DNA from: Nitrospirales bacterium
GTDB lineage: Bacteria > Nitrospirota > Nitrospiria > Nitrospirales > UBA8639
DNA: 64,000 bases
Assembly (NCBI GenBank): GCA_965223295.1
Contig: CBDCWC010000003.1
Coordinates: forward strand, 416,001 to 480,000
Reading direction: 5' to 3'
Positions 1 to 64,000 of this stretch are shown here, one piece after another. The translations under genes and the position numbers were made by a program. The notes beneath the pieces are model-generated. The model worked only from the letters and a program-made list of their open reading frames with translations, had not been told where the DNA came from and did not search any database. Numbering within the stretch: the first letter of the stretch is position 1; every line of letters begins with the position of its first letter.

Positions 1-676
1 ATTTTAAAATGCTCCAAAAACATTGTCGGCTCATAGCCCGACCCAAACGTGTAAGGAAAAGCGCGGGGGAATGACGATTTTTCAAATACTGAGGACGACT
101 CATCTGAACATAGTCGGACACTAAATCTCGAGCTTTTTGACCAATAGGTACAATACGCTGTTTCTCACGCTTTCCTGTCGCCTGCAAAAATCCCACCTCC
201 AAATTCAGGTCAGCCACTTCTAAATTGACCAACTCCGAGACACGAAGACCCGTCGCATACAGGAGTTCAACCATGGCAGCATCACGTCGATCATCCCGAT
301 GATTGATCGACGGAAGTTGAAGCAAGCGAGTAACTTCAGCTTCTGTGAGCAATTTAGGGAGTTGTGCCCACTGCTTCGGTGTGCCTTTTAACAATCCCCC
401 TACTGTGTGACCTTTTTCCATCGACACATGTTTATAAAAACCCCGGACAGCAGCCATACAACGCGCAATAGAGGAAGACGATAAACCCGAAGATTTCAGG
501 CTACCCAGAAATTGAATCCACAGAGGTTTGGTCAATGCTTGAAAATCAGCAATACCTTCTTGTTGAAAAAAATCTATGAGTTTTCTCAAATCCCGGCGAT
601 AAGCCGCCAACGTATTGGTGGCACACCCGCTTTCGACTTGCAGTATCGTGAGATAATTATTCAGCAATTCTTGCAT
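1..676 (-). CDS. xerD: Tyrosine recombinase XerD (5' part; runs off the window edge)
   Basis: Not in the ORF track; translated by hand from ATG at 676: MQELLNNYLTILQVESGCATNTLAAYRRDL... and RRDAAMVELLYATGLRVSELVNL, the XerD/XerC catalytic Arg box. Confidence 0.85.
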   Translation of the reverse strand, partial: MQELLNNYLTILQVESGCATNTLAAYRRDLRKLIDFFQQEGIADFQALTKPLWIQFLGSLKSSGLSSSSIARCMAAVRGFYKHVSMEKGHTVGGLLKGTPKQWAQLPKLLTEAEVTRLLQLPSINHRDDRRDAAMVELLYATGLRVSELVNLEVADLNLEVGFLQATGKREKQRIVPIGQKARDLVSDYVQMSRPQYLKNRHSPALFLTRLGRAMSRQCFWSILK

Positions 677-841
677 GTGATTTTGAGAAAAAGGAGTCTC
701 TTCAAGACACTGAGTGAAAGACTTCGGTTCTGCTGCGGCCTTATTTGACAAAATTTTTAATGTTCTCCTATTTAGGTAAGCCTACTTCCTGATATAATAA
801 TCTGTAATGACATTCAACGCACCCCTATCAACAGCATAATC

Positions 842-2818
842 TTGAGCAACCACCGATTTTTTCTCACCGTTGTCCCTAAGTTTCTCTTCGGTATCCTGCA
901 TCTTCCTCGAAATCTTTTGAGATGCGTGTCGGCCTGTGTCCTAGTCACTTTTCTTTGCCTAGGGTTGATGCCCACACTTACGACCCCACTTCTCTCTGTG
1001 GCCGCGGAAACCTCTCCAGCAACTATGCTTGAACAAGCAAAAGCCCGATTGAACGCAAATAAACTCACCAACGCCCTCGAAATACTAGAGGAGCTCATTG
1101 ACTCCCTCCCACCTCCGACGATTCTCCAAGAAGCCTATCTCTTACAGGCCACTGCGCTCAAGAAAGATAACCAACATCCTGAAGCGCTCAGCGTCCTAAA
1201 GCAGTTGCTGGAAGAATTTCCGTTTTCGCCAGCCTCAAACTCTGCGCGGGTACTCATGGCTGAGCTGTACCTCGAACTCAAAGACCCCGAGCAGGCGCTC
1301 ACCCAACTATACCTGGCTTTGGACTATGCGGCCGATCAAGAGCTACGCCGGAACCTGTTTCAACTCATCCGACAGGCAGAACTGGACAATAACAATCCCC
1401 TGGGCGCTGTAAAGGCCGCATTGAATGAAATGACACTCGTCGAGCCTTCCGAACGTCTGGAACTCGAGCAACTAACGCAATCCCTGATTCTTCAAGAATT
1501 AAATGAAGAAGACCTCGAAGAGTTGTTGGAAAGCCATGCCACTCGATATCCGGGAGATATTGCAAGCATTCGACTGATTGAAATTCATACGTCCCGGGGA
1601 GATGAAGTCCTGGCGGAACGGGACATTCGTGGGTTTTTGAAACGCTTTCCTACACATCCCTATGCCGAAACCGCAATGGCCCTGCTTCAATCATTTATTC
1701 AAAAAATCAAAGTCCATCAACATATTCTCGGCGTGGCCTTACCTTTTTCCGGACCTATGAAACGCTATGGAACGGATTTACTGCATGGCATCCGGCTGGC
1801 CCTGGACATCGCCAAAGAAGAATGGGGGCTCACCTCCGTCGGACTCGTCGTGAAAGACACCACAATGCTCAATTCTCCATTACGCGTTGAGATGCAACAA
1901 TTGCTCAATGAATTCCAACCCCGCGCGATCATTGGACCACTATTGACCAGAGAAATTCGCAACTTGGGACGTCTCCCAGATGACTATGCCACTCCATTTA
2001 TTACCCCTTCGTCCACCCTACTCAACGTCAGGCAATATGGGTCGTTTTGGTTCAATACCGCGATGACGTCTTCCGTACAGGCCAAACGTCTCGTGGAATA
2101 CGCTGTCATGAAATTAGACTATCATCGTTTTTGTATCATCTATCCACAGACAGCGTATGGCCGGGAACTGGCCGACATGTTTAGCAAAGAAGTGCTGCAT
2201 TCTGGTGGAGAGATTATTGCCGCCGAAGGATATGATGAAGACCAAAGGGATATTGGGGAACAATTGCGTCGAATCAAGGCCAAAGATTTAACCCTCTATG
2301 GCCTTGAAGAACCCGAAGAAACGCTCACCGGAGAAGAGCGCCTTGTCTATACACCCGGCTTTGATGCCGTCTTTCTTCCCGGCCAATCAGTGCAATTGGC
2401 CATGATCGCCGCGCAACTGGCCTTTTTTGATATGAATGTTCCAATTCTTGGCAGTAATAGCTGGCATACGCCGGAGTTGTTTCGATGGGCAAAACAAGAT
2501 CTCAATGGCAGTATTTTTGTGGATGGATTTTTTCTCAATAGCCCGGATCCGAGTGTCCAGATGTTCATCCAACGCTACCGCGCCCGCTACCAGACCGATC
2601 CCTCCCTTTTCGCCGTGCAGGCCTTCGACGCCGCCACGCTGGTTCTCGAAACTCTTCGTAAGGGCGCACAATCTGGACAAGATGTCTGGGATCAACTGGT
2701 CAGACGCTCAGACCTACCCGCCTTAAGTGGCTTTGCCTCCTTTAGCTCAGCGGGAACCCTGAACCGCCGTCTCTATCTGCTGGAGGTCAATAATCTGACC
2801 TTCACGCAACTGAATTAA
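842..2818 (+). CDS. TPR-containing periplasmic binding-fold protein (LpoA/LppC-like penicillin-binding protein activator)
   Basis: 658 aa ORF; N-terminal hydrophobic segment, TPR-like helical repeats, C-terminal type I periplasmic binding domain (GVALPFSG, IIGPLL, FDAVFLP, AVQAFDAA); start codon uncertain. Confidence 0.75.
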   Translation: MSNHRFFLTVVPKFLFGILHLPRNLLRCVSACVLVTFLCLGLMPTLTTPLLSVAAETSPATMLEQAKARLNANKLTNALEILEELIDSLPPPTILQEAYLLQATALKKDNQHPEALSVLKQLLEEFPFSPASNSARVLMAELYLELKDPEQALTQLYLALDYAADQELRRNLFQLIRQAELDNNNPLGAVKAALNEMTLVEPSERLELEQLTQSLILQELNEEDLEELLESHATRYPGDIASIRLIEIHTSRGDEVLAERDIRGFLKRFPTHPYAETAMALLQSFIQKIKVHQHILGVALPFSGPMKRYGTDLLHGIRLALDIAKEEWGLTSVGLVVKDTTMLNSPLRVEMQQLLNEFQPRAIIGPLLTREIRNLGRLPDDYATPFITPSSTLLNVRQYGSFWFNTAMTSSVQAKRLVEYAVMKLDYHRFCIIYPQTAYGRELADMFSKEVLHSGGEIIAAEGYDEDQRDIGEQLRRIKAKDLTLYGLEEPEETLTGEERLVYTPGFDAVFLPGQSVQLAMIAAQLAFFDMNVPILGSNSWHTPELFRWAKQDLNGSIFVDGFFLNSPDPSVQMFIQRYRARYQTDPSLFAVQAFDAATLVLETLRKGAQSGQDVWDQLVRRSDLPALSGFASFSSAGTLNRRLYLLEVNNLTFTQLN

Positions 2819-2823
2819 ATCCG

Positions 2824-3537
2824 ATGGACTCTATCGCTTCGTTCCTTCATACATTGTCGTATATGCTTGTGCCTCTGTTAGCGGCGGTGGTGCTTCATGA
2901 ATATGCCCATGGATGGGTGGCCAATTTTTTCGGAGATCACACGGCAAAGTCACTGGGAAGACTCACCATCAATCCCATTCCTCACATTGATCCCTGGGGC
3001 AGTATCTTGGTCCCGTTGCTGCTCTCTCTTGTTCCAGGCGGCGTCATTTTCGGATGGGCCAAACCAGTCCCCATTAATCCAAACCAACTCCACAATCCAC
3101 GTCGGGACATGGCCTTTGTGGCAATCGCAGGCCCGCTCATGAATTTATTCTTAGCCATCCTCAGTGGCCTCATACTCAGCTTGATCTTATTTGTAGACCC
3201 TACCATTCAAGACAATTGGCCCCCACAACCTGGAACAGCGCCTCGAGAAGATTTACTCGGTATGTTACTCGTACCCTTAGCCGCCATGGCACTATCATCC
3301 ATCATCGTAAATATCGTTCTCCTGTCGTTCAATCTTCTTCCCTTTCCACCATTAGATGGCAGCCGGGTATTACGAAGTATGCTTTCTCCTCAACGAGCAC
3401 TTCTCTTGAACCGACTCGAACCCTATGGCATGCTTATAATCTTTGGCCTGCTCATGTTAGATTCCCGCATCCCGATAATTAGCTCATTTATCTTTTTTAT
3501 GTTTCGCCTCATTGGCCAACCTTTTTTGCCAACCTAA
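2824..3537 (+). CDS. Site-2 protease family (M50) membrane metalloprotease
   Basis: HEYAHG zinc motif, AGPLMN, FNLLPFPPLDGSR. Confidence 0.92.
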   Translation: MDSIASFLHTLSYMLVPLLAAVVLHEYAHGWVANFFGDHTAKSLGRLTINPIPHIDPWGSILVPLLLSLVPGGVIFGWAKPVPINPNQLHNPRRDMAFVAIAGPLMNLFLAILSGLILSLILFVDPTIQDNWPPQPGTAPREDLLGMLLVPLAAMALSSIIVNIVLLSFNLLPFPPLDGSRVLRSMLSPQRALLLNRLEPYGMLIIFGLLMLDSRIPIISSFIFFMFRLIGQPFLPT

Positions 3538-3567
3538 GGCATTCTTTTTCAGAGGAAGATTACACTC

Positions 3568-4548
3568 ATGACGACACGCGTACTGAGCGGCATGCAACCC
3601 AGCGGACTCATGCACCTTGGCAATTTGCTTGGGGCCTTAGAAAATTGGAAGACGCTTCAAGCCCAGCATGACTGTTTTTTTTTCGTGGCTGACTGGCATG
3701 CCCTTTCGACAAACTACGCCGATACGAGCCGGCTCAAAGAGTTTACCCAAGAATTACTCATCGACTGGCTTGCCGCTGGCATCGATCCCAATCGAGCCAC
3801 GGTGTTTATCCAATCACAAGTTCCTGAACATGCGATTTTGCATTTACTCTTCTCCATGATCATTCCCATTCCCTGGTTGGAGCGCAATCCTACTTACAAG
3901 GAAAAACAAGAAGAAATCACCGAAAAAGATCTGTCGACCTATGGATTCTTAGGATACCCCGTCCTTCAAGCTGCAGACATTCTGCTATACAAACCCAACC
4001 TTGTTCCAGTCGGAAAAGATCAGCTTCCACATTTAGAACTGACCCGGGAAGTAGGCCGTCGATTTAATAGTTTATACAAACCGGTGTTTTCCGACCCCAA
4101 AGAATATTTGACACAATTCCCCAAAGTACTCGGGACAGATGGGCGGAAGATGAGTAAGAGTTACCACAATACGATTAATCTCTCCGACACCGAACCCACC
4201 CTCCGCCAAAAACTCAAAACCATGGTGACCGACCCCGCTCGAGTACGCCGGACCGATAAGGGCAATCCTGAAGTCTGCCCGGTTTACGACTTTCACAAGA
4301 TCTTTTCTTCCACCGAGGTCACCTCACAAATTGACAACGATTGCCGGACAGCCGCGATCGGATGCATCGACTGCAAACGACAAGTGGGAGATACCATCGT
4401 CCAACGCTTTTCGCCGATGTGGGAAACCCGTGAAAAAATTTCCGCTGACCCTACGCATACTCGTGAAGTCGTTGAAGAGGGACGCAAACGGGCGTCGGCC
4501 GTAGCCAAAGAAACAATGACCGAAGTCAACGAAGCAATGAACATCTGA
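3568..4548 (+). CDS. trpS: Tryptophanyl-tRNA synthetase
   Basis: SGMQPSG..HLGN, YPVLQAADIL, VPVGKDQ, KMSKS. Confidence 0.97.
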   Translation: MTTRVLSGMQPSGLMHLGNLLGALENWKTLQAQHDCFFFVADWHALSTNYADTSRLKEFTQELLIDWLAAGIDPNRATVFIQSQVPEHAILHLLFSMIIPIPWLERNPTYKEKQEEITEKDLSTYGFLGYPVLQAADILLYKPNLVPVGKDQLPHLELTREVGRRFNSLYKPVFSDPKEYLTQFPKVLGTDGRKMSKSYHNTINLSDTEPTLRQKLKTMVTDPARVRRTDKGNPEVCPVYDFHKIFSSTEVTSQIDNDCRTAAIGCIDCKRQVGDTIVQRFSPMWETREKISADPTHTREVVEEGRKRASAVAKETMTEVNEAMNI

Positions 4549-4569
4549 GTAATCTTCCCGCTACATTTC

Positions 4570-4598
4570 TTGACAGGACTTAGACCCATCGCTACTAT
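4570..4598 (+). promoter_or_regulatory. Sigma70-type promoter upstream of gap
   Basis: TTGACA (4570-4575), 17-nt spacer, TACTAT (4593-4598), 54 nt before the gap start. Confidence 0.6.
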
Positions 4599-4637
4599 GA
4601 AGAATTGTCTATTTTCTGTTATCTACACCTATATTGA

Positions 4638-5657
<1,020 letters not shown>

Positions 5658-5728
5658 TTCACAGCTAATCCGCGGGCCCTTCCAGAGGTCTCGCCCTACT
5701 CCATCTCTCACGGAGGGCAGAGGGAGTC

Positions 5729-6928
5729 ATGAATCTCACAAAACAAACCATTGACCAAGTCGATCTCCGCAATAAACGTGTTCTCATTCGCGTGGACTTT
5801 AACGTCCCGTTAGATGATACGGGTGAAATTACCGACGACTCACGCATTCGGGCGGCACTACCCACCATCAATAGAGCACTGGACCAAGACGCTCTTGTCA
5901 TTCTGTGTTCCCATTTAGGCCGTCCCAAAGGCACGAAAGACCCGGCACTGAGTCTGGCGCCCATCGCCACGCGCCTACGTCGTCTCCTGAATAAGCCCGT
6001 GACATTTACTGAAGATTGCATCGGACCCATCGTGGAATCAGCCGTAAAGAGCGCAAAACCTGGTGATGTTGTGCTCCTAGAGAATTTACGCTTTCATCCA
6101 GGTGAAGAAAAAAATGACGATCAATTCTCCGAACAACTCGCGAATCTTGCAGACGTTTATATCAACGAAGCCTTTGGAACGGCCCATCGCTCGCATGCCT
6201 CTACAGTGGGCATTACTAAATATGTGAAGGTCTCCGCTGCAGGATTTCTCATGAAACGTGAAGTCGAGGCGTTAGAAGGAAGCGTGGAAAATCCTGTTCG
6301 CCCGTTCGTCGCCATTTTAGGAGGGGCAAAGGTTTCGGGAAAAATCGGAGTCATCAAAAATCTAGGCGGAAAGGTTGATAAAGTCATCATCGGCGGCGGC
6401 ATGGCCTTTACCTTTATCAAAGCTCTGGGATTTGAAATCGGCAAATCATTGGTCGAAGACGACATGCTGGATTTAGCCAAACAAATCCTCGAGCAAGCCA
6501 TGGCTGAAAAAATCAAGTTTTATCTCCCTGTGGACTGCGTTGTCGCCGCAAGTATGGAACCTGACGCGGAAACCATGATCACCACTATTCAGGAAATCCC
6601 GCCAGGGTGGTATGGCATGGATATCGGCCCCGCTTCCGTCCGGCTCTTTGGTGAAGCCGTGCAAAATGCCAAAACGATCTTATGGAATGGTCCCATGGGC
6701 GTGTTTGAGCGTGATGCTTTTTCCCGTGGGACATTTGCTCTGGCTCATTCCGTTGCAAATGCCTATGCCAAAAGTATTGTCGGTGGAGGAGATACGGCAT
6801 TAGCAGTACATCGTGCGGGTGAATCGGAAAGCATGGCCTTTATTTCAACAGGTGGGGGCGCAGCGCTCCAACTGCTTGAGGGCAAACACATGCCGGGACT
6901 CGCGGCATTACCCGACCGGCCGTACTAA
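5729..6928 (+). CDS. pgk: Phosphoglycerate kinase
   Basis: RVDFNVP, SHLGRP, LLENLRF, WNGPMGVFE, STGGGA. Confidence 0.98.
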   Translation: MNLTKQTIDQVDLRNKRVLIRVDFNVPLDDTGEITDDSRIRAALPTINRALDQDALVILCSHLGRPKGTKDPALSLAPIATRLRRLLNKPVTFTEDCIGPIVESAVKSAKPGDVVLLENLRFHPGEEKNDDQFSEQLANLADVYINEAFGTAHRSHASTVGITKYVKVSAAGFLMKREVEALEGSVENPVRPFVAILGGAKVSGKIGVIKNLGGKVDKVIIGGGMAFTFIKALGFEIGKSLVEDDMLDLAKQILEQAMAEKIKFYLPVDCVVAASMEPDAETMITTIQEIPPGWYGMDIGPASVRLFGEAVQNAKTILWNGPMGVFERDAFSRGTFALAHSVANAYAKSIVGGGDTALAVHRAGESESMAFISTGGGAALQLLEGKHMPGLAALPDRPY

Positions 6929-6987
6929 CACATTCTGATTCGACGACAACTTCTTTTTTCCATCTCAATTCTGAGCGAAGGAATTCC

Positions 6988-7737
6988 ATGAAGCGGTTTA
7001 TCGTTGGCAACTGGAAAATGCACAATACCATTACCCAGGCTGAAGCACTTGTTCGAGAAATTCTCGCGATTCACCGGGCGGATTCGTCTATCGAGTTGGC
7101 CGTGGCACCACCCTATGTGGCGCTTCACGCGGTACAAAAGCTCTTGGCTGCCACCCCGATACAATTAGTGGCCCAAAACATGTCCGCAAAAGACGAAGGC
7201 GCATTCACAGGAGAAATTTCGCCTCTCATGCTGAAAGAGCTTGGCTGCTACTATGTGATTATCGGGCATTCAGAACGCCGCCATCTTTTTGGAGAAACAG
7301 ATCAAATCATTAATGAGAAAATTCATGCGGCGCTTCGTCATGATCTGCAACCCATCTTTTGTGTGGGAGAACGCCTGGAAGAACGCGATGCTGGACAGAC
7401 TCAGTTTGTGATTGAACAACAGTTACAAACGGGATTGGCAGGGCTGACAGCCAAAGATGCGAAGAACATGACCATTGCGTATGAACCGGTCTGGGCCATC
7501 GGAACCGGCCGGGCAGCCACCGTGGAACAAGCCACTGAAGTCCATGCGGCAATCCGATCATCGTTAGCAGACACATGGAAGGTGAATACTGACTCCCTGA
7601 GAATCCTCTATGGTGGCAGTGTCTCAGCTGAAAATGCCCCGGCTCTTTTTCAATCTCCTCAAATTAACGGAGCGTTAATCGGGAAAGCTTGTTTGAATTC
7701 TCAATCCTTTGTTAAGATTGCTCAGGCTGCTGCTTAA
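6988..7737 (+). CDS. tpiA: Triosephosphate isomerase
   Basis: GNWKM, IGHSERR, AYEPVWAIGTG, LYGGSV. Confidence 0.98.
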   Translation: MKRFIVGNWKMHNTITQAEALVREILAIHRADSSIELAVAPPYVALHAVQKLLAATPIQLVAQNMSAKDEGAFTGEISPLMLKELGCYYVIIGHSERRHLFGETDQIINEKIHAALRHDLQPIFCVGERLEERDAGQTQFVIEQQLQTGLAGLTAKDAKNMTIAYEPVWAIGTGRAATVEQATEVHAAIRSSLADTWKVNTDSLRILYGGSVSAENAPALFQSPQINGALIGKACLNSQSFVKIAQAAA

Positions 7738-7773
7738 GATTGACACAAAAATTTCCGAGGACCCAATAAAAAG

Positions 7774-8190
7774 ATGTATACATTAGCCGTCACCATCCAT
7801 CTTATCGTGTGCTTTCTTATGATTGCTTCCATTTTGCTGCAAGCTGGTAAGGGAGCTGAAATTGGAGCATCATTTGGCGGCTCGTCTCAAACGGTCTTTG
7901 GGAGCCGCGGACCTGGAACATTTCTCAGCAAAGTGACCGTCGGTGCAGCCATCCTGTTTATGCTGACTTCATTGGGACTAGGCATACTTTCACGCCAGGC
8001 TACAACCTCGTCCACCGTTATTGATCTTCACCCGACCACCCATCAGGAATCGTCATCCGGCTCAACCACTAAAGAGCCCACGCCGGCAACACCAGACGCC
8101 AACACATCTGAATCTACAGCAACCCCAACTCCAGAAACTTCATCAGAAGCCACTCCAGAGGCCACAAGTCCTACTCCAGATCAGCCATAA
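7774..8190 (+). CDS. secG: Preprotein translocase subunit SecG with a long Thr/Ser/Pro-rich tail
   Basis: ILLQAGKGAEIGASFGGSSQTVFGSRG motif; position after tpiA. Confidence 0.93.
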   Translation: MYTLAVTIHLIVCFLMIASILLQAGKGAEIGASFGGSSQTVFGSRGPGTFLSKVTVGAAILFMLTSLGLGILSRQATTSSTVIDLHPTTHQESSSGSTTKEPTPATPDANTSESTATPTPETSSEATPEATSPTPDQP

Positions 8191-8294
8191 AAACTTCTTC
8201 GCCAGCAGACAGGTCCGCGCGTACTACAAAACGACTTTATTCAGCCTGAAAACCTGACTTCCGACCTGAAAAAGTTAGGGCAATACAGAGAATG

Positions 8295-9209
8295 TTAAAT
8301 AGGAGTGAGCCAATTGGCGTAGGTAGGATCCTCACCTCGGACAATTTTAAAAAAATCGCTTTGTAAGGCTTGGGTAATGGGTCCAGGCTTTCCTTCCCCA
8401 ATCACTCGGTCATCTAGCTCTCTAACCGGCGTGACTTCAGCAGCTGTTCCCGTGAAAAAAACTTCATCGGCCACATACATGGCATCTCGAGTAAACCGTT
8501 CTTCAACCACCGAAATATTTTTAGCACGCGCCAATGCCAGCACAGCATTACGGGTAATCCCATCAAGAATCGAAGTTAATGGAGTGGTCTTCAGCACACC
8601 CTTCGTCACAATAAACACATTTTCACCAGTCCCTTCGGCAACGTAACCTTCAGGGTCAAGGAGAATGCATTCTTCATATCCTGATTTTATGGCTTCCCAT
8701 TTCGCCAGAATAGAGTTCACGTAGTAGCCTGAAACCTTAGCCCGGGTCATGGAGACATTCACGTGATGCCGGGTGAACGAAGAAATTTTGGCTCGAATCC
8801 CTTGCGCCAACGCCTCTTCACCCAAATACGACCCCCATGGCCATGCTGCAATCGACACGCAAGTGGGATTATCCCCGGGGTAAATGCCCATGGCTCCAAT
8901 GCCCACATAGGCAATCGGCCGAATATAGCAAGAAGCCAGCTCATTGACACGAACAGTTTCGATGATCGCGTTGGTGACTTCTTTTTTCGTGAACGGTATG
9001 GGCATCAAGGTAATGTGGGCAGACTCAAACAAACGATCAACATGTTCCTGCAGACGAAAAATAGCCGACCCTTGCTTGCCTTCATAACACCGAATGCCCT
9101 CAAACGCAGCCAAACCATAATGCAGCGAATGCGTGAGAACATGGACGGTTGCCTCATCCCAATCCACAAATTTGCCATCCATCCAAATCTTTTTTGATGC
9201 AGTGACCAT
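8295..9209 (-). CDS. ilvE: Branched-chain amino acid aminotransferase
   Basis: [35 protein letters not shown]; start moved from 9272 to MVTASKKIW at 9209. Confidence 0.95.
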
Positions 9210-9383
9210 AGACGAATATTTTCCTAATCTTTTTGAATAAGAATTACCGTTTTCGTACCCGGCCAAATACAAATATGACAGGGTGATTGTTTATGTTTCG
9301 GTGGAGCAGATGGTATACTAAAATCTTGACTTAAATGTAAACATACTGGCAAAATGAATGTTTTGTTAAGGAGTAACCATACC

Positions 9384-9698
9384 ATGTATGCGATCATAGA
9401 AACAGGTGGAAAACAATATCGGGCAGAGCCACAAGGCCTCTTACAAATTGAATCTGTGCCCGGCGATGTGGGAAGCACCGTTGAGTTTGATGCGGTACGG
9501 TTCGTTCAGACCGGTGAAGCTCCCCTCGTTGGCACCCCGACCATTCCACAGGCCTTGGTCAAGGCTGAAATTGTTCGACATGCCCGAACCCGGTCCATGA
9601 CGGTTTTCAAGAAGAAACGCCGCAAAGGCTACCGCCGAACGAGGGGGCACAGACAAGGCTTTACACAAGTACGTATTACAGAGATCGTTACCCCCTAA
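9384..9698 (+). CDS. rplU: 50S ribosomal protein L21
   Basis: MYAIIETGGKQY ... KKKRRKGYRRTRGHRQ; RBS AAGGAG upstream. Confidence 0.97.
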   Translation: MYAIIETGGKQYRAEPQGLLQIESVPGDVGSTVEFDAVRFVQTGEAPLVGTPTIPQALVKAEIVRHARTRSMTVFKKKRRKGYRRTRGHRQGFTQVRITEIVTP

Positions 9699-9723
9699 AA
9701 TTTTCGCATTGGAGACATAATTC

Positions 9724-9978
9724 ATGGCACATAAAAAAGGTGGTGGATCCTCACGAAATGGACGAGACAGTAACCCGCAATACTTGGGTGTGAAAGCATA
9801 TGCTGGAGAAACGGTTCCTGGCGGCAGTATTTTGGTCAGGCAACGAGGGACAAAATTCTTTCCCGGCACCAATGTTGGCTTGGGAAAAGATTATACCCTG
9901 TTCGCAAAAATCACCGGCACGGTAAAGTTTGAGGGCAGCGCAGCTCGACGCAAGGTCAGCATCTATCCTTCCGCCTAA
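9724..9978 (+). CDS. rpmA: 50S ribosomal protein L27
   Basis: [16 protein letters not shown]. Confidence 0.98.
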
Positions 9979-10033
9979 GCATTCCTTACTCCTTCCTTAG
10001 AACTCTCTTCAGGGCCGGTATGATGGCATTCTC

Positions 10034-11056
10034 ATGTTCATTGATCACGCACGCATATTCGTGAAGGCAGGAGACGGCGGATCGGGGCATTGCAGCTTCC
10101 GCCGAGAGAAATTTGTCCCCCGTGGAGGGCCTAATGGCGGAGACGGCGGCAACGGCGGCCACGTGATTTTTGAAGCGTCAAACCGTGTCTCAACTCTGCT
10201 CGATTTGCGATATCAACGCCACTACCATGCTCAATCTGGAGAACGTGGAGGGAAGTTTAATCGGCATGGTGCCAACGGGGTCAATGCAATAATCCAGGTT
10301 CCTGTGGGAACGTTAGTGAAGGTCGAGGCAACAGGCGAGACCCTTGTCGATCTCATCACTGATGGACAGACCGCCATTGTTGCACACGGTGGAAAAGGTG
10401 GAAAAGGCAATGCCCGTTATGTGACCTCGACCAATCAAGCCCCACGAGATTTTGAACCAGGCACACCTGGGCAAGAACACTGGTTACAATTAGAGTTAAA
10501 ACTCCTCGCCGATGTCGGACTGGTTGGGTTTCCCAATGCAGGCAAATCAACATTGATTTCATCCATCACTTCAGCCCACCCAGAAATAGGGCATTATCCA
10601 TTTACCACGTTACGCCCTCACCTTGGAGTCGTCGAATGGACAGACGATTTATCATTTGTCGTCGCCGATATTCCAGGGTTAATTGAAGGCGCGCACGAAG
10701 GCAAAGGGCTTGGCATTCAATTTCTTAAACATATACAGCGAACGGCTCTCTTACTCTATGTAATTGATATCACTGAATGGATTGAAGAAAGCCCTGTCAC
10801 CACATTGGAAACCTTAAGAAACGAACTACAGGCGTTTGACACCGCTTTACTTGAACGTCCTTTTGCCATTGCTGCGACAAAAATCGACTCCAAAGGCAAT
10901 GGGCAGCACCTCCACACGCTTCAAATGTATTGCGCCAAACAGGACTATCCGTGTTTTCCTCTTTCGGCGGTAACCAAAGAAGGCCTTTCCCCATTGCTCA
11001 CCTACTTAGGACAGACCGTCCTAGAGACTAAGGCATCATGCACCAGCAACTGCTAA
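10034..11056 (+). CDS. obgE: GTPase ObgE
   Basis: Gly-rich Obg fold, GFPNAGKST, YPFTT, DIPGLIEGA. Confidence 0.97.
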   Translation: MFIDHARIFVKAGDGGSGHCSFRREKFVPRGGPNGGDGGNGGHVIFEASNRVSTLLDLRYQRHYHAQSGERGGKFNRHGANGVNAIIQVPVGTLVKVEATGETLVDLITDGQTAIVAHGGKGGKGNARYVTSTNQAPRDFEPGTPGQEHWLQLELKLLADVGLVGFPNAGKSTLISSITSAHPEIGHYPFTTLRPHLGVVEWTDDLSFVVADIPGLIEGAHEGKGLGIQFLKHIQRTALLLYVIDITEWIEESPVTTLETLRNELQAFDTALLERPFAIAATKIDSKGNGQHLHTLQMYCAKQDYPCFPLSAVTKEGLSPLLTYLGQTVLETKASCTSNC

Positions 11057-12162
11057 CCACATGCAAACGTGTGGTCGTAAAAATTGGCAGCAGCCTTGTC
11101 GCCTCTTCTGAGGGAGGACTTCACCGAGACCGCATTGCCCGGCTCGCCAAAGAATTTGCTGCGTTACAGTCCAATAATAAAGAACTCGTGATCGTGTCGT
11201 CTGGAGCCATCGTCGCGGGCATTGCACATTTAGAGTTAGACGCATACCCTCAGGAGCTGCCTCTTCGACAGGCCGCCGCCGCAGTGGGACAAAGTCGGTT
11301 ACTCCAAGCCTACGAGACGGCCTTTGAGGAATCAGGACACAAAATCGCCCAAGTCTTACTCACGCATCAAGACTTGGGAGGCCGTCGTCGATTTTTAAAC
11401 GCCCGCCATACACTGACAAAATTGATTCGACTTGGCGTCATTCCGATTATCAACGAAAATGATACCGTTTCAACCGAAGAAATTCGGTTCGGCGACAATG
11501 ATGCTCTGGCTGGACAAATCGCCCATCTCGTCGATGCCGATCTGCTGGTCATCTTGTCGGATGTGAATGGCTTGTATGAAGCTGATCCGCACCTGAATCC
11601 TTCTGCAAAATTCATCTCTTTCATCCCAGCCATCACCAAACACATTGAAAGTTTGGCTGGAGGATCTAGAAGCCAAGCCAGTCGTGGGGGCATGGTTACA
11701 AAAATTCAAGCTGCCAAGCAGGCTGGACGGTTTGGCGTTCCCACACTCCTGCTCAACGGTGAAACACCTCATGCCTTAGGCCAGGCATTAGAAGGAAAGC
11801 CTAGCGGGACATTTTTCGCTTCAAAACAGTCTTCACTCCCGAATCGTAAACAATGGATTGCCTTTACGCTGAGACCCAAGGGAGAGATCATGTTGGACGA
11901 AGGAGCCGTCACAGCACTTGTCCTTCGCGGCAAAAGCTTATTAGCGTCTGGCATTCTCAACGTTAACGGTACATTTCTTAATGGTGACCCTGTCAGTTGC
12001 ACGACAGAAGAAGGCATCGTATTCGCTCAGGGCCTCACCAACTATTCAGCTGAAACTCTCCAACGGATCAAGGGCAAACACACATCAGCCATTCAGCAGC
12101 TCTTGGGAACCCTGGAATATAAAGAAGTCATACATCGTGACAATCTCGCTTTAACACCATAA
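11038..12162 (+). CDS. proB: Glutamate 5-kinase with PUA domain
   Basis: VVKIGSS, VSSGA, INENDTV, FGDND, GGMVTK, VIHRDN. Confidence 0.97.
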   Translation: MHQQLLTTCKRVVVKIGSSLVASSEGGLHRDRIARLAKEFAALQSNNKELVIVSSGAIVAGIAHLELDAYPQELPLRQAAAAVGQSRLLQAYETAFEESGHKIAQVLLTHQDLGGRRRFLNARHTLTKLIRLGVIPIINENDTVSTEEIRFGDNDALAGQIAHLVDADLLVILSDVNGLYEADPHLNPSAKFISFIPAITKHIESLAGGSRSQASRGGMVTKIQAAKQAGRFGVPTLLLNGETPHALGQALEGKPSGTFFASKQSSLPNRKQWIAFTLRPKGEIMLDEGAVTALVLRGKSLLASGILNVNGTFLNGDPVSCTTEEGIVFAQGLTNYSAETLQRIKGKHTSAIQQLLGTLEYKEVIHRDNLALTP

Positions 12163-12175
12163 AAACATTCAACCC

Positions 12176-12838
12176 ATGTTTGTTGGTCTCCTAGGCGGCA
12201 GTTTCAACCCCATTCACAACGGGCACTTGCACATTGCCAACTCGGTATACAGAACCATGTCACTCGACAAGGTGCTCTTCATTCCTACCGGCGACCCTCC
12301 CCATAAACCCGCCTCATCTTTAGCCCCCGCTCATCATCGAGTAGCCATGGTAAAATTGGCCACGGAAGCCATTGAACATTTTATAGTGGATGACCAGGAA
12401 GCCTTCTCACCGCATATATCCTATAGCATCGATACCGTGACCCGGCTTCAACACACCTTCCCAACCGGAACGAAGCTTGGATTTATCATTGGCCTGGATG
12501 CTTTTCTAGAGTTTGAAAGCTGGAAGCAGGCTACGGAGCTACTTGAAATATGTCAGATGATTGTGTGTTCCAGGCCACAAGCGGCTTTCGTACAACTACG
12601 CAATCTGTCAATTTTGCCGTCTATTCCACAACCTAGCCTCCAGGCCCTTGATGAGGGAACCCATGAGCGCCTGGATATCACGTTGCCCTCAAGAGGTTTG
12701 GTGACTCTATTATCCTTCCTACCCTGTGAGGTGTCAGCCACTGAGATTCGAAACCGAATTGCGCGCAAACAGCCAGTCGAACATTGGTTGCCGCCTTCCG
12801 TGGAGTCCTATATAATTCAGCACGAAGTTTATCCATGA
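12176..12838 (+). CDS. nadD: Nicotinate-nucleotide adenylyltransferase
   Basis: GGSFNPIHNGH, PPHK, VSATEIR; proB-nadD-rsfS synteny. Confidence 0.95.
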   Translation: MFVGLLGGSFNPIHNGHLHIANSVYRTMSLDKVLFIPTGDPPHKPASSLAPAHHRVAMVKLATEAIEHFIVDDQEAFSPHISYSIDTVTRLQHTFPTGTKLGFIIGLDAFLEFESWKQATELLEICQMIVCSRPQAAFVQLRNLSILPSIPQPSLQALDEGTHERLDITLPSRGLVTLLSFLPCEVSATEIRNRIARKQPVEHWLPPSVESYIIQHEVYP

Positions 12839-13248
12839 GCCGCACAACCCCACCCAAACCATCCCGTTCCCCGGAACAAGCCATCTTCATCGCACAAGCG
12901 GCTAACGAGAAAAAAGCCGGCGACGTATTGGTGCTAGAAGTTGGAGATCTCACTTCTATTGCTGATTTTTTCATCTTTGCCTCAGGTGAATCGGAACGGC
13001 AGGTACGGGGACTTACCGCATTTATTGAAAAGGAAATGGCTCTGCGATATCACACACATCCCGTCATTGAAGGGAAAGAGACCGCCAACTGGGTACTACT
13101 GGATTATGGGGATATCATCGTCCATATTTTTCGATCTGATATCAGACAGTATTATGCTTTGGAAAAGATGTGGGCCGATGCTCCCCACATTACCGTTCCA
13201 GAATCTGAACAGCCACTTGCGCCCTCACGACAACTCGTCAGCGGATAA
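12835..13248 (+). CDS. rsfS: Ribosome silencing factor RsfS (Iojap)
   Basis: WVLLDYGDIIVHIF..RQYYALEKMWAD; ATGA overlap with the nadD stop. Confidence 0.95.
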   Translation: MSRTTPPKPSRSPEQAIFIAQAANEKKAGDVLVLEVGDLTSIADFFIFASGESERQVRGLTAFIEKEMALRYHTHPVIEGKETANWVLLDYGDIIVHIFRSDIRQYYALEKMWADAPHITVPESEQPLAPSRQLVSG

Positions 13249-13274
13249 TACGAGACTTACACAGGAGAAGCCCC

Positions 13275-14237
13275 ATGACTTGCTTCCAAGAGTTAGCAGA
13301 TCGGGTCCTCGATGGATCATTACCCACACGTCACGAAGCCTTAGATATACTAGCTACACCTCAAAGCAAACTCTTAGACCTGGTCAATGCCGCCTATAAG
13401 ATTCGGTCACGATATTTTGGCAACACCGTTCGTCTGCAAATGCTCTTGAATGCCAAAAGTGGGGCATGCCAAGAAGATTGCCATTACTGCTCACAATCCA
13501 CAATCTCCGATGCTCCGATTGACCGCTATGCCTTGTTGACACCAGAAAAAATGATGGAAGGCGCTCGCCGCGCCGCAGAGGCCAAAGCCCAACGCTATTG
13601 CATCGTCATTAGCGGCCGTTCACCCTTGCAATCAGAAATCACCCAAATATCCAGCGCTGTCAAAAAAATCAAAAACGAAATCCCCATTCAAATCTGTTGT
13701 TCATTAGGACTACTCAATGGCGAACAAGCTAGTCAGCTAAAAGAGGCCGGTGTGGATCGCATCAATCACAACCTCAACACCAGTGAAACGTTTCATCCGT
13801 CCATTTGCACCACCCATACCTACCAAGATCGACTGGATACGTTAAAGCATGCACGAGCGGCAGGACTGGAACTCTGTAGTGGAGGAATAGTCGGGATGGG
13901 TGAAAAAGATGAAGACTTAGTGGATCTAGCACTCGCGTTGAAAGAAGTTCAACCTGATTCGATCCCACTCAATATGCTCTACCCTGTGGACGGCACACCT
14001 TTTGGGGAAAAAAATGATTTAACCCCAGCCCGGTGTCTCACCATCCTATGCCTCTTCCGCTTTATACACCCACAAACTGAAATTCGCGCCGCAGGTGGAC
14101 GTGAAAAAAACCTTCGTTCGCTCCAACCACTTGCCCTCTATGTGGCCGACTCGCTCTTCGTCGATGGCTATCTCACCACTGGGCCCCGGACTCGCACACC
14201 AAGAAGTTTGGAGCATGATCGATCGGACCTGGGTTAG
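13275..14237 (+). CDS. bioB: Biotin synthase (3' end disturbed by indels)
   Basis: CQEDCHYC radical-SAM motif, NHNLNT, CSGGIVGMGE, IRAAGGRE, YLTT; the tail after YLTT appears to be out of frame. Confidence 0.93.
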   Translation: MTCFQELADRVLDGSLPTRHEALDILATPQSKLLDLVNAAYKIRSRYFGNTVRLQMLLNAKSGACQEDCHYCSQSTISDAPIDRYALLTPEKMMEGARRAAEAKAQRYCIVISGRSPLQSEITQISSAVKKIKNEIPIQICCSLGLLNGEQASQLKEAGVDRINHNLNTSETFHPSICTTHTYQDRLDTLKHARAAGLELCSGGIVGMGEKDEDLVDLALALKEVQPDSIPLNMLYPVDGTPFGEKNDLTPARCLTILCLFRFIHPQTEIRAAGGREKNLRSLQPLALYVADSLFVDGYLTTGPRTRTPRSLEHDRSDLG

Positions 14238-14384
14238 TCCGAGCCCCAGGAATCGTCGTCGAAGTCTATCTCCTGGGAACCGCCAAACTGAAATCAACCA
14301 CCAAGACTCAGACATTCAAGAAATCCCCAACCCGAAACCTGCTCCGCCTAAACCTTTCCTGACATCAATTACTTTCCGAAGCGC

Positions 14385-15116
14385 CTAGCAACCTTCCTCC
14401 CTTTTGTAAGAGGAGGACTTCTTGAGTCGCCAGAGGCGGAAGATATTGTCTCGCCAAGCTCCACACCCATCTATACTGAAGCAAATACCTTGGGCCTTGA
14501 GAAACCCTACAAAGACGAGACTGGTGAACTGACTCCCTTGATCAGTATTCAAGATGTTCGGTGTCCCATATTGAGTGACGGCCTCTGCAACCACCTCATG
14601 ACAGAACTGGACGTCCATGGTAATTGACCTGCGCCAGGCAAGGACGCGGCGCGTAGACCAATCGACCACGGCCACCAAGGAGACAAAGCCTTGGGCCAGC
14701 GGGATATACGTGATATCCATGGCCCAGACCTGGTTCACGCGAGTAATTGCCAGAGATCCCGCAACCAATACGGATACACCTGATGGGTTGGATGGCGCCT
14801 GTGGTTCTGGGCTTGCGATACAGGGCTTCAAACCCCATTGGAGCTTGCCCACATGCTTAGGCCCAACTGTCAGACCTTCCTGTCGCAAGAGCGCTTGAAG
14901 CATCCGGGCTCTAGCAAATGGGAACTCAAGATGCAACTGATCAATCCGATTCATGAGGCACTGGTCCACTTCGGAGATCGGCTTGGGCCGATAATGGAGA
15001 CAACTGCGGCTGATCTCCAGGATCTTCGCCTGTTTGGTTAGTGAAATCTGCTGCGTGCGGGCAATCATCGTTTTGCGCTCAGCATGTCCGCTTTGGTGAG
15101 CGCGTTTTCTAAACAA
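14385..15116 (-). pseudogene. IS3-family OrfB integrase-core transposase, frameshifted and truncated
   Basis: The expected MGFEALYRKPRT segment lies in another frame (ORF 14596-14838); similarity stops just after WRDN. Confidence 0.8.
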
Positions 15117-15458
15117 TCATTTTCCTAGGTCAACTCGCCAATCTTCGCATGAAGGTTTTTCACATCAACGGGGGCCGGAGTTGACTCGCTTCCTTCAAAC
15201 ACCCCTGAGGCGCGTTCCAGGAGCAAGGTCTTCCATTGGGTAATTGGATTCGGATGGACATCGAAACGTTGAGCGAGTTCCGCCACTGTCTGCTCGCCCT
15301 TGATGGCGGCCAGGGCCACTTTGGCCTTAAAGACGGGGGAATGGTTCCGCCTAGGTCGTCTGCTCATAACTATGCTCCTTTCATCAGTAGCCGGATCATG
15401 CCACCTTGTGCGGAGCCTATCCTCTTAAGCCCTTGTGCAGTTTCTTGGGACCACCTCT
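14420..15458 (-). mobile_element. Degenerate, truncated IS3-family element
   Basis: orfA-like 15125-15367 and orfB-like 14385-15116 (VWAMDITYIP, NTDQGSQFTS, AWRDN). Putative upstream end AGAGGTGGTCCCAAGAAACTGCACA at about 15434-15458; no matching second end found, so the other boundary is approximate. Confidence 0.85.
15125..15367 (-). pseudogene. IS3-family OrfA (HTH) with premature stop
   Basis: MSRRPRRNHSPVFKAKVALAA...LHAKIGELT, then TAG, followed in frame by ENDCLENALTKADMLSAKR, a typical OrfA ending. Confidence 0.8.
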
Positions 15459-15837
15459 GCCGTATGGTCTGCAACATTCGGCGAGTCGTGCCTTCAGCAA
15501 ACACATCCTCGAGCCGGGCTCCGAGGAGCGTGTGGCCCCCAACGAAATGCCCGTGAACGGGCAGCGGAAAGGCGCAATCGACATAGACACCCTGCGTATT
15601 CCAGAGAAAGATTTTGTGGGGTGCGGAGGGCACGCGATGGTTTGTGGCTCCCAGTTGGTACGCAGGACCGTTCCCGATGAACGAGGTCTCGTGCGAAGAA
15701 CGCAACCTCTTTCGTTCCATCACAACCTCACAATCTTTCTGAATCTCTTCAGCAACATTCCGGGCGAGATGACGCAACGACACCACCGAATCAACACTTC
15801 TGTCAGGAATTGCAGCAGAAGAGTCGAATAATTTCAA
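15459..15837 (-). pseudogene. Hypothetical protein interrupted by the IS3 end
   Basis: ORF 15370-15837 reads plausibly up to ...MLQTIRQ and then runs into the IS terminus at 15458. Confidence 0.4.
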
Positions 15838-16226
15838 CTCAGATCAAACAAACTGTCGCGTGACAGAAGAAGAACCATCCCCAACAACGATGGGGAGGAG
15901 GACAGGAAAGGAAGAGGCTGGCCAGAGCCTTCAGAGCGGTACCCAGCACATGTCAAGGCAGAACCTTGAGCGGCGTTCAGGAGCTACGACACCTTCCTAC
16001 CCTTCGAAAGGCAGAATGTTCGAACCGTTCCAACGTCGCTTCTCGCAAGGCGTTGAGCCGAGCAACAGAGAGGCGACAAGAGAAGGGAGTCGAAAATAAG
16101 TTCTTTTTTATCAATGAGTTGGGATGTGGCACGCCTGGAAGGACTAAGTTCGAATCTTCTGTTTGATACTCTTTAAAAATGGAATAGGATCCTCCAAGGC
16201 TCTTCTAGCGATTTGGGAATATAATA

Positions 16227-16422
16227 TGGGTCTGTTGAAAAAAGCCGCCGCCTACTCCGCCGGAGTAACTCAGTAGGCTACGAAGGCCGGGAGCAGCGTT
16301 CCCTTCCCTTCGACAAGCTCAGGGCAGGACTGGACGACATTTTGGAACAGCCCCGATGTTGTTGATGCAAACCGCTTCCGGGCGAAATATGGCTTTTGAT
16401 ATCTTCCTTATTCAAACTCCCT
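16227..16422 (+). repeat. Dispersed MITE-like element, copy A (hairpin core replaced by two mini-palindromes)
   Basis: GGGTCTGTTGAAAAAAGCCGCC...TTGGAACAGCCCC...TTATTCAAACTCCC. Confidence 0.85.
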
Positions 16423-16502
16423 TGATAATCACTCGAACTCTAAGTGCGAAGGGCTTTCAAAGAAAATGACTGCGAGGGAAACAGATGAAGAATGAGAAAC
16501 TC

Positions 16503-16895
16503 TTACAAAACAGACTGAAGTCCTAAATGTCGAACCATGGGATCGAAATCTCGATCAGCATAGAGTAAGGGGATATGGTGTTCGATGCAATAGGTCCCAA
16601 TCATCACATCAATAGTCTTTCTGACAGTTACGCCCTGCTTTCGTAATGTCCTGTAATTTTTCGCACTTTTGATGGCCAACGGCCCTCCAAGCATCGACAT
16701 AACAGGGAAGCTCTCAAGCATGCTGTGTGCCTCACGAAACTCTTGGTCTTCCTGAAAACCTTGAAGGATTTCTGTCAAGATCAGATCTCCGAGCAAAATT
16801 TCTTGGGTTCCGAGCAAAGAATCTAAGCCGTCTGTTTCTTTTGAAAGCTTTCCATTAAAGAAATCCACCCAAACTGATGTGTCGACGATGATCAT
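16503..16895 (-). CDS. vapC: VapC PIN-domain toxin
   Basis: IVDTSVWVDF, TEILQG, RKTIDVMIG, DRDF acidic PIN residues. Confidence 0.93.
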   Translation of the reverse strand: MIIVDTSVWVDFFNGKLSKETDGLDSLLGTQEILLGDLILTEILQGFQEDQEFREAHSMLESFPVMSMLGGPLAIKSAKNYRTLRKQGVTVRKTIDVMIGTYCIEHHIPLLYADRDFDPMVRHLGLQSVL

Positions 16896-17092
16896 GCTTT
16901 TTTATCAAGTCTCATCGTTTCAAGATTTCCAGTCCATTTGAGTTTTCCACGTCGACGTTTCACTTTCTCTTGGCGTTTTAGCCGAAGGAGAAGCTTTAAG
17001 CCTTCTTCCACCATGCCTTTTTTGGTTTTAATGCCTGTAACCTTTTGAACATCCGCCAGCAATTGATCATCAATGACAATGTTCGTTCGCAT
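16892..17092 (-). CDS. vapB: VapB-type antitoxin
   Basis: MRTNIVIDDQLL..TGIKTKK; ATGA overlap with vapC. Confidence 0.9.
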   Translation of the reverse strand: MRTNIVIDDQLLADVQKVTGIKTKKGMVEEGLKLLLRLKRQEKVKRRRGKLKWTGNLETMRLDKKA

Positions 17093-17247
17093 CGATGCCT
17101 CCAATTATGTGTATAATTTCATTATAGTATACACATATCATGTCCCATCAACAAACTGGCAAAAAACCTTAGCCATCTATACCAAAATCTTCACCTTAAC
17201 GCCGACACTTGCTTCCCGGCTTTCGAGACGAACACCCTAGTCATTTG

Positions 17248-17390
17248 GCGAACCTTGTCTGACCGCAGCGAGTTGGGACGCACTCCTCCTTCTGTCCATC
17301 CCTCCTCAAGTTGTCAGACTGGACGGCAATGGCTTCAGGTCCTTTTGCCGAAACAAAAGGACTTCGTCTCATGGGGATGAAACTCCGCAA
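17248..17390. repeat. Structured non-coding element (single copy in window)
   Basis: Hairpin AGGTCCTTTTG-CCGAAA-CAAAAGGACTT (17337-17364) followed by a GGGG-ATGAAA-CTCC hairpin; boundaries approximate. Confidence 0.45.
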
Positions 17391-17577
17391 TACCAACAGC
17401 CACTGAAACACTGTAGCTGTATAAAGGAATAATCCTTCTTCCAGATCTCAAAAATACAAAAACTCAAGATAGATTCCCGATTAATCATGTCGGGAACGAC
17501 GGTGGGGAAGAATCTTTGCTTAACAAATAGGAGGAAATCTGTTGAATGGGATTCCCTCACTAGGGAGAACCGTATAG

Positions 17578-17840
17578 CTACCTCTCCTGATACACATCTC
17601 GTCTATGCTCCACTTTCACCACCACAATCATAAGCTCCTCGTCTTGAATTTCATACACGACTCGATACACACCCTGTCGCACACGATATCGTTCTTGCCC
17701 CGATAATTTCTCACTTCCCATTGGCCGAAGATCAGCAGCAAGTGCCTTGATACGGATAAGAATTCGAGAAATATCATCTCTAGGGATGGATCGAAAATCT
17801 TTGGCAACTGATTTTTAAATGTCCGCCTATAACTTGCCAT
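17578..17840 (-). pseudogene. RelE/ParE-family toxin, frameshifted
   Basis: Adding one A to the TTTAAAAA run near 17814 gives MASYRRTFKKSVAKDFRSIP...KLSGQERYRVRQGVYRVVYEIQDEELMIVVVKVEHRRDVYQER*. Confidence 0.85.
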
Positions 17841-18059
17841 GAGCCTTCAGTTTGTCTAAAAGCTCTTCATAGCTTAGGTAGGCTCAGCAGCACGCTGCTG
17901 AAACGCCGCCAAATCTTCCTGATCTTCAGCCAGCGCTATGCGCACAGCATCATTGACAATCTCAGATACGGATCGGTGGGTATGCACAGCCTTGAGTCAT
18001 AGAGCTGCATGAAGATTTTCATCAAAGTAAAGAGTTGACCGTTTTGAGGTTGTGCCTAT
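17827..18059 (-). pseudogene. CopG/RHH-type antitoxin, decayed
   Basis: Hand translation (ATA start) TTSKRSTLYFDENLHAAL*LKAVHTHRSVSEIVNDAVRIALAEDQEDLAAFQQRAAEPT / SYEELLDKLKAHGKL*; internal TGA near 17997 and a 1-nt deletion near 17874; overlaps the RelE start. Confidence 0.8.
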
Positions 18060-18164
18060 GGAATTGCTACTTCTTTTAAAATATCATCCTAACACTGTAG
18101 CGCTTTAACGTTAATTTAAAAAAAATGGCTAAGCCGGATGTTGCTAATAAACAGGATAAGGTCC

Positions 18165-18497
18165 CTACTCAATGAGGGCAATGATTTTGGCTCGTACTTC
18201 TGCAAGTTCATCTTGAGAAACCATCCCTTTTCGCTTGGCTTTTCGGCTTCGCCAGTCAACGCTTTTCACCTGATCAGCCAGAACGACGCTTGCTGGATTA
18301 CCGGAAATGAAGACTTCAAACGGGTACTCTTTAATTTGAGTGGTAATAGGACAACAAATCATCAGGCTTGTTTTTTGGTTGTACGCTTTTGGGCTTAGCA
18401 CTAAAGCTGGACGGTGTCCTGCTTGTTCATGACCAGCTTGAGGCGTGAAATTCAACCAGACAATGTCGCCTGCTTGTGGGATGTAATTGGCTGGCAT
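18165..18497 (-). CDS. mazF: MazF/PemK endoribonuclease toxin
   Basis: YIPQAGDIVWLNFTPQAGHEQAGHRPALVLSP, DQVKSVDWRSR; TAATG overlap with mazE. Confidence 0.95.
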   Translation of the reverse strand: MPANYIPQAGDIVWLNFTPQAGHEQAGHRPALVLSPKAYNQKTSLMICCPITTQIKEYPFEVFISGNPASVVLADQVKSVDWRSRKAKRKGMVSQDELAEVRAKIIALIE

Positions 18498-18739
18498 TAC
18501 CAAGTTTCTTTACCTTGAGGTTCTCCAAAATCTACAGGTCGATGTAGGTTCTTATCCGTTATACCTTTAAGAAGGTTTTTAAGATCGTATTTTTTGGTAT
18601 GAATCGGTTCTATGACGATACATCCTTTCTCTTCCCGAATCATCACTTCTTCTTCAAGATTCAGAGAGGCCGCCTCGAGTACGTGAGAAGGAATGCGAAT
18701 GGCCGCACTGTTACCCCATTTTTTTACTATTGCTTTCAT
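18497..18739 (-). CDS. mazE: MazE/AbrB antitoxin
   Basis: KKWGNSAAIRIP ... VDFGEPQGKETW. Confidence 0.95.
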   Translation of the reverse strand: MKAIVKKWGNSAAIRIPSHVLEAASLNLEEEVMIREEKGCIVIEPIHTKKYDLKNLLKGITDKNLHRPVDFGEPQGKETW

Positions 18740-18835
18740 CTCAGTCTCCCTAGGTGGTTCAGCCCTATATAGTCATATATCATGGATTCAACAATGTTTC
18801 AACATTGTATACACAACGTTCACCGAAAGGAAAGG

Positions 18836-21410
18836 TCATTCGTAGCGTAGATCTTCTGCGATGGCTTGGCGGCTGACCCATCGTGCGGGAGCCCAGGCTC
18901 CAATCAATGCAGCAGCAAAGGCTACGAGTAAAGCCATCCCGATCGCTTCCCAAGCCAGCGTGTACTGAATAGTCCAGCCGAAGGATTGTTTGTTGATGAC
19001 TTTGATCAGCACCACCGATAAAGCCATACCCACTTCCAATGCCAACCACTGCCCCCAAACCAGCTAAATAACAAGATTCCCACACAATCAAACCTTGGAT
19101 TTGGTGACGACTCGCTCCGACCGCCCTCAATGTTGCCAATTCCCTTCGACGCTCAAGAATCGCGGTAAACAAGGTATTCATGATACCCAGCACGGCGACA
19201 CTTAAGGCAATGAATTCCAACACATAGGTGACGCGAAAGGTACGATCAAAAATATCCAAAATCTCCTGTTTGAGTTCCGCGTTGCTGATTGTCACGATAG
19301 GCATCTGATTCTTTAACGTATCTTCGATCTCCTGTCGAATTGCTGATAAATCTTGCCCTTTCTTTACATACACCGCAAAGACCGTCGCCGCATGCTCTCC
19401 CCATTTCTGCGCAAATAGTCCTTCATCCATTACCACCTTCCCGCCATCAGTCGCATAATCATAAAATATGCCTTTAACGAGAAACATCTCTATTCCTTTT
19501 GGCGTTTTTAATGACAATGAGTCACCCGCACCCATACCTAATCGTTTAGCCAACACTTCAGAAACAATGACCCCATCGTCTGCCACAACCTTGCCTAAGA
19601 TATCTGAAGACCTACCCTCCACAAACAAGTATTGACTGCGTCTAGCGTGGAGACGCATATCTCGTGCGACTAGGGCCACAGGCTGGCTTGCAGTTTCGGC
19701 ATTCATTTCCACATACGGATCCACGGCCTCGACTCCAGGAATCTCTCTCACCTGTGTCACTAGGTGCTGCGAAAGCCCTGTATTCTTACCCGAAGCCTCC
19801 GGTTCTTCTAGCCAAGAGGTAGGCGCAATAATCACATCCGCCATCAGCGTTTGCTCAATCCACAATTCCACCGTCTGTCGAAAACTCTGAATCATGATGC
19901 CCACACCCACTAAGATGGCCAACCCGACGACGATGGCCGCCATGGTGACACTCGTACGGCGAGGATTGCGCCCCATTTGCTCCGCAGCCAAAGCAGGCAA
20001 CAGACTCGAATCTGGCCCAAGCCAATGTTGCCTCAATCGGCAAAACCATTGCGACAACATAGGTCCAGCCGCCGCACCTCCCAGCAACAAACAAAAGGCA
20101 GCCGCATATCCGCCGATCGGAATACCTTGCACCGCGGGCATCTGGCTACATACCCCAGCTCCAATCAACGCAGTCAAGACCACCCATTTGGAGCCTTGGA
20201 CGCCCTGAACCTCTTCAATTTGGGATTGCCCGCCCGCAAGCGCCTGAACGGGAGCCATGGCACTTGCTTCCCGAGCTGGCCGGAGGGCTCCTAACAACGA
20301 CACACCTATCCCCAAACACAGGGCTTCTATCAGTAACGGGATGGGAATGGGACTGGCTAGCAAAGTGGTGATACCATAGAGCTCCCCGACGTTTGCTCCG
20401 ATCATGATGGTCAACCACCGGGCCAGGGCAACTCCAAGCCAACAACCCAAAATGCCACCCGCAGCGCCCAACACCCCCGCTTCCATGAGAAATACTGTAC
20501 TAACGGATTGTCGCTCCATCCCAAGCGAGCGGAGGATCCCGATTTCTTGTCGATGTTGCACGACGGAAAACGCCGTCGTGTTATAGACAAGAAAAATCCC
20601 AACCAATAAGCTGATGCCACTCAGCATTGTCAGATTCATTTGAAAGGCTCGGAGCATGGACTCGACTTGACGATTCCGTCGCGAAGACTGCCTCACCTGA
20701 ATCTTCTCAGGCAGAAGCGCTTGAAGCTCTTGGATGAGCGTAGAGGTTGCAGCGCCAGGTTTCGTGACAATCGCGATATGATGGAGCCTCCCCAAACTGT
20801 TAAACAACCATTGAGCCGAGGCAATGTCCATCAACACCTGATGGTGCACCCCACTGTGGAGGCTCAACGATTCCACAATCTTTCCGACAACCAGATCATG
20901 GACCTCGTTCTGAACCTTGACTGAGAATATTTGTCCTTGACGCACATCGAGTGAGTGCGCGAACTCTTCTCCGACAATCACCGTTCTCGGAGCAAAGATT
21001 CCGTCCCAATCATCATCCTGCCACGCACCACTAGAAGGCTGTACTCCCAAATCATGACCTTGCTCTAAGAGATCCATTCCCCAAATGAGAAGAGATTGTC
21101 CTGAGATAGGACCCTCCTGAATCTCACCTGTCATTTTGAGAATCGGACTGGCTGATTGAATGCCTGGATGTCGTTGAATCTTCTGCAAAATTTTCTCATC
21201 GATGCCATCAGATCCCCCAGAAACAGTTATGGCCGCATCCCCGACCACCGATTCTACGGACTCCTCAAAGGATTGATAAACCTCAGCATTCACCGCCCGA
21301 ATAGCGAGCCACGCAGACACACCAATCGCCACTCCCAGTACAGTTAGTAGGGCTCGGATAGGCCGATGACGCAGATGCTCAATGATGAGAAGAAGGAAAA
21401 CTCTGTACAT
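18836..21410 (-). CDS. MacB/FtsX-type ABC transporter permease (two FtsX domains), apparent +1 frameshift near 19034
   Basis: RALLTVLGVAIGV, EIGILRSLG, RRELATLRAVGAS; the family-like C-terminus (VINKQSFGWTI...LRYE) is in ORF 18836-19045, a different frame; start uncertain (21410 or 21458). Confidence 0.85.
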
Positions 21411-21482
21411 GGATACGGTTGTCCCAGAAGTGGGGCCTATGTTAAAACGACTACTCAAAAATGCGTGGGATGCTTACGAAAA

Positions 21483-21770
21483 ATGCCCAAAGATACTATT
21501 GAAGAACAGGATTCACTCGAACCCGTCTCAGAAGCCGGCTCTCACGGCCAAACGTTAACGGCTCGACAGAAAGAAATCCTCAGTTTGGTCGCGCAAGGTT
21601 GTACGAACCGGGAAATAGGACAACGATTAGATATTAGTGTACGAACCGTGGAAGTCCATCGATTTAACCTCATGCGTCGTTTACGAGTCAGGAACGTCGC
21701 TCAGCTCCTGAGACAAGCCATTGCGCTCAAGATTCTTCCGAAGGGTCCTTCACTCACCAACGTGTCATAG
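21483..21770 (+). CDS. Stand-alone LuxR/GerE-type HTH regulator
   Basis: LTARQKEILSLVAQGCTNREIGQRLDISVRTVEVHRFNLMRRL; start taken at MPKDT. Confidence 0.88.
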   Translation: MPKDTIEEQDSLEPVSEAGSHGQTLTARQKEILSLVAQGCTNREIGQRLDISVRTVEVHRFNLMRRLRVRNVAQLLRQAIALKILPKGPSLTNVS

Positions 21771-21796
21771 TTTCCTTCGTTTCTTCCATCATCTCC

Positions 21797-22726
21797 TCAC
21801 TCGATTTCCTGAAGTTTTCCGCGACAGGCCAGTAATGATGGATACCCTTTTCGCTCCAGGCACTCAGCCACCTCCCGTACAAGCCGAGTAAACACACCAA
21901 CACCCTCCTCCATCAGAATGGTTCCAATTTGCACCGCAGAGGCTCCACAGAGCACATGCTCAAAGATATCAGTGCCACTCTCTACTCCGCCTGTTCCAAT
22001 GATCGGAATCTGATCACCCCAGATCTTCCAAAATGCTCGCACATTGGCCAATGCGACAGGCTTAATGATGCGCCCACCTAACCCGCCAAATCCTCCCTTG
22101 GGCTTAATCACCACCTGTTCGAGTTCAGAGTCTACAACAAGGGTATTCCCCACGGAATTAATCACGGTGACAAAGGCCACGCCAACTTGTTGCAACACTT
22201 CAGCAATTTTTTGATGGTGAATGGGATCGAAATACGGAGGAAGCTTCACGCCAAAAGGAATGGAGAAAATTTTTTGTATCTCACGCAACAACCGCTCTGT
22301 TTCCTCAAAATCATAGCCAATTTGCGGTTTGCCGTGAATATTGGGACAAGACAAATTCACTTCCACTAAATCAGGGCTTGCGGCGTTGAGGGCTTTTGCT
22401 CCTTCAAGAAAATCGTCAGGTTTGAGCCCTGCCAAACTGGCAACTACTGGTTTTTTAAATCGCTTGAGTTCCGGAATGAGCTGCGCATAGGCCGGATATC
22501 CAAGATTGGGCAGACCCATAGAATTAATCGATCCCCCATCAATCGCCACATACCGCGGGAGAGGATTCCCCTCACGCGCCAGAGGCGTCATCGATTTTGT
22601 CACAATCGCTCCGGCATCCGAATTTCCTAATGCCTCTAGTTCGGCCTGCGTGACACACAAGGCTCCGGAAGCATTCATGAGCCCTACCGGAAAGACCACA
22701 CCTGCAACACGTGTTGAAAGATCCAT
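21797..22726 (-). CDS. pyrD: Dihydroorotate dehydrogenase, class 1A-like
   Basis: MNASG, NSMGLPN, EVNLSCPN..GKPQ, VKLPPYFD, KPKGGFGGLGG. Confidence 0.92.
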   Translation of the reverse strand: MDLSTRVAGVVFPVGLMNASGALCVTQAELEALGNSDAGAIVTKSMTPLAREGNPLPRYVAIDGGSINSMGLPNLGYPAYAQLIPELKRFKKPVVASLAGLKPDDFLEGAKALNAASPDLVEVNLSCPNIHGKPQIGYDFEETERLLREIQKIFSIPFGVKLPPYFDPIHHQKIAEVLQQVGVAFVTVINSVGNTLVVDSELEQVVIKPKGGFGGLGGRIIKPVALANVRAFWKIWGDQIPIIGTGGVESGTDIFEHVLCGASAVQIGTILMEEGVGVFTRLVREVAECLERKGYPSLLACRGKLQEIE

Positions 22727-22732
22727 CTGTGC

Positions 22733-23395
22733 TTACTCCAACTGTCCATCTCGAATAGTGACTACGCGATCCGCTGCTTGCGCCGCATGTATCGAATGGG
22801 TCGCCAAGAGTACCGTTTGGCCAAACTCTTGGGCACATTGACGAAGTAAGGAGACGATGTGCTTACCCGTCGATTCATCTAAATTTCCGGTCGGTTCATC
22901 AGCTACAATCAATCTCGGGCGATGCACAAATGCACGAGCGATCGCCACGCGTTGTTGTTCGCCTCCAGACAACTCATGCGAACGATGCCCCAGCCGATGC
23001 TCCATCCCAACTTTCTGTAACATCTCCACAACTTGGGTCTTTACGGCAGTACTGACCATGCCCCGAAGACGTAAGGGCAATGCCACATTTTCTTCAATCG
23101 TTAACCCTGGAATAAGATGAAAGGCTTGAAAGACCATCCCAATTTTTTCCCGACGCCACTGGGTCCATTCCTGATCACCAAAAGCCGCACAAGAATACCC
23201 ATCCAACATGATGTCGCCAGAGGTCACCCAATCAAGACCAGCCACTAAATGCAAGAGCGTACTTTTCCCACTCCCACTTGGACCCATAAGCGCACAAAAC
23301 TCACCTTGCGAAATACTAAGGCTCAGGTCCCGTAGAGCCATGATAGGTATCGCATTCCGTCGGTATTCCTTACATACATGCTGACATTGAATCAT
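22733..23395 (-). CDS. ABC transporter ATP-binding protein (LolD/MacB-like)
   Basis: GPSGSGKST, LSGGEQQRVAIARA, ADEPTGNLD. Confidence 0.95.
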   Translation of the reverse strand: MIQCQHVCKEYRRNAIPIMALRDLSLSISQGEFCALMGPSGSGKSTLLHLVAGLDWVTSGDIMLDGYSCAAFGDQEWTQWRREKIGMVFQAFHLIPGLTIEENVALPLRLRGMVSTAVKTQVVEMLQKVGMEHRLGHRSHELSGGEQQRVAIARAFVHRPRLIVADEPTGNLDESTGKHIVSLLRQCAQEFGQTVLLATHSIHAAQAADRVVTIRDGQLE

Positions 23396-23551
23396 GAAGG
23401 CATCTTTACCACAGACCTACTCTGAGAAAACCATAGTATGGCTCAGGACAGTAGAAGCCCTTTTCGTATATCATACTCATACCTACCCGACCAAGGAGGG
23501 ATCGTAGGTATGTACGTTCCATTGCACCCTCATCCAGCCAACAAGGTCGGC

Positions 23552-24295
23552 ATGAACCAATACTCTTTCCCTCCGTCCCTTCTGAGAAAATGTCTCCACA
23601 CATTATTTCCAGCTAACTGCGCGAGTTGCGATACACGATTATGGGATGATCTTGTTCCATTTATCTGCCAAGCCTGCTGGGAAACGGTTACGAAAATTTC
23701 AGGACCATGCTGTACACATTGCGGTGTCCCATTTCATTCATCTTCTGCCTTACAGCACAGTCCAACCCATACATGCGGATCTTGTCGAACAAAACCCCCA
23801 GCCTTTGCCCAAACCTGGAGTCTCTTCCCCTACCAATCTCCACTCAAGGAAGCGATCGTCTTATTCAAATATCGTGGGAAACGTTCACTGACAAGACCAT
23901 TGTTGCAAGCCATGATTTCTGTGCTACCGACACTACCAACTCTTGATCTACTCATGCCAGTTCCGCTCCATCCACAACGCTTACGCGAACGTGAATATAA
24001 TCAATCAGCCTTATTGGCGCATAGGCTGAGTCAACACCTCAAGATTCCTTTACTTCTATCCTGTCTTCTCCGCACGCGAGCCACTGTGCCGCAAACGTCG
24101 CTCACGAGAAAAGAACGTCTCACAAACCTTCGCAAGGCGTTTGCCATCAGAGATGTCTCTCGCATCAAAGATCAACGCATCCTTTTGATTGACAATGTCT
24201 TCACTACCGGCACCACACTTCATGAATGCGCCAAAACCCTTCGGAAAGCCGGTTCCGGTCCCGTCTATGGGTTAACCTTAGCTCGCATGCTGTAA
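23552..24295 (+). CDS. comF: ComF family protein (double zinc ribbon plus PRTase fold)
   Basis: LFPANCASC, CQAC, CTHC, CGSC; PVPLH..R..REYNQS, IDNVFTTG; start uncertain. Confidence 0.9.
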   Translation: MNQYSFPPSLLRKCLHTLFPANCASCDTRLWDDLVPFICQACWETVTKISGPCCTHCGVPFHSSSALQHSPTHTCGSCRTKPPAFAQTWSLFPYQSPLKEAIVLFKYRGKRSLTRPLLQAMISVLPTLPTLDLLMPVPLHPQRLREREYNQSALLAHRLSQHLKIPLLLSCLLRTRATVPQTSLTRKERLTNLRKAFAIRDVSRIKDQRILLIDNVFTTGTTLHECAKTLRKAGSGPVYGLTLARML

Positions 24296-24373
24296 AAACT
24301 TTTTCCCTCTTTTCAATTCACTGGATTTACGGTATATACAGGGTTTATTCAGACCCTCGGGGGCCTCAATCTC

Positions 24374-24724
24374 ATGCCTATCTATGAATTTCTCTGTGAA
24401 GACTGCCGAAAGCACAGTACGTATTTAATTCTTCAGGGCCACTCCTCCACGCTATCCTGCAAGCATTGCAAGAGCCAACAATTGGAACGCATCATGTCAC
24501 GCTTTGCATCCCCAAAATCCGAAGAGGCCCGCATGGAAGCCCTGGCCGATCCCAGTAACTTTGGGGACGTCGATGAAAACGACCCCAAAAGCATGGCTCG
24601 TTTCATGAAAAAGATGGGCAAGGAAATGGGAGAAGACATGGGGGAAGATTTTGAAGAAGCGATGGAATCAATGGGAGAGGGTGGCCAGGAAGAGGACAGT
24701 ATGAGTCTTCCCGATATGGGTTGA
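24374..24724 (+). CDS. FmdB-family zinc ribbon protein with acidic Met-rich tail
   Basis: MPIYEFLCEDC...CKHC. Confidence 0.88.
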   Translation: MPIYEFLCEDCRKHSTYLILQGHSSTLSCKHCKSQQLERIMSRFASPKSEEARMEALADPSNFGDVDENDPKSMARFMKKMGKEMGEDMGEDFEEAMESMGEGGQEEDSMSLPDMG

Positions 24725-24906
24725 AGCAATCGTCATAAGATGTGAAATACCTAGGCAAACAGACGAAATGTCCACACCTACTATAGAAAGTGGTGTCTTA
24801 AAATGGAACACCCAAGGTGGACAACACCACTTGACTTTTTTTCATCTTTGAGTAAGCTACACTGTAGTTTTTAATACCAGTCTTTCCAGAAAAATCGACT
24901 CTAGTC

Positions 24907-25353
24907 ATGAGTAACTTCGCCGGGCAATATTATTGCAAAATCGATGAAAAAGGCCGGTTTGTGGTGCCGACCCATATCAGAGAAGATATCGAGGTCAACG
25001 GCAATAGTCTCATGTTTCTCAAAGGCCAGGATCTGCCAGTCTTAGCCTACACCAAGCCTGAGTGGGATCATTGCCTCCAAAAAGCCAAAGACACACTAGA
25101 TGAAGACCAGCGTCGGCTGTTTATGTATCACATGGTCTCGGAAGCCACACCATCAGAAATGGACCGTGCGGGTCGAATTCTCATTCCTAGCCGGTTACGG
25201 AAACTCATTCCTGTCGATGATGATCAAGAAGTCGTCATTGTCGGCATGTTCCACCGCCTAGAAGTCTGGAACCCTTCGGAATGGCGCCTGTTTGCCCGCA
25301 AGAATGAGGAAGCCTACGAACAAAACCTGGGCAAAATCCAGGGTATCTTATAA
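24907..25353 (+). CDS. mraZ: MraZ-family transcriptional regulator (not in a dcw cluster)
   Basis: Two DxxGR motifs (IDEKGRFVVP, MDRAGRILIP) and GMFHRLEVW. Confidence 0.85.
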   Translation: MSNFAGQYYCKIDEKGRFVVPTHIREDIEVNGNSLMFLKGQDLPVLAYTKPEWDHCLQKAKDTLDEDQRRLFMYHMVSEATPSEMDRAGRILIPSRLRKLIPVDDDQEVVIVGMFHRLEVWNPSEWRLFARKNEEAYEQNLGKIQGIL

Positions 25354-25418
25354 GTCAAAGCGCTTCTGCTTTTACCCTCACTCGTTACACATCCTCTCAT
25401 CCTTTACTCCCTCTACAC

Positions 25419-26009
25419 GTGAGACCTATCCGAATCCCAGTGCTTCCCCAGCTTCAGCGAAGGAAGGGAAAAGGGGGGTTAGTGTTGATCACTCGTCGTT
25501 CCCAAGGGTCCCGAGCTTCTGCCAGTAGACAAGATTGGACAGGGTTAGGCGGCGACACCCTCGCTCCAAACGAACTATTTGTGGTGTTACCTCTACCACC
25601 CAGCATCAACCATCAATATGCTACCGTGAATGGGCGGCGAGTGCTTTCCTCTAAAGGGCGTCACTACAAACATGCTGTGGCAAAACATCTTGAAGCCATC
25701 CTGCACAGATCCCCCTACCGAGCAGATTTTTTTGAAGGTTTAGGGAGACATTCTCTCAGTCTCTCAATACGCTTCTATTTCAAAACAGCGTTGCGGCGAG
25801 ATTTAGACGGTGGGCTCAAAATCACGCAAGACGCCATCTGTCAAGCGATCAGTTTGAATGATAACCGGATCACCGAAATCCATCTGCACAAGGACTTAGA
25901 CACCGACCGCCCCAGAATCGAATGCACTCTGACCCTCCAACAACTTCTCTCCGTGAAACCCAAAACTTCTCGCCGACGGCTCAATGCCGTCCTTCCCCAA
26001 AATCACTAA
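25419..26009 (+). CDS. RusA-family Holliday junction resolvase-like protein
   Basis: LPLPPSINHQY, LSSKGRHYK, RRDLDGGLKITQDA...NDNRI; start uncertain. Confidence 0.8.
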   Translation: MRPIRIPVLPQLQRRKGKGGLVLITRRSQGSRASASRQDWTGLGGDTLAPNELFVVLPLPPSINHQYATVNGRRVLSSKGRHYKHAVAKHLEAILHRSPYRADFFEGLGRHSLSLSIRFYFKTALRRDLDGGLKITQDAICQAISLNDNRITEIHLHKDLDTDRPRIECTLTLQQLLSVKPKTSRRRLNAVLPQNH

Positions 26010-26026
26010 GCTGGCTTATTACTACA

Positions 26027-26110
26027 ATTAGGGGTCAGACTCGAATTAAATGGCGCGGGATGTACCTCATGTGCTCTATGGTTGGAATTAATTCGAGTCT
26101 GACCCCTAAT
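26027..26110. repeat. Perfect 23-bp inverted repeat between convergent genes
   Basis: ATTAGGGGTCAGACTCGAATTAA (26027-26049) and TTAATTCGAGTCTGACCCCTAAT (26088-26110), 38-nt spacer. Confidence 0.9.
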
Positions 26111-26128
26111 ACAAAAAATTAACGACAT

Positions 26129-26539
26129 TTATCGGGAGGCAAAGGCTCGGGAGAGGGAAGGGAGGATGACAGCCAGCGGATGTTTGAGATTGCGTTTGGG
26201 TTGTTTGGCCAGAGCAGGAAAGTAGAATCCCATTTTGCGTCCTATGCGATGTCGAACCATGCCGGGTAGCCAAATACAGTCGCCAAGATAATGGAGTTTG
26301 ACAGACACCTGAGCATCTACAGATATCGGCGGGACTTGGTCTTTGGTAAATTCAACAAGCATGCCCTGTGTACTGACATTGATCACCCGCCCCTTACAGA
26401 CCACGCCTTGGCCACAGCGAATCACCACCGGCAACACTTGTTTTGGCGTGACCGTTGCGCGTCTGACGGCTCGTCGATCTTTCTGCGGGACAGGAATGGG
26501 ACGGCGGGAATCCGTTTTAAGAAGCGTGGATTGTCTCAT
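26129..26539 (-). CDS. PilZ-domain protein
   Basis: DRRAVRR (RxxxR) and NVSTQG (D/NxSxxG) motifs. Confidence 0.8.
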   Translation of the reverse strand: MRQSTLLKTDSRRPIPVPQKDRRAVRRATVTPKQVLPVVIRCGQGVVCKGRVINVSTQGMLVEFTKDQVPPISVDAQVSVKLHYLGDCIWLPGMVRHRIGRKMGFYFPALAKQPKRNLKHPLAVILPSLSRAFASR

Positions 26540-26907
26540 GACGATGAGTCCGACGAACCCTGTTCCAGCAATTCAAACACCTTCCAGGCTTCATCTTCAC
26601 TTTGGAACATAGGAATCCATTCATGAATTTCTGTCAATTCGAGGACATCTCGGACAAACCCCATCGGAGCAATAATGCCGAGTTTTCCTCCAATACGCTG
26701 AAAGCGCCGTTGCGCCAGCACCAGCCAACCTAAAGCCGCACTGTCGATAAATGAAACGGCAACCATATTCAACAATACAAACCGATAGCCTTCGGCAATG
26801 GTATAATCAATTCGCTGCTTAAAGTCTTGCCGGGCATGTTGGTCAAAACGGCCCACAAATGTTTCAACGACGGTCTGTTCACTGAGACTGCGTTCTGACA
26901 CGGCCAT
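26536..26907 (-). CDS. STAS-domain anti-sigma factor antagonist
   Basis: GRFD, VSFIDSAALGWLV, VRDVLELT; ATGA overlap with the PilZ gene. Confidence 0.88.
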   Translation of the reverse strand: MAVSERSLSEQTVVETFVGRFDQHARQDFKQRIDYTIAEGYRFVLLNMVAVSFIDSAALGWLVLAQRRFQRIGGKLGIIAPMGFVRDVLELTEIHEWIPMFQSEDEAWKVFELLEQGSSDSSS

Positions 26908-26975
26908 ACATCCCTTTCTTTGATTAGGTCTTCTCCCCTGGTTATCGGCCAGAATCTAGGAACTCTTAACCGTTC

Positions 26976-27168
26976 GGGGTCTGTTGAAAAAAGCCGCCAG
27001 CGGCGTTCTCGCCATTTTTCCGTGCTCACGTAGGACTCGTACGCTCCGCGCGCAAACATGGCTGTGGCCTTGCTGGACGGACTTTTTTGAACAGACCCGA
27101 GGCCTCTGACATATAACACCACAGAGGCTAAATGTGGCCGTTGATATCATCATTATTCAACAGTCCCA
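26976..27168 (+). repeat. Dispersed MITE-like element, copy B
   Basis: Terminal IRs GGGTCTGTTGAA / TTCAACAGTCCC, internal IR TTGAACAGACCC, flanked by TTC...TTC. Confidence 0.92.
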
Positions 27169-27224
27169 TTCAGAAAGATTTGGACGGGCTCTTCAATACC
27201 GAATACCGGTAAAACGGATAGTGC

Positions 27225-27878
27225 TTACCGGTTGGGAGAGAAACGAATGAGTAAATCATCCGCATATTGGAAAGGCGTATGCTGCTCAGGATGGCTGATA
27301 AACGGTCTCGTGATACGCAGGCGAATGGTGTGAGGACCCGCTTTCACACGATATCGGCCTTCAAAATGATGACGAAGAACTTTTCCATTCTCGATTGGTC
27401 CCATATCATGACTGGCAATAACGTGGTCATCCACGACCCACTCAAAACGGCCACCGGCTAAATTTCGTTTATCTTTTGGTGAATGATAGGTCACTGCGAT
27501 ATGAGCTGAGAGGTCGAGGCGTCCTATTTCGGTCGTGATCTGGACCAACACGCCCCCTCCCTGATCAGCTGCGTTTTCGGGGTCATATTGGACTTGCCCA
27601 ACTTGAAATTTGAGACTCTGAGACTCTTGGCCGTCTTTGAGCATGTCAAACGGAGTAACGATCGGCCAGCCATCTCCACCAATCGTGCCATTGGGCGTCA
27701 CAAACCTTTCCCAGGGAATCTTTTCTCCATGCTCAAAATTTGTCCGACTGAGTGTCGATGCCTCACCGATAGGCACGCTGGCCAGCACCAGAACTGTCCA
27801 TATCCAGGAGACTTTAAAGAAGGCAACCGGCGACAGTCGGTATGGCTTGATCATTTGCGCTCTTCTACGTTGATTCAT
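27225..27878 (-). CDS. Hypothetical exported protein
   Basis: 217 aa ORF with signal-peptide-like N-terminus; no recognised family. Confidence 0.6.
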   Translation of the reverse strand: MNQRRRAQMIKPYRLSPVAFFKVSWIWTVLVLASVPIGEASTLSRTNFEHGEKIPWERFVTPNGTIGGDGWPIVTPFDMLKDGQESQSLKFQVGQVQYDPENAADQGGGVLVQITTEIGRLDLSAHIAVTYHSPKDKRNLAGGRFEWVVDDHVIASHDMGPIENGKVLRHHFEGRYRVKAGPHTIRLRITRPFISHPEQHTPFQYADDLLIRFSPNR

Positions 27879-27981
27879 TGGTCATCTTGGGTTCAGATTG
27901 TGATGTTTTATATAAAATAGGTGTTATTTCGCCAATTTCCACGGTATTATAAAAGGTTTTATCACCAAGGAGCCAATATTC

Positions 27982-29082
27982 ATGTTCACAGTCATGTCTT
28001 CAGTTTTATCGCAAGCAATAACTTATACCATCCTTGTTCTAGGGTTCGGGTTGGGGATTGGAATATCCATCCCTTTTTCGGTAGCGGCCTCTTCTGTCAT
28101 AAACACTCCCGCTGTTCCACTTCAAAAGATTCAACAGGTTCGTGTTGAGACGCTTGCACTCACTGAAAGAGGGTTGCAAGACTCTTCTAGCTTGCACCAG
28201 GTCGTGGGCAAACGTTTAACTCAAGCCGGTTTTACTCCAGTCCATGACGCAAATACTCCTTCAGATGTTGTCGTACGAGTAAAATGCGAAGAACGAAAAA
28301 CGCAGACGGGTCCCAGTCGAAACCGAAAGAGGGGACATGCCTTGTCAACGGCTTCTCGCCTTTGGAAAGGGCCTGCCTGCCGTGTTTCCTATCGATATCA
28401 GGGAAAACCCTCCCGTTGGAGTAGAGAAATACAAGCCCCGTTTGAAGACCCTCTACAGGCAGCCAAGGCTGCTGATGCGTCCAATGCAGGTCAGTATGCC
28501 TTACATGCGTTACAGACCCAACTTGCTCAAGATGAATTTCCCCTGTATCTGGCAGCGGATTGGGGACAAGCCGATCGTCTAATCCAGGTGTTTCAGCAAG
28601 CAGCAGATCAACCGGACCGACGCCGTCTCATTCTTGAATTACTCGGCCCTCTCAGTTCCCCAGCTGCTCTGGCAACCATCAAAGAAGCCTTAACAAACCC
28701 TGAACTGGCCTTGGCCGCAATTGCAGCGCTTGGAGACCAGGGTGAAATAGCCATTTCTTCGTTGATCAATATTTTGAACTCGTCTGAACGCCCTGAACAC
28801 AAACTCGCAGCCCTCAAGTCATTAGGGGAAATTGCCACTCACAGCTCACCTCCCACTCTTTATGATGTGTTTGTCAAACAATTGAAATCCCAAGATCCTC
28901 GCATGCAAGCTATCGCGGTTCGAGGATTGGGACGCTTAGGGGATCTACGAGCGGTCACGCCAATAGAAGCCCTCAATATTCAGGCCTGGTCCAACCCTTC
29001 CACTCATGCCGACATGCAAGCGTTACGGGAAGCCTTAAATTGGAGTCTCTATCAGTTGGACGCCTCTTCTTCATCCCACTGA
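27982..29082 (+). CDS. HEAT-repeat protein with N-terminal membrane anchor
   Basis: AAIAALGDQG, AALKSLGEI, AVRGLGRLGDLRAVTP repeats. Confidence 0.75.
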   Translation: MFTVMSSVLSQAITYTILVLGFGLGIGISIPFSVAASSVINTPAVPLQKIQQVRVETLALTERGLQDSSSLHQVVGKRLTQAGFTPVHDANTPSDVVVRVKCEERKTQTGPSRNRKRGHALSTASRLWKGPACRVSYRYQGKPSRWSREIQAPFEDPLQAAKAADASNAGQYALHALQTQLAQDEFPLYLAADWGQADRLIQVFQQAADQPDRRRLILELLGPLSSPAALATIKEALTNPELALAAIAALGDQGEIAISSLINILNSSERPEHKLAALKSLGEIATHSSPPTLYDVFVKQLKSQDPRMQAIAVRGLGRLGDLRAVTPIEALNIQAWSNPSTHADMQALREALNWSLYQLDASSSSH

Positions 29083-29157
29083 TATGGAACCCAGGGACTG
29101 AGTCCCGAAAGGGACCACACCTCTGCATGCTAAGCAAATATCTCTGTTATTACTTTC

Positions 29158-29349
29158 GGAGACTGTTGAATAATGATGATAGCAACGGCCAAATTTCGTC
29201 TCTACGACGTCACATGTCAGAGGCATCGGGGCTGTTCAAAAAGTTCGTCCAGCAAGGCCACAGCCATGTTTGCGCGCGGAGCGTCCTGGCAGTACGTGAG
29301 CACGGAACAATGGCGAGAATGCCGCTGGCGGATTTTTTCAACAGACCCT
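29158..29349 (-). repeat. Dispersed MITE-like element, copy C
   Basis: Reverse orientation of copy B; flanked by TTC...TTC. Confidence 0.92.
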
Positions 29350-29458
29350 TTCAGGGCACTAGCAGGCATTCCCAGCTTTACTTTTATCATACGCCCGACA
29401 TAGGCTTTTCCTATCGAATTCTTGGGAGGTAGTCTCAACAAGGAACCAACAAAGACCG

Positions 29459-31159
29459 ATGAAACCCACATCACATCGACAAGCCCCAAAACTTTCAGGA
29501 ACATCCGAGGCTCAGAACCTTTCTGCTGAAGCCCATCGTCTTTTCCAAGAAGCTGTCGGCCACCATCAATCTAAACGTCTTCAACAGGCTAAAGCCGGCT
29601 ATGACTACATTCTGGAGCAATTTCCTCATCATGCAGATTCCTTACACCTTCGAGGACTCGTGGCGTATCAACAGGGGCAATATGGGCTTGCACTGCAACT
29701 TATTCACCAGGCTACTTCTCTTGATAAGACCAAACCTCATTACTGGTTTAACTACGCTTTAGTGTTGGAAAAGGAAGAGCGTTGGGAAGAAGCTATCTCC
29801 AGCTATCAAGAAGCCATCCGACTCAAACCTCACTATGTCGAAGCGCTGAATAATGTTGGGAATATCTATCGACAACGGCGGCAATGGGACAGCGCCATTT
29901 CCGCCTATGAAGAGGCCAGGAGACTCAAACCACAATCTGCGGATCTGTTGAATAATTTAGGAGTTGTGTATAAGGAAAAAGGTGACCTCGTTCAAGCTCT
30001 GGCACATTACCAACAGGCCACACATTTCTCTCCTCAACATGCACACGCGCATCATAATACGGGAGTGGTGCTGAAGGACCAAGGGAAACTGAAAGAAGCT
30101 GCGACCGCCTTCAAGCAGGCGTTAACTCTCAACCCTAATTATGCCAACGCCCATTATCACTTAGGGTTAATCTTGCTCTGGCAACAACATACTGCGGAGG
30201 CTCTCGTCTGTTTCCAACATTCGGCAAACCTCACTTATAACCACGGGAAAGGGGTGGCTCCGCCATTTGTGACCAAAGCTCGGCTTAAACATGATGCAGA
30301 ACAACTCGACTACCTTGCAGCTCATCACCTTTCAATAACATTTCCATCAGAATATCAGAATGCCTTGAAAAGCATTGCTGCACGCCGCAATCAAGAAGCC
30401 TCCAACTCCATCTTTGTTCAGCTCACACCAGATGAGCAAAGAACTCTGGCCCCGTCGTTTCATCAATTGTTGTATGTCCGCCAGACTGAAGTTCTTCCTG
30501 GCTCAGCCGTCAATCCTAATCTCGATATCGCCAAAATTGAAGCGCAATATTTCTCTACACAGCCCGAAGCCATGTTTGTAGACAACCTCCTTACCCAAGA
30601 AGCGTTAACCGCATTGCGGGCTTTCTGTTTGGAATCCACCATATGGAAACGCGATTATCAAAATGGTTATATCGGGACCTTTTTGGCCAATGGGTTCGCT
30701 TGCCCGCTTCTCCTCCAAATTGCGGAAGAGTTACGCAGCCGATTTCCCCGCATTTTTCGACACCACCAACTGGTCCAAGCCTGGGCCTTCAAACACGATA
30801 GTGCTTTACGCGGTCTCAACATGCATGCCGATGCTGCCGCCGTCAATGTCAACTTCTGGATTACTCCGGATGAAGCCAACCGGAATATGGAGTCAGGAGG
30901 GCTGGTCGTATGGGATAAGGAAGCCCCAAATGATTGGGACTTTACCGAATATAATGACGATAAGAACAAACACAAAATTCAGGAATTTCTCGAACAAAGT
31001 CATGCCAAACCTATCACCATTCCTCATCGTCAAAACCGCGCAGTCATCTTTAATTCCAATCTCTTTCACGAAACTGATGTCATCGACTTTCATGATAACT
31101 ATGAAAGTCGCCGCATCAACGTCACTCTCCTCTACGGTCACCGCCAAAAGTCCCACTAG
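29459..31159 (+). CDS. TPR-repeat protein fused to a 2OG-Fe(II) oxygenase-like C-terminal domain
   Basis: About 7 TPRs (e.g. EALNNVGNIY, DLLNNLGVVY, AHHNTGVVL); C-terminal HAD...FHET...RRINVTLL facial-triad-like pattern. Confidence 0.8.
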   Translation: MKPTSHRQAPKLSGTSEAQNLSAEAHRLFQEAVGHHQSKRLQQAKAGYDYILEQFPHHADSLHLRGLVAYQQGQYGLALQLIHQATSLDKTKPHYWFNYALVLEKEERWEEAISSYQEAIRLKPHYVEALNNVGNIYRQRRQWDSAISAYEEARRLKPQSADLLNNLGVVYKEKGDLVQALAHYQQATHFSPQHAHAHHNTGVVLKDQGKLKEAATAFKQALTLNPNYANAHYHLGLILLWQQHTAEALVCFQHSANLTYNHGKGVAPPFVTKARLKHDAEQLDYLAAHHLSITFPSEYQNALKSIAARRNQEASNSIFVQLTPDEQRTLAPSFHQLLYVRQTEVLPGSAVNPNLDIAKIEAQYFSTQPEAMFVDNLLTQEALTALRAFCLESTIWKRDYQNGYIGTFLANGFACPLLLQIAEELRSRFPRIFRHHQLVQAWAFKHDSALRGLNMHADAAAVNVNFWITPDEANRNMESGGLVVWDKEAPNDWDFTEYNDDKNKHKIQEFLEQSHAKPITIPHRQNRAVIFNSNLFHETDVIDFHDNYESRRINVTLLYGHRQKSH

Positions 31160-31259
31160 TCTGAATTTTTCAATGGACACGATTCCTACAACACTGTTGT
31201 CTACGGGGTGAAAGAGAACGAAGCAGACACGAATTCAACTGACCCCAAATCCGAGATAA

Positions 31260-31451
31260 TGGGGCTGTTAAAAAAGCTGCCAGCAGCGTTCTCGGCATTT
31301 TTCCGTGCTCACGTCATGCCAGGACGCTCCGCGCGCAAAAATGGCTGCGGCGTTGCTGGACAGTCTTTTTTGAACCGCCCCGAACCTTTTGATGACCCTC
31401 GGCTTCTTGGCGGAACATGACTCTTGATATCATCATTATTCAACACTCCCA
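31260..31451 (+). repeat. Dispersed MITE-like element, copy D
   Basis: GGGGCTGTTAAAAAAGCTGCC...TTCAACACTCCC; flanked by TAA...TAA. Confidence 0.9.
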
Positions 31452-31548
31452 TAATAAAAGGAATACTTATGTGTAGAAACTTAGATTTCATCTCTCTGAC
31501 AATTTTCGATGAAGCCTAAGACAGGAGCCATAGGAATTTGGGGAGCCA

Positions 31549-31626
31549 TGTCATTCCCGCGAAGGCGGGAATCCAGGCTTACGGCAATAGAGGACTGGAT
31601 GCCCGCTTCGTACTGCGGGCATGACA
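31549..31626. repeat. REP-like double palindrome
   Basis: TGTCATTCCCGCGAAGGCGGGAATCCAG ... CTGGATGCCCGCTTCGTACTGCGGGCATGACA: two hairpins in inverted arrangement. Confidence 0.8.
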
Positions 31627-31702
31627 AGAGAAAAACTCTTTAACATGTCAGAGAGCAATGAATCTGACATTGTCTGTCAACTGAAGTGCAAGTTTTTACA
31701 GC

Positions 31703-32131
31703 TTATGGATCAGAGAGACACGCGAGTCTTGCTTCGTCGAATAACTGTTCAAAGAGTTTCCTTCCTTGAAGGTATTGGTCTTCCGCGTCTATCACCTTTT
31801 TTGTCCGTTCCGGCGCTTTCCACGTGGCCTCACTGCAGCGGGTAGCTTTCTCCACGCTGAAGATCCCGCCTCCCGTACAAATCGTTAATTCCCCATAAGC
31901 CTCACGTTCACGGGCCCGAGCTAATTCTATCGTGCGTTGATACGGTATCAGCGCTTCTCGGGCCTTATGAACCCCTTCAAGTGCAGCTCCACAGGAAGAC
32001 GTATAGGGCTCGGAAAGAGTCTTGGCAGGAAGTAGCAAGATCACATAACAAACCACGAGGACATAAGGGAAGACGGCCAAGACCGAATACCGAGTGGCAA
32101 GAAAACGTCGAATTCCGATTACTGGTTTCAT
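31703..32131 (-). CDS. Hypothetical membrane-anchored/exported protein
   Basis: ORF 31703-32236 with a hydrophobic segment and four Cys in the mature part; start taken at MKPVIG. Confidence 0.5.
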   Translation of the reverse strand: MKPVIGIRRFLATRYSVLAVFPYVLVVCYVILLLPAKTLSEPYTSSCGAALEGVHKAREALIPYQRTIELARAREREAYGELTICTGGGIFSVEKATRCSEATWKAPERTKKVIDAEDQYLQGRKLFEQLFDEARLACLSDP

Positions 32132-32245
32132 ATTGTCTCTTTTGAAATATTTAACAGGAAGAACACGTGCGTAGAAAGTTCTCTGATTTTTTGAAGCTAG
32201 AAATAAAATCTTCTTAGTGTAATCTCCGGAGACCAAAGGTTCAAA

Positions 32246-33040
32246 GGTTCTATCGCAATTAGCGAGCTATGGTATCATGGGCCTTTTTCAGGGGGAACCA
32301 CGATGGGCACCATCTCCTTCAAAGGCCGACATTTCCAGCGCAACATGATTCTCCAAAGTATCCGTTGGTTTCTCGCCTATTCGCTCAGTTATCGGGGTAT
32401 TGAAGAGATGATGGCGGAACGGGGCTTTTCCGTCGATCATTCCACCATCAATCGTTGGGTGCTTCAGTATTCGCCACAACTGGACGCCACCTTTCGACAC
32501 AAGAAGAAACGGGTGGGCACGCGCTGGCGAATGGACGAGACGTATATCAAGGTGAAAGGCCACTGGAAATACTATTATCGCGCCGTGGATAAGCAAGGCC
32601 AGAGCATCGACTTCCTCTTAACTGCCACCCGTGATCAGCAGGCCGCGCGGCGCTTTTTCAAGAAAGCCATCAAGCAAAACGGCAAACCGAATTTGGTCAA
32701 TATTGATCAGAGCGGCGCCAATACCGCGGGCCTCACATTGGTGAATCAAGACCACAACACGCGCATCGAGATCCGTCAGTGCAAATATCTGAACAACATC
32801 ATGGAGCAAGATCATCGACGGATCAAACAAGTGACGCGCTCGATGCTCGGCTTCGAGAACTTCTACGCCGCGCAACGCACCTTAGCCGGAATTGAAGTCA
32901 TGGCCATGATCAAGAAAGGGCAGATGAACATTCGAGCGAGCCAGGAGCAGACCTATGCCCAAATGTTCTATTCGCTCGCAGCGTAGTCAATTCGGTTGAC
33001 GGGTTGTTGTTCGCCTCCCGTTCTTGTTTGCGACACAACC
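32246..33040 (+). mobile_element. IS6-family insertion sequence (795 bp)
   Basis: Imperfect terminal IRs GGTTCTATCGCAA / TTGCGACACAACC around a complete transposase; no flanking direct repeat. Confidence 0.9.
32303..32986 (+). CDS. IS6-family DDE transposase
   Basis: FKGRHF, WRMDETYIKVKG.WKYYYRAVD, NID, KYLNNIMEQDHRRIK. Confidence 0.95.
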   Translation: MGTISFKGRHFQRNMILQSIRWFLAYSLSYRGIEEMMAERGFSVDHSTINRWVLQYSPQLDATFRHKKKRVGTRWRMDETYIKVKGHWKYYYRAVDKQGQSIDFLLTATRDQQAARRFFKKAIKQNGKPNLVNIDQSGANTAGLTLVNQDHNTRIEIRQCKYLNNIMEQDHRRIKQVTRSMLGFENFYAAQRTLAGIEVMAMIKKGQMNIRASQEQTYAQMFYSLAA

Positions 33041-33096
33041 CCAAACCTCGCTGCCATTCAGGCTTTTGCAGGGTTTAAAGGGAAGTCAGTATGATG

Positions 33097-33172
33097 TGGT
33101 GCGCCCGACAGGAGTCGAACCTGTAACCTCTTGATCCGTAGTCAAGTGCTCTATCCATTGAGCTACGGGCGC
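33097..33172 (-). tRNA. tRNA-Arg(ACG)
   Basis: GCGCCCGTAGCTCAATGGATAGAGCACTTGACT-ACG-GATCAAGAGGTTACAGGTTCGACTCCTGTCGGGCGCACCA. Confidence 0.97.
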
Positions 33173-33346
33173 TGACAACTTAGCGAGAATATTCCTGTAG
33201 GGTAACTCAGGAAGAGCCTCTTTATACAGGTCTGTCACTTTTTCCGTCAACTCTGGACAAGACCCGCGCTTGTTGGTCTTTGGGCATACGAAAATTTTCC
33301 ACCTTTTTCGTAAAGAGCTTTAGAGCTGGGAGGAACAGAAGAAAGC

Positions 33347-34309
33347 TTAGGAAGTCGGAACGGGTTCTGGGTTTGCCTCGGATACACTATCGTTGACCAT
33401 CTGTTCAAGAAGGTCTAGCACTTTTTGAATTTCCTCAGGTTTCCCTAAACTGATCTGGAAAAAGGCTGACATGTCGGGAATGCCTTCGGCGATTTGCTGT
33501 GCAATATGGATGACACCCTCAGAATCGAGTTGTAAGAGCTCTTGGGATAATTCAATGGCTGTCTGAATGGCAATCTCGGTCTGAGGATGACACCACATGT
33601 CGGCTAACCGGCCAGATAAGGCGACACACATGATCGTGACCCTCGAGGCTTCATCTTCAAGAGGGGCTGCAAGGGATGGGTTATGACTGCCTCGTACGGC
33701 TTCACGTAACAATTCAGGCAATTCCCAGTTTTCTGCCAACCATGCTCCAATCTCACAATGATCTGTTTTCCAACGACTTTGCTCCAGCGTTTCAAGGATA
33801 TGATGGTCCTGGTTGGCTTTTTGATACAACGCACCATACTCATTACCGAACGCCTCGCTCATCACCAAAATGCCCAAATCTTGAAGGAGTCCGGCTAAGA
33901 ACACCTCTTCTTCGGTCACGACGCGTACACGCTTGGCCAACACTTTTGCAGCCAGACTGGATAAAATACATCGATGCCAAAAATGCGTATGATCAAATGC
34001 TCCTCCGCCCTTCTTTCGTAGATCACGGTATAAGGAAAAACAGAAGGCCAACGTCGAGATGGAATTCATGCCTAACAGCGTTACCGCTTGCGTCACGGTC
34101 GACACCTTATGCCGGCTTCCACCATAAAAACTGGAATTCGCAACATTTAGAAGTTTAGCGACAAAAGAAGGGTCTTTACTAATGACCTCGCCAACTTTAT
34201 TGGCGCTGGCATTTTCATCCCGGCACAATTGCAAGACCTGAAGAGGCAACGCCGGAATGGCCGGAAGGGTTTTACAATTCTTGATACGTTGGAGAATCTG
34301 TGGGTCCAT
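33347..34309 (-). CDS. HDOD-domain signal transduction protein
   Basis: LPAIP, ISKDP..VAKLLNVANSSFY, AVTLLG, FLAGLLQDLG, DHCEIGAWLAENWELP. Confidence 0.92.
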   Translation of the reverse strand: MDPQILQRIKNCKTLPAIPALPLQVLQLCRDENASANKVGEVISKDPSFVAKLLNVANSSFYGGSRHKVSTVTQAVTLLGMNSISTLAFCFSLYRDLRKKGGGAFDHTHFWHRCILSSLAAKVLAKRVRVVTEEEVFLAGLLQDLGILVMSEAFGNEYGALYQKANQDHHILETLEQSRWKTDHCEIGAWLAENWELPELLREAVRGSHNPSLAAPLEDEASRVTIMCVALSGRLADMWCHPQTEIAIQTAIELSQELLQLDSEGVIHIAQQIAEGIPDMSAFFQISLGKPEEIQKVLDLLEQMVNDSVSEANPEPVPTS

Positions 34310-34627
34310 GCTCGTTCAGCTCGTTATCGCGGCGACAGTCTTCACTCATGACAGGCAGAGGTCTCCATGACGTAGTTCCCTTTTCAACCAGAACGACCTC
34401 CAGCGGATATACCATCATTGATGATATCGGATCTTTATAGGCCGACTTGAGGAAAGATTTGCCCATTACAAAAGGTTCTTCCACCTTGTTGCCCATATCT
34501 GCAGTTCAGAAAAGAAATGGAGAATTCTCTATGCAAGTTCAAGCGTTTGAGCGCTAAGACGCCAAACCGCGAAAGTCGCTTGGGAAGATGTTTCGTGAGA
34601 TTTCCTGAAAGTAGAAGCTGCGAAGAT

Positions 34628-36001
34628 TTATGAAGATGCAATTCCGTAGAGCGTCGATGGCGTGGCATCCTGCACCAGGACAGAAACCAAATCTCCGGGA
34701 GATGCGGGGAGAGCATTTTTTGGCCATACGACCGTCACATTCGATTCAGTGTGGCCCATCCATTGTTGATCGGATTTTTTGGCGTCTCCTTCAATCATGA
34801 CCTCAACATGAGTGTCAATCAACGTTTGGTTTTTGTGAAGGGAAATGTCTTTTTGTAAAGTAATGAGTTGATTCGTTCGATTCCCCTTGACCTGTTCAGA
34901 AATGTCATCAGGATATTTTCTTGCGGCAATCGTATGTTTACGTTCCGAATACTTAAAGACAAAGGCTGCCTGATATTGTATATCTTTCATCACATCGTAG
35001 GTCTCTTGGAATTCAGTATCCGTTTCCCCACAAAAACCGCAGATCAGATCTGTCGTCAACGCAATCGGGCCTTTTTTCTGAATGGCCACAACCAGTTTGA
35101 GATAGTCCCGGCGGGTATACCCCCGGCCCATACGTGCTAACATGCGATCACTCGCAGATTGCAACGGCAAGTGAATGTGGTTGCAAATGATAGGATGTTG
35201 GGCGACAGCTTCAAGCAATGGCGGAGGAAAGTCTTTCGGATGCGGCGACGTAAACCGCACGCGTTGAATACCCGGCACATCAGCCACCGCCACCAGCAAC
35301 CGAGCAAAATCCCACGCACCCGATTGATACGAATTGACATTCTGCCCCAGCAACGTAATTTGTCGAACGCCTTGACTGGCAAGCCGCTTGGTCTCTTCCA
35401 GGATACCTTCCGGATCCCGAGAACGTTCACGGCCTCTTGTATAGGGCACCACACAAAACGAACAAAAATTATCACATCCACGCATGACCGCAATCCAGCC
35501 ATTTACTCCGCTCTCTCGATCAGGAACGATTTGATCATAGGTTTCATACTCTGATAGATCGACAGCTAAACCCCGGCGCTGATGTTCCAACGCATCCGTC
35601 AACAAATCAGGCAAGCGGCGATACGCATCAGGCCCAACAAGCACATCAATCCATGACCGTATCTCTAATAATTCTTGTTTGAGATTTTGTGCCATGCAAC
35701 CTAAGACGCCAATGACGAGCCCTCTCTCTTTTTTTCTCGCTTTGTATCGAGCTAAATGTCCATAAAGCCGATTGTGGGCATTTTCTCGAATGGCACAGGT
35801 ATTAAACAAAATGACGTCAGCTTCGTCGTCAACCGGTGTAAATTGGAATCCCCTGCCCTTCATGATGGACCGCACCAATTCAGTGTCATATTCATTCATC
35901 TGACAGCCAAAGGTTTCCATATACACCTGATAGCTGTCCCTGTTTGTTGGAGACGACCCGGCTTTGAGACTTCTTGGAAACAGAAGAGGTGTACTAATCA
36001 T
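34628..36001 (-). CDS. miaB: tRNA-i6A37 methylthiotransferase MiaB
   Basis: TFGCQMNEYD, NTCAIRENA, GCDNFCSFCVVPYTRGRERSR, RFTSPHPKD, TRAM tail. Confidence 0.95.
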   Translation of the reverse strand: MISTPLLFPRSLKAGSSPTNRDSYQVYMETFGCQMNEYDTELVRSIMKGRGFQFTPVDDEADVILFNTCAIRENAHNRLYGHLARYKARKKERGLVIGVLGCMAQNLKQELLEIRSWIDVLVGPDAYRRLPDLLTDALEHQRRGLAVDLSEYETYDQIVPDRESGVNGWIAVMRGCDNFCSFCVVPYTRGRERSRDPEGILEETKRLASQGVRQITLLGQNVNSYQSGAWDFARLLVAVADVPGIQRVRFTSPHPKDFPPPLLEAVAQHPIICNHIHLPLQSASDRMLARMGRGYTRRDYLKLVVAIQKKGPIALTTDLICGFCGETDTEFQETYDVMKDIQYQAAFVFKYSERKHTIAARKYPDDISEQVKGNRTNQLITLQKDISLHKNQTLIDTHVEVMIEGDAKKSDQQWMGHTESNVTVVWPKNALPASPGDLVSVLVQDATPSTLYGIASS

Positions 36002-37374
36002 ATAGTCAGCCCTTGACTCATCGAAAGAGAAGGTTGACTCGCAAAATGAGAATTGCTGTCTTGGGAGTTGAGTAGACCGACGACTCTATCAGACATGATC
36101 CCCGTAGCCATGACTGGCTGAATCGTATTTTTCAGATCACACGAAGACGGCACATCCACCCGAAGATAGTGGTCGGTGAAACCCGTCCACCGCCCATTTA
36201 CTTCTTCTTCAAACAAGACGGAAAGTTCTTGTCCTAAGAACCGTTGCTGAAAGGCCGCTCGTTTTTGACGGGATACTTCACGTACGGTCCGGCTGCGTTC
36301 TTGAATGACTTTCGGATCAACTTGGTCCGCCATTTTTGTGGAAGCCGTTCCAGGTCTGGGGGAATAACTGAAGACATGAAGATAGGCAAACGGCATCTTT
36401 CGCACAAAATCCAGCGTATGCTCAAAGGCCTGCCGGCTTTCTCCAGGAAATCCGACCATGACATCTGTGCCAATACAGAGTCCAGGAATCATGTTGAGTG
36501 CCAATTCCATAGCCTCTTGATACTCCTGAACCGAATATCGACGATTCATGGCTTCTAGAATTGAGTCATCGCCACTTTGTAATGGGACGTGCAGAAAACG
36601 GCAGAGCTTAGGCGACACCTGCATATATTCCAGAAGTCCCTCGGGAATGGTGGTGGGTTCAATAGAAGAAATACGGATACGTTCCAATCCTTCAATAGCT
36701 TCCAGCCGTGTGATGAGTCCTAATAGATCAAGACCTTGATCCTCATACTGTCCAATATTGACACCGGTCAACACCAATTCACGATGGCCCCTCAGAACAA
36801 GTTCTCTGGCCTCTCGAATGGCATCATCAATATGCCGACTGCGCTCCCGGCCTCTCGCAAAGGGGATCAGGCAAAACGCGCACATAAACTGACAGCCATC
36901 CTGAATTTTGAGATTGGCTCGCGTGGTGGAATAGTCCCCTGTCCCGTCCAGGACAAAATTCTCAGGATCTAATCGCTCATGATGAATAGTTGGGCCGGCT
37001 GATTTATCCTGGTGCGGAACCAACGGCACAAGATCGGGTAGCTGCATTTTAAATTGATTGCCCACAATAAGATCAATGCCAGCAATGTTTCGAAGCGCAT
37101 CCAGGCCAGTCTGTGCATAGCATCCCGTGACGGCCACAAAGGCCTGCGGCGAATGCCGAAGTGTCTGTCGAACGTGCCGACGGCAGTCTGCTTCGGCTCC
37201 TTCTGTGACTGTACACGAATTGAGGACCAGAATATCTGTGCCTTGCCCGTATTCAACAGGACGAAAGCCCCGACGCCTAAATCCATCTTTCATCAGCGCG
37301 GTCTCGGCTTGATTGAGACGGCAACCAATCGTCGAAAACGCCACTCGCAGCGGCTGATGTATCTTGTCCGTCAT
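35998..37374 (-). CDS. mtaB: tRNA-t6A37 methylthiotransferase MtaB
   Basis: GCRLNQAET, NSCTVT, VTGCYAQ, KIQDGCQFMCAFC, RISSIEP. Confidence 0.93.
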   Translation of the reverse strand: MTDKIHQPLRVAFSTIGCRLNQAETALMKDGFRRRGFRPVEYGQGTDILVLNSCTVTEGAEADCRRHVRQTLRHSPQAFVAVTGCYAQTGLDALRNIAGIDLIVGNQFKMQLPDLVPLVPHQDKSAGPTIHHERLDPENFVLDGTGDYSTTRANLKIQDGCQFMCAFCLIPFARGRERSRHIDDAIREARELVLRGHRELVLTGVNIGQYEDQGLDLLGLITRLEAIEGLERIRISSIEPTTIPEGLLEYMQVSPKLCRFLHVPLQSGDDSILEAMNRRYSVQEYQEAMELALNMIPGLCIGTDVMVGFPGESRQAFEHTLDFVRKMPFAYLHVFSYSPRPGTASTKMADQVDPKVIQERSRTVREVSRQKRAAFQQRFLGQELSVLFEEEVNGRWTGFTDHYLRVDVPSSCDLKNTIQPVMATGIMSDRVVGLLNSQDSNSHFASQPSLSMSQGLTI

Positions 37375-37639
37375 AGGAATTTGATTATAAAGAAGCCCAT
37401 TCCGTACAACAAGATTCCCCTTCTTCCTGTTCCTATTCGGCCGGGAACATGCTACTATTTTTCTTGATTAATCTACATTCGACAGAATGTCGAACCTCGC
37501 TATAGCCCTGGATCCACATCCTTGTTTACCACACCGCGTGCCCGTGGCTATTTGAGAGTCACTGTTTTTCTCATTCCAGAGATCATGCTGGAGAGATCCC
37601 TCTTTATCCAACATTTCTTGACTGAAGCTAATTGAAACC

Positions 37640-39019
37640 ATGAACGTTGGATTTGGGAAACTCCTCGTCACCCGTTTCATGGGTATTCGTTTGCAGCCTG
37701 GACAAGTCGTGGCCTTAGCGGCACTGGGCCTTATCGTCCTGGGTGCTGGCCTACTCCTGCTGCCATTTTCTACAAAACCTGACGTCTCTCTGGGAATCCT
37801 GGATGCCCTATTCACCGCGACATCCGCCGTTTGTGTGACCGGCTTGATCGTCATGGATACCCCGCAAGATTTTACGGCTTTTGGGCAGGGTGTGATTTTG
37901 TTCCTGATTCAAATCGGGGGACTTGGCTATGCCTTAATGGCCACGTTGATACTCTTGATGTTGGGACGTCGCTTAGGCTTGCGCGATCGCATGATGCTCT
38001 CTGAGACAATGAACACCATGGATCTGCAAGGCCTCGTGCGATTTGTCAAAATCGTCACATCAATGACCTTGGGTTTGGAAGGAATTGGAGCGATTCTGCT
38101 GACCTTGCGTTTTGCCATGGATCACCCCTGGGACACGGCAGCCTATTATGGTGTTTTTCACGCGATCTCCGCCTTCAACAATGCTGGATTCGCCTTATTT
38201 TCGGATAGTCTCATTTCCTTTCAAACAGATTGGACCATTAATATTATCGTAACGAGTTTAGTGATCTTAGGAAGTATTGGTTTTCTCGTCTTTGAAGATC
38301 TTTTGGACAATCTACGAGGGGCCCGATTCCGGTTCCGCACGCATACCAAACTTGTCGTGACAACGACGGGGCTGCTCATTGTCATTGGCACCTTCGGTAT
38401 TGCCATGCTGGAATGGAATAATCCTGCCACCATGCAATCCCTCTCCGCTGGCGAAACATTCACGGTTTCGTACTTTCACACCGTCTCACGAACCGCCGGA
38501 TTTACGACCGTCAACGTCGGTGAGATGCGAGAGCCTACGCTGTATTTTTTACTCCTACTCATGGCAGTAGGCGGGTCACCTGGTAGCATGTCTGGAGGAA
38601 TTAAAACCACCACCATTGCCATCGTCTTTTTGACTATTTGGAGCCTGTTACGGCGCGATAGTGATGTGGAAGCCTTTCACCGTCGCATTCCTCCAGACCT
38701 GATTACCCGCGCACTCTGTTTGACCATTTTGGCCGTGACCCTCATTACGGGAATGACGCTGCTTCTGAGCTCGACCGAATCACAGCCATTTTTATCCCTT
38801 ATGTTTGAAGTGACGTCTGCCATGGGCATTGTAGGCATGTCCCTGGGCGATGGTGATGCCCGAAGTCTATCGGCACTTCTCACCGACTTTGGAAAAATGA
38901 TGATCATGCTCTCGATGTTGTTGGGACGATTTGGCCCACTCGTCATTGGACTGTCTGCTGTTAAAACCTCGGTACACAAACCCTATCGTTTGGCCCAATC
39001 TCGTGTTGTGATCGGATAA
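37640..39019 (+). CDS. KtrB/TrkH potassium uptake membrane subunit
   Basis: Four pore motifs: SAVCVTGL, SAFNNAGF, RTAGF, SAMGIVGMS; GGIKTTT. Confidence 0.93.
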   Translation: MNVGFGKLLVTRFMGIRLQPGQVVALAALGLIVLGAGLLLLPFSTKPDVSLGILDALFTATSAVCVTGLIVMDTPQDFTAFGQGVILFLIQIGGLGYALMATLILLMLGRRLGLRDRMMLSETMNTMDLQGLVRFVKIVTSMTLGLEGIGAILLTLRFAMDHPWDTAAYYGVFHAISAFNNAGFALFSDSLISFQTDWTINIIVTSLVILGSIGFLVFEDLLDNLRGARFRFRTHTKLVVTTTGLLIVIGTFGIAMLEWNNPATMQSLSAGETFTVSYFHTVSRTAGFTTVNVGEMREPTLYFLLLLMAVGGSPGSMSGGIKTTTIAIVFLTIWSLLRRDSDVEAFHRRIPPDLITRALCLTILAVTLITGMTLLLSSTESQPFLSLMFEVTSAMGIVGMSLGDGDARSLSALLTDFGKMMIMLSMLLGRFGPLVIGLSAVKTSVHKPYRLAQSRVVIG

Positions 39020-39024
39020 ATCTT

Positions 39025-39315
39025 CTACGCAATTCGACGTTGCAACATGAGGATAAAGGCCACGAGCGTCGGGAGCGGGCATATCGCATAGGGCAATAGC
39101 CACACCCACACATTTTTCCCGCGAACGCGGGCTTGATCAATCATCCACACAAAAATCCAAATAACCAACAGCACGTAGTTCACCGTGATCCATTGAGTCG
39201 TTCGCACATGCAACTGACTATCAGCCCCGCCACCGGTCATCACTAGAAATATGCCTTCTAGAATGACGAACGCAGCTAATAATCCCAGAACCAAACGCTT
39301 GCTCCAGACATACAT
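39025..39315 (-). CDS. Hypothetical membrane protein
   Basis: Three hydrophobic segments; RBS AAGGAG before MYVWSK. Confidence 0.65.
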   Translation of the reverse strand: MYVWSKRLVLGLLAAFVILEGIFLVMTGGGADSQLHVRTTQWITVNYVLLVIWIFVWMIDQARVRGKNVWVWLLPYAICPLPTLVAFILMLQRRIA

Positions 39316-39471
39316 CGTTACACTCCTTGTTGAAAAATGATCCAATACATGAGACGTCTCAACTATCTTTTGCTTTTCATTTCCCTCTTCCCTCTCAGTC
39401 AAAAAAACCAGTCCTTATAACAAAAGTCCCATCAGAGCGTCCTACCCCGTCAATTTCTCGGCTCTATTCTT

Positions 39472-39664
39472 TGGGAGTGTTGAATAATGAAGATATCAAA
39501 AGCCATATTTCGCCATGAAGCCCTTGGCGATCAACAACCTCGGGGCTGTTCAAAAAAGTCCGTCCAGCAAGGTCACCGCCATTTTTGCGCGCGGAGCGTC
39601 CTGGCAGTACGTGAGCACAGAACAATGGTGAAAACGCTGCTGTCGGCTTTTTTCAACAGACTCT
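39472..39664 (-). repeat. Dispersed MITE-like element, copy E
   Basis: GGGAGTGTTGAATAAT...TTTTTCAACAGACTC; flanked by CTT...CTT. Confidence 0.92.
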
Positions 39665-39903
39665 CTTTAGATTTGTTAAGGAAGAATTTTCTGCTCAGCC
39701 GATCTGGATTTTTACGCTCAGCTGGTCATTAATTGATTTTTTTTAAAGAAAATTCGCCTCTTCATCTCTTCAAATGTGCATAACTCCAATCGCCGAACAT
39801 TTTCCCTGTTGATAACTCATAAAATCTGCTTTGAAAGCCCTATCAATATTCATGTTTTACAACTCACAAGTTTTTCACAGAAATCCCCATGCCTTCACAA
39901 TTT

Positions 39904-39951
39904 TTACAATATTTAGTATTGACAATTCCCCCTATACTCTATAGATTGTGG
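39904..39951 (+). promoter_or_regulatory. Tandem NrdR boxes overlapping a sigma70 promoter of nrdJ
   Basis: TTACAATATTTAGTAT (39904-39919) and ACTCTATAGATTGTGG (39936-39951), 32 bp apart, resembling acaCwAtATaTwGtg; TTGACA 39919-39924, 17 nt, TAGATT 39942-39947. Confidence 0.8.
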
Positions 39952-40008
39952 GTCATTGGTCTTTACCAATTATTTCTTCAGATCTTATTTTTCCTGTTTT
40001 CTCTGCTT

Positions 40009-40141
40009 GGTTCCGGTTTGTGGTATGACCTGTGAGTCACACAATTTGAGGGCATATTTCCTTTTCTAAAAACGGTGAAATAGAGCCCCTCTGGAACCGG
40101 TCAAGGAAAGGGCATGTCAATTCTGTACATGCTCTTTTTTT
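40009..40141 (+). ncRNA. Candidate structured leader RNA with intrinsic terminator upstream of nrdJ
   Basis: GGTTCCGG/CTGGAACC closing stem around two hairpins, then AAAGGGCATGT/ACATGCTC-T7. Confidence 0.55.
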
Positions 40142-40275
40142 ATTCACCCTGACCCAATCATCCAAGTTATCCCTAGCTTGGTCGTTTGGAAGTAGAGAGT
40201 AACCGGACTAGTTACGATGATGATCGAAGAAATACCCCACTGTGCTTCCACCATGTCTTCAAAAGGAGACTTTTC

Positions 40276-43200
40276 ATGAAAATTGCACGACGTTTTACGA
40301 AACTTGGCGAGAGCCCTTATCAGACCATTCCCTTTTCCACACGATCTTCGGAAATCAGAAATCCTGACGGATCAGCTGTCTTTAATCAGGACAATATTCT
40401 GGCTCCTGAACATTGGTCTCAATTGGCTATCGACATTTTAGCGCAAAAATATTTTCGTAAAGCCGGCGTGCCGCAATATGACGATGACGGTCAACCCCTC
40501 TTTAACGAGAAGGGCGGGCCCTTACTTGGAGGGGAACGTGATGCTCGCCAGGTCTTTCACCGCTTGGCAGGATGCTGGACCGAATGGGGGAAGAATCATC
40601 ATTACTTTGACTCTCCAGAAGATGCTCAGACCTTTAAGGATGAACTCAGCTACATGTTAGCGTGGCAAATGGCAGCCCCCAATTCTCCGCAATGGTTTAA
40701 TACCGGCTTGCATTTTGCCTATGGCTTATCCGGTCCCTCGCAAGGCCATTACTATGTGGACCCCAATACCCATCGGGTCAAGCAAGCACGCAATGCGTAT
40801 GAACGTCCGCAAGTGCATGCCTGTTTCATTCAATCTATTTCTGATGATTTGGTCAACGAAGGTGGGATTATGGACCTCTGGGTTCGTGAAGCCCGTCTGT
40901 TTAAATACGGCTCCGGAACCGGCACGAATTTCTCAAAGTTACGGGCTGATGGAGAGGCTTTATCCGGCGGCGGCCGTTCTTCCGGACTGATGTCGTTTCT
41001 CAAAATCGGGGATCGAGCGGCAGGCGCTATTAAATCGGGCGGGACGACAAGACGAGCGGCAAAAATGGTCTGTCTAGATCTGGATCACCCTGACATCGAA
41101 GAGTTTATTGATTGGAAGGTTGTAGAAGAACAAAAAGTCGCGGCCATGGTCACCGGCTCAAAGATTTGCGCGCAACATCTCAACACCGTGCTCAAGGCCT
41201 GCCATGCTTCCAAACCTGATGGCACCATGCAGCTCAACGTCAATCCAGCCGAAAATTCCGCCTTACAGGAGGCAATCAAAGCCGCCCGTGAGATGTCTGT
41301 GCCTGAAGCCTATATTCAACGCATGTTCAATTATGCCCAAGAAGGGTTCACCCATTTTGTCTTTCATGAATACGACACCAATTGGGATAGTAAAGCCTAC
41401 CAAACGGTCTCAGGGCAAAATTCCAATAACAGCATTCGGGTGCCCAATGAATTTTTTGTCGCGCTCAAATCTGGCGGCGATTGGACATTGACCCGTCGCA
41501 CAGATGGCAGTGTGTTCAAAACCATTCCTGCCAAGGACCTTTGGGACCGAATTTCATGGGCTGCTTGGATTTGTGCCGATCCCGGCATTCAATATGACAC
41601 GACCATCAATGAATGGCACACCTGCCCACAAGCTGGGCGGATTAACGCGTCAAATCCCTGCAGTGAATATATGTTCTTAGATGACACCGCATGTAATCTA
41701 GCATCTTTAAATCTCGGGCGGTTTCTGACGCCAGAGGGCCAATTCGATATTGAAGGATTTCGGCATGGCGTACGGTTATGGACAATTGTCTTAGAAATTA
41801 GCGTCTTAATGGCTGGATTCCCCAGTCGGGCCATCGCCGAAAAAAGCTTTTCTTTCCGCACACTCGGATTGGGCTATGCCAATCTTGGCTCAATTCTCAT
41901 GAAGTTAGGCATCTCCTATGACTCACCCGAAGCCTTAGCCTGGTGCGGCGCCATCACAGCCTTGATGACCGGGGAATCCTACGCCACCTCTGCAGAAATG
42001 GCCAAGGAACTTGGGCCTTTCAATGCCTATCCCCGTAATGCTGAATCTATGTTGCGAGTCATGCGGAACCATCAACGAGCCACGCACAATGTTGAACCAG
42101 ACGAGTATGAAGGACTCACCATTACCCCTCAAGGTATACCGCAAGATCAATGTCCACAAGACTTGCTGACAGCTGCGCAGAAATCCTGGGATCGGGCCCT
42201 TGAACTAGGGGAACAATATGGCTACCGCAATGCTCAATCAACGGTTATCGCACCAACTGGGACCATTGGCTTAGTCATGGACTGTGATACCACTGGTATC
42301 GAACCTGACTTTGCTCTCGTCAAATTCAAGAAACTTGCGGGCGGAGGGTATTTTAAAATTATCAACCAAAGCTTGCCGCCAGCCTTACGAAATCTGGGAT
42401 ATAGCTCCTCCGAGATTCAAGACATTATTACCTATGCCACCGGTACTCGTACGCTCAAGCAAGCGCCATTTATTAACCATGAAACTTTGCAAGCCAAAGG
42501 ATTTGACCGAACCATCCTGGAACATCTTGAAACAACATTGGACGGAGCCTTTGATATTCAATTTGTCTTTAATAAATGGACGTTGGGAGAAGACTTCTGT
42601 CGCAACACATTAGCACTCACCGACGCACAACTTGAAAATCCACAACTGAATATCCTTCAACATTTAGGCTTTACACAAGAGGAAATTCTGGCCGCCACAG
42701 ATTTTTGCTGCGGCACCATGACCGTGGAGGGCGCACCACATCTCAAACCGGAACATTTAGCGATCTTTGACTGTGCCAACCGATGCGGACGCATTGGGCA
42801 ACGGTATATTCTGCCTCAAGCTCATATTCGAATGATGGCCGCAGCCCAGCCATTTATCAGCGGGGCTATCAGCAAAACCATCAATATGCCAGCCGATGCG
42901 AGTGTGGATTCGGTCAAAGATGCATATCTCTCGTCATGGACTTCCATGTTAAAAGCCGTGGCCTTGTATCGTGACGGCTCCAAACTTAGTCAACCATTGA
43001 ATTCCGTAAGCGATTGGGGAGAGGCATCGGCTCAAGCCGAGCAAGTCCAATCTGTGGCGAAAGAGGCCGCCTCGCGTGTGCTTGTCCGTTATCTGGCAAA
43101 ACGACGCCCTCTTCCAACACGCCGTGGTGGCTATACGCAGAAAGCCATTGTTGGAGGACATAAGATTTATTTACGAACAGGCGAGTACGAAGACGGCACG

Positions 43201-43809
43201 CTTGGAGAAATTTTTCTGGACATGCACAAAGAAGGCGCCGCCTTCCGGAGTCTCATGAATTGTTTTGCCATCGCTATCTCCCTTGGTCTCCAGCATGGCG
43301 TCCCTCTTGAAGAATTCGTGGATGCCTTTCTGTTTACACGTTTTGAACCGAATGGACCGGTCAAACTCAACAACCATATCAAGATGTCCACGTCGATCAT
43401 CGATTACATTTTCCGTGAAATGGCCATTACCTATCTTGGCAGACATGACCTGGAACAAGTTGCCCCGGAAGACCTTCGGGTGGATGCCCTCAAGAAACAA
43501 ACAGACACGGAAGAAGGAGATGGAGAAGGTTTGGTAGACCCTCGTTCGTTGAGTTCAACCTCCATTAGTCCGGAAGTTTTTCCCTCTCGCCGATCATCCG
43601 AGAATGGAAAAGGAAAGAACGGTGGTCCGAGAAAAATCGCACGGAAAGTCGAAATGCAACGTGAAACCGTGACCGTTACTGAAGTTCAGGAAGCCCGGCA
43701 AAAAGGATACGAGGGCGATCCTTGTCAAGAATGCAAGCAATTTATGATGGTCCGCAATGGCATGTGCCTGAAGTGCGACAACTGTGGTGCCACCAATGGA
43801 TGCTCCTAA
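40276..43809 (+). CDS. nrdJ: Class II (adenosylcobalamin-dependent) ribonucleotide reductase, single chain with TSCPD-like domain and C-terminal Cys cluster
   Basis: [68 protein letters not shown] before MKIARRF. Confidence 0.96.
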
Positions 43810-44015
43810 TGGGTCTGTTGAAAAAAGCCGCCAGCGGCGTTCTCGCCCTTGTTCCGTGCTCACGTCGTGCCAGGACGCTCCGCGCGCAAAAATGGCTGCG
43901 GCCTTCCCTTCGACAAGCTCAGGGCATGCTTTTTTGAACAGCCCTGATGCCTCTGACATGTGACGTCGTAGAGACGAAATGTGGCCATTGATATCATCAT
44001 TATTCAACAGTCCCC
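43810..44015 (+). repeat. Dispersed MITE-like element, copy F (inserted at the nrdJ stop codon)
   Basis: Flanked by TAA (the nrdJ stop, 43807-43809) and TAA (44016-44018); carries a CCCTTCGACAAGCTCAGGGCA insert. Confidence 0.92.
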
Positions 44016-44052
44016 TAATTGAGTTTGCATTGACCCAGTAGCGAGCAACCTC

Positions 44053-44445
44053 GTGTCAACCTCAATCTCTCTAGACCATTCAAACGTCGCCAAAGACTGG
44101 CATGCTCGAGGATTTTCCTGCGGACTATGGATTGACCATGGCGGACGAGAATGGTCCTACCATGCTCATCAGTCGGATGAATTGTTTATGATACTATCCG
44201 GAGCATTAGAGTTGGAGGTAGGAGGACAATCTTTATCGCCTGCAGTTGGAAAAGAAATTCGTATCCCAGCAGGTGCTCCCTATATCATTCGAAATGTCGG
44301 TGAACACACTGCCCGCTGGCTTTACGGACAACCTCGCAAGTCGCAACAGGCATCGCATGCTCAGACCCCTAAGCGCACCATTTTGAAGAGAAAAAGAAAG
44401 GCCGAAAAGAGAACAACAGGCGTCAAAATACAAAACAACGTGTAA
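44053..44445 (+). CDS. Cupin-domain protein
   Basis: RGFSCGLWID..G.EW..H..DELFMILSGALELEV..G.EIRIPAG...RNVG..TARWLYG. Confidence 0.8.
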   Translation: MSTSISLDHSNVAKDWHARGFSCGLWIDHGGREWSYHAHQSDELFMILSGALELEVGGQSLSPAVGKEIRIPAGAPYIIRNVGEHTARWLYGQPRKSQQASHAQTPKRTILKRKRKAEKRTTGVKIQNNV

Positions 44446-44475
44446 AATACATCTTGGCCCAAGCTTTCTCGTAAC

Positions 44476-45348
44476 TTACTTCTGTTCACCATCTTTCGCG
44501 CACCGAAATCCAGTTGTCAAATCTTGAAAGTCGACTTCGGCTTTCGAACGGGCCGTCACCCGTAAATTGACAGGTTGATCCTCCCACGACCCACCGCGTA
44601 ACACTTTAAAATCTCCTTCTGCCGGACCCTGAGGATTTTTCTTGGGGCTGTCCTCATAATAAAACCGATCATACCAATCATTGACCCATTCAGCGGCATT
44701 CCCCGCCATATGATAAAGCCCATAAAAACTTTTTCCACCTTGCTTGAGGCCATGTCGGATACTCATCCCCTTGGTCCCGCTGGTGACTGGAGAAAGCGTA
44801 ATAGGATAACTCACCCAGCCTGTCGTGCCCTGATTATAATTGGCAATATCCACGAAAGGTTGCATATGCCCCCAAGGATATCGCCGTCCGTCTGTTCCCC
44901 GTGCCGCTTTTTCCCATTCTGCTTCAGTGGGTAACCGTTTGCCGACCCACCGACAATATCGTATGGCATCATTCCACGTAATACCCACCGCAGGACGGTC
45001 ACCAACTTTCCCAGTGGCGGCGCCATCATCCCATAAGGGTGGAGGTTCAATACTGTAATCTTCGTCGAGTAATATTTGATACTCAGCCATCGTGACTTCA
45101 TACCGATCAATGAAATAGGCATCCAGCCATACCATATGCTCCGGACGCTCATTTCGTGAACCTTCGTTATCTCCCATTGTAAATTCTCCTTCAGGAATCA
45201 ACACCATGGTTCCTGGAGGCCCATCGACTGGCCCCTGATCAACTTCGCCTGATTCCGTGTACTTCCAATCCTCGGCTGACAACGAAACGACAGGTAGCCC
45301 AAATACACAGGCCACCACAATCACCCTCACAAAGAACTCTGGATTCAT
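44476..45348 (-). CDS. FGE-sulfatase (SUMF1/EgtB-like) domain exported protein
   Basis: IPEGEFTMG, ERPEH, DRYEVT, RLPTEAEWEKAARG, MAGNAAEW, RGGSW, GFRCA. Confidence 0.92.
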   Translation of the reverse strand: MNPEFFVRVIVVACVFGLPVVSLSAEDWKYTESGEVDQGPVDGPPGTMVLIPEGEFTMGDNEGSRNERPEHMVWLDAYFIDRYEVTMAEYQILLDEDYSIEPPPLWDDGAATGKVGDRPAVGITWNDAIRYCRWVGKRLPTEAEWEKAARGTDGRRYPWGHMQPFVDIANYNQGTTGWVSYPITLSPVTSGTKGMSIRHGLKQGGKSFYGLYHMAGNAAEWVNDWYDRFYYEDSPKKNPQGPAEGDFKVLRGGSWEDQPVNLRVTARSKAEVDFQDLTTGFRCAKDGEQK

Positions 45349-45483
45349 AAGGCCCTCACATGAATGAGATGAAAGAAATGTCTATTTTTTGTTTCTTCAC
45401 CTTATCGAAAGATAGCCGGCATTGGAAGAGCTCAAGACACATTTGCTTCATCTAGCCCATAGGATGATGGTCATGAAAATAGA

Positions 45484-45512
45484 GAAGCCGCTGAAAATAT
45501 TTCAGCGGCTTC
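45484..45512. terminator. Hairpin downstream of tRNA-Glu (probable terminator)
   Basis: GAAGCCGCTGAAA-ATA-TTTCAGCGGCTTC perfect stem immediately 3' of the tRNA. Confidence 0.6.
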
Positions 45513-45518
45513 AAGATT

Positions 45519-45596
45519 TGGCGTCCCCAGCGGGATTTGAACCCGCGTTGCCGCCTTGAAAGGGCGGCGTCCTAGGCCAGGCTAGACGATAGGGAC
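45519..45596 (-). tRNA. tRNA-Glu(TTC)
   Basis: GTCCCTATCGTCTAGCCTGGCCTAGGACGCCGCCCT-TTC-AAGGCGGCAACGCGGGTTCAAATCCCGCTGGGGACGCCA. Confidence 0.97.
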
Positions 45597-45856
45597 GGAT
45601 GAAACAAATTTCCCTATACTATTCAAAGGGTAACTTCCCACTGCTTTGCTACTGATGTGCAGTCAGAGAATATGATTCTAACAACGAACAAAACATGGGT
45701 CAAACCAAGAACTTAGGTCATCTCATTTCACAATCTCGCTGAAAAATGAGTCCTTCTAACTCTATCAATTGAATGTGTAGAAGAAAGGAATATACAAATC
45801 ATTTACAACAAAATAGCACGACCCTACCCCATTGATTTGATGAATACTATTGAAAA

Positions 45857-46287
45857 TGGTGGAGGAGCGGGCCTGTAAGCCGGATTCTGTACCGATAGAG
45901 GCAAGCCTTATCGGCGGTGACCATTTCTCTAGAACCTAAGTTACCCTAGGCTTCAAGCAACCTACCCGGGAACCTTGGCCGGGCCGACCTCCCTCTCCGA
46001 GAGTGGGAAATGACTTTCACACTTCACGGAGATTCGTTCCCCTATTTGGTTTTGCTCCAGGTGACGCTTACCCTGCCGCTTATGTCACCACAAGCGCGGT
46101 GAGCTCTTACCCCACCATTTCACCCTTACCTGACTGAAGCCAAAGCCCCAGCCATCGGCGGTATCTTTTCTGTGGCGCTAGTGTCGGATTGCTCCGCCTG
46201 GGCGTTACCCAGCACCGTGCCCTATGGAGTCCGGACTTTCCTCTCACCTATGAATAGGTGAGCGGCCACCCGGCCCACTTCCACCAT
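45857..46287 (-). ncRNA. rnpB: RNase P RNA (class A)
   Basis: Minus strand has GAGGAAAGTCCGGACTCC, GCCACAGAAA, GGGTGAAATGGTGGGTAAGAGC, ACAGAATCCGGCTTAC and pairing 5'/3' ends; ends approximate. Confidence 0.95.
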
Positions 46288-46345
46288 CACCTATCGTAGG
46301 CCGAGAAGAAAATGAATGCAAGGGAATGATGAAGAGCACTAACCG

Positions 46346-47074
46346 CTAATCGAGCGTTTCCACTTCCAAATGATGGGCCATGAAGAGAAGACGATGGCAA
46401 TAGGAGCAGTCCATTAACTCATCGCCTCGCCGCACTTCCGCAACGAGTTGGGGAGGAAGTTGAAGCCGGCAACCACCACAGGCACCATCCTTGACTTCCG
46501 CCACGGCATAGCCTTTTCGCATGGTCTTTAAGCGGTTATAGCGGGCCAACAAGGGTTTTTCTACTGCATCTGCAACAGCTTGTTGCTGTCGCTCCAGATC
46601 AGTTAATTCGTTCGCAAGTTGGGAAAAGTGATTGTCTAAGCGGGCTTTTTCAGCTTCAAACAGGTTCTTGGCCTCAAGAGCTTGTTCCTCAAGCTCTTTC
46701 ACCGCTTTCTTGTTTTCCTCTACTCGCTCCATAGTCTCAATGACAGACTCCTCAATGGAATCCTTTTTCTTTCTGGCCTGTTCAATTTCAAAGAGATGCG
46801 CTTGATACTCTTTATTGGTTTTTAACTCAGAGAGTCGGCTCCGGACTTTATGTAGCACATCTTCCTGAGTCGCCAACTCGCGTTCAGCACTCCGTTGTTG
46901 TACGACAAGGGATTCTCCAGTGTTTTTCAACGTTTGGAGACGGGAAAGAATCTCCTGGAGGGGAGCCTCGACTGATTTGAGAAGCTCTGGGGCCTTTCGT
47001 TGGGAATCTTGAATCTGAAAAATTCGAAGATCAAACTTTTGAAGTTCAATAAGAAATTGCAGCTGCGAATTCAC
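46346..47074 (-). CDS. Coiled-coil protein with C4-type zinc ribbon (DUF164/CT398-like)
   Basis: LIELQKFD, KTNKEYQA, CGGC..LPPQ..CSYCHRLL; GTG start with GAGG RBS (the ORF-track start overlaps the tRNA). Confidence 0.9.
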   Translation of the reverse strand: MNSQLQFLIELQKFDLRIFQIQDSQRKAPELLKSVEAPLQEILSRLQTLKNTGESLVVQQRSAERELATQEDVLHKVRSRLSELKTNKEYQAHLFEIEQARKKKDSIEESVIETMERVEENKKAVKELEEQALEAKNLFEAEKARLDNHFSQLANELTDLERQQQAVADAVEKPLLARYNRLKTMRKGYAVAEVKDGACGGCRLQLPPQLVAEVRRGDELMDCSYCHRLLFMAHHLEVETLD

Positions 47075-47136
47075 AAAGTCCTCAACATTAATACAGCCTA
47101 ACCACTCTCTTCGCGTTTCACATCGGGCCGCTTTCT

Positions 47137-47213
47137 TGGTGGGCCCACCAGGACTTGAACCTGGGACCAACTGATTATGAGTCAGTCGCTCTAACCAACT
47201 GAGCTATGGGCCC
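47137..47213 (-). tRNA. tRNA with CAT anticodon, probably tRNA-Ile2 (lysidine)
   Basis: GGGCCCATAGCTCAGTTGGTTAGAGCGACTGACT-CAT-AATCAG...GGGCCCACCA; G1-C72 pair excludes fMet; C4-G69 and C5-G68 fit TilS determinants. Confidence 0.9.
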
Positions 47214-47307
47214 AAACCTCAGAACCGCATACCATACCTTTTACCATAGATTGGCTCATAGGAAAAATACCTTTTCCACTTTTCTTTCGTCCTGGCCGGA
47301 AATATCT

Positions 47308-49125
47308 TTAGGACGCCATGAATCCAGCTTTTTGGTTTCGAATCTCATGAATGTGAAGGTTCAACGCATCGACATCTTCATGACGTCCTTCTCGTTCTGC
47401 GGCTTTCATTTGCCCGATTAAGTCATTCAACTGCCGTTGAAGATGTTTATTCCTCAGAATACGAAGGCAACCTTCCGCATGGGCATAGGTATCTTCAAGA
47501 TATAAATCTTCTACGCTTAACTGTGCCACCACTGCCTCATAGTCTTGTTTCAAAGCCTCCCGAAATCCTTGGAGCGCAACCTGGCCTGTCTCGTCACGAT
47601 AGGCGAGAATTTGCTTCAAGAGCTGACGATACACTGGAACCGTCAAGACTTCCGCATCTAATTGCAGGACATGCGAAGCCTCTAAACGCTCCTGCAGTAA
47701 TAATATAATTAAATCTCGTTCTTCTCGTTTCCCAGATGGTAAAGAAAGGGACGGAACAGGCTCAGGCTGTGTGGTTGTGGGCCGGGTAGAAGCCGCAGGA
47801 GCTCGCAATGTGGAAAGACGCTTTCTTAGCAAATCCTGTCGAATCCCTAGGCGTTCGGAGACAACTTTTAGATACTCGTCTTTCTCAAGCGGGTTTTTAG
47901 TCTTTTGAAGAATGGCTAGGACCTCATCCGCACATTTCACTCGATCCTGAATAGAATGTTTTGGGGCCTCATTCAGGACCGAGGTCACCACGAAATCTAA
48001 AAGGGTCGCCGCCTGGCCTTCTAACTCCCGAAAACCTTCGACACCATTTGCTCGAATAAATGTATCAGGGTCCTCCCCTACGGGTAACACCAACACACGC
48101 ACATCCATGCCTGAATTCATAAATAAATCTAAAGTCCGCAACGCTGCCTTAACCCCGGCCGCATCCCCGTCAAACACCAGAGTGACTGACGACGCAAACC
48201 GCCTCAACACCTGCACGTGATTGGCTGTGAGTGCAGTTCCCAAAGGTGCCACAACATTCGTGATGCCATACTCATGCAATGCAATCACATCAAAATACCC
48301 TTCAACCAAATAAAACCGCCCCTCTGCCATGGCGGACTGTCTAGCCTTATCCAAAGCATAGAGTGAACGCCCCTTGAAAAATTGATCGGTTTCAGGGGAA
48401 TTTAGATATTTGGGGGTGGCTTCATCCTCCATGACTCGACCGCCAAAAGCCACCACATGCCCTCTAATATCCGCAATCGGGAGTACGACGCGATTTCGAA
48501 ATCGGTCATAAGTTGAAGCACCTCTTGTTCCTTCTTTTTCTTTTCTGACTACTAAGCCTGCATGCACTAGTTCTTCGACCCGGACTGACTGTTTCTCCAT
48601 CCATCGGGATAACCCGTTCCAGCTTCCTGGCGCATATCCCAATTGAAACGTGGTCCAAGATTGGCGGGAAATGCCCCGTTGATCCAAATAGTTCCTGGCT
48701 CCTTGGGCCTCTGCGGCTTCTTGAAGATTGTCGTGGTACCAAGAGGCCGCCAACTGATAGAGCTGAAAATATCGCTCACGAGGCAACCCTGATTCCGAGC
48801 GAGAAAAAGATTGACGGCGTTCTGGGAGAGTGACACCCGCACGCTGAGCCAACTCTTGAAGGGCTTCCACAAATTCCATATTGTCCTGCTTCATGAGAAA
48901 CGTAAAGACATCTCCTCCGGCTTGACAGCCAAAACAATGAAAAAATTGACTCCCGGGATTGACGGAAAAGGATGGAGATTTTTCAGAATGGAAAGGGCAA
49001 AGGCCCTTATAATTTTGACCCGTTTTGGAAAGACTCACGTAGGAGGAAATCACATCGACAATATCGATACGTTCCCGAATCTGCTGGATGATTTCTGAAG
49101 GAACGCCTCGTTTGTCACTTGCCAT
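47308..49125 (-). CDS. dnaG: DNA primase
   Basis: CPFHSEKSPSF..CFGC zinc domain, YDRFRNR, KYLNSPET, VEGYFDV, FDGDAAG, DPD. Confidence 0.97.
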   Translation of the reverse strand: MASDKRGVPSEIIQQIRERIDIVDVISSYVSLSKTGQNYKGLCPFHSEKSPSFSVNPGSQFFHCFGCQAGGDVFTFLMKQDNMEFVEALQELAQRAGVTLPERRQSFSRSESGLPRERYFQLYQLAASWYHDNLQEAAEAQGARNYLDQRGISRQSWTTFQLGYAPGSWNGLSRWMEKQSVRVEELVHAGLVVRKEKEGTRGASTYDRFRNRVVLPIADIRGHVVAFGGRVMEDEATPKYLNSPETDQFFKGRSLYALDKARQSAMAEGRFYLVEGYFDVIALHEYGITNVVAPLGTALTANHVQVLRRFASSVTLVFDGDAAGVKAALRTLDLFMNSGMDVRVLVLPVGEDPDTFIRANGVEGFRELEGQAATLLDFVVTSVLNEAPKHSIQDRVKCADEVLAILQKTKNPLEKDEYLKVVSERLGIRQDLLRKRLSTLRAPAASTRPTTTQPEPVPSLSLPSGKREERDLIILLLQERLEASHVLQLDAEVLTVPVYRQLLKQILAYRDETGQVALQGFREALKQDYEAVVAQLSVEDLYLEDTYAHAEGCLRILRNKHLQRQLNDLIGQMKAAEREGRHEDVDALNLHIHEIRNQKAGFMAS

Positions 49126-49173
49126 CTCAAGACCCTCAATGGGCAGAAAAACTGTAGGCTCTCATTGTGAAAA

Positions 49174-49366
49174 AGGCACTGTTGAATAATTCAATTTCAA
49201 GCGACAAAAAGGCCTTCAGAGCAATGGTGCCTTCAATTATGACGGGAATGGTCAAAAAAGTTCGTCCAACAAGGCCGCAGCCATTCTTGCGCGCGGAGCG
49301 TCCTGGCATGACGTAAGCACGGGAAAATGGCGAGAACGGCGCTGGCGGATTTTTTCAACATTCCCA
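49174..49366 (-). repeat. Dispersed MITE-like element, copy G (third tail subtype)
   Basis: GGCACTGTTGAATAATTCAATTTCAAG...GGGAATGGTCAAAAAAG...TTTTTTCAACATTCCC. Confidence 0.88.
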
Positions 49367-49372
49367 TAAAGA

Positions 49373-49717
49373 TTATCCTGGCGGCCATGTAAAAGATCGC
49401 CCACCAAGGACATGCCAGTGAAGGTGAAACACTGTCTGCCCCGCTCCTCGCCCCGTATTTGCGACCACACGATATCCACCTTCCACAAGACCTTTGTCCT
49501 TCGCCATTGTGGAACAGACCACAATAAGCCGTCCCAATAACGCAGCATCCGAATCTTGTATGTCAGCTAATGAGACAATATGCCGTTTAGGTATCACTAA
49601 GACATGGACTTTGGCCTGCGGGTTAACATCATCAAAGGCCACCACATCATCATCTTCATAAATTTTTTTCGTAGGAATGGTCCCCTGAACAATTTGACAA
49701 AAAATACAATCAGCCAT
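49373..49717 (-). CDS. hinT: Histidine triad nucleotide-binding protein (HinT)
   Basis: MADCIFCQI, DVNPQA.VHVLVIPK, GQTVFHLHWHVLGGR. Confidence 0.93.
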   Translation of the reverse strand: MADCIFCQIVQGTIPTKKIYEDDDVVAFDDVNPQAKVHVLVIPKRHIVSLADIQDSDAALLGRLIVVCSTMAKDKGLVEGGYRVVANTGRGAGQTVFHLHWHVLGGRSFTWPPG

Positions 49718-50402
49718 GTGACGCCTCACTGTTCATAGCTCGAATACCCGATTTCCCAAACCGCTTCCCAAGTTCTTGATAGATTTCTGTTGGAGGAATT
49801 CCATAATGCCCAAGCATGACTAAAGAATGAAACCAAAGATCCGCCATTTCATAGACAATCTCTTCACGATTCGAGTTTTTCCCGGCCAGTACGACTTCGC
49901 CAGCTTCTTCGACGACTTTTTTTAATATCCGATCAACATCCCCTTGCAGCAATGTCGACATATAGGAATCGGAACTGGGATGGGCCTTTCGATGCATGAC
50001 GGTTTCATACAGCCGTTGGAGAATCCCGCCCCATGCTGTACCAGAAGGTATGGGCAGACCCTGATCCGATGTTCCCGGCATGGGCGTAAAAAAACAGGAT
50101 CGAGTCCCCGTATGACACGTCGGTCCAATCGGCTGAGCTTTCACCAACACGGTGTCTTGGTCACAATCAAGAAAGACTTCCTTGAGTAAGAGTTCATGAC
50201 CTGACGTCTCCCCTTTCTTCCATATCTGCTGCCGCGAACGGCTCCAAAAATGCACTCGTTGAGACACCTGGGTCTTTTCCCAAGCTTCCTGGTTCATAAA
50301 ACCCAGCATTAACACCGTTCCGTCTAACCAATCCTGGACGACACAAGGCAAGAGGCCCTGAGCATCAAATTGTAAGGTTTGTGATTCTGGCGTTTCACTC
50401 AT
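49710..50402 (-). CDS. hisIE: Bifunctional phosphoribosyl-AMP cyclohydrolase / phosphoribosyl-ATP pyrophosphatase
   Basis: WKKGETSG, DCDQD, CHTGTRSCF, KVVEEAGE, YEMADL. Confidence 0.96.
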   Translation of the reverse strand: MSETPESQTLQFDAQGLLPCVVQDWLDGTVLMLGFMNQEAWEKTQVSQRVHFWSRSRQQIWKKGETSGHELLLKEVFLDCDQDTVLVKAQPIGPTCHTGTRSCFFTPMPGTSDQGLPIPSGTAWGGILQRLYETVMHRKAHPSSDSYMSTLLQGDVDRILKKVVEEAGEVVLAGKNSNREEIVYEMADLWFHSLVMLGHYGIPPTEIYQELGKRFGKSGIRAMNSEASHG

Positions 50403-50408
50403 CTGCTT

Positions 50409-51206
50409 CTACCCAATGGAGACAGGAACGGTTGCTGGACGCATGGGAATACCTCGTTCAGTTAAAAAAGATTTAGCTTGGCTAATTGAATAGGTTTGAA
50501 AATGGAAAATGGATGCAGCTAACACGGCATCAGCTTTCCCCACGGCAAAGGCTTCATAGAGATGCTGAAGGGTCCCAGCTCCGCCCGAAGCAATCACAGG
50601 GATCGTGACCGCATCAGAGATGGCCGCCGTGAGAGGTAGATCATAACCATCTTTAGTCCCATCTTGATCCATACTGGTGAGCAAAATTTCTCCTGCTCCA
50701 CATTCCATCATTCGTTGAGCCCAACGTACCGCATCCAAACCGGTAGCCTTGCGCCCTCCATGTGTGAAAACTTCCCATTCTTGAACGTCCCCTTCACAAC
50801 TAGTCATTCGCTTCGCATCAATGGCCACGACAATACATTGCGAACCAAATCGACCAGCTGCAGCTTTGACGAATTCAGGCTCTTGAACGGCTGCCGTATT
50901 AATACTGACCTTATCCGCACCCGCTTCCAGCAATCGACGGATATCTTCTAATGTGCGAATCCCTCCGCCAACTGTCAAGGGCATAAACACTTGCTCGGCG
51001 GTTCGCACCACCACATCTAAAATCGTATCCCGCTTTTCATGCGAGGCCGTAATGTCCAGAAAGCAGAGTTCATCTGCCCCTTCCCGATCATAGACCTGTG
51101 CCACATGAACAGGATCACCCGCATCACGCAGATTTACAAAGGAGACGCCCTTCACCACCCGCCCATCCTTCACATCCAGACAGGGAATGATACGCTTGGT
51201 CAACAC
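50409..51206 (-). CDS. hisF: Imidazole glycerol phosphate synthase subunit HisF
   Basis: [40 protein letters not shown]. Confidence 0.98.
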
Positions 51207-51946
51207 GTGACTTCCGTCTCCCCTGCCGACCGTACAAGTTCAAGAGCAGCCGGCAGATCCAACGTTCCCTCATACAGGGCTTTTCCTATAATAATGCCAG
51301 AGATATTATTCCGGATTTCTTGGATCGCACGAATATCATCGAGCCTGGTCACGCCACCTGAAGCAATGATGGGAACGGGCGAAAACGCTGCTGCCTCGCG
51401 TAACGCAGAAATATTAGGGCCATTTAACATGCCGTCTCGGGAAATATCGGTGAATACAACTCCGGCTAAGGGAAGATCTTTTACAGAATCAAACACCTGT
51501 TGCGGGGTTAAGGAAGAAACCGCCGTCCACCCATGTACCGCAATCAGCCCTTTTTTGACATCAATCCCTAGCAGTATTTTGTGAGGAAATTGTTGCGCAA
51601 TGGTGGACAAAAACTTGGCATCTTGTAAGCCCGCTGTTCCGACCACCACTCGATCAACTCCACTCGAACGATAGGCTTGAACCGTCTCTGCATTCCGGAT
51701 TCCACCCCCAACCTGTATGGGAATACTCAATTTTTTGGCAATAGCTTCAATCTGGGACAAATGTTTTGGCATCCCTTCCACCGCCCCATCTAGATCCACA
51801 ATATGTAAGTATGGGGCGCCGAGATTTTGCCATTGTTCCGCCATGCCGACAGGATCATCTGAATACCGAGTGACTTCGCTCATTTCACCTTGCCGCAAGC
51901 GAACACATTTTCCATCTTTTAAATCAATGGCAGGAATTAACAACAT
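51200..51946 (-). CDS. hisA: ProFAR isomerase
   Basis: [36 protein letters not shown]. Confidence 0.97.
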
Positions 51947-51979
51947 GGCGATTACGTACTTCGAGACAAATAAAACTGA

Positions 51980-52759
51980 CTATTGAACAGGAGAAACAGA
52001 TTTTCCAACTGGAAAGGTTTCCATTACTTTTTCTACCCCTATTTCCGAAAGTTCTTGAGCCGTCACAAATCCCCCACTCTTTTCAAAAAACCCAACGACA
52101 TCCTGGGTCAGGGGTTTCTGTTCCTCAAAAAATTCCCCTTTCCACAACACTGCCCCATTTGCTGGTTGAACAAGAAACATCTCAAACCCGACAGCAGCAG
52201 GCTTTGCGCCTATTCTCGTCCCTTCACGTTCCCGATAGGTCCGAACAATCCCCATTAAGACCGCATCAACTTCCAAACGATGTCCAACATCTTTGGCCAA
52301 GGTCTGTAAAGCAGGGCCAGATTGAGTCCCTCCCAAATCCACGGCAGAAGCCACCTGATCTGATTCAATAACCCGCAAAGCGGATCGAGAGGCAAGCGCG
52401 GATTCAATTCGTCTTGTAATAAATTTCGCTGCGGTATCAGGCACAGAGTAACGATCTCGTTGAGCGCTGGACTGATCTCCTTGATCACCTCCAGGCAATC
52501 GAAATTGTGTACGGATTTCCTCCGGGTCCCTGACATGTGCCTGTGCCTGTCCATAGCCCCATTGAGGGACCTGAATCTTTTGAAATGGGACAACAGCAAT
52601 ACTCGAAATAGCTGCGGGATCAAATTGCGGAGCCGACTGAACCTGAACTTTTGAAGGCACACACCCAACAGCAAGCCCCCACCACCCAACAACAAGACAG
52701 ACGAATCCTAAAGCCGGAAATTGGGGAGAATCTTGCATCCTGTTGCCAATCTGACTCAT
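51980..52759 (-). CDS. Putative lipoprotein embedded in the his operon
   Basis: Hydrophobic stretch ending in LAVGC lipobox; SIAVVPF...VDAVLMG...VLWKG pattern reminiscent of the CsgG/LpoB/TolB-N fold. Confidence 0.7.
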   Translation of the reverse strand: MSQIGNRMQDSPQFPALGFVCLVVGWWGLAVGCVPSKVQVQSAPQFDPAAISSIAVVPFQKIQVPQWGYGQAQAHVRDPEEIRTQFRLPGGDQGDQSSAQRDRYSVPDTAAKFITRRIESALASRSALRVIESDQVASAVDLGGTQSGPALQTLAKDVGHRLEVDAVLMGIVRTYREREGTRIGAKPAAVGFEMFLVQPANGAVLWKGEFFEEQKPLTQDVVGFFEKSGGFVTAQELSEIGVEKVMETFPVGKSVSPVQ

Positions 52760-53376
52760 TGCCAGGCACCAAAATTTTTTAAGACTTGCAACCCGACAGT
52801 CTGACTTTTTTCTGGATGAAATTGGGTCGCAAAAATATTGTCTTTCCAGACACTGCTGGCAAACGACACGCCATAATCTGTCTGAGTACTCACTACGACT
52901 TGCTCGTCAGGTTCAACATAAAAGGAATGGACGAAATAGACATACGAGTCAGAATTGATGCCCTGTAACGGAGGCGCCTCCTTACTAATATGAATGGTGT
53001 TCCATCCCATATGTGGAATTTTATAAGAAGAGACCACGTCCTTGGACAAAGGAATCGCCTTCACTTTTCCCGGCAATACACCCAGACCTTTATGACATCC
53101 AAATTCTTCACTTTCAGAAAACAACAGTTGAAAGCCAACACAAATACCCAAAAAAGGTTTCCCTACCTGGATTGCCCGATGAATTGGATCAACCAAGCGG
53201 TAACGAGTGACATTGGCCATACAATCGCCAAACGCTCCAACACCCGGCAGGACAACATGGCTGGCACGATCAATGGCTTCGGGATCTCGCGTGACTATGG
53301 CCTGATGCCCAACTTGCTCAAACCCTTTCTGCACACTACGGAGATTACCCATGCCATAGTCAATGATCGCAATCAT
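52756..53376 (-). CDS. hisH: Imidazole glycerol phosphate synthase subunit HisH
   Basis: DYGMGNL, LPGVGAF, LGICVG, PHMGWN, QFHPEKS. Confidence 0.98.
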   Translation of the reverse strand: MIAIIDYGMGNLRSVQKGFEQVGHQAIVTRDPEAIDRASHVVLPGVGAFGDCMANVTRYRLVDPIHRAIQVGKPFLGICVGFQLLFSESEEFGCHKGLGVLPGKVKAIPLSKDVVSSYKIPHMGWNTIHISKEAPPLQGINSDSYVYFVHSFYVEPDEQVVVSTQTDYGVSFASSVWKDNIFATQFHPEKSQTVGLQVLKNFGAWQ

Positions 53377-53420
53377 CAGTTCTCCGTTTCTCGATTCGCA
53401 CTACAGGCACATACCCATTA

Positions 53421-53495
53421 TGGGACTGTTAAATAGTTCAATTTCAAGTTATGAAAAGGCCTTCAGAGCCATGGCGGCTTTTTTGACCATTCCCA
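53421..53495 (-). repeat. Short (75 bp) internal-deletion derivative of the MITE-like element, copy H
   Basis: GGGACTGTTAAATAGTTCAATTTCAAG...GGCCTTCAGAGCCATGGCGGCTTTTTTGACCATTCCC; shares its tail with copy G; flanked by TTA...TTA. Confidence 0.85.
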
Positions 53496-53499
53496 TTAT

Positions 53500-54102
53500 T
53501 TAGAGAGAGCCTTTCGTTGACAACACTCCGGTTACCCGATCGTCTCGCCGTATCGCTTGATCCAGGGCTTTGGCCAGAGCTTTAAAAATGGCTTCCATAA
53601 TATGATGGGGATTCCGTCCATACAACACATTCACATGGAGGTTGAGCCCACCCTGACTCACAAAGGCTTGGAAAAAATCTTCAAACAGGCCCAAATCAAA
53701 GGACTTGATATAGCGCGTTGGCAACGAGACATTGTAGACGAGATAGGGGCGTCCGCTTAAATCTACCGTGACTTGGGCTAGTGTTTCATCCAAGGGCACC
53801 GACGAAAATCCAAATCGTGCAATACCCTCTTTTTTCCCCAGGGCTTGATTCAAGACTTGACCCATCACAATCCCAATGTCTTCAATGGTATGATGGTCGT
53901 CAATCTCAATATCGCCCTTGGCTTCAACCGTCAGATCAAAAAATCCATGTTTCCCTAACAGATTCAGCATGTGATCTAAAAAAGGGATCGAGGTCTGGAT
54001 CGCATTGTTGCCTTGCCCATCCAGGACCCAGATAACAGAGATCGCGGTTTCAGCCGTGGTTCGGTCCTGCGAAGCAGATCTGGGAATAGCTTGTTGACTC
54101 AT
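53500..54102 (-). CDS. hisB: Imidazoleglycerol-phosphate dehydratase
   Basis: [37 protein letters not shown]. Confidence 0.97.
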
Positions 54103-55382
54103 GTCCATCGACTCTCCATAGATTGCCTGTGCGCGTCAAACCCCTCCAAGGTAGCAAGACGGGCAACGGGGCGTTTGGCTTTCAACAATGCATTGCGAGA
54201 ATACGACACCACATTGCTCCTCTTCACATACTCGTCAACGCCGAGGCTCGAAAAAAACTTTGCACTTCCTCCCGTGGGCAACACATGATTCGGTCCTGCC
54301 ACATAATCAGCCACGGCTGGAGGCGTGTATCTTCCAACAAAAATAGCGCCTGCATGACATATACGAGGGAGATAGCGAGAGGGGGTTGTCACATTTAAAG
54401 AAAGGTGCTCCGGAGCAATGCGATTAGCCAACTCACAAGCCTCTGCTAAGTTTTTGACGACAAAGGCCATCGCATGACTACGAATCGAGCGGGAAACAAT
54501 CTTCTCACGCCCTAACTGTTTCAATTGCTGGTTGACTTCTTTGACGGTCCGTTTAGCCATAGCCGCTGATGTGGTCACGAGATAGACACAGGCTTCTTCA
54601 TCATGTTCAGCTTCACACAATAAATCTGCGGCAACATGCTTCGGGTTACTTGCGGAGTCAGCCACCACCAAAAGTTCACTAGGCCCGGCAATCATATCAA
54701 TATCCACTTGACCATAAACAAGGCGCTTTGCCGTCGCTACATACAGATTTCCCGGGCCGACAATTTTATCCACGGGGAGAATGCTTGGGGTGCCGTAGGC
54801 TAACGCCCCAATTGCCTGGACGCCCCCCACGCGATAGATTTCATCAACTCCTGCTATATCGGCTGCCACGAGCAACGAAGGATGAATAGTACCGGTGGGG
54901 GTTGGTGTACACATCACAACACGACCAACTCCTGCCACTTTGGCCGGAATCGCATTCATCAGCACCGACGAAGGGTACACGGCTTTTCCACCAGGAACGT
55001 ACAGGCCCACGGCATCAAGGGGCGTAATCATCTGGCCAAGTTGTATCCCATCTTTCCGATAGGTCCAAGTTGAGCGGCGTTGCCTTCGGTGAAATGTCCG
55101 AATTCTCCGGGCAGCATATTTGAGTGCCGTCGCATCAGCTTTTGGCAGAGCCGAATACGCATGGCGAATTTCTTGCTGACTTACGCGCAACTGATTCGGA
55201 CGGATGCGAATCTTATCAAAACGCCAGGTCAAACGCTGAACGGCAGAATCTCCTTCCCGACGAACCGCATCCAAAATCTTCCGGACGGCTTGCTCCACCT
55301 TGACATTTTGACGGCTGCCTCGCTGACAAACCACTTCCACCGCTTTCGAGAAGCCTGCCTCTTTCCAAGAAAGAATTTTCAT
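54099..55382 (-). CDS. hisD: Histidinol dehydrogenase
   Basis: [45 protein letters not shown]. Confidence 0.97.
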
Positions 55383-56056
55383 CGGCGCACGCCTTTTTTC
55401 TTTATAGAAGATGATTGAGTGTTCTTCACTTGCTGTTTAATTCGCGCGATCACGTCGGTTACCAAAGCATGTTTCATCTTTAAACTAGCTCGATTCACAA
55501 TCAAACGGGCCGAAGACCATGCGATGACTTCCTCTTCAACCAAATTATTGGCTTTCAGCGTCTTGCCGGTCTCCACTAAATCCACAATCCGATCAGCCAG
55601 TCCTACCAACGGGGCCAACTCGATCGATCCGTATAATTTTATGAGTTCAACAGGCATCCCCTGTTGATTAAAAAACCGTTCAGTAATCGTCGGATATTTT
55701 GTGGCCACACGAAGCTTGGAAGACAAACGCTGTACGGGAGTTTGCCCATTCGGTTTCGCCACCACTAATTTACAACGCCCTAAACCAAGATCCACCGGTT
55801 CATACACATCGGGGCTTTGCTCTAACAACACATCCTTACCAACCACTCCGAGATCAGCCGCTCCATACTCGACATAGACCGGCACATCACTGGGCCGCAC
55901 AATCAAGACCCGATGGCCATGGTCTGGATATTCCAAAATCAAACGGCGCTCATCATCTAGCACATGATAGGCAGAGTACCCAGCTTTCCGGAATAAGGAA
56001 AGTGTTGGCGGAAGCAGTTTGCCCTTTGACAGGGCAATCGTCATACCTTCACTCAT
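55379..56056 (-). CDS. hisG: ATP phosphoribosyltransferase, short form
   Basis: ALSKGKL, VATKYP, GSIELAP..G..D.IVDLVETGKTL; 225 aa, lacks the C-terminal regulatory domain. Confidence 0.96.
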   Translation of the reverse strand: MSEGMTIALSKGKLLPPTLSLFRKAGYSAYHVLDDERRLILEYPDHGHRVLIVRPSDVPVYVEYGAADLGVVGKDVLLEQSPDVYEPVDLGLGRCKLVVAKPNGQTPVQRLSSKLRVATKYPTITERFFNQQGMPVELIKLYGSIELAPLVGLADRIVDLVETGKTLKANNLVEEEVIAWSSARLIVNRASLKMKHALVTDVIARIKQQVKNTQSSSIKKKGVRR

Positions 56057-57312
56057 ACAGCTTCCCGTACTCGCCGAACCTGACCACCCAATAGTCCAAT
56101 TTTTTCTTCCAGTCGTTCGTATCCTCGATCTAAATGGTACACTCGCGAAATGATCGTCTCTCCTTCAGCAGCCAATCCAGCCAAGACCAACCCCGCACTC
56201 GCGCGAAGATCGGAAGCCATAACCGGAGCCCCGGCAAGAGTCGGAATGCCTTTCACCACCGCATGCGGCCCGTCCACTTCAATTGAGGCCCCCATTCGAT
56301 GCAACTCCGGAACATGGAGAAACCGCCCTTCGAAAATGGTTTCTGTCAAGACACTTGTTCCTTCAGCCACAGTCATTAATGCCATCATTTGAGCCTGCAG
56401 ATCCGTCGGAAACCCTGGGTACGGTAAGGTTTTTACTTCAAGAGCCTTGAGGGGCAAAGGGCGGCGAACACGTAATCCTTCAGCACTTTCTGTTAGCTCC
56501 ACTCCCATTTCCTGCATTTTCGTCAACACATTTCCCAAATGATCCGTCACACAACCCCTGATCGTGACATCCCCACCAGTAATCGCGCCCGCCATGACAA
56601 ATGTGCCAGCTTCCACGCGATCTGGCATGACCCTATAACTTGCCCCATGCAATTCGGACACGCCTTCGATCGTAATGGTATCCGTTCCTGCTCCGAGAAT
56701 TTTCGCTCCTCGTTTCGTGAGATACGCACATAAATCCGCAATTTCAGGTTCCCGTGCAACATTATGCAAACTCGTCGTTCCATCTGCTAAACATGCTGCC
56801 ATAATGAGGTTTTCAGTCCCTGTCACTGTTGGAAAATCTAAATCGATCCTGGCTCCCTTAAGACGACTGGCTTTGGCATGGATATACCCATGCTCAACGT
56901 GAATCTCTGCGCCCATTGCGGTCAGCGCTTTCAAATGAAGATTGACAGGACGCGTCCCAATCGCACAGCCTCCGGGCAAGGACACCTTAGCCTCGCCTAG
57001 ACGCGTTAACAAAGGTCCTAACGCCAAGATAGAGGCCCGCATCGTTTTGACTAAATCATACGGAGCTTCTATTGATTGAACTTGGCTGGCTTCTACAATC
57101 ACCCGTCCACCCTCTGTCCGAACGTCTACACCAAGCAATTCCAAGAGCTTGCCCATCGTGACGACATCCCGAACTTGTGGGACATGGTCAAGAATACATT
57201 CGCCTCCACCCAGCAGAGATGCCGCTAAAATGGGAAGCGCCGCATTCTTCGCTCCACCCACTTCAACTACGCCATGCAAAGGAACCCCGCCAATGATTCG
57301 AATTTGATCCAT
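56053..57312 (-). CDS. murA: UDP-N-acetylglucosamine 1-carboxyvinyltransferase
   Basis: GAKNAALP, SLPGGCAIGTRP, PGFPTDLQAQ, SDLRAS, HLDRGYE. Confidence 0.98.
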   Translation of the reverse strand: MDQIRIIGGVPLHGVVEVGGAKNAALPILAASLLGGGECILDHVPQVRDVVTMGKLLELLGVDVRTEGGRVIVEASQVQSIEAPYDLVKTMRASILALGPLLTRLGEAKVSLPGGCAIGTRPVNLHLKALTAMGAEIHVEHGYIHAKASRLKGARIDLDFPTVTGTENLIMAACLADGTTSLHNVAREPEIADLCAYLTKRGAKILGAGTDTITIEGVSELHGASYRVMPDRVEAGTFVMAGAITGGDVTIRGCVTDHLGNVLTKMQEMGVELTESAEGLRVRRPLPLKALEVKTLPYPGFPTDLQAQMMALMTVAEGTSVLTETIFEGRFLHVPELHRMGASIEVDGPHAVVKGIPTLAGAPVMASDLRASAGLVLAGLAAEGETIISRVYHLDRGYERLEEKIGLLGGQVRRVREAV

Positions 57313-57342
57313 ACCTCTATCAATCAAATATGAGTATCTGCA

Positions 57343-58227
57343 TTATGAATCACCAACATACTGCAAACGTGCCATCCGAGGAATCCCCTGATTGTCAGGC
57401 TGTAGCTTCACCACCTCGAAAACACCGAAAGCCGCAACTTCGCGGCAGATAGCCTCATCTTGTCCCAGCCCAAGTTCTATCAAAACAAAGCCGTTCGGAG
57501 CCAATACCACCGGCGCTTGTTTCAACAAACATCGATAGACATCCAACCCATCCGGCCCTCCGTCCAACGCCAGACGTGGCTCAAACTCTTTGACATCAGG
57601 AGAAAGACGATCCCATTCGGCGTGGGAAATATACGGTAGGTTTGCAATAATGGCCGACACTTTACCTACTAGCCCGCCGGATAACAAGGGGGCCAAAAGA
57701 TCACCCGACACCCACAAAATCTGTGAAGATACACCATGTTTTTTGGCATTTCGTTGGGCCATACGCAAGGCTAAAATCGATCGATCTGAGGCGACAATCA
57801 TCGCATGGTTGAGATGCACCGCCAGACTAATGGCCAAACAGCCTGACCCTGTTCCTATATCGAGAATAATCGGTTTCCGATACGAACTGAGAAGGGCAAT
57901 GGTATCTGCAACCAACAATTCGGATTCAGGACGGGGAATTAAGACATTTGAGTTGACAAGGAAATCTAATCCGAAAAATTCCTGACTGCCCAACACATAC
58001 TGAAGCGGCTCCCGAGAAGCCCGCCGTCGAATCAAGTCCATAGTATGCTGGTAGGCTTTTGAGTCAATCACATCATCGCCATAGGCATACAGGCGTGAAG
58101 CATTCACCCCCAACGCCGCTTCGACAATCCACAGCACTTCTCGCCTGGCATGAGCGATTCCGGCTTGGCTGAGTCGCTCCACGGCTTCGGCATACAACTG
58201 AAAAGAGGAAATGGACAAGGTCTTCAC
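57343..58227 (-). CDS. prmC: Release factor glutamine methyltransferase
   Basis: REPLQYVLG, VLIPRPESE, DIGTGSG, NLPY, EPRLALDGG. Confidence 0.95.
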   Translation of the reverse strand: MKTLSISSFQLYAEAVERLSQAGIAHARREVLWIVEAALGVNASRLYAYGDDVIDSKAYQHTMDLIRRRASREPLQYVLGSQEFFGLDFLVNSNVLIPRPESELLVADTIALLSSYRKPIILDIGTGSGCLAISLAVHLNHAMIVASDRSILALRMAQRNAKKHGVSSQILWVSGDLLAPLLSGGLVGKVSAIIANLPYISHAEWDRLSPDVKEFEPRLALDGGPDGLDVYRCLLKQAPVVLAPNGFVLIELGLGQDEAICREVAAFGVFEVVKLQPDNQGIPRMARLQYVGDS

Positions 58228-58253
58228 GGCCTTCTACAGAACCAGGCCTACGT

Positions 58254-58447
58254 AAGGGCCGTTGAATAGTGATGAGATCAACGGCCAAATTTCGTCTCTG
58301 CGACGTACCATGTCAGAGGCCTCGGGTCTGTTCAAAAAAGGTTCGTCCAGCAAGGCCGCAGCCATTGTTGCGCGCGGAACGTACTGGTCCTACGTGAGCA
58401 CGGAACAAGGGCGAGAACGCCGCTGGCGGCTTTTTGCAACAGACCCA
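58254..58447 (-). repeat. Dispersed MITE-like element, copy I
   Basis: AGGGCCGTTGAATAGTGATG...TTTTTGCAACAGACCC between prfA and prmC. Confidence 0.9.
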
Positions 58448-58489
58448 TGTAAGAAAATACAGACGATCTGAAAATCGTGCCGGAAGACG

Positions 58490-59569
58490 TTACTGCGCTT
58501 TGAGGGCGTTGACTAAATCATCCAGATCGCCTTCCATGACGCGATCCAATTTATGCAGGGTGAGCCCAATGCGATGATCGGTCACCCGATTTTGCGGGAA
58601 ATTATATGTGCGGATTTTTTCGCTACGTTCCCCAGTACCAACTTGAGAACGCCGTTGTTGGGCAAGTGAAGCCTCTTGTTTTTCACGTTCAGCATCGCCG
58701 ATACGCGTTCGGAGAGTTCGCATGGCCTTGGTACGATTTTTCAATTGCGATCGTTCATCCTGACAGGTCACCACAACTCCTGTAGGAATATGGGTAATCC
58801 GAACCGCAGAATAAGTGGTATTGACGCTTTGCCCTCCAGCACCAGATGAACAGTAGGTATCAATGCGCAAGTCTTTTTGATCAATTTGGACATCCACTTC
58901 TTCGACTTCCGGCATGACAGCTACCGTTGCCGTCGATGTATGGATGCGGCCATTTGCTTCGGTTGTCGGAACCCGTTGCACACGATGCACGCCACTTTCA
59001 TACTTAAAAAATCCAAAGGCGCCGTTTCCTTCCACTAACAAGACCGCCTCCTTCACCCCTCCGATTCCTGTCTCATGAGATTCAATTAATTCAGACCGCA
59101 ACCCTTTCGATTCAGCATATTTCAAATACATCCGCAACAGATCGCCCGCGAACAAGGCAGCCTCACCGCCTCCAGTTCCTGCGCGAATCTCAATAAATGA
59201 ATTTTTATTATTGCCTTCAGCTTCAGGACAGAGTAATTCAACCACCTGGGTCTCCAACTCATCGCGACGAGATTCCAGGCTTTCTAATTCCTCCGTGGCT
59301 AATCGCCGCATGTCAGGATCCAGCTGGAGATCCTCTGCCAAAAGCTGGGATTGCGAAATTTCTTCGAGCACTCGCCGATACTCGCCAAACATCTGAGCTA
59401 TCGGTTCCAATTCAGCCCGTTCTTTATTCAGCGAAACAAGAAGATTAGATTGCGACAAGACCGTAGGATCAGTCAATTGATCATTGAGCGTCTCGTATTT
59501 ATTGGCCAAGGCTTCCCAGCGGGAGTAGAGGCCACCGTCTCGTAGTTCGGCTTTAGTGACATTTGCCAT
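58490..59569 (-). CDS. prfA: Peptide chain release factor 1
   Basis: [22 protein letters not shown] (PxT), GAGGQ, RTYNFPQ; start uncertain. Confidence 0.97.
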
Positions 59570-59644
59570 AAGAGAGACCAATCACTGAATGATAGCAGGA
59601 CCGAATCCACACGACATATCACCTACTGAAAAGAAAAGACAGAA

Positions 59645-59841
59645 AAGGTTTGTTGAAAAAAGCCGTCAGCGGCGTTCTCGCTATTTTTCCGTGCTCACAT
59701 ACTGCCAGTAAGTATGCTCCGCGCGCAAAAAGAGCTGCGGCCTTGCTGAACGGACTTTTTTGAACAAACCCGAGGCCTCTGACATGTTACCCCTCAGACA
59801 CGAAATGTGGCCGTTGATATCATCATGATTCAACAGGCCTA
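59645..59841 (+). repeat. Dispersed MITE-like element, copy J
   Basis: AGGTTTGTTGAAAAAAGCCG...TTGAACAAACCC...TTCAACAGGCCT; flanked by GAA...GAA. Confidence 0.92.
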
Positions 59842-59963
59842 GAAATGAAACGAATGGGGACCTTAGGAAGGCCAAAGAACTTGGTCGCGTCTGTTCAATA
59901 GCTAATGCCGTTGCAAGGCATCAATAAGAAATGTGAGAGGACGACAGAGAGCGGAAAACATCT

Positions 59964-60191
59964 TCAGGCTTTGGCCTTCGTTTTAGTCTTGGCCGTTTTG
60001 CTGTATTTTTTATTGAACCGTTCTACCCGTCCTTCAGCATCCACAATTTTTTGCGTGCCGGTAAAGAAAGGGTGACAACTTGAACAAATATCGACTTTTA
60101 AATCTCCCACGGTGGTCCGTGTTTGATAGCTCATGCCACATGCACAACTCACAGTTGCAAATTCATATGTCGGATGGATTCCCTTTTTCAT
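59964..60191 (-). CDS. rpmE: 50S ribosomal protein L31 (Zn-binding type)
   Basis: [32 protein letters not shown]. Confidence 0.97.
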
Positions 60192-60265
60192 CTTCTCTCC
60201 CTCGCCAAATCTAACAGGCCTTCTGTCAAAAACGTTTTCTGTTAGTAGTTACTCTCTATTGTGAA

Positions 60266-61516
60266 TTATCGGTTCATGGATTGCAAGAACTCATTGTTAT
60301 CTTTCGTTCCGCCAATCTTGTCCATAAGAAATTCCATGGCTTCCATGGTCCCTAAGGGGCTCAAAACCTTACGGAGAATCCACATCTTGTTGAGGCGGTC
60401 CCGGTCAACCAACAATTCTTCTTTTCGAGTGCCTGATTGGCTGATATCAATAGCCGGGAAGAGCCGTTTATCGGCCAACCGCCGATCCAAATGCACCTCC
60501 ATATTACCCGTTCCCTTGAATTCTTCAAAAATGACATCGTCCATCCGACTGCCGGTATCAACAAGGGCGGTAGCTAAAATCGTGAGGCTTCCGCCAAACT
60601 CAATATTACGGGCTGCCCCAAAAAACCGCTTCGGTCGTTGCAGAGCATTGGAATCTAACCCTCCAGACAGCACTTTTCCACTTGGAGGGGAAATCGTATT
60701 ATAGGCACGAGCTAGCCGAGTGACACTATCCAGTAAAATGACGACATCCCGCTTATGTTCAACTAAACGCTTGGCTTTCTCCATGACAATTTCAGCAACC
60801 TGCGCATGTCGCTGAGGTGGTTCGTCAAAGGTTGAACTAATGACTTCGGCTGCTTTGACCTGTCGTTGCCAATCAGTCACTTCTTCTGGCCGCTCATCAA
60901 TCAATAGCACGATCAGCACAATTTCGGGATGATTCGCAATGATGGAACGGGCCACGGCCTGTAATAACATCGTTTTTCCCGTACGTGGAGCCGCCACAAT
61001 GAGTCCCCGTTGGCCTTTCCCAATAGGCGTGGTCAACTCCATGACCCGGGTACAGTATTCTTCCCGATCAAATTCTAAATTGATGCGTTCTTCAGCATAC
61101 AGGGGCGTCAAATTATCGAACAAAATTTTATCGCGCTGAACTTCCGGTTCATCGTAGTTGATTTTCTCAACTTTTAAGAGTGCAAAATATCGCTCGCCAT
61201 CCTTCGGCGGCCGAATTTGCCCAGAAACGATATCCCCAGTTCGTAAATTAAACCGGCGAATTTGTGAGGGAGAAATATATATATCATCAGGTCCAGGAAG
61301 ATAATTGGAGTCTGGCGCACGGAGAAATCCAAATCCATCGGACAGGGTTTCCAACACACCCTCACCAAAAATCACGCCATTTTTTTCACTCTGCCCTTGA
61401 AGGATGGAGAAAATAAGCTCTTGCTTGCGCAAATTCGGGGCGCCATCGATCTTCAGCCCCCGGGCTAAATCATTTAACTCTCCAATAGACTTTTGCTTCA
61501 GTTCAGCAAGATGCAT
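60266..61516 (-). CDS. rho: Transcription termination factor Rho
   Basis: [49 protein letters not shown]; start at MHLAELK. Confidence 0.98.
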
Positions 61517-62042
61517 AAGATGACTCCATTCGTTAACCGGAAGGATTTCCTGGTAGATGCGATTGGGAAACAGCATTGGGAAGGAAACACAAGTGATTGT
61601 TCATGTTTCAAGAAAATTGACATTTTGGATTCGTAATAGTATGGATGGCTTATGAAAAGGGAAAAAGCTTCCCTCGGGTCACACACATCATTTTTGGCCC
61701 ATATTTGTTTCGTTAGGAAGAATGTTCAGAACAGCTGAGGAACCACACTTGTCAACGGCAGCCGTGACGTCCTATCTACGATTTGAGTTAAAACTAATTC
61801 AGTCCGGGAAGTTAATTAGGCAGATATAGCTTTTAAAAATAGTGGGCAGGTCTTGTTACCTTTTCTATCTCACACATGAATAATTTGTCAATAGCTTTGT
61901 TGTCGGAAGCCCTCAGAAAAAACTTTAGCCTCAAGAAACTGTCAAAGGTTTTTTGATGTCGGAGATATGGTTGGCACCCTTCTGCATATTATGGTAAACC
62001 ATCCCAACGCTAATTGAAAGCTCAACGAAAGGATCCTTTTCC

Positions 62043-62459
62043 ATGTCTGAATCAGGGTTTCCTTTTTCCAGCGAACGAATCTTCACACTTTCCGAAGCCA
62101 ACGCCTTAGTCCCAGAACTTGAACAACATTGGACGTCTATTAAGCAGGGCCGCCAAGTTCTTATTGATACTCGAGAAGAAGTCAAAAAAGCCAGCGCCCA
62201 GGCGTCTGTTGGGGGAGGCACGGTAGAAGGTGTCAAATATATCAAAGGGTTACAGGATATCAACGGCAGCCTCCATGCTATTCAAGAACTGGGGGTCGTT
62301 ATCAAGGATGCTGAAATTGGACTCTGTGATTTCCCCTTCATGCTCAATGACAAACTTGTATTTTTATGTTGGAAGTCTGGAGAAACTCAGGTTCGGTGGT
62401 GGCATGATATCGATAGTGGCTATGCTAACCGACAACCCATCGATGAGCCAGAATCCTAA
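62043..62459 (+). CDS. DUF2203-family protein
   Basis: FTLSEANALVP, GVVIKD..IGLCDFP, LCWKSGE..V.WWH....GY..R.PI. Confidence 0.85.
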   Translation: MSESGFPFSSERIFTLSEANALVPELEQHWTSIKQGRQVLIDTREEVKKASAQASVGGGTVEGVKYIKGLQDINGSLHAIQELGVVIKDAEIGLCDFPFMLNDKLVFLCWKSGETQVRWWHDIDSGYANRQPIDEPES

Positions 62460-62585
62460 AAACTTCTTCTGTCTCATACCCCCAACATCCTCGTTCAAAA
62501 ATTGCCGTACTTCCGAAGTGATTTTCGCGGGGAATACTCACCTGACGCCTGCATCCTAAATAATCTCATAGAGAAGCCACGAGCC

Positions 62586-62858
62586 ATGAAATTCGTCATT
62601 TTGGGAAAGGATGGTCCAAATGGAGCCCTGAAACGGCCTTTGTACCGCGAAGCCCACCTTCAACGACTGACACAATGGGCGCAACGGGGAAAAATCATTT
62701 TAGCAGGACCTTTGACCGATCAAACAGGAAGTTTAATCGTGGTTGAAGCAGATTCGCTGGAAGAAGTTCAAGCCTTTGCTAATGAAGATCCCTATATGCT
62801 TCATGGGGTGTTTCAAGAGATGACGGTCCATCCTTTCAAACAAGTCTTTCCCGAATAA
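62586..62858 (+). CDS. YciI-family protein
   Basis: R.AHL.RL, LAGP, GSLIV, DPY..GV. Confidence 0.88.
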   Translation: MKFVILGKDGPNGALKRPLYREAHLQRLTQWAQRGKIILAGPLTDQTGSLIVVEADSLEEVQAFANEDPYMLHGVFQEMTVHPFKQVFPE

Positions 62859-62909
62859 ACTGTGTCACGTACTACCGAAACCGCGGCACCAATTCTTTTC
62901 ACCTTGACC

Positions 62910-63380
62910 TCATTTTTTTGAAAGAGCCAGCCCATTGACACATTTCCATTCTTCCGGTCGAACGGGCTGAACAGAAAGCCGAGAACCCTTTCGAAGCAAT
63001 TCCATCTTTGCCAGTGCTTTAACGGTTCGCAAATATTCCAAGGTGAGCGGTTGGGAAAACATCTTGACCAGTTTAATATCGACCAAGAACCATCGTGGGG
63101 CATCGGCTGAACTTTTTGGATCATAATACCGGCTCTTTTTATCGAAAGCATAGGGATCAGGATAGGCAGTTTTAACAACCTCTACCGTTCCAACAATTGC
63201 TGGAGGGTCGGCATTACTATGATAGAAAAACCCTTTATCTCCAACCTTCATGGACTTCAAGAAATTTCTTGCTTGGTAGTTACGTACCCCTTCCCAACAA
63301 GTTGTTTGACCAGGAGATTCAGCTAAATCTTGTATGGAAAAACTTGTGGGCTCAGATTTCAACAACCAATATTGTGGCAT
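62910..63380 (-). CDS. EVE-domain protein
   Basis: YWLLKSEP, WEGVRNYQARN, FFYHS, YYDPKS, RLSVQPV. Confidence 0.93.
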   Translation of the reverse strand: MPQYWLLKSEPTSFSIQDLAESPGQTTCWEGVRNYQARNFLKSMKVGDKGFFYHSNADPPAIVGTVEVVKTAYPDPYAFDKKSRYYDPKSSADAPRWFLVDIKLVKMFSQPLTLEYLRTVKALAKMELLRKGSRLSVQPVRPEEWKCVNGLALSKK

Positions 63381-63489
63381 GAGGCACCTGATGTTCGTGA
63401 ATGACACACAACTGAATTCTGTACAGCAAGACTCCGACAAAGATTATAGAATCCCACTCCTATGGAGTACAATCACCATTCATCATTTA

Positions 63490-63645
63490 TGGGAGTGTTG
63501 AATAGTGAAGATATCAAGGGCCATATTTCGTCAGGAAGCTATTCGCTATCAGCAGCATTGGGTCTGTTCAAAAAGTCCGCCCGCCTGTACGAATCCCTCT
63601 GGCGAAGGCAGGGAACGCTGCTGGCGGCTTTTTTCAACAGACCCA
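63490..63645 (-). repeat. Dispersed MITE-like element, copy K (shortened core with a different insert)
   Basis: GGGAGTGTTGAATAGTGAAG...GGGTCTGTTCAAAAAG...TTTTTTCAACAGACCC. Confidence 0.88.
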
Positions 63646-63699
63646 TTTATCATTTCTAGCCGGAGTTCCAACTACTCAGGCTGGTTCTAGACAATATCC

Positions 63700-64000
63700 A
63701 TGATTGATCAATTCATCACATTTGTAGACACCTGGGTTTCCCAAGAAGTATGGGTCGGGCTCATCGCCTTTTCAGTCATCGCCTTTGTGGGAACGTTGAT
63801 TGCCATTCCGGCCATCCTGATTCGTTTACCGCCGGACTATTTTCAAAACCACCACCATAAGCCCTGGTTTGCCAACCATCATCCTATCGTTCGCTTTTTG
63901 GGACTTTTGGCCAAAAATGTGGCAGGAATTATTTTTCTGTTGGCAGGCATTGCCATGTTATTTCTGCCAGGACAAGGCCTATTAACCATGCTCTTGGGCA
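63700..64000 (+). CDS. PGPGW-like membrane protein (5' part; runs off the window edge)
   Basis: Hand translation MIDQFITFVDTW...RLPPDYF...KNVAGIIFLLAGIAMLFLPGQGLLTMLLG. Confidence 0.75.
   Translation, partial: MIDQFITFVDTWVSQEVWVGLIAFSVIAFVGTLIAIPAILIRLPPDYFQNHHHKPWFANHHPIVRFLGLLAKNVAGIIFLLAGIAMLFLPGQGLLTMLLG

Follow-up and report, generated by a model that had tools for sequence, protein, structure and literature searches.

A gene-less mobile repeat of Nitrospirales composed of two fused mini-elements, one of them a long hairpin with compensatory base changes

Copies of the repeat and their architecture

The window, that is, the whole 64,000-nucleotide stretch of DNA analyzed here, belongs to a Nitrospirales genome of 3.78 Mb and contains nine full or near-full copies of a repeat, together with a single variant copy and a mini element of 73 nt. 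Genome-wide there are 342 non-overlapping matches, of which 219 are full length, amounting to 1.45% of the DNA; called genes are overlapped by 30 nt at most in 311/342. A full copy is made up of a hairpin module of about 122 nt, in which a terminal inverted repeat (IR1) pairs with an internal one (IR2), and a tail of about 69 nt that ends in a third (IR3), with GGGnnTGTTGAA-type ends being common to IR1, IR3 and also IR2. Copy B (26977-27167, plus strand; nhmmer score 207) presents the full 191 nt, with its module at 26977-27098 (IR1 26977-26993, IR2 27082-27098), its tail at 27099-27167 (IR3 27151-27167) and flanks CGTTC/CATTC that agree in 4/5 positions with a 1-nt boundary slide. Four further full copies are bounded by exact duplications: C (29159-29348, minus strand; module 29228-29348, tail 29159-29227) by CTTTC with a 1-nt slide, D (31261-31450, plus strand; module 31261-31381, tail 31382-31450) by ATAAT, E (39473-39663, minus strand; module 39542-39663, tail 39473-39541) by TCTTT, and J (59646-59839, plus strand; module 59646-59771, tail 59772-59839) by AGAAA, again with a 1-nt slide. 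Copy I (58256-58446, minus strand; module 58324-58446, tail 58256-58323) is also full, and its flanks ACGTA/ATGTA agree in 4/5 positions.

The rest depart from this form in different ways. Copy A (16228-16421, plus strand) shares the ends and the tail and carries another GC-rich sequence as module interior, and the profile matches at model positions 97-189 only; its flanks AATAT/TTGAT show no clear duplication. Copy F (43811-44014, plus strand) is a variant of 204 nt in which the module is longer (43811-43945), with a tail at 43946-44014 and the exact duplication CTAAT, the left copy of which supplies the TAA stop of the called ORF 40186-43809. In copy G (49175-49365, minus strand), a module with the end variant AAT/AAT (49244-49365) is followed by a tail of another type (49175-49243; repeat family D6), and the flanks AAAAA/ATAAA agree in 4/5 positions. 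The 73-nt mini element (53422-53494, minus strand), also of repeat family D6, consists of a G-type tail fused to an IR1-type end, lacks the hairpin core and is flanked by the exact duplication ATTAT. Finally, copy K (63491-63644, minus strand) is a 154-nt internal-deletion variant with the exact duplication ATTTA.

A previous reading, made from the sequence only, had described three IRs in a module-plus-tail layout. The alignment bears out this layout and adds a fourth, degenerate IR that opens the tail and is intact in the 69-nt elements that stand alone. Five such tail-only elements of 69 nt, plus one of 73 nt, have an exact duplication of their own, and the module alone with its own duplication does occur, although rarely (one exact, one with 4/5). 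Hence the 191-nt unit consists of two mini-elements in tandem, the hairpin module of 122 nt and the tail of 69 nt, and since the tail moves alone, the third IR is explained as the outer terminus of a second mini-MITE.

Target duplications and mobility

The repeat is a true MITE, a gene-less, non-autonomous DNA transposon. Exact 5-nt duplications were found in 117/219 full copies, as against a mean of 1.46 expected from 200 shuffled pairings, and duplications with one mismatch in another 44/219; the duplicated sequences are varied, AT-rich 5-mers. Similarly, 136 IR..IR pairs were bounded by exact 5-mers, compared with 1 in an offset control. Precise filled and empty sites were seen at four sites between contig C1 and C3, a 92%-identical haplotig, only two loci being common to both, and copy loci vary between strains and species as well. 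The assembled contigs of runs X3 and X6 include a joined form that skips 29161-29355, at copy C. In the contigs of four runs, in which repeats drive depth spikes and many repeat joints fall at the copies, this skip and a replacement of 31171-31713 are usable, and then only as hints of presence or absence.

No autonomous element combining the same ends with a transposase was found in the genome or at the genus loci examined in a non-exhaustive search, and no Tn3-family transposase in the genome. The candidate partners were all rejected. Tn3-type loci, present in 7/50 genomes of the genus, have inverted repeats unrelated to the ends of the element; the multi-copy IS256- and IS3-type insertion sequences have the wrong ends or duplication length; an IS1595-type element has only the first 7 end bases in common and makes duplications of about 8 nt; and the ends of the DDE_Tnp_1 gene, single in the genome, do not match. 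One IS1595-type copy was observed sitting within a MITE tail.

Distribution, fold and compensatory changes of the module

The module was found across the order Nitrospirales, with GC-rich blocks and loops that are invariant. Scanning a genome collection with two invariant blocks yielded at least 120 stretches, and the 80 listed among them carried Nitrospira, Nitrospirales or Nitrospirota titles, plus two MAGs labelled Nitrospinota, and no others. Even in the nearest other genomes the genes are only 66-79% identical, and against this value for the syntenic genes the elements reach 85-90%; in another genus, elements are up to 95% identical and their flanks 72-88%. By these comparisons the element consensus is better kept than the genes, and the between-genome identities, each the best of many, would also fit horizontal spread. 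The relatives in Nitrospira proper are of a CAG type, tagged on one side with TAG/TAA, and no duplication is evident at them. They lie directly after TAG or TAA at 53/68 loci, and an ORF of at least 80 codons ends exactly at the element in 21/68, whereas the other end displays no such peak. Among GGG-type copies, a 5'-terminal stop triplet was seen in only 3/38.

The folding energy of copy B is -81.2 kcal/mol for the plus strand (z -6.6; 0/200 shuffles equal it) and -80.5 kcal/mol for the minus strand, IR1-IR2 belonging to a stem of 45 pairs with an energy of about -80 kcal/mol. The examples of covariation quoted earlier are all present in the alignment: IR1/IR2 read GGGTCTGTT/AACAGACCC in B, GGGAATG/CATTCCC in G and GGGGC/GCCCC in D, the apical stems read CGTA/TACG in B and I and CGTC/GACG in D, and in J both the ends, GGTTTGTT/AACAAACC, and the apical stem, CATACT/AGTATG, are compensated. 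Compensatory change in the module is in fact wider than had been claimed and far exceeds what descent from a few founders would give. Between nearest-neighbour copies of the genome there were 65 compensated doubles at true pairs as against 5-14 when the partners were slid. In 32 sequences of three families, 94.6% of the cells were paired (83.4% in shuffles) and double changes affected 18/35 pairs. For 74 order-wide sequences we counted 239 double-change cells, compared with 91.5 in shuffles (0/500 as high) and 24-71 with slid partners, distributed over 16/28 pairs. The extra order-wide loci were retrieved by exact match to helix 2, which is invariant, so that this helix is uninformative on covariation either way. 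There is no such covariation in IR3 or in the tail, the latter having 11 compensated doubles versus 6-12 in slid controls. Matching of the ends by a transposase was rejected as the cause of the covariation, since IR3, which is the end in actual use, does not track IR1 and the apical stems covary too despite their distance from the ends.

It had also been argued that ordinary MITE decay would not preserve internal pairing. However, the copies show just such ordinary decay: one-sided stem changes between nearest-neighbour copies number 996, and 775 of these break the pair. RNAalifold, run on 175 of the 219 full copies, found hardly any consensus structure (-1.75 kcal/mol), because so many copies have broken pairs, and an all-against-all column scan was dominated by G.T pairs.

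Known relatives and what may maintain the fold

Small structured MITEs, namely bcr1, ERIC and Correia, are the closest kinds known already. The repeat had been put forward as the best candidate for an undescribed system, a proposal that is not supported for a MITE with 5-nt duplication, given that MITEs with compensatory stems are in print, for example bcr1 of the Bacillus cereus group (PMC3184786). The passages of that paper on bcr1 present it as a gene-less repeat of ~155 bp with 5-bp direct repeats and sites that vary between close strains, reported to be transcribed and with a stem structure kept by compensatory changes (PMC3184786). The Nitrospirales element has both the 5-bp direct repeats and the stem-preserving compensatory changes, but it lives in another phylum, consists of two fused mini-elements and has a core conserved order-wide. 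On the basis of these described features we would say that it works like bcr1, a likeness that makes no claim to membership. In the accounts given of them, ERIC (IRU) of Enterobacteriaceae is a TA-flanked MITE, a ~127-bp imperfect palindrome that is often located at the 3' end of genes and influences mRNA stability there (PMC3184786), and Correia (NEMIS) of Neisseria is a 100-160-bp MITE with inverted ends, the co-transcribed hairpins of which affect neighbour genes (PMC3184786, PMC3733652). ERIC differs from the present repeat in its TA flanks, as against varied AT-rich 5-nt duplications, and has no Rfam or sequence link to it. Its consensus was reportedly observed by Wilson and Sharp in 2006 to be better kept than genes, with size variants due to inserts at fixed internal sites. 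Correia shares the condition of a short hairpin MITE with inverted ends and differs in its target, which is TA, and in its promoters and RNase III processing, no sign of which was seen in the present repeat. The Tn3 family is characterized by 5-bp duplications and ends that start with a G run, and Tn3-derived TIMEs are alike in both respects, but there is no resident Tn3-family transposon with matching ends. Integron attC sites were discarded, as the copies are scattered across the two large contigs, with duplications, and are not in tandem behind cassette ORFs. There is no Rfam match: no copy reaches the gathering score, and only chance-level E values of 2.4-7.2 were obtained around copy B.

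One explanation for the fold is that it works in the host as RNA, a co-transcribed hairpin acting as terminator, 3'-end stabiliser or processing site and selected at each locus, in the way that PMC3184786, where it deals with ERIC and Correia, describes for those elements. On either strand the GC-rich stem is bordered by A6 and T6, copies B and C contain two weak terminator-like matches, copy density is higher where genes converge (46 in 98 kb) than where they diverge (38 in 161 kb), and the position after stop codons in Nitrospira proper is consistent with such a role. However, the terminator-like sites in a 20-kb stretch number 17 as compared with 20.4 in shuffles, the loci vary between strains, and both orientations are common, the element lying against the genes in 80 co-directional pairs and with them in 55 (p ~0.04). 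Moreover, paired and unpaired module columns diverge alike (13.5 and 14.6 nearest-neighbour differences per column, respectively), most stem changes are uncompensated and, among one-sided changes, those giving G.T on the plus strand are not preferred to those giving A.C (221 versus 334), even though 170/219 copies retain the T.G wobble of pair 47:74. We thus regard a host RNA element as unlikely. Still, the surplus of A.C over G.T and the antisense excess might point to an RNA role specific to one strand, which the MITE explanation ignores. A search for RNA sequencing runs covering positions 26000-32000 found none.

We are also doubtful of a purely mutational origin, in which the quasi-palindrome would form hairpins at replication and template switching, an established mechanism at such sequences, would copy one arm to the other with no selection on the fold. 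Hairpin-templated correction could yield compensated doubles without selection, and these are few (the 65 mentioned above versus 996 one-sided changes) and restricted to the long module hairpin, the sole strongly self-pairing part. Against it, the G/G mismatch at model positions 10/113 and the GTTCTC loop, both invariant or nearly so, persist across families together with the 47:74 wobble and have not been perfected. The blocks, furthermore, are invariant across the order while the genes diverge, so that selection of some kind is needed.

A REP/RAYT- or IS200/IS605-like single-strand element, with a Y1 (HUH) transposase reading the hairpin, is very improbable, and for this genome it is already contradicted by 5-nt duplications that vary in sequence and by empty sites that are precise, neither of which HUH enzymes are known to make. 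It is true that the genome has 5 Y1_Tnp matches, some of them RAYT-sized ORFs, and that the relatives in Nitrospira proper match the tag and stop-codon feature of the GTAG-tagged REPs, depicted in the relevant part of PMC3733652 as palindromes with a one-sided, TAG-bearing tag that often gives the flanking ORF its stop. REPs are nevertheless 20-40 bp long and devoid of duplications, whereas the copies of this genome have duplications and no tag, as the rarity of stop triplets in the GGG type illustrates, and display no replication-strand bias. Nor does the distribution of Y1_Tnp (f1 23/24, f2 6/6, f3 4/5, f4 0/5) track that of the element (f1 24/24, f2 6/6, f3 1/5, f4 3/5). We give next to no credence to the two-state switch proposed earlier, in which IR1 would pair with IR2 or IR3 by turns: there are indeed three IR copies and IR3 resembles IR2, but IR1 x IR3 compensated doubles were 6 versus 1-7 in slid controls, IR3 is unlike IR1 at positions 4-5 in most copies, independently of the IR1/IR2 variants, IR1-IR2 is held within the 45-pair stem, and IR3 is accounted for as the end of the separately mobile 69-nt unit.

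We believe that a MITE of two fused mini-elements, the fold of which is needed for the continued copying of source lineages, is the probable explanation for these results. The outer ends, IR1 and IR3, serve movement, with the tail formed by the degenerate IR4 facing IR3, and an enzyme acting in trans inserts the element at AT-rich 5-nt targets and duplicates them, movement that has gone on after the split of the two 92%-identical strains. The hairpin module is old, being present order-wide with stems altered only in matched pairs. Its fold may be part of the requirement for a copy's further copying, recognised perhaps as a folded single strand or cruciform or, alternatively, keeping the two conserved blocks in register. 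We know of no DDE transposon that requires a folded substrate, and for this reason the connection between fold and mobility is one that we infer. Because resident copies mostly decay uncompensated, we place selection on the lineages still being copied and not on each locus; it would act on source lineages, while inserted copies would be little constrained and decay. A more speculative reading, to which we attach a low probability, is that the 122-nt module serves for recognition as folded DNA, or RNA, is as old as Nitrospirales and is read as a structure by a vertically kept host or element enzyme. Two insertion chemistries would then have adopted it: in the marine genus, one that makes a staggered 5-nt cut, and in Nitrospira proper, a tag-directed, duplication-poor insertion directly after TAG/TAA stop codons, where it may have turned into a standard gene-end signal.

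Nitrospirales are the main nitrite oxidisers of oceans, soils and treatment plants, and in the Nitrospira MITE/REP literature, including the pertinent sections of PMC12306157, we found no published description of their repeat content. At about 1.5% of the genome, the family breaks assemblies at its copies, marks strain differences and adjoins many genes. It offers a clean case of the puzzle posed by ERIC and bcr1, that of a selfish, gene-less element in which a long hairpin, and some of the sequence, are better preserved than the genes of the host, and the order-wide alignment, by listing which positions pair and which do not vary, offers a basis for testing what reads the fold.

Abundance and mobility of the repeat

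The window contains a dispersed, gene-less repeat of 191 nt, made of a hairpin module (inverted repeat IR1 facing IR2) and a tail ending in a third inverted repeat, IR3. A profile made from 149 full-length BLAST hits and searched against the 3.78-Mb genome gave 377 matches, 342 of them non-overlapping, and 219 of the latter spanned the whole 191-nt model. Matches to the element occupy 54,877 nt (1.45% of the genome), and in 311 of the 342 any overlap with a gene, as judged from crude gene calls, is at most 30 nt. The window carries full copies B (26977-27167), C (29159-29348), D (31261-31450) and E (39473-39663), copies F (43811-44014), G (49175-49365), I (58256-58446) and J (59646-59839), a deletion variant (K, 63491-63644), a variant with replaced interior (A, 16228-16421) and a 73-nt mini element (53422-53494). 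Among them lie, all on the minus strand, a class A RNase P RNA (45860-46281, 313 bits) and tRNA genes at 33100-33172, 45522-45596 and 47140-47213.

These data, together with the comparisons below, show a trans-mobilised DNA element with 5-nt duplications and a conserved, covarying hairpin core. The flanking 5-mers were identical in 117 of the 219 full copies and had one difference in 44, while shuffled pairings gave a mean of 1.46 identical cases and a maximum of 5. A profile-blind search for a forward end facing a reverse end, 40-270 nt apart, yielded 136 end pairs with identical flanking 5-mers vs 1 when the 5-mers were taken 7 nt further out. The targets are AT-rich. Moreover, contig C1 of the source genome (65 kb) is a second version of C3:1,630-1,715 kb, 87-95% identical, and is probably not a plasmid but a variant strain's sequence that was co-assembled. 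The two versions have two element loci in common, and at four others one version is filled and the other displays a precise empty site with a single 5-mer. As a weak hint, copy C was absent in a contig form skipping window 29161-29355 (one contig in each of two public runs). In contigs of the public runs X3 and X6, window 31171-31713, a 543-nt spacer including copy D, was replaced by 107 other letters between sides of 158 and 255 nt, and copy D seems to be missing from the related population that they sample.

Element orientation showed no replication-strand bias, and between co-directional gene pairs there was a weak one, with 80 copies against the genes and 55 with them. In copy F, the left copy of the target duplication CTAAT (43806-43810) includes the TAA stop of a 1207-codon ORF (40186-43809); the insertion hit this stop codon and preserved it.

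Composite architecture

In a full copy, IR1 and IR2 pair in a 45-pair stem, the module measuring ~122 nt and the tail ~69 nt; the fold energy of copy B is -81.2 kcal/mol (z -6.6) on the plus strand and -80.5 on the minus strand. The sizes of the 136 exact-duplication elements peak at 185-195 nt (81/136), with insertion and deletion variants present. Five tail-only elements of 69 nt bear exact duplications; the IR at their left end is intact, in contrast to its degenerate counterpart in the fused form. The module alone with its own target duplication, an arrangement raised by the sequence-only reading, does occur, but rarely (one exact case and one with 4/5 bases). The 191-nt unit is thus a pair of tandem mini-elements that uses its outer ends for movement. 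Other tail types were also found. An optional GC-rich insert of ~34 nt has 42 copies genome-wide (for example, C3:1785110-1785135), all of them (42/42) inside elements, oriented as the surrounding element is and placed at either of two fixed sites, which follow model positions 32 and 102; the window example is copy F with its extended module (43811-43945). Other inserts, as in copy A, follow about model position 22.

Covariation of the module hairpin

The sequence-only reading had described the hairpin module and the tail with its third IR, with base changes matched in pairs; this observation was borne out, and the paired variants that it named are all present. Among the 219 copies, several stem pairs occur in two or three Watson-Crick types, such as 4:119 (TA 109, GC 24, AT 22), 5:118 (CG 166, AT 20) and 21:100 (CG 135, TA 22), and the variants TCT, AAT, GCT and TTT at positions 4-6 are common to IR1 and IR2 and not followed by IR3. 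To lessen the founder effect, we compared nearest neighbours among the 189 well-aligned copies of the 219 (161 pairs, median distance 9%), counting as compensated doubles those cases in which both sides had changed and both were still standard pairs, with partners slid by 1-3 columns as control. The module stem gave 65 compensated doubles vs 5-14 in the slid controls, whereas the predicted tail pairs (11 vs 6-12) and the pairing of IR3 with IR4, the degenerate repeat opening the tail (6 vs 3-11), did not stand out. The same was true of IR1 with IR3 (6 vs 1-7), which leaves unsupported the proposal that IR1 alternates between two partners as a two-state switch. Because only the module stem exceeds the slid controls, the covariation is real, and the module hairpin is the only part that shows it.

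Several results, however, count against the idea that every single copy is strongly constrained. In the nearest-neighbour pairs, 775 of the 996 one-sided stem changes broke the pair, and differences per module column were about equal at paired and unpaired positions (13.5 vs 14.6). One-sided changes produced A.C (334) more frequently than G.T (221), and RNAalifold on 175 genome copies returned almost no consensus structure.

The element was matched in 35 of 41 related genomes, including 24/24 of its own genus, 6/6 of a second family, 3/5 of a third and 1/5 of a fourth; in the other families the matches cover the module only, with 70-82% identity. A two-block exact pattern found at least 120 stretches in the species collection, including the complete Candidatus Nitrospira defluvii genome, and among the 80 matches listed the titles read Nitrospira, Nitrospirales or Nitrospirota except for two Nitrospinota-labelled MAGs. 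In 32 modules from three families, 94.6% of cells were paired vs 83.4% in shuffles, 18 of 35 pairs had double changes, and there were 121 double-change cells vs 40 in shuffles and 10-32 when slid; in 74 modules the corresponding values were 94.3% vs 83.3%, 16 of 28 pairs, and 239 vs 91.5 and 24-71. In neither set did any of 500 shuffles score as high. The covarying stems are the terminal, sub-apical and apical ones, entire 5-bp stems being exchanged for different complementary sequences across modules. Helix 2 and its adjoining loops are invariant, which is partly by construction for loci fetched by the two-block pattern itself but holds also in 28 loci found by similarity. Stem mismatches are likewise preserved across families (notably G opposite G at 10/113 and the GTTCTC loop).

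Hairpin-templated correction may add compensated doubles, although it should wipe out conserved mismatches and cannot keep loop sequences constant. Matching of ends by a transposase cannot account for the covariation, since IR3, the end used with IR1, lacks it and stems far from the ends show it. We believe that the fold would be selected in lineages that go on being copied, and that inserted copies would then drift; the element may also have an RNA role. Of the earlier interpretation, the constrained fold stands, and the switch and the new kind of system do not. Between genomes, element copies are 85-90% identical vs 66-79% for syntenic genes, and in another genus up to 95% vs 72-88% for flanks (all best-of-many values); this excess would also fit horizontal spread.

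Relatives, known elements and candidate enzymes

In Nitrospira proper the module opens with CAG and not with GGG (loci L035-L062 and L101-L220, from other Nitrospirales genomes). Directly 5' of the module, 53 of 68 such loci have TAG (42) or TAA (11), and never TGA, as against only 3 of 38 GGG-type loci with such a triplet. In 21 of the 68, a same-strand ORF of at least 80 codons ends exactly at that triplet, while any other offset accounts for at most 4 and the far end of the module shows no peak. A previous sample of such loci gave 15/28. The right flank of CAG-type loci displays no regular duplication. One orthologous site is filled in two species and empty in two, and its empty form has a single CTAG, compatible either with no duplication or with one of 2-4 nt.

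With regard to known elements, Correia repeats are flanked by TA. The element is similar to ERIC and Correia in size and palindromic form, effects on mRNA being described as a feature of those two; ERIC is flanked by TA (PMC3184786), whereas the element has varied 5-nt duplications. The nearest described kind is bcr1 of the Bacillus cereus group, presented in the same source as a transcribed repeat of ~155 bp with 5-bp direct repeats, strain-variable locations and a stem kept by compensatory changes (PMC3184786). Rfam families gave no match, and a literature search at index level turned up no account of a Nitrospira repeat of this sort. The element is a mobile MITE, a further case of an already known kind and not a new kind of system; its interest lies in the order-wide conservation, the two insertion signatures and the enzyme that mobilises it.

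No such enzyme was found among the transposase types examined in the genome and genus loci. Tn3-family genes are absent from the source genome and present in 7/50 genomes of the genus, where four examined loci (three genomes) had unrelated ends. The IS256-, IS3-, IS1595- and DDE_Tnp_1-type genes did not fit, and the distribution of Y1 transposases does not track the element. At one relative's locus (L087; G053:C283, about 1340-2230), an IS1595-type IS with a 218-codon transposase adjoins a truncated end of the MITE family, its ends having only the first 7 bases in common with those of the MITE. Two RAYT-sized ORFs with weak Y1_Tnp matches are located at C3:407818-408150 (255 codons), about 8 kb before the window, and C3:1175759-1176100 (225 codons), with no element copy within 1.8 kb of either; single ORFs similar to this pair recur in many genomes of the genus.
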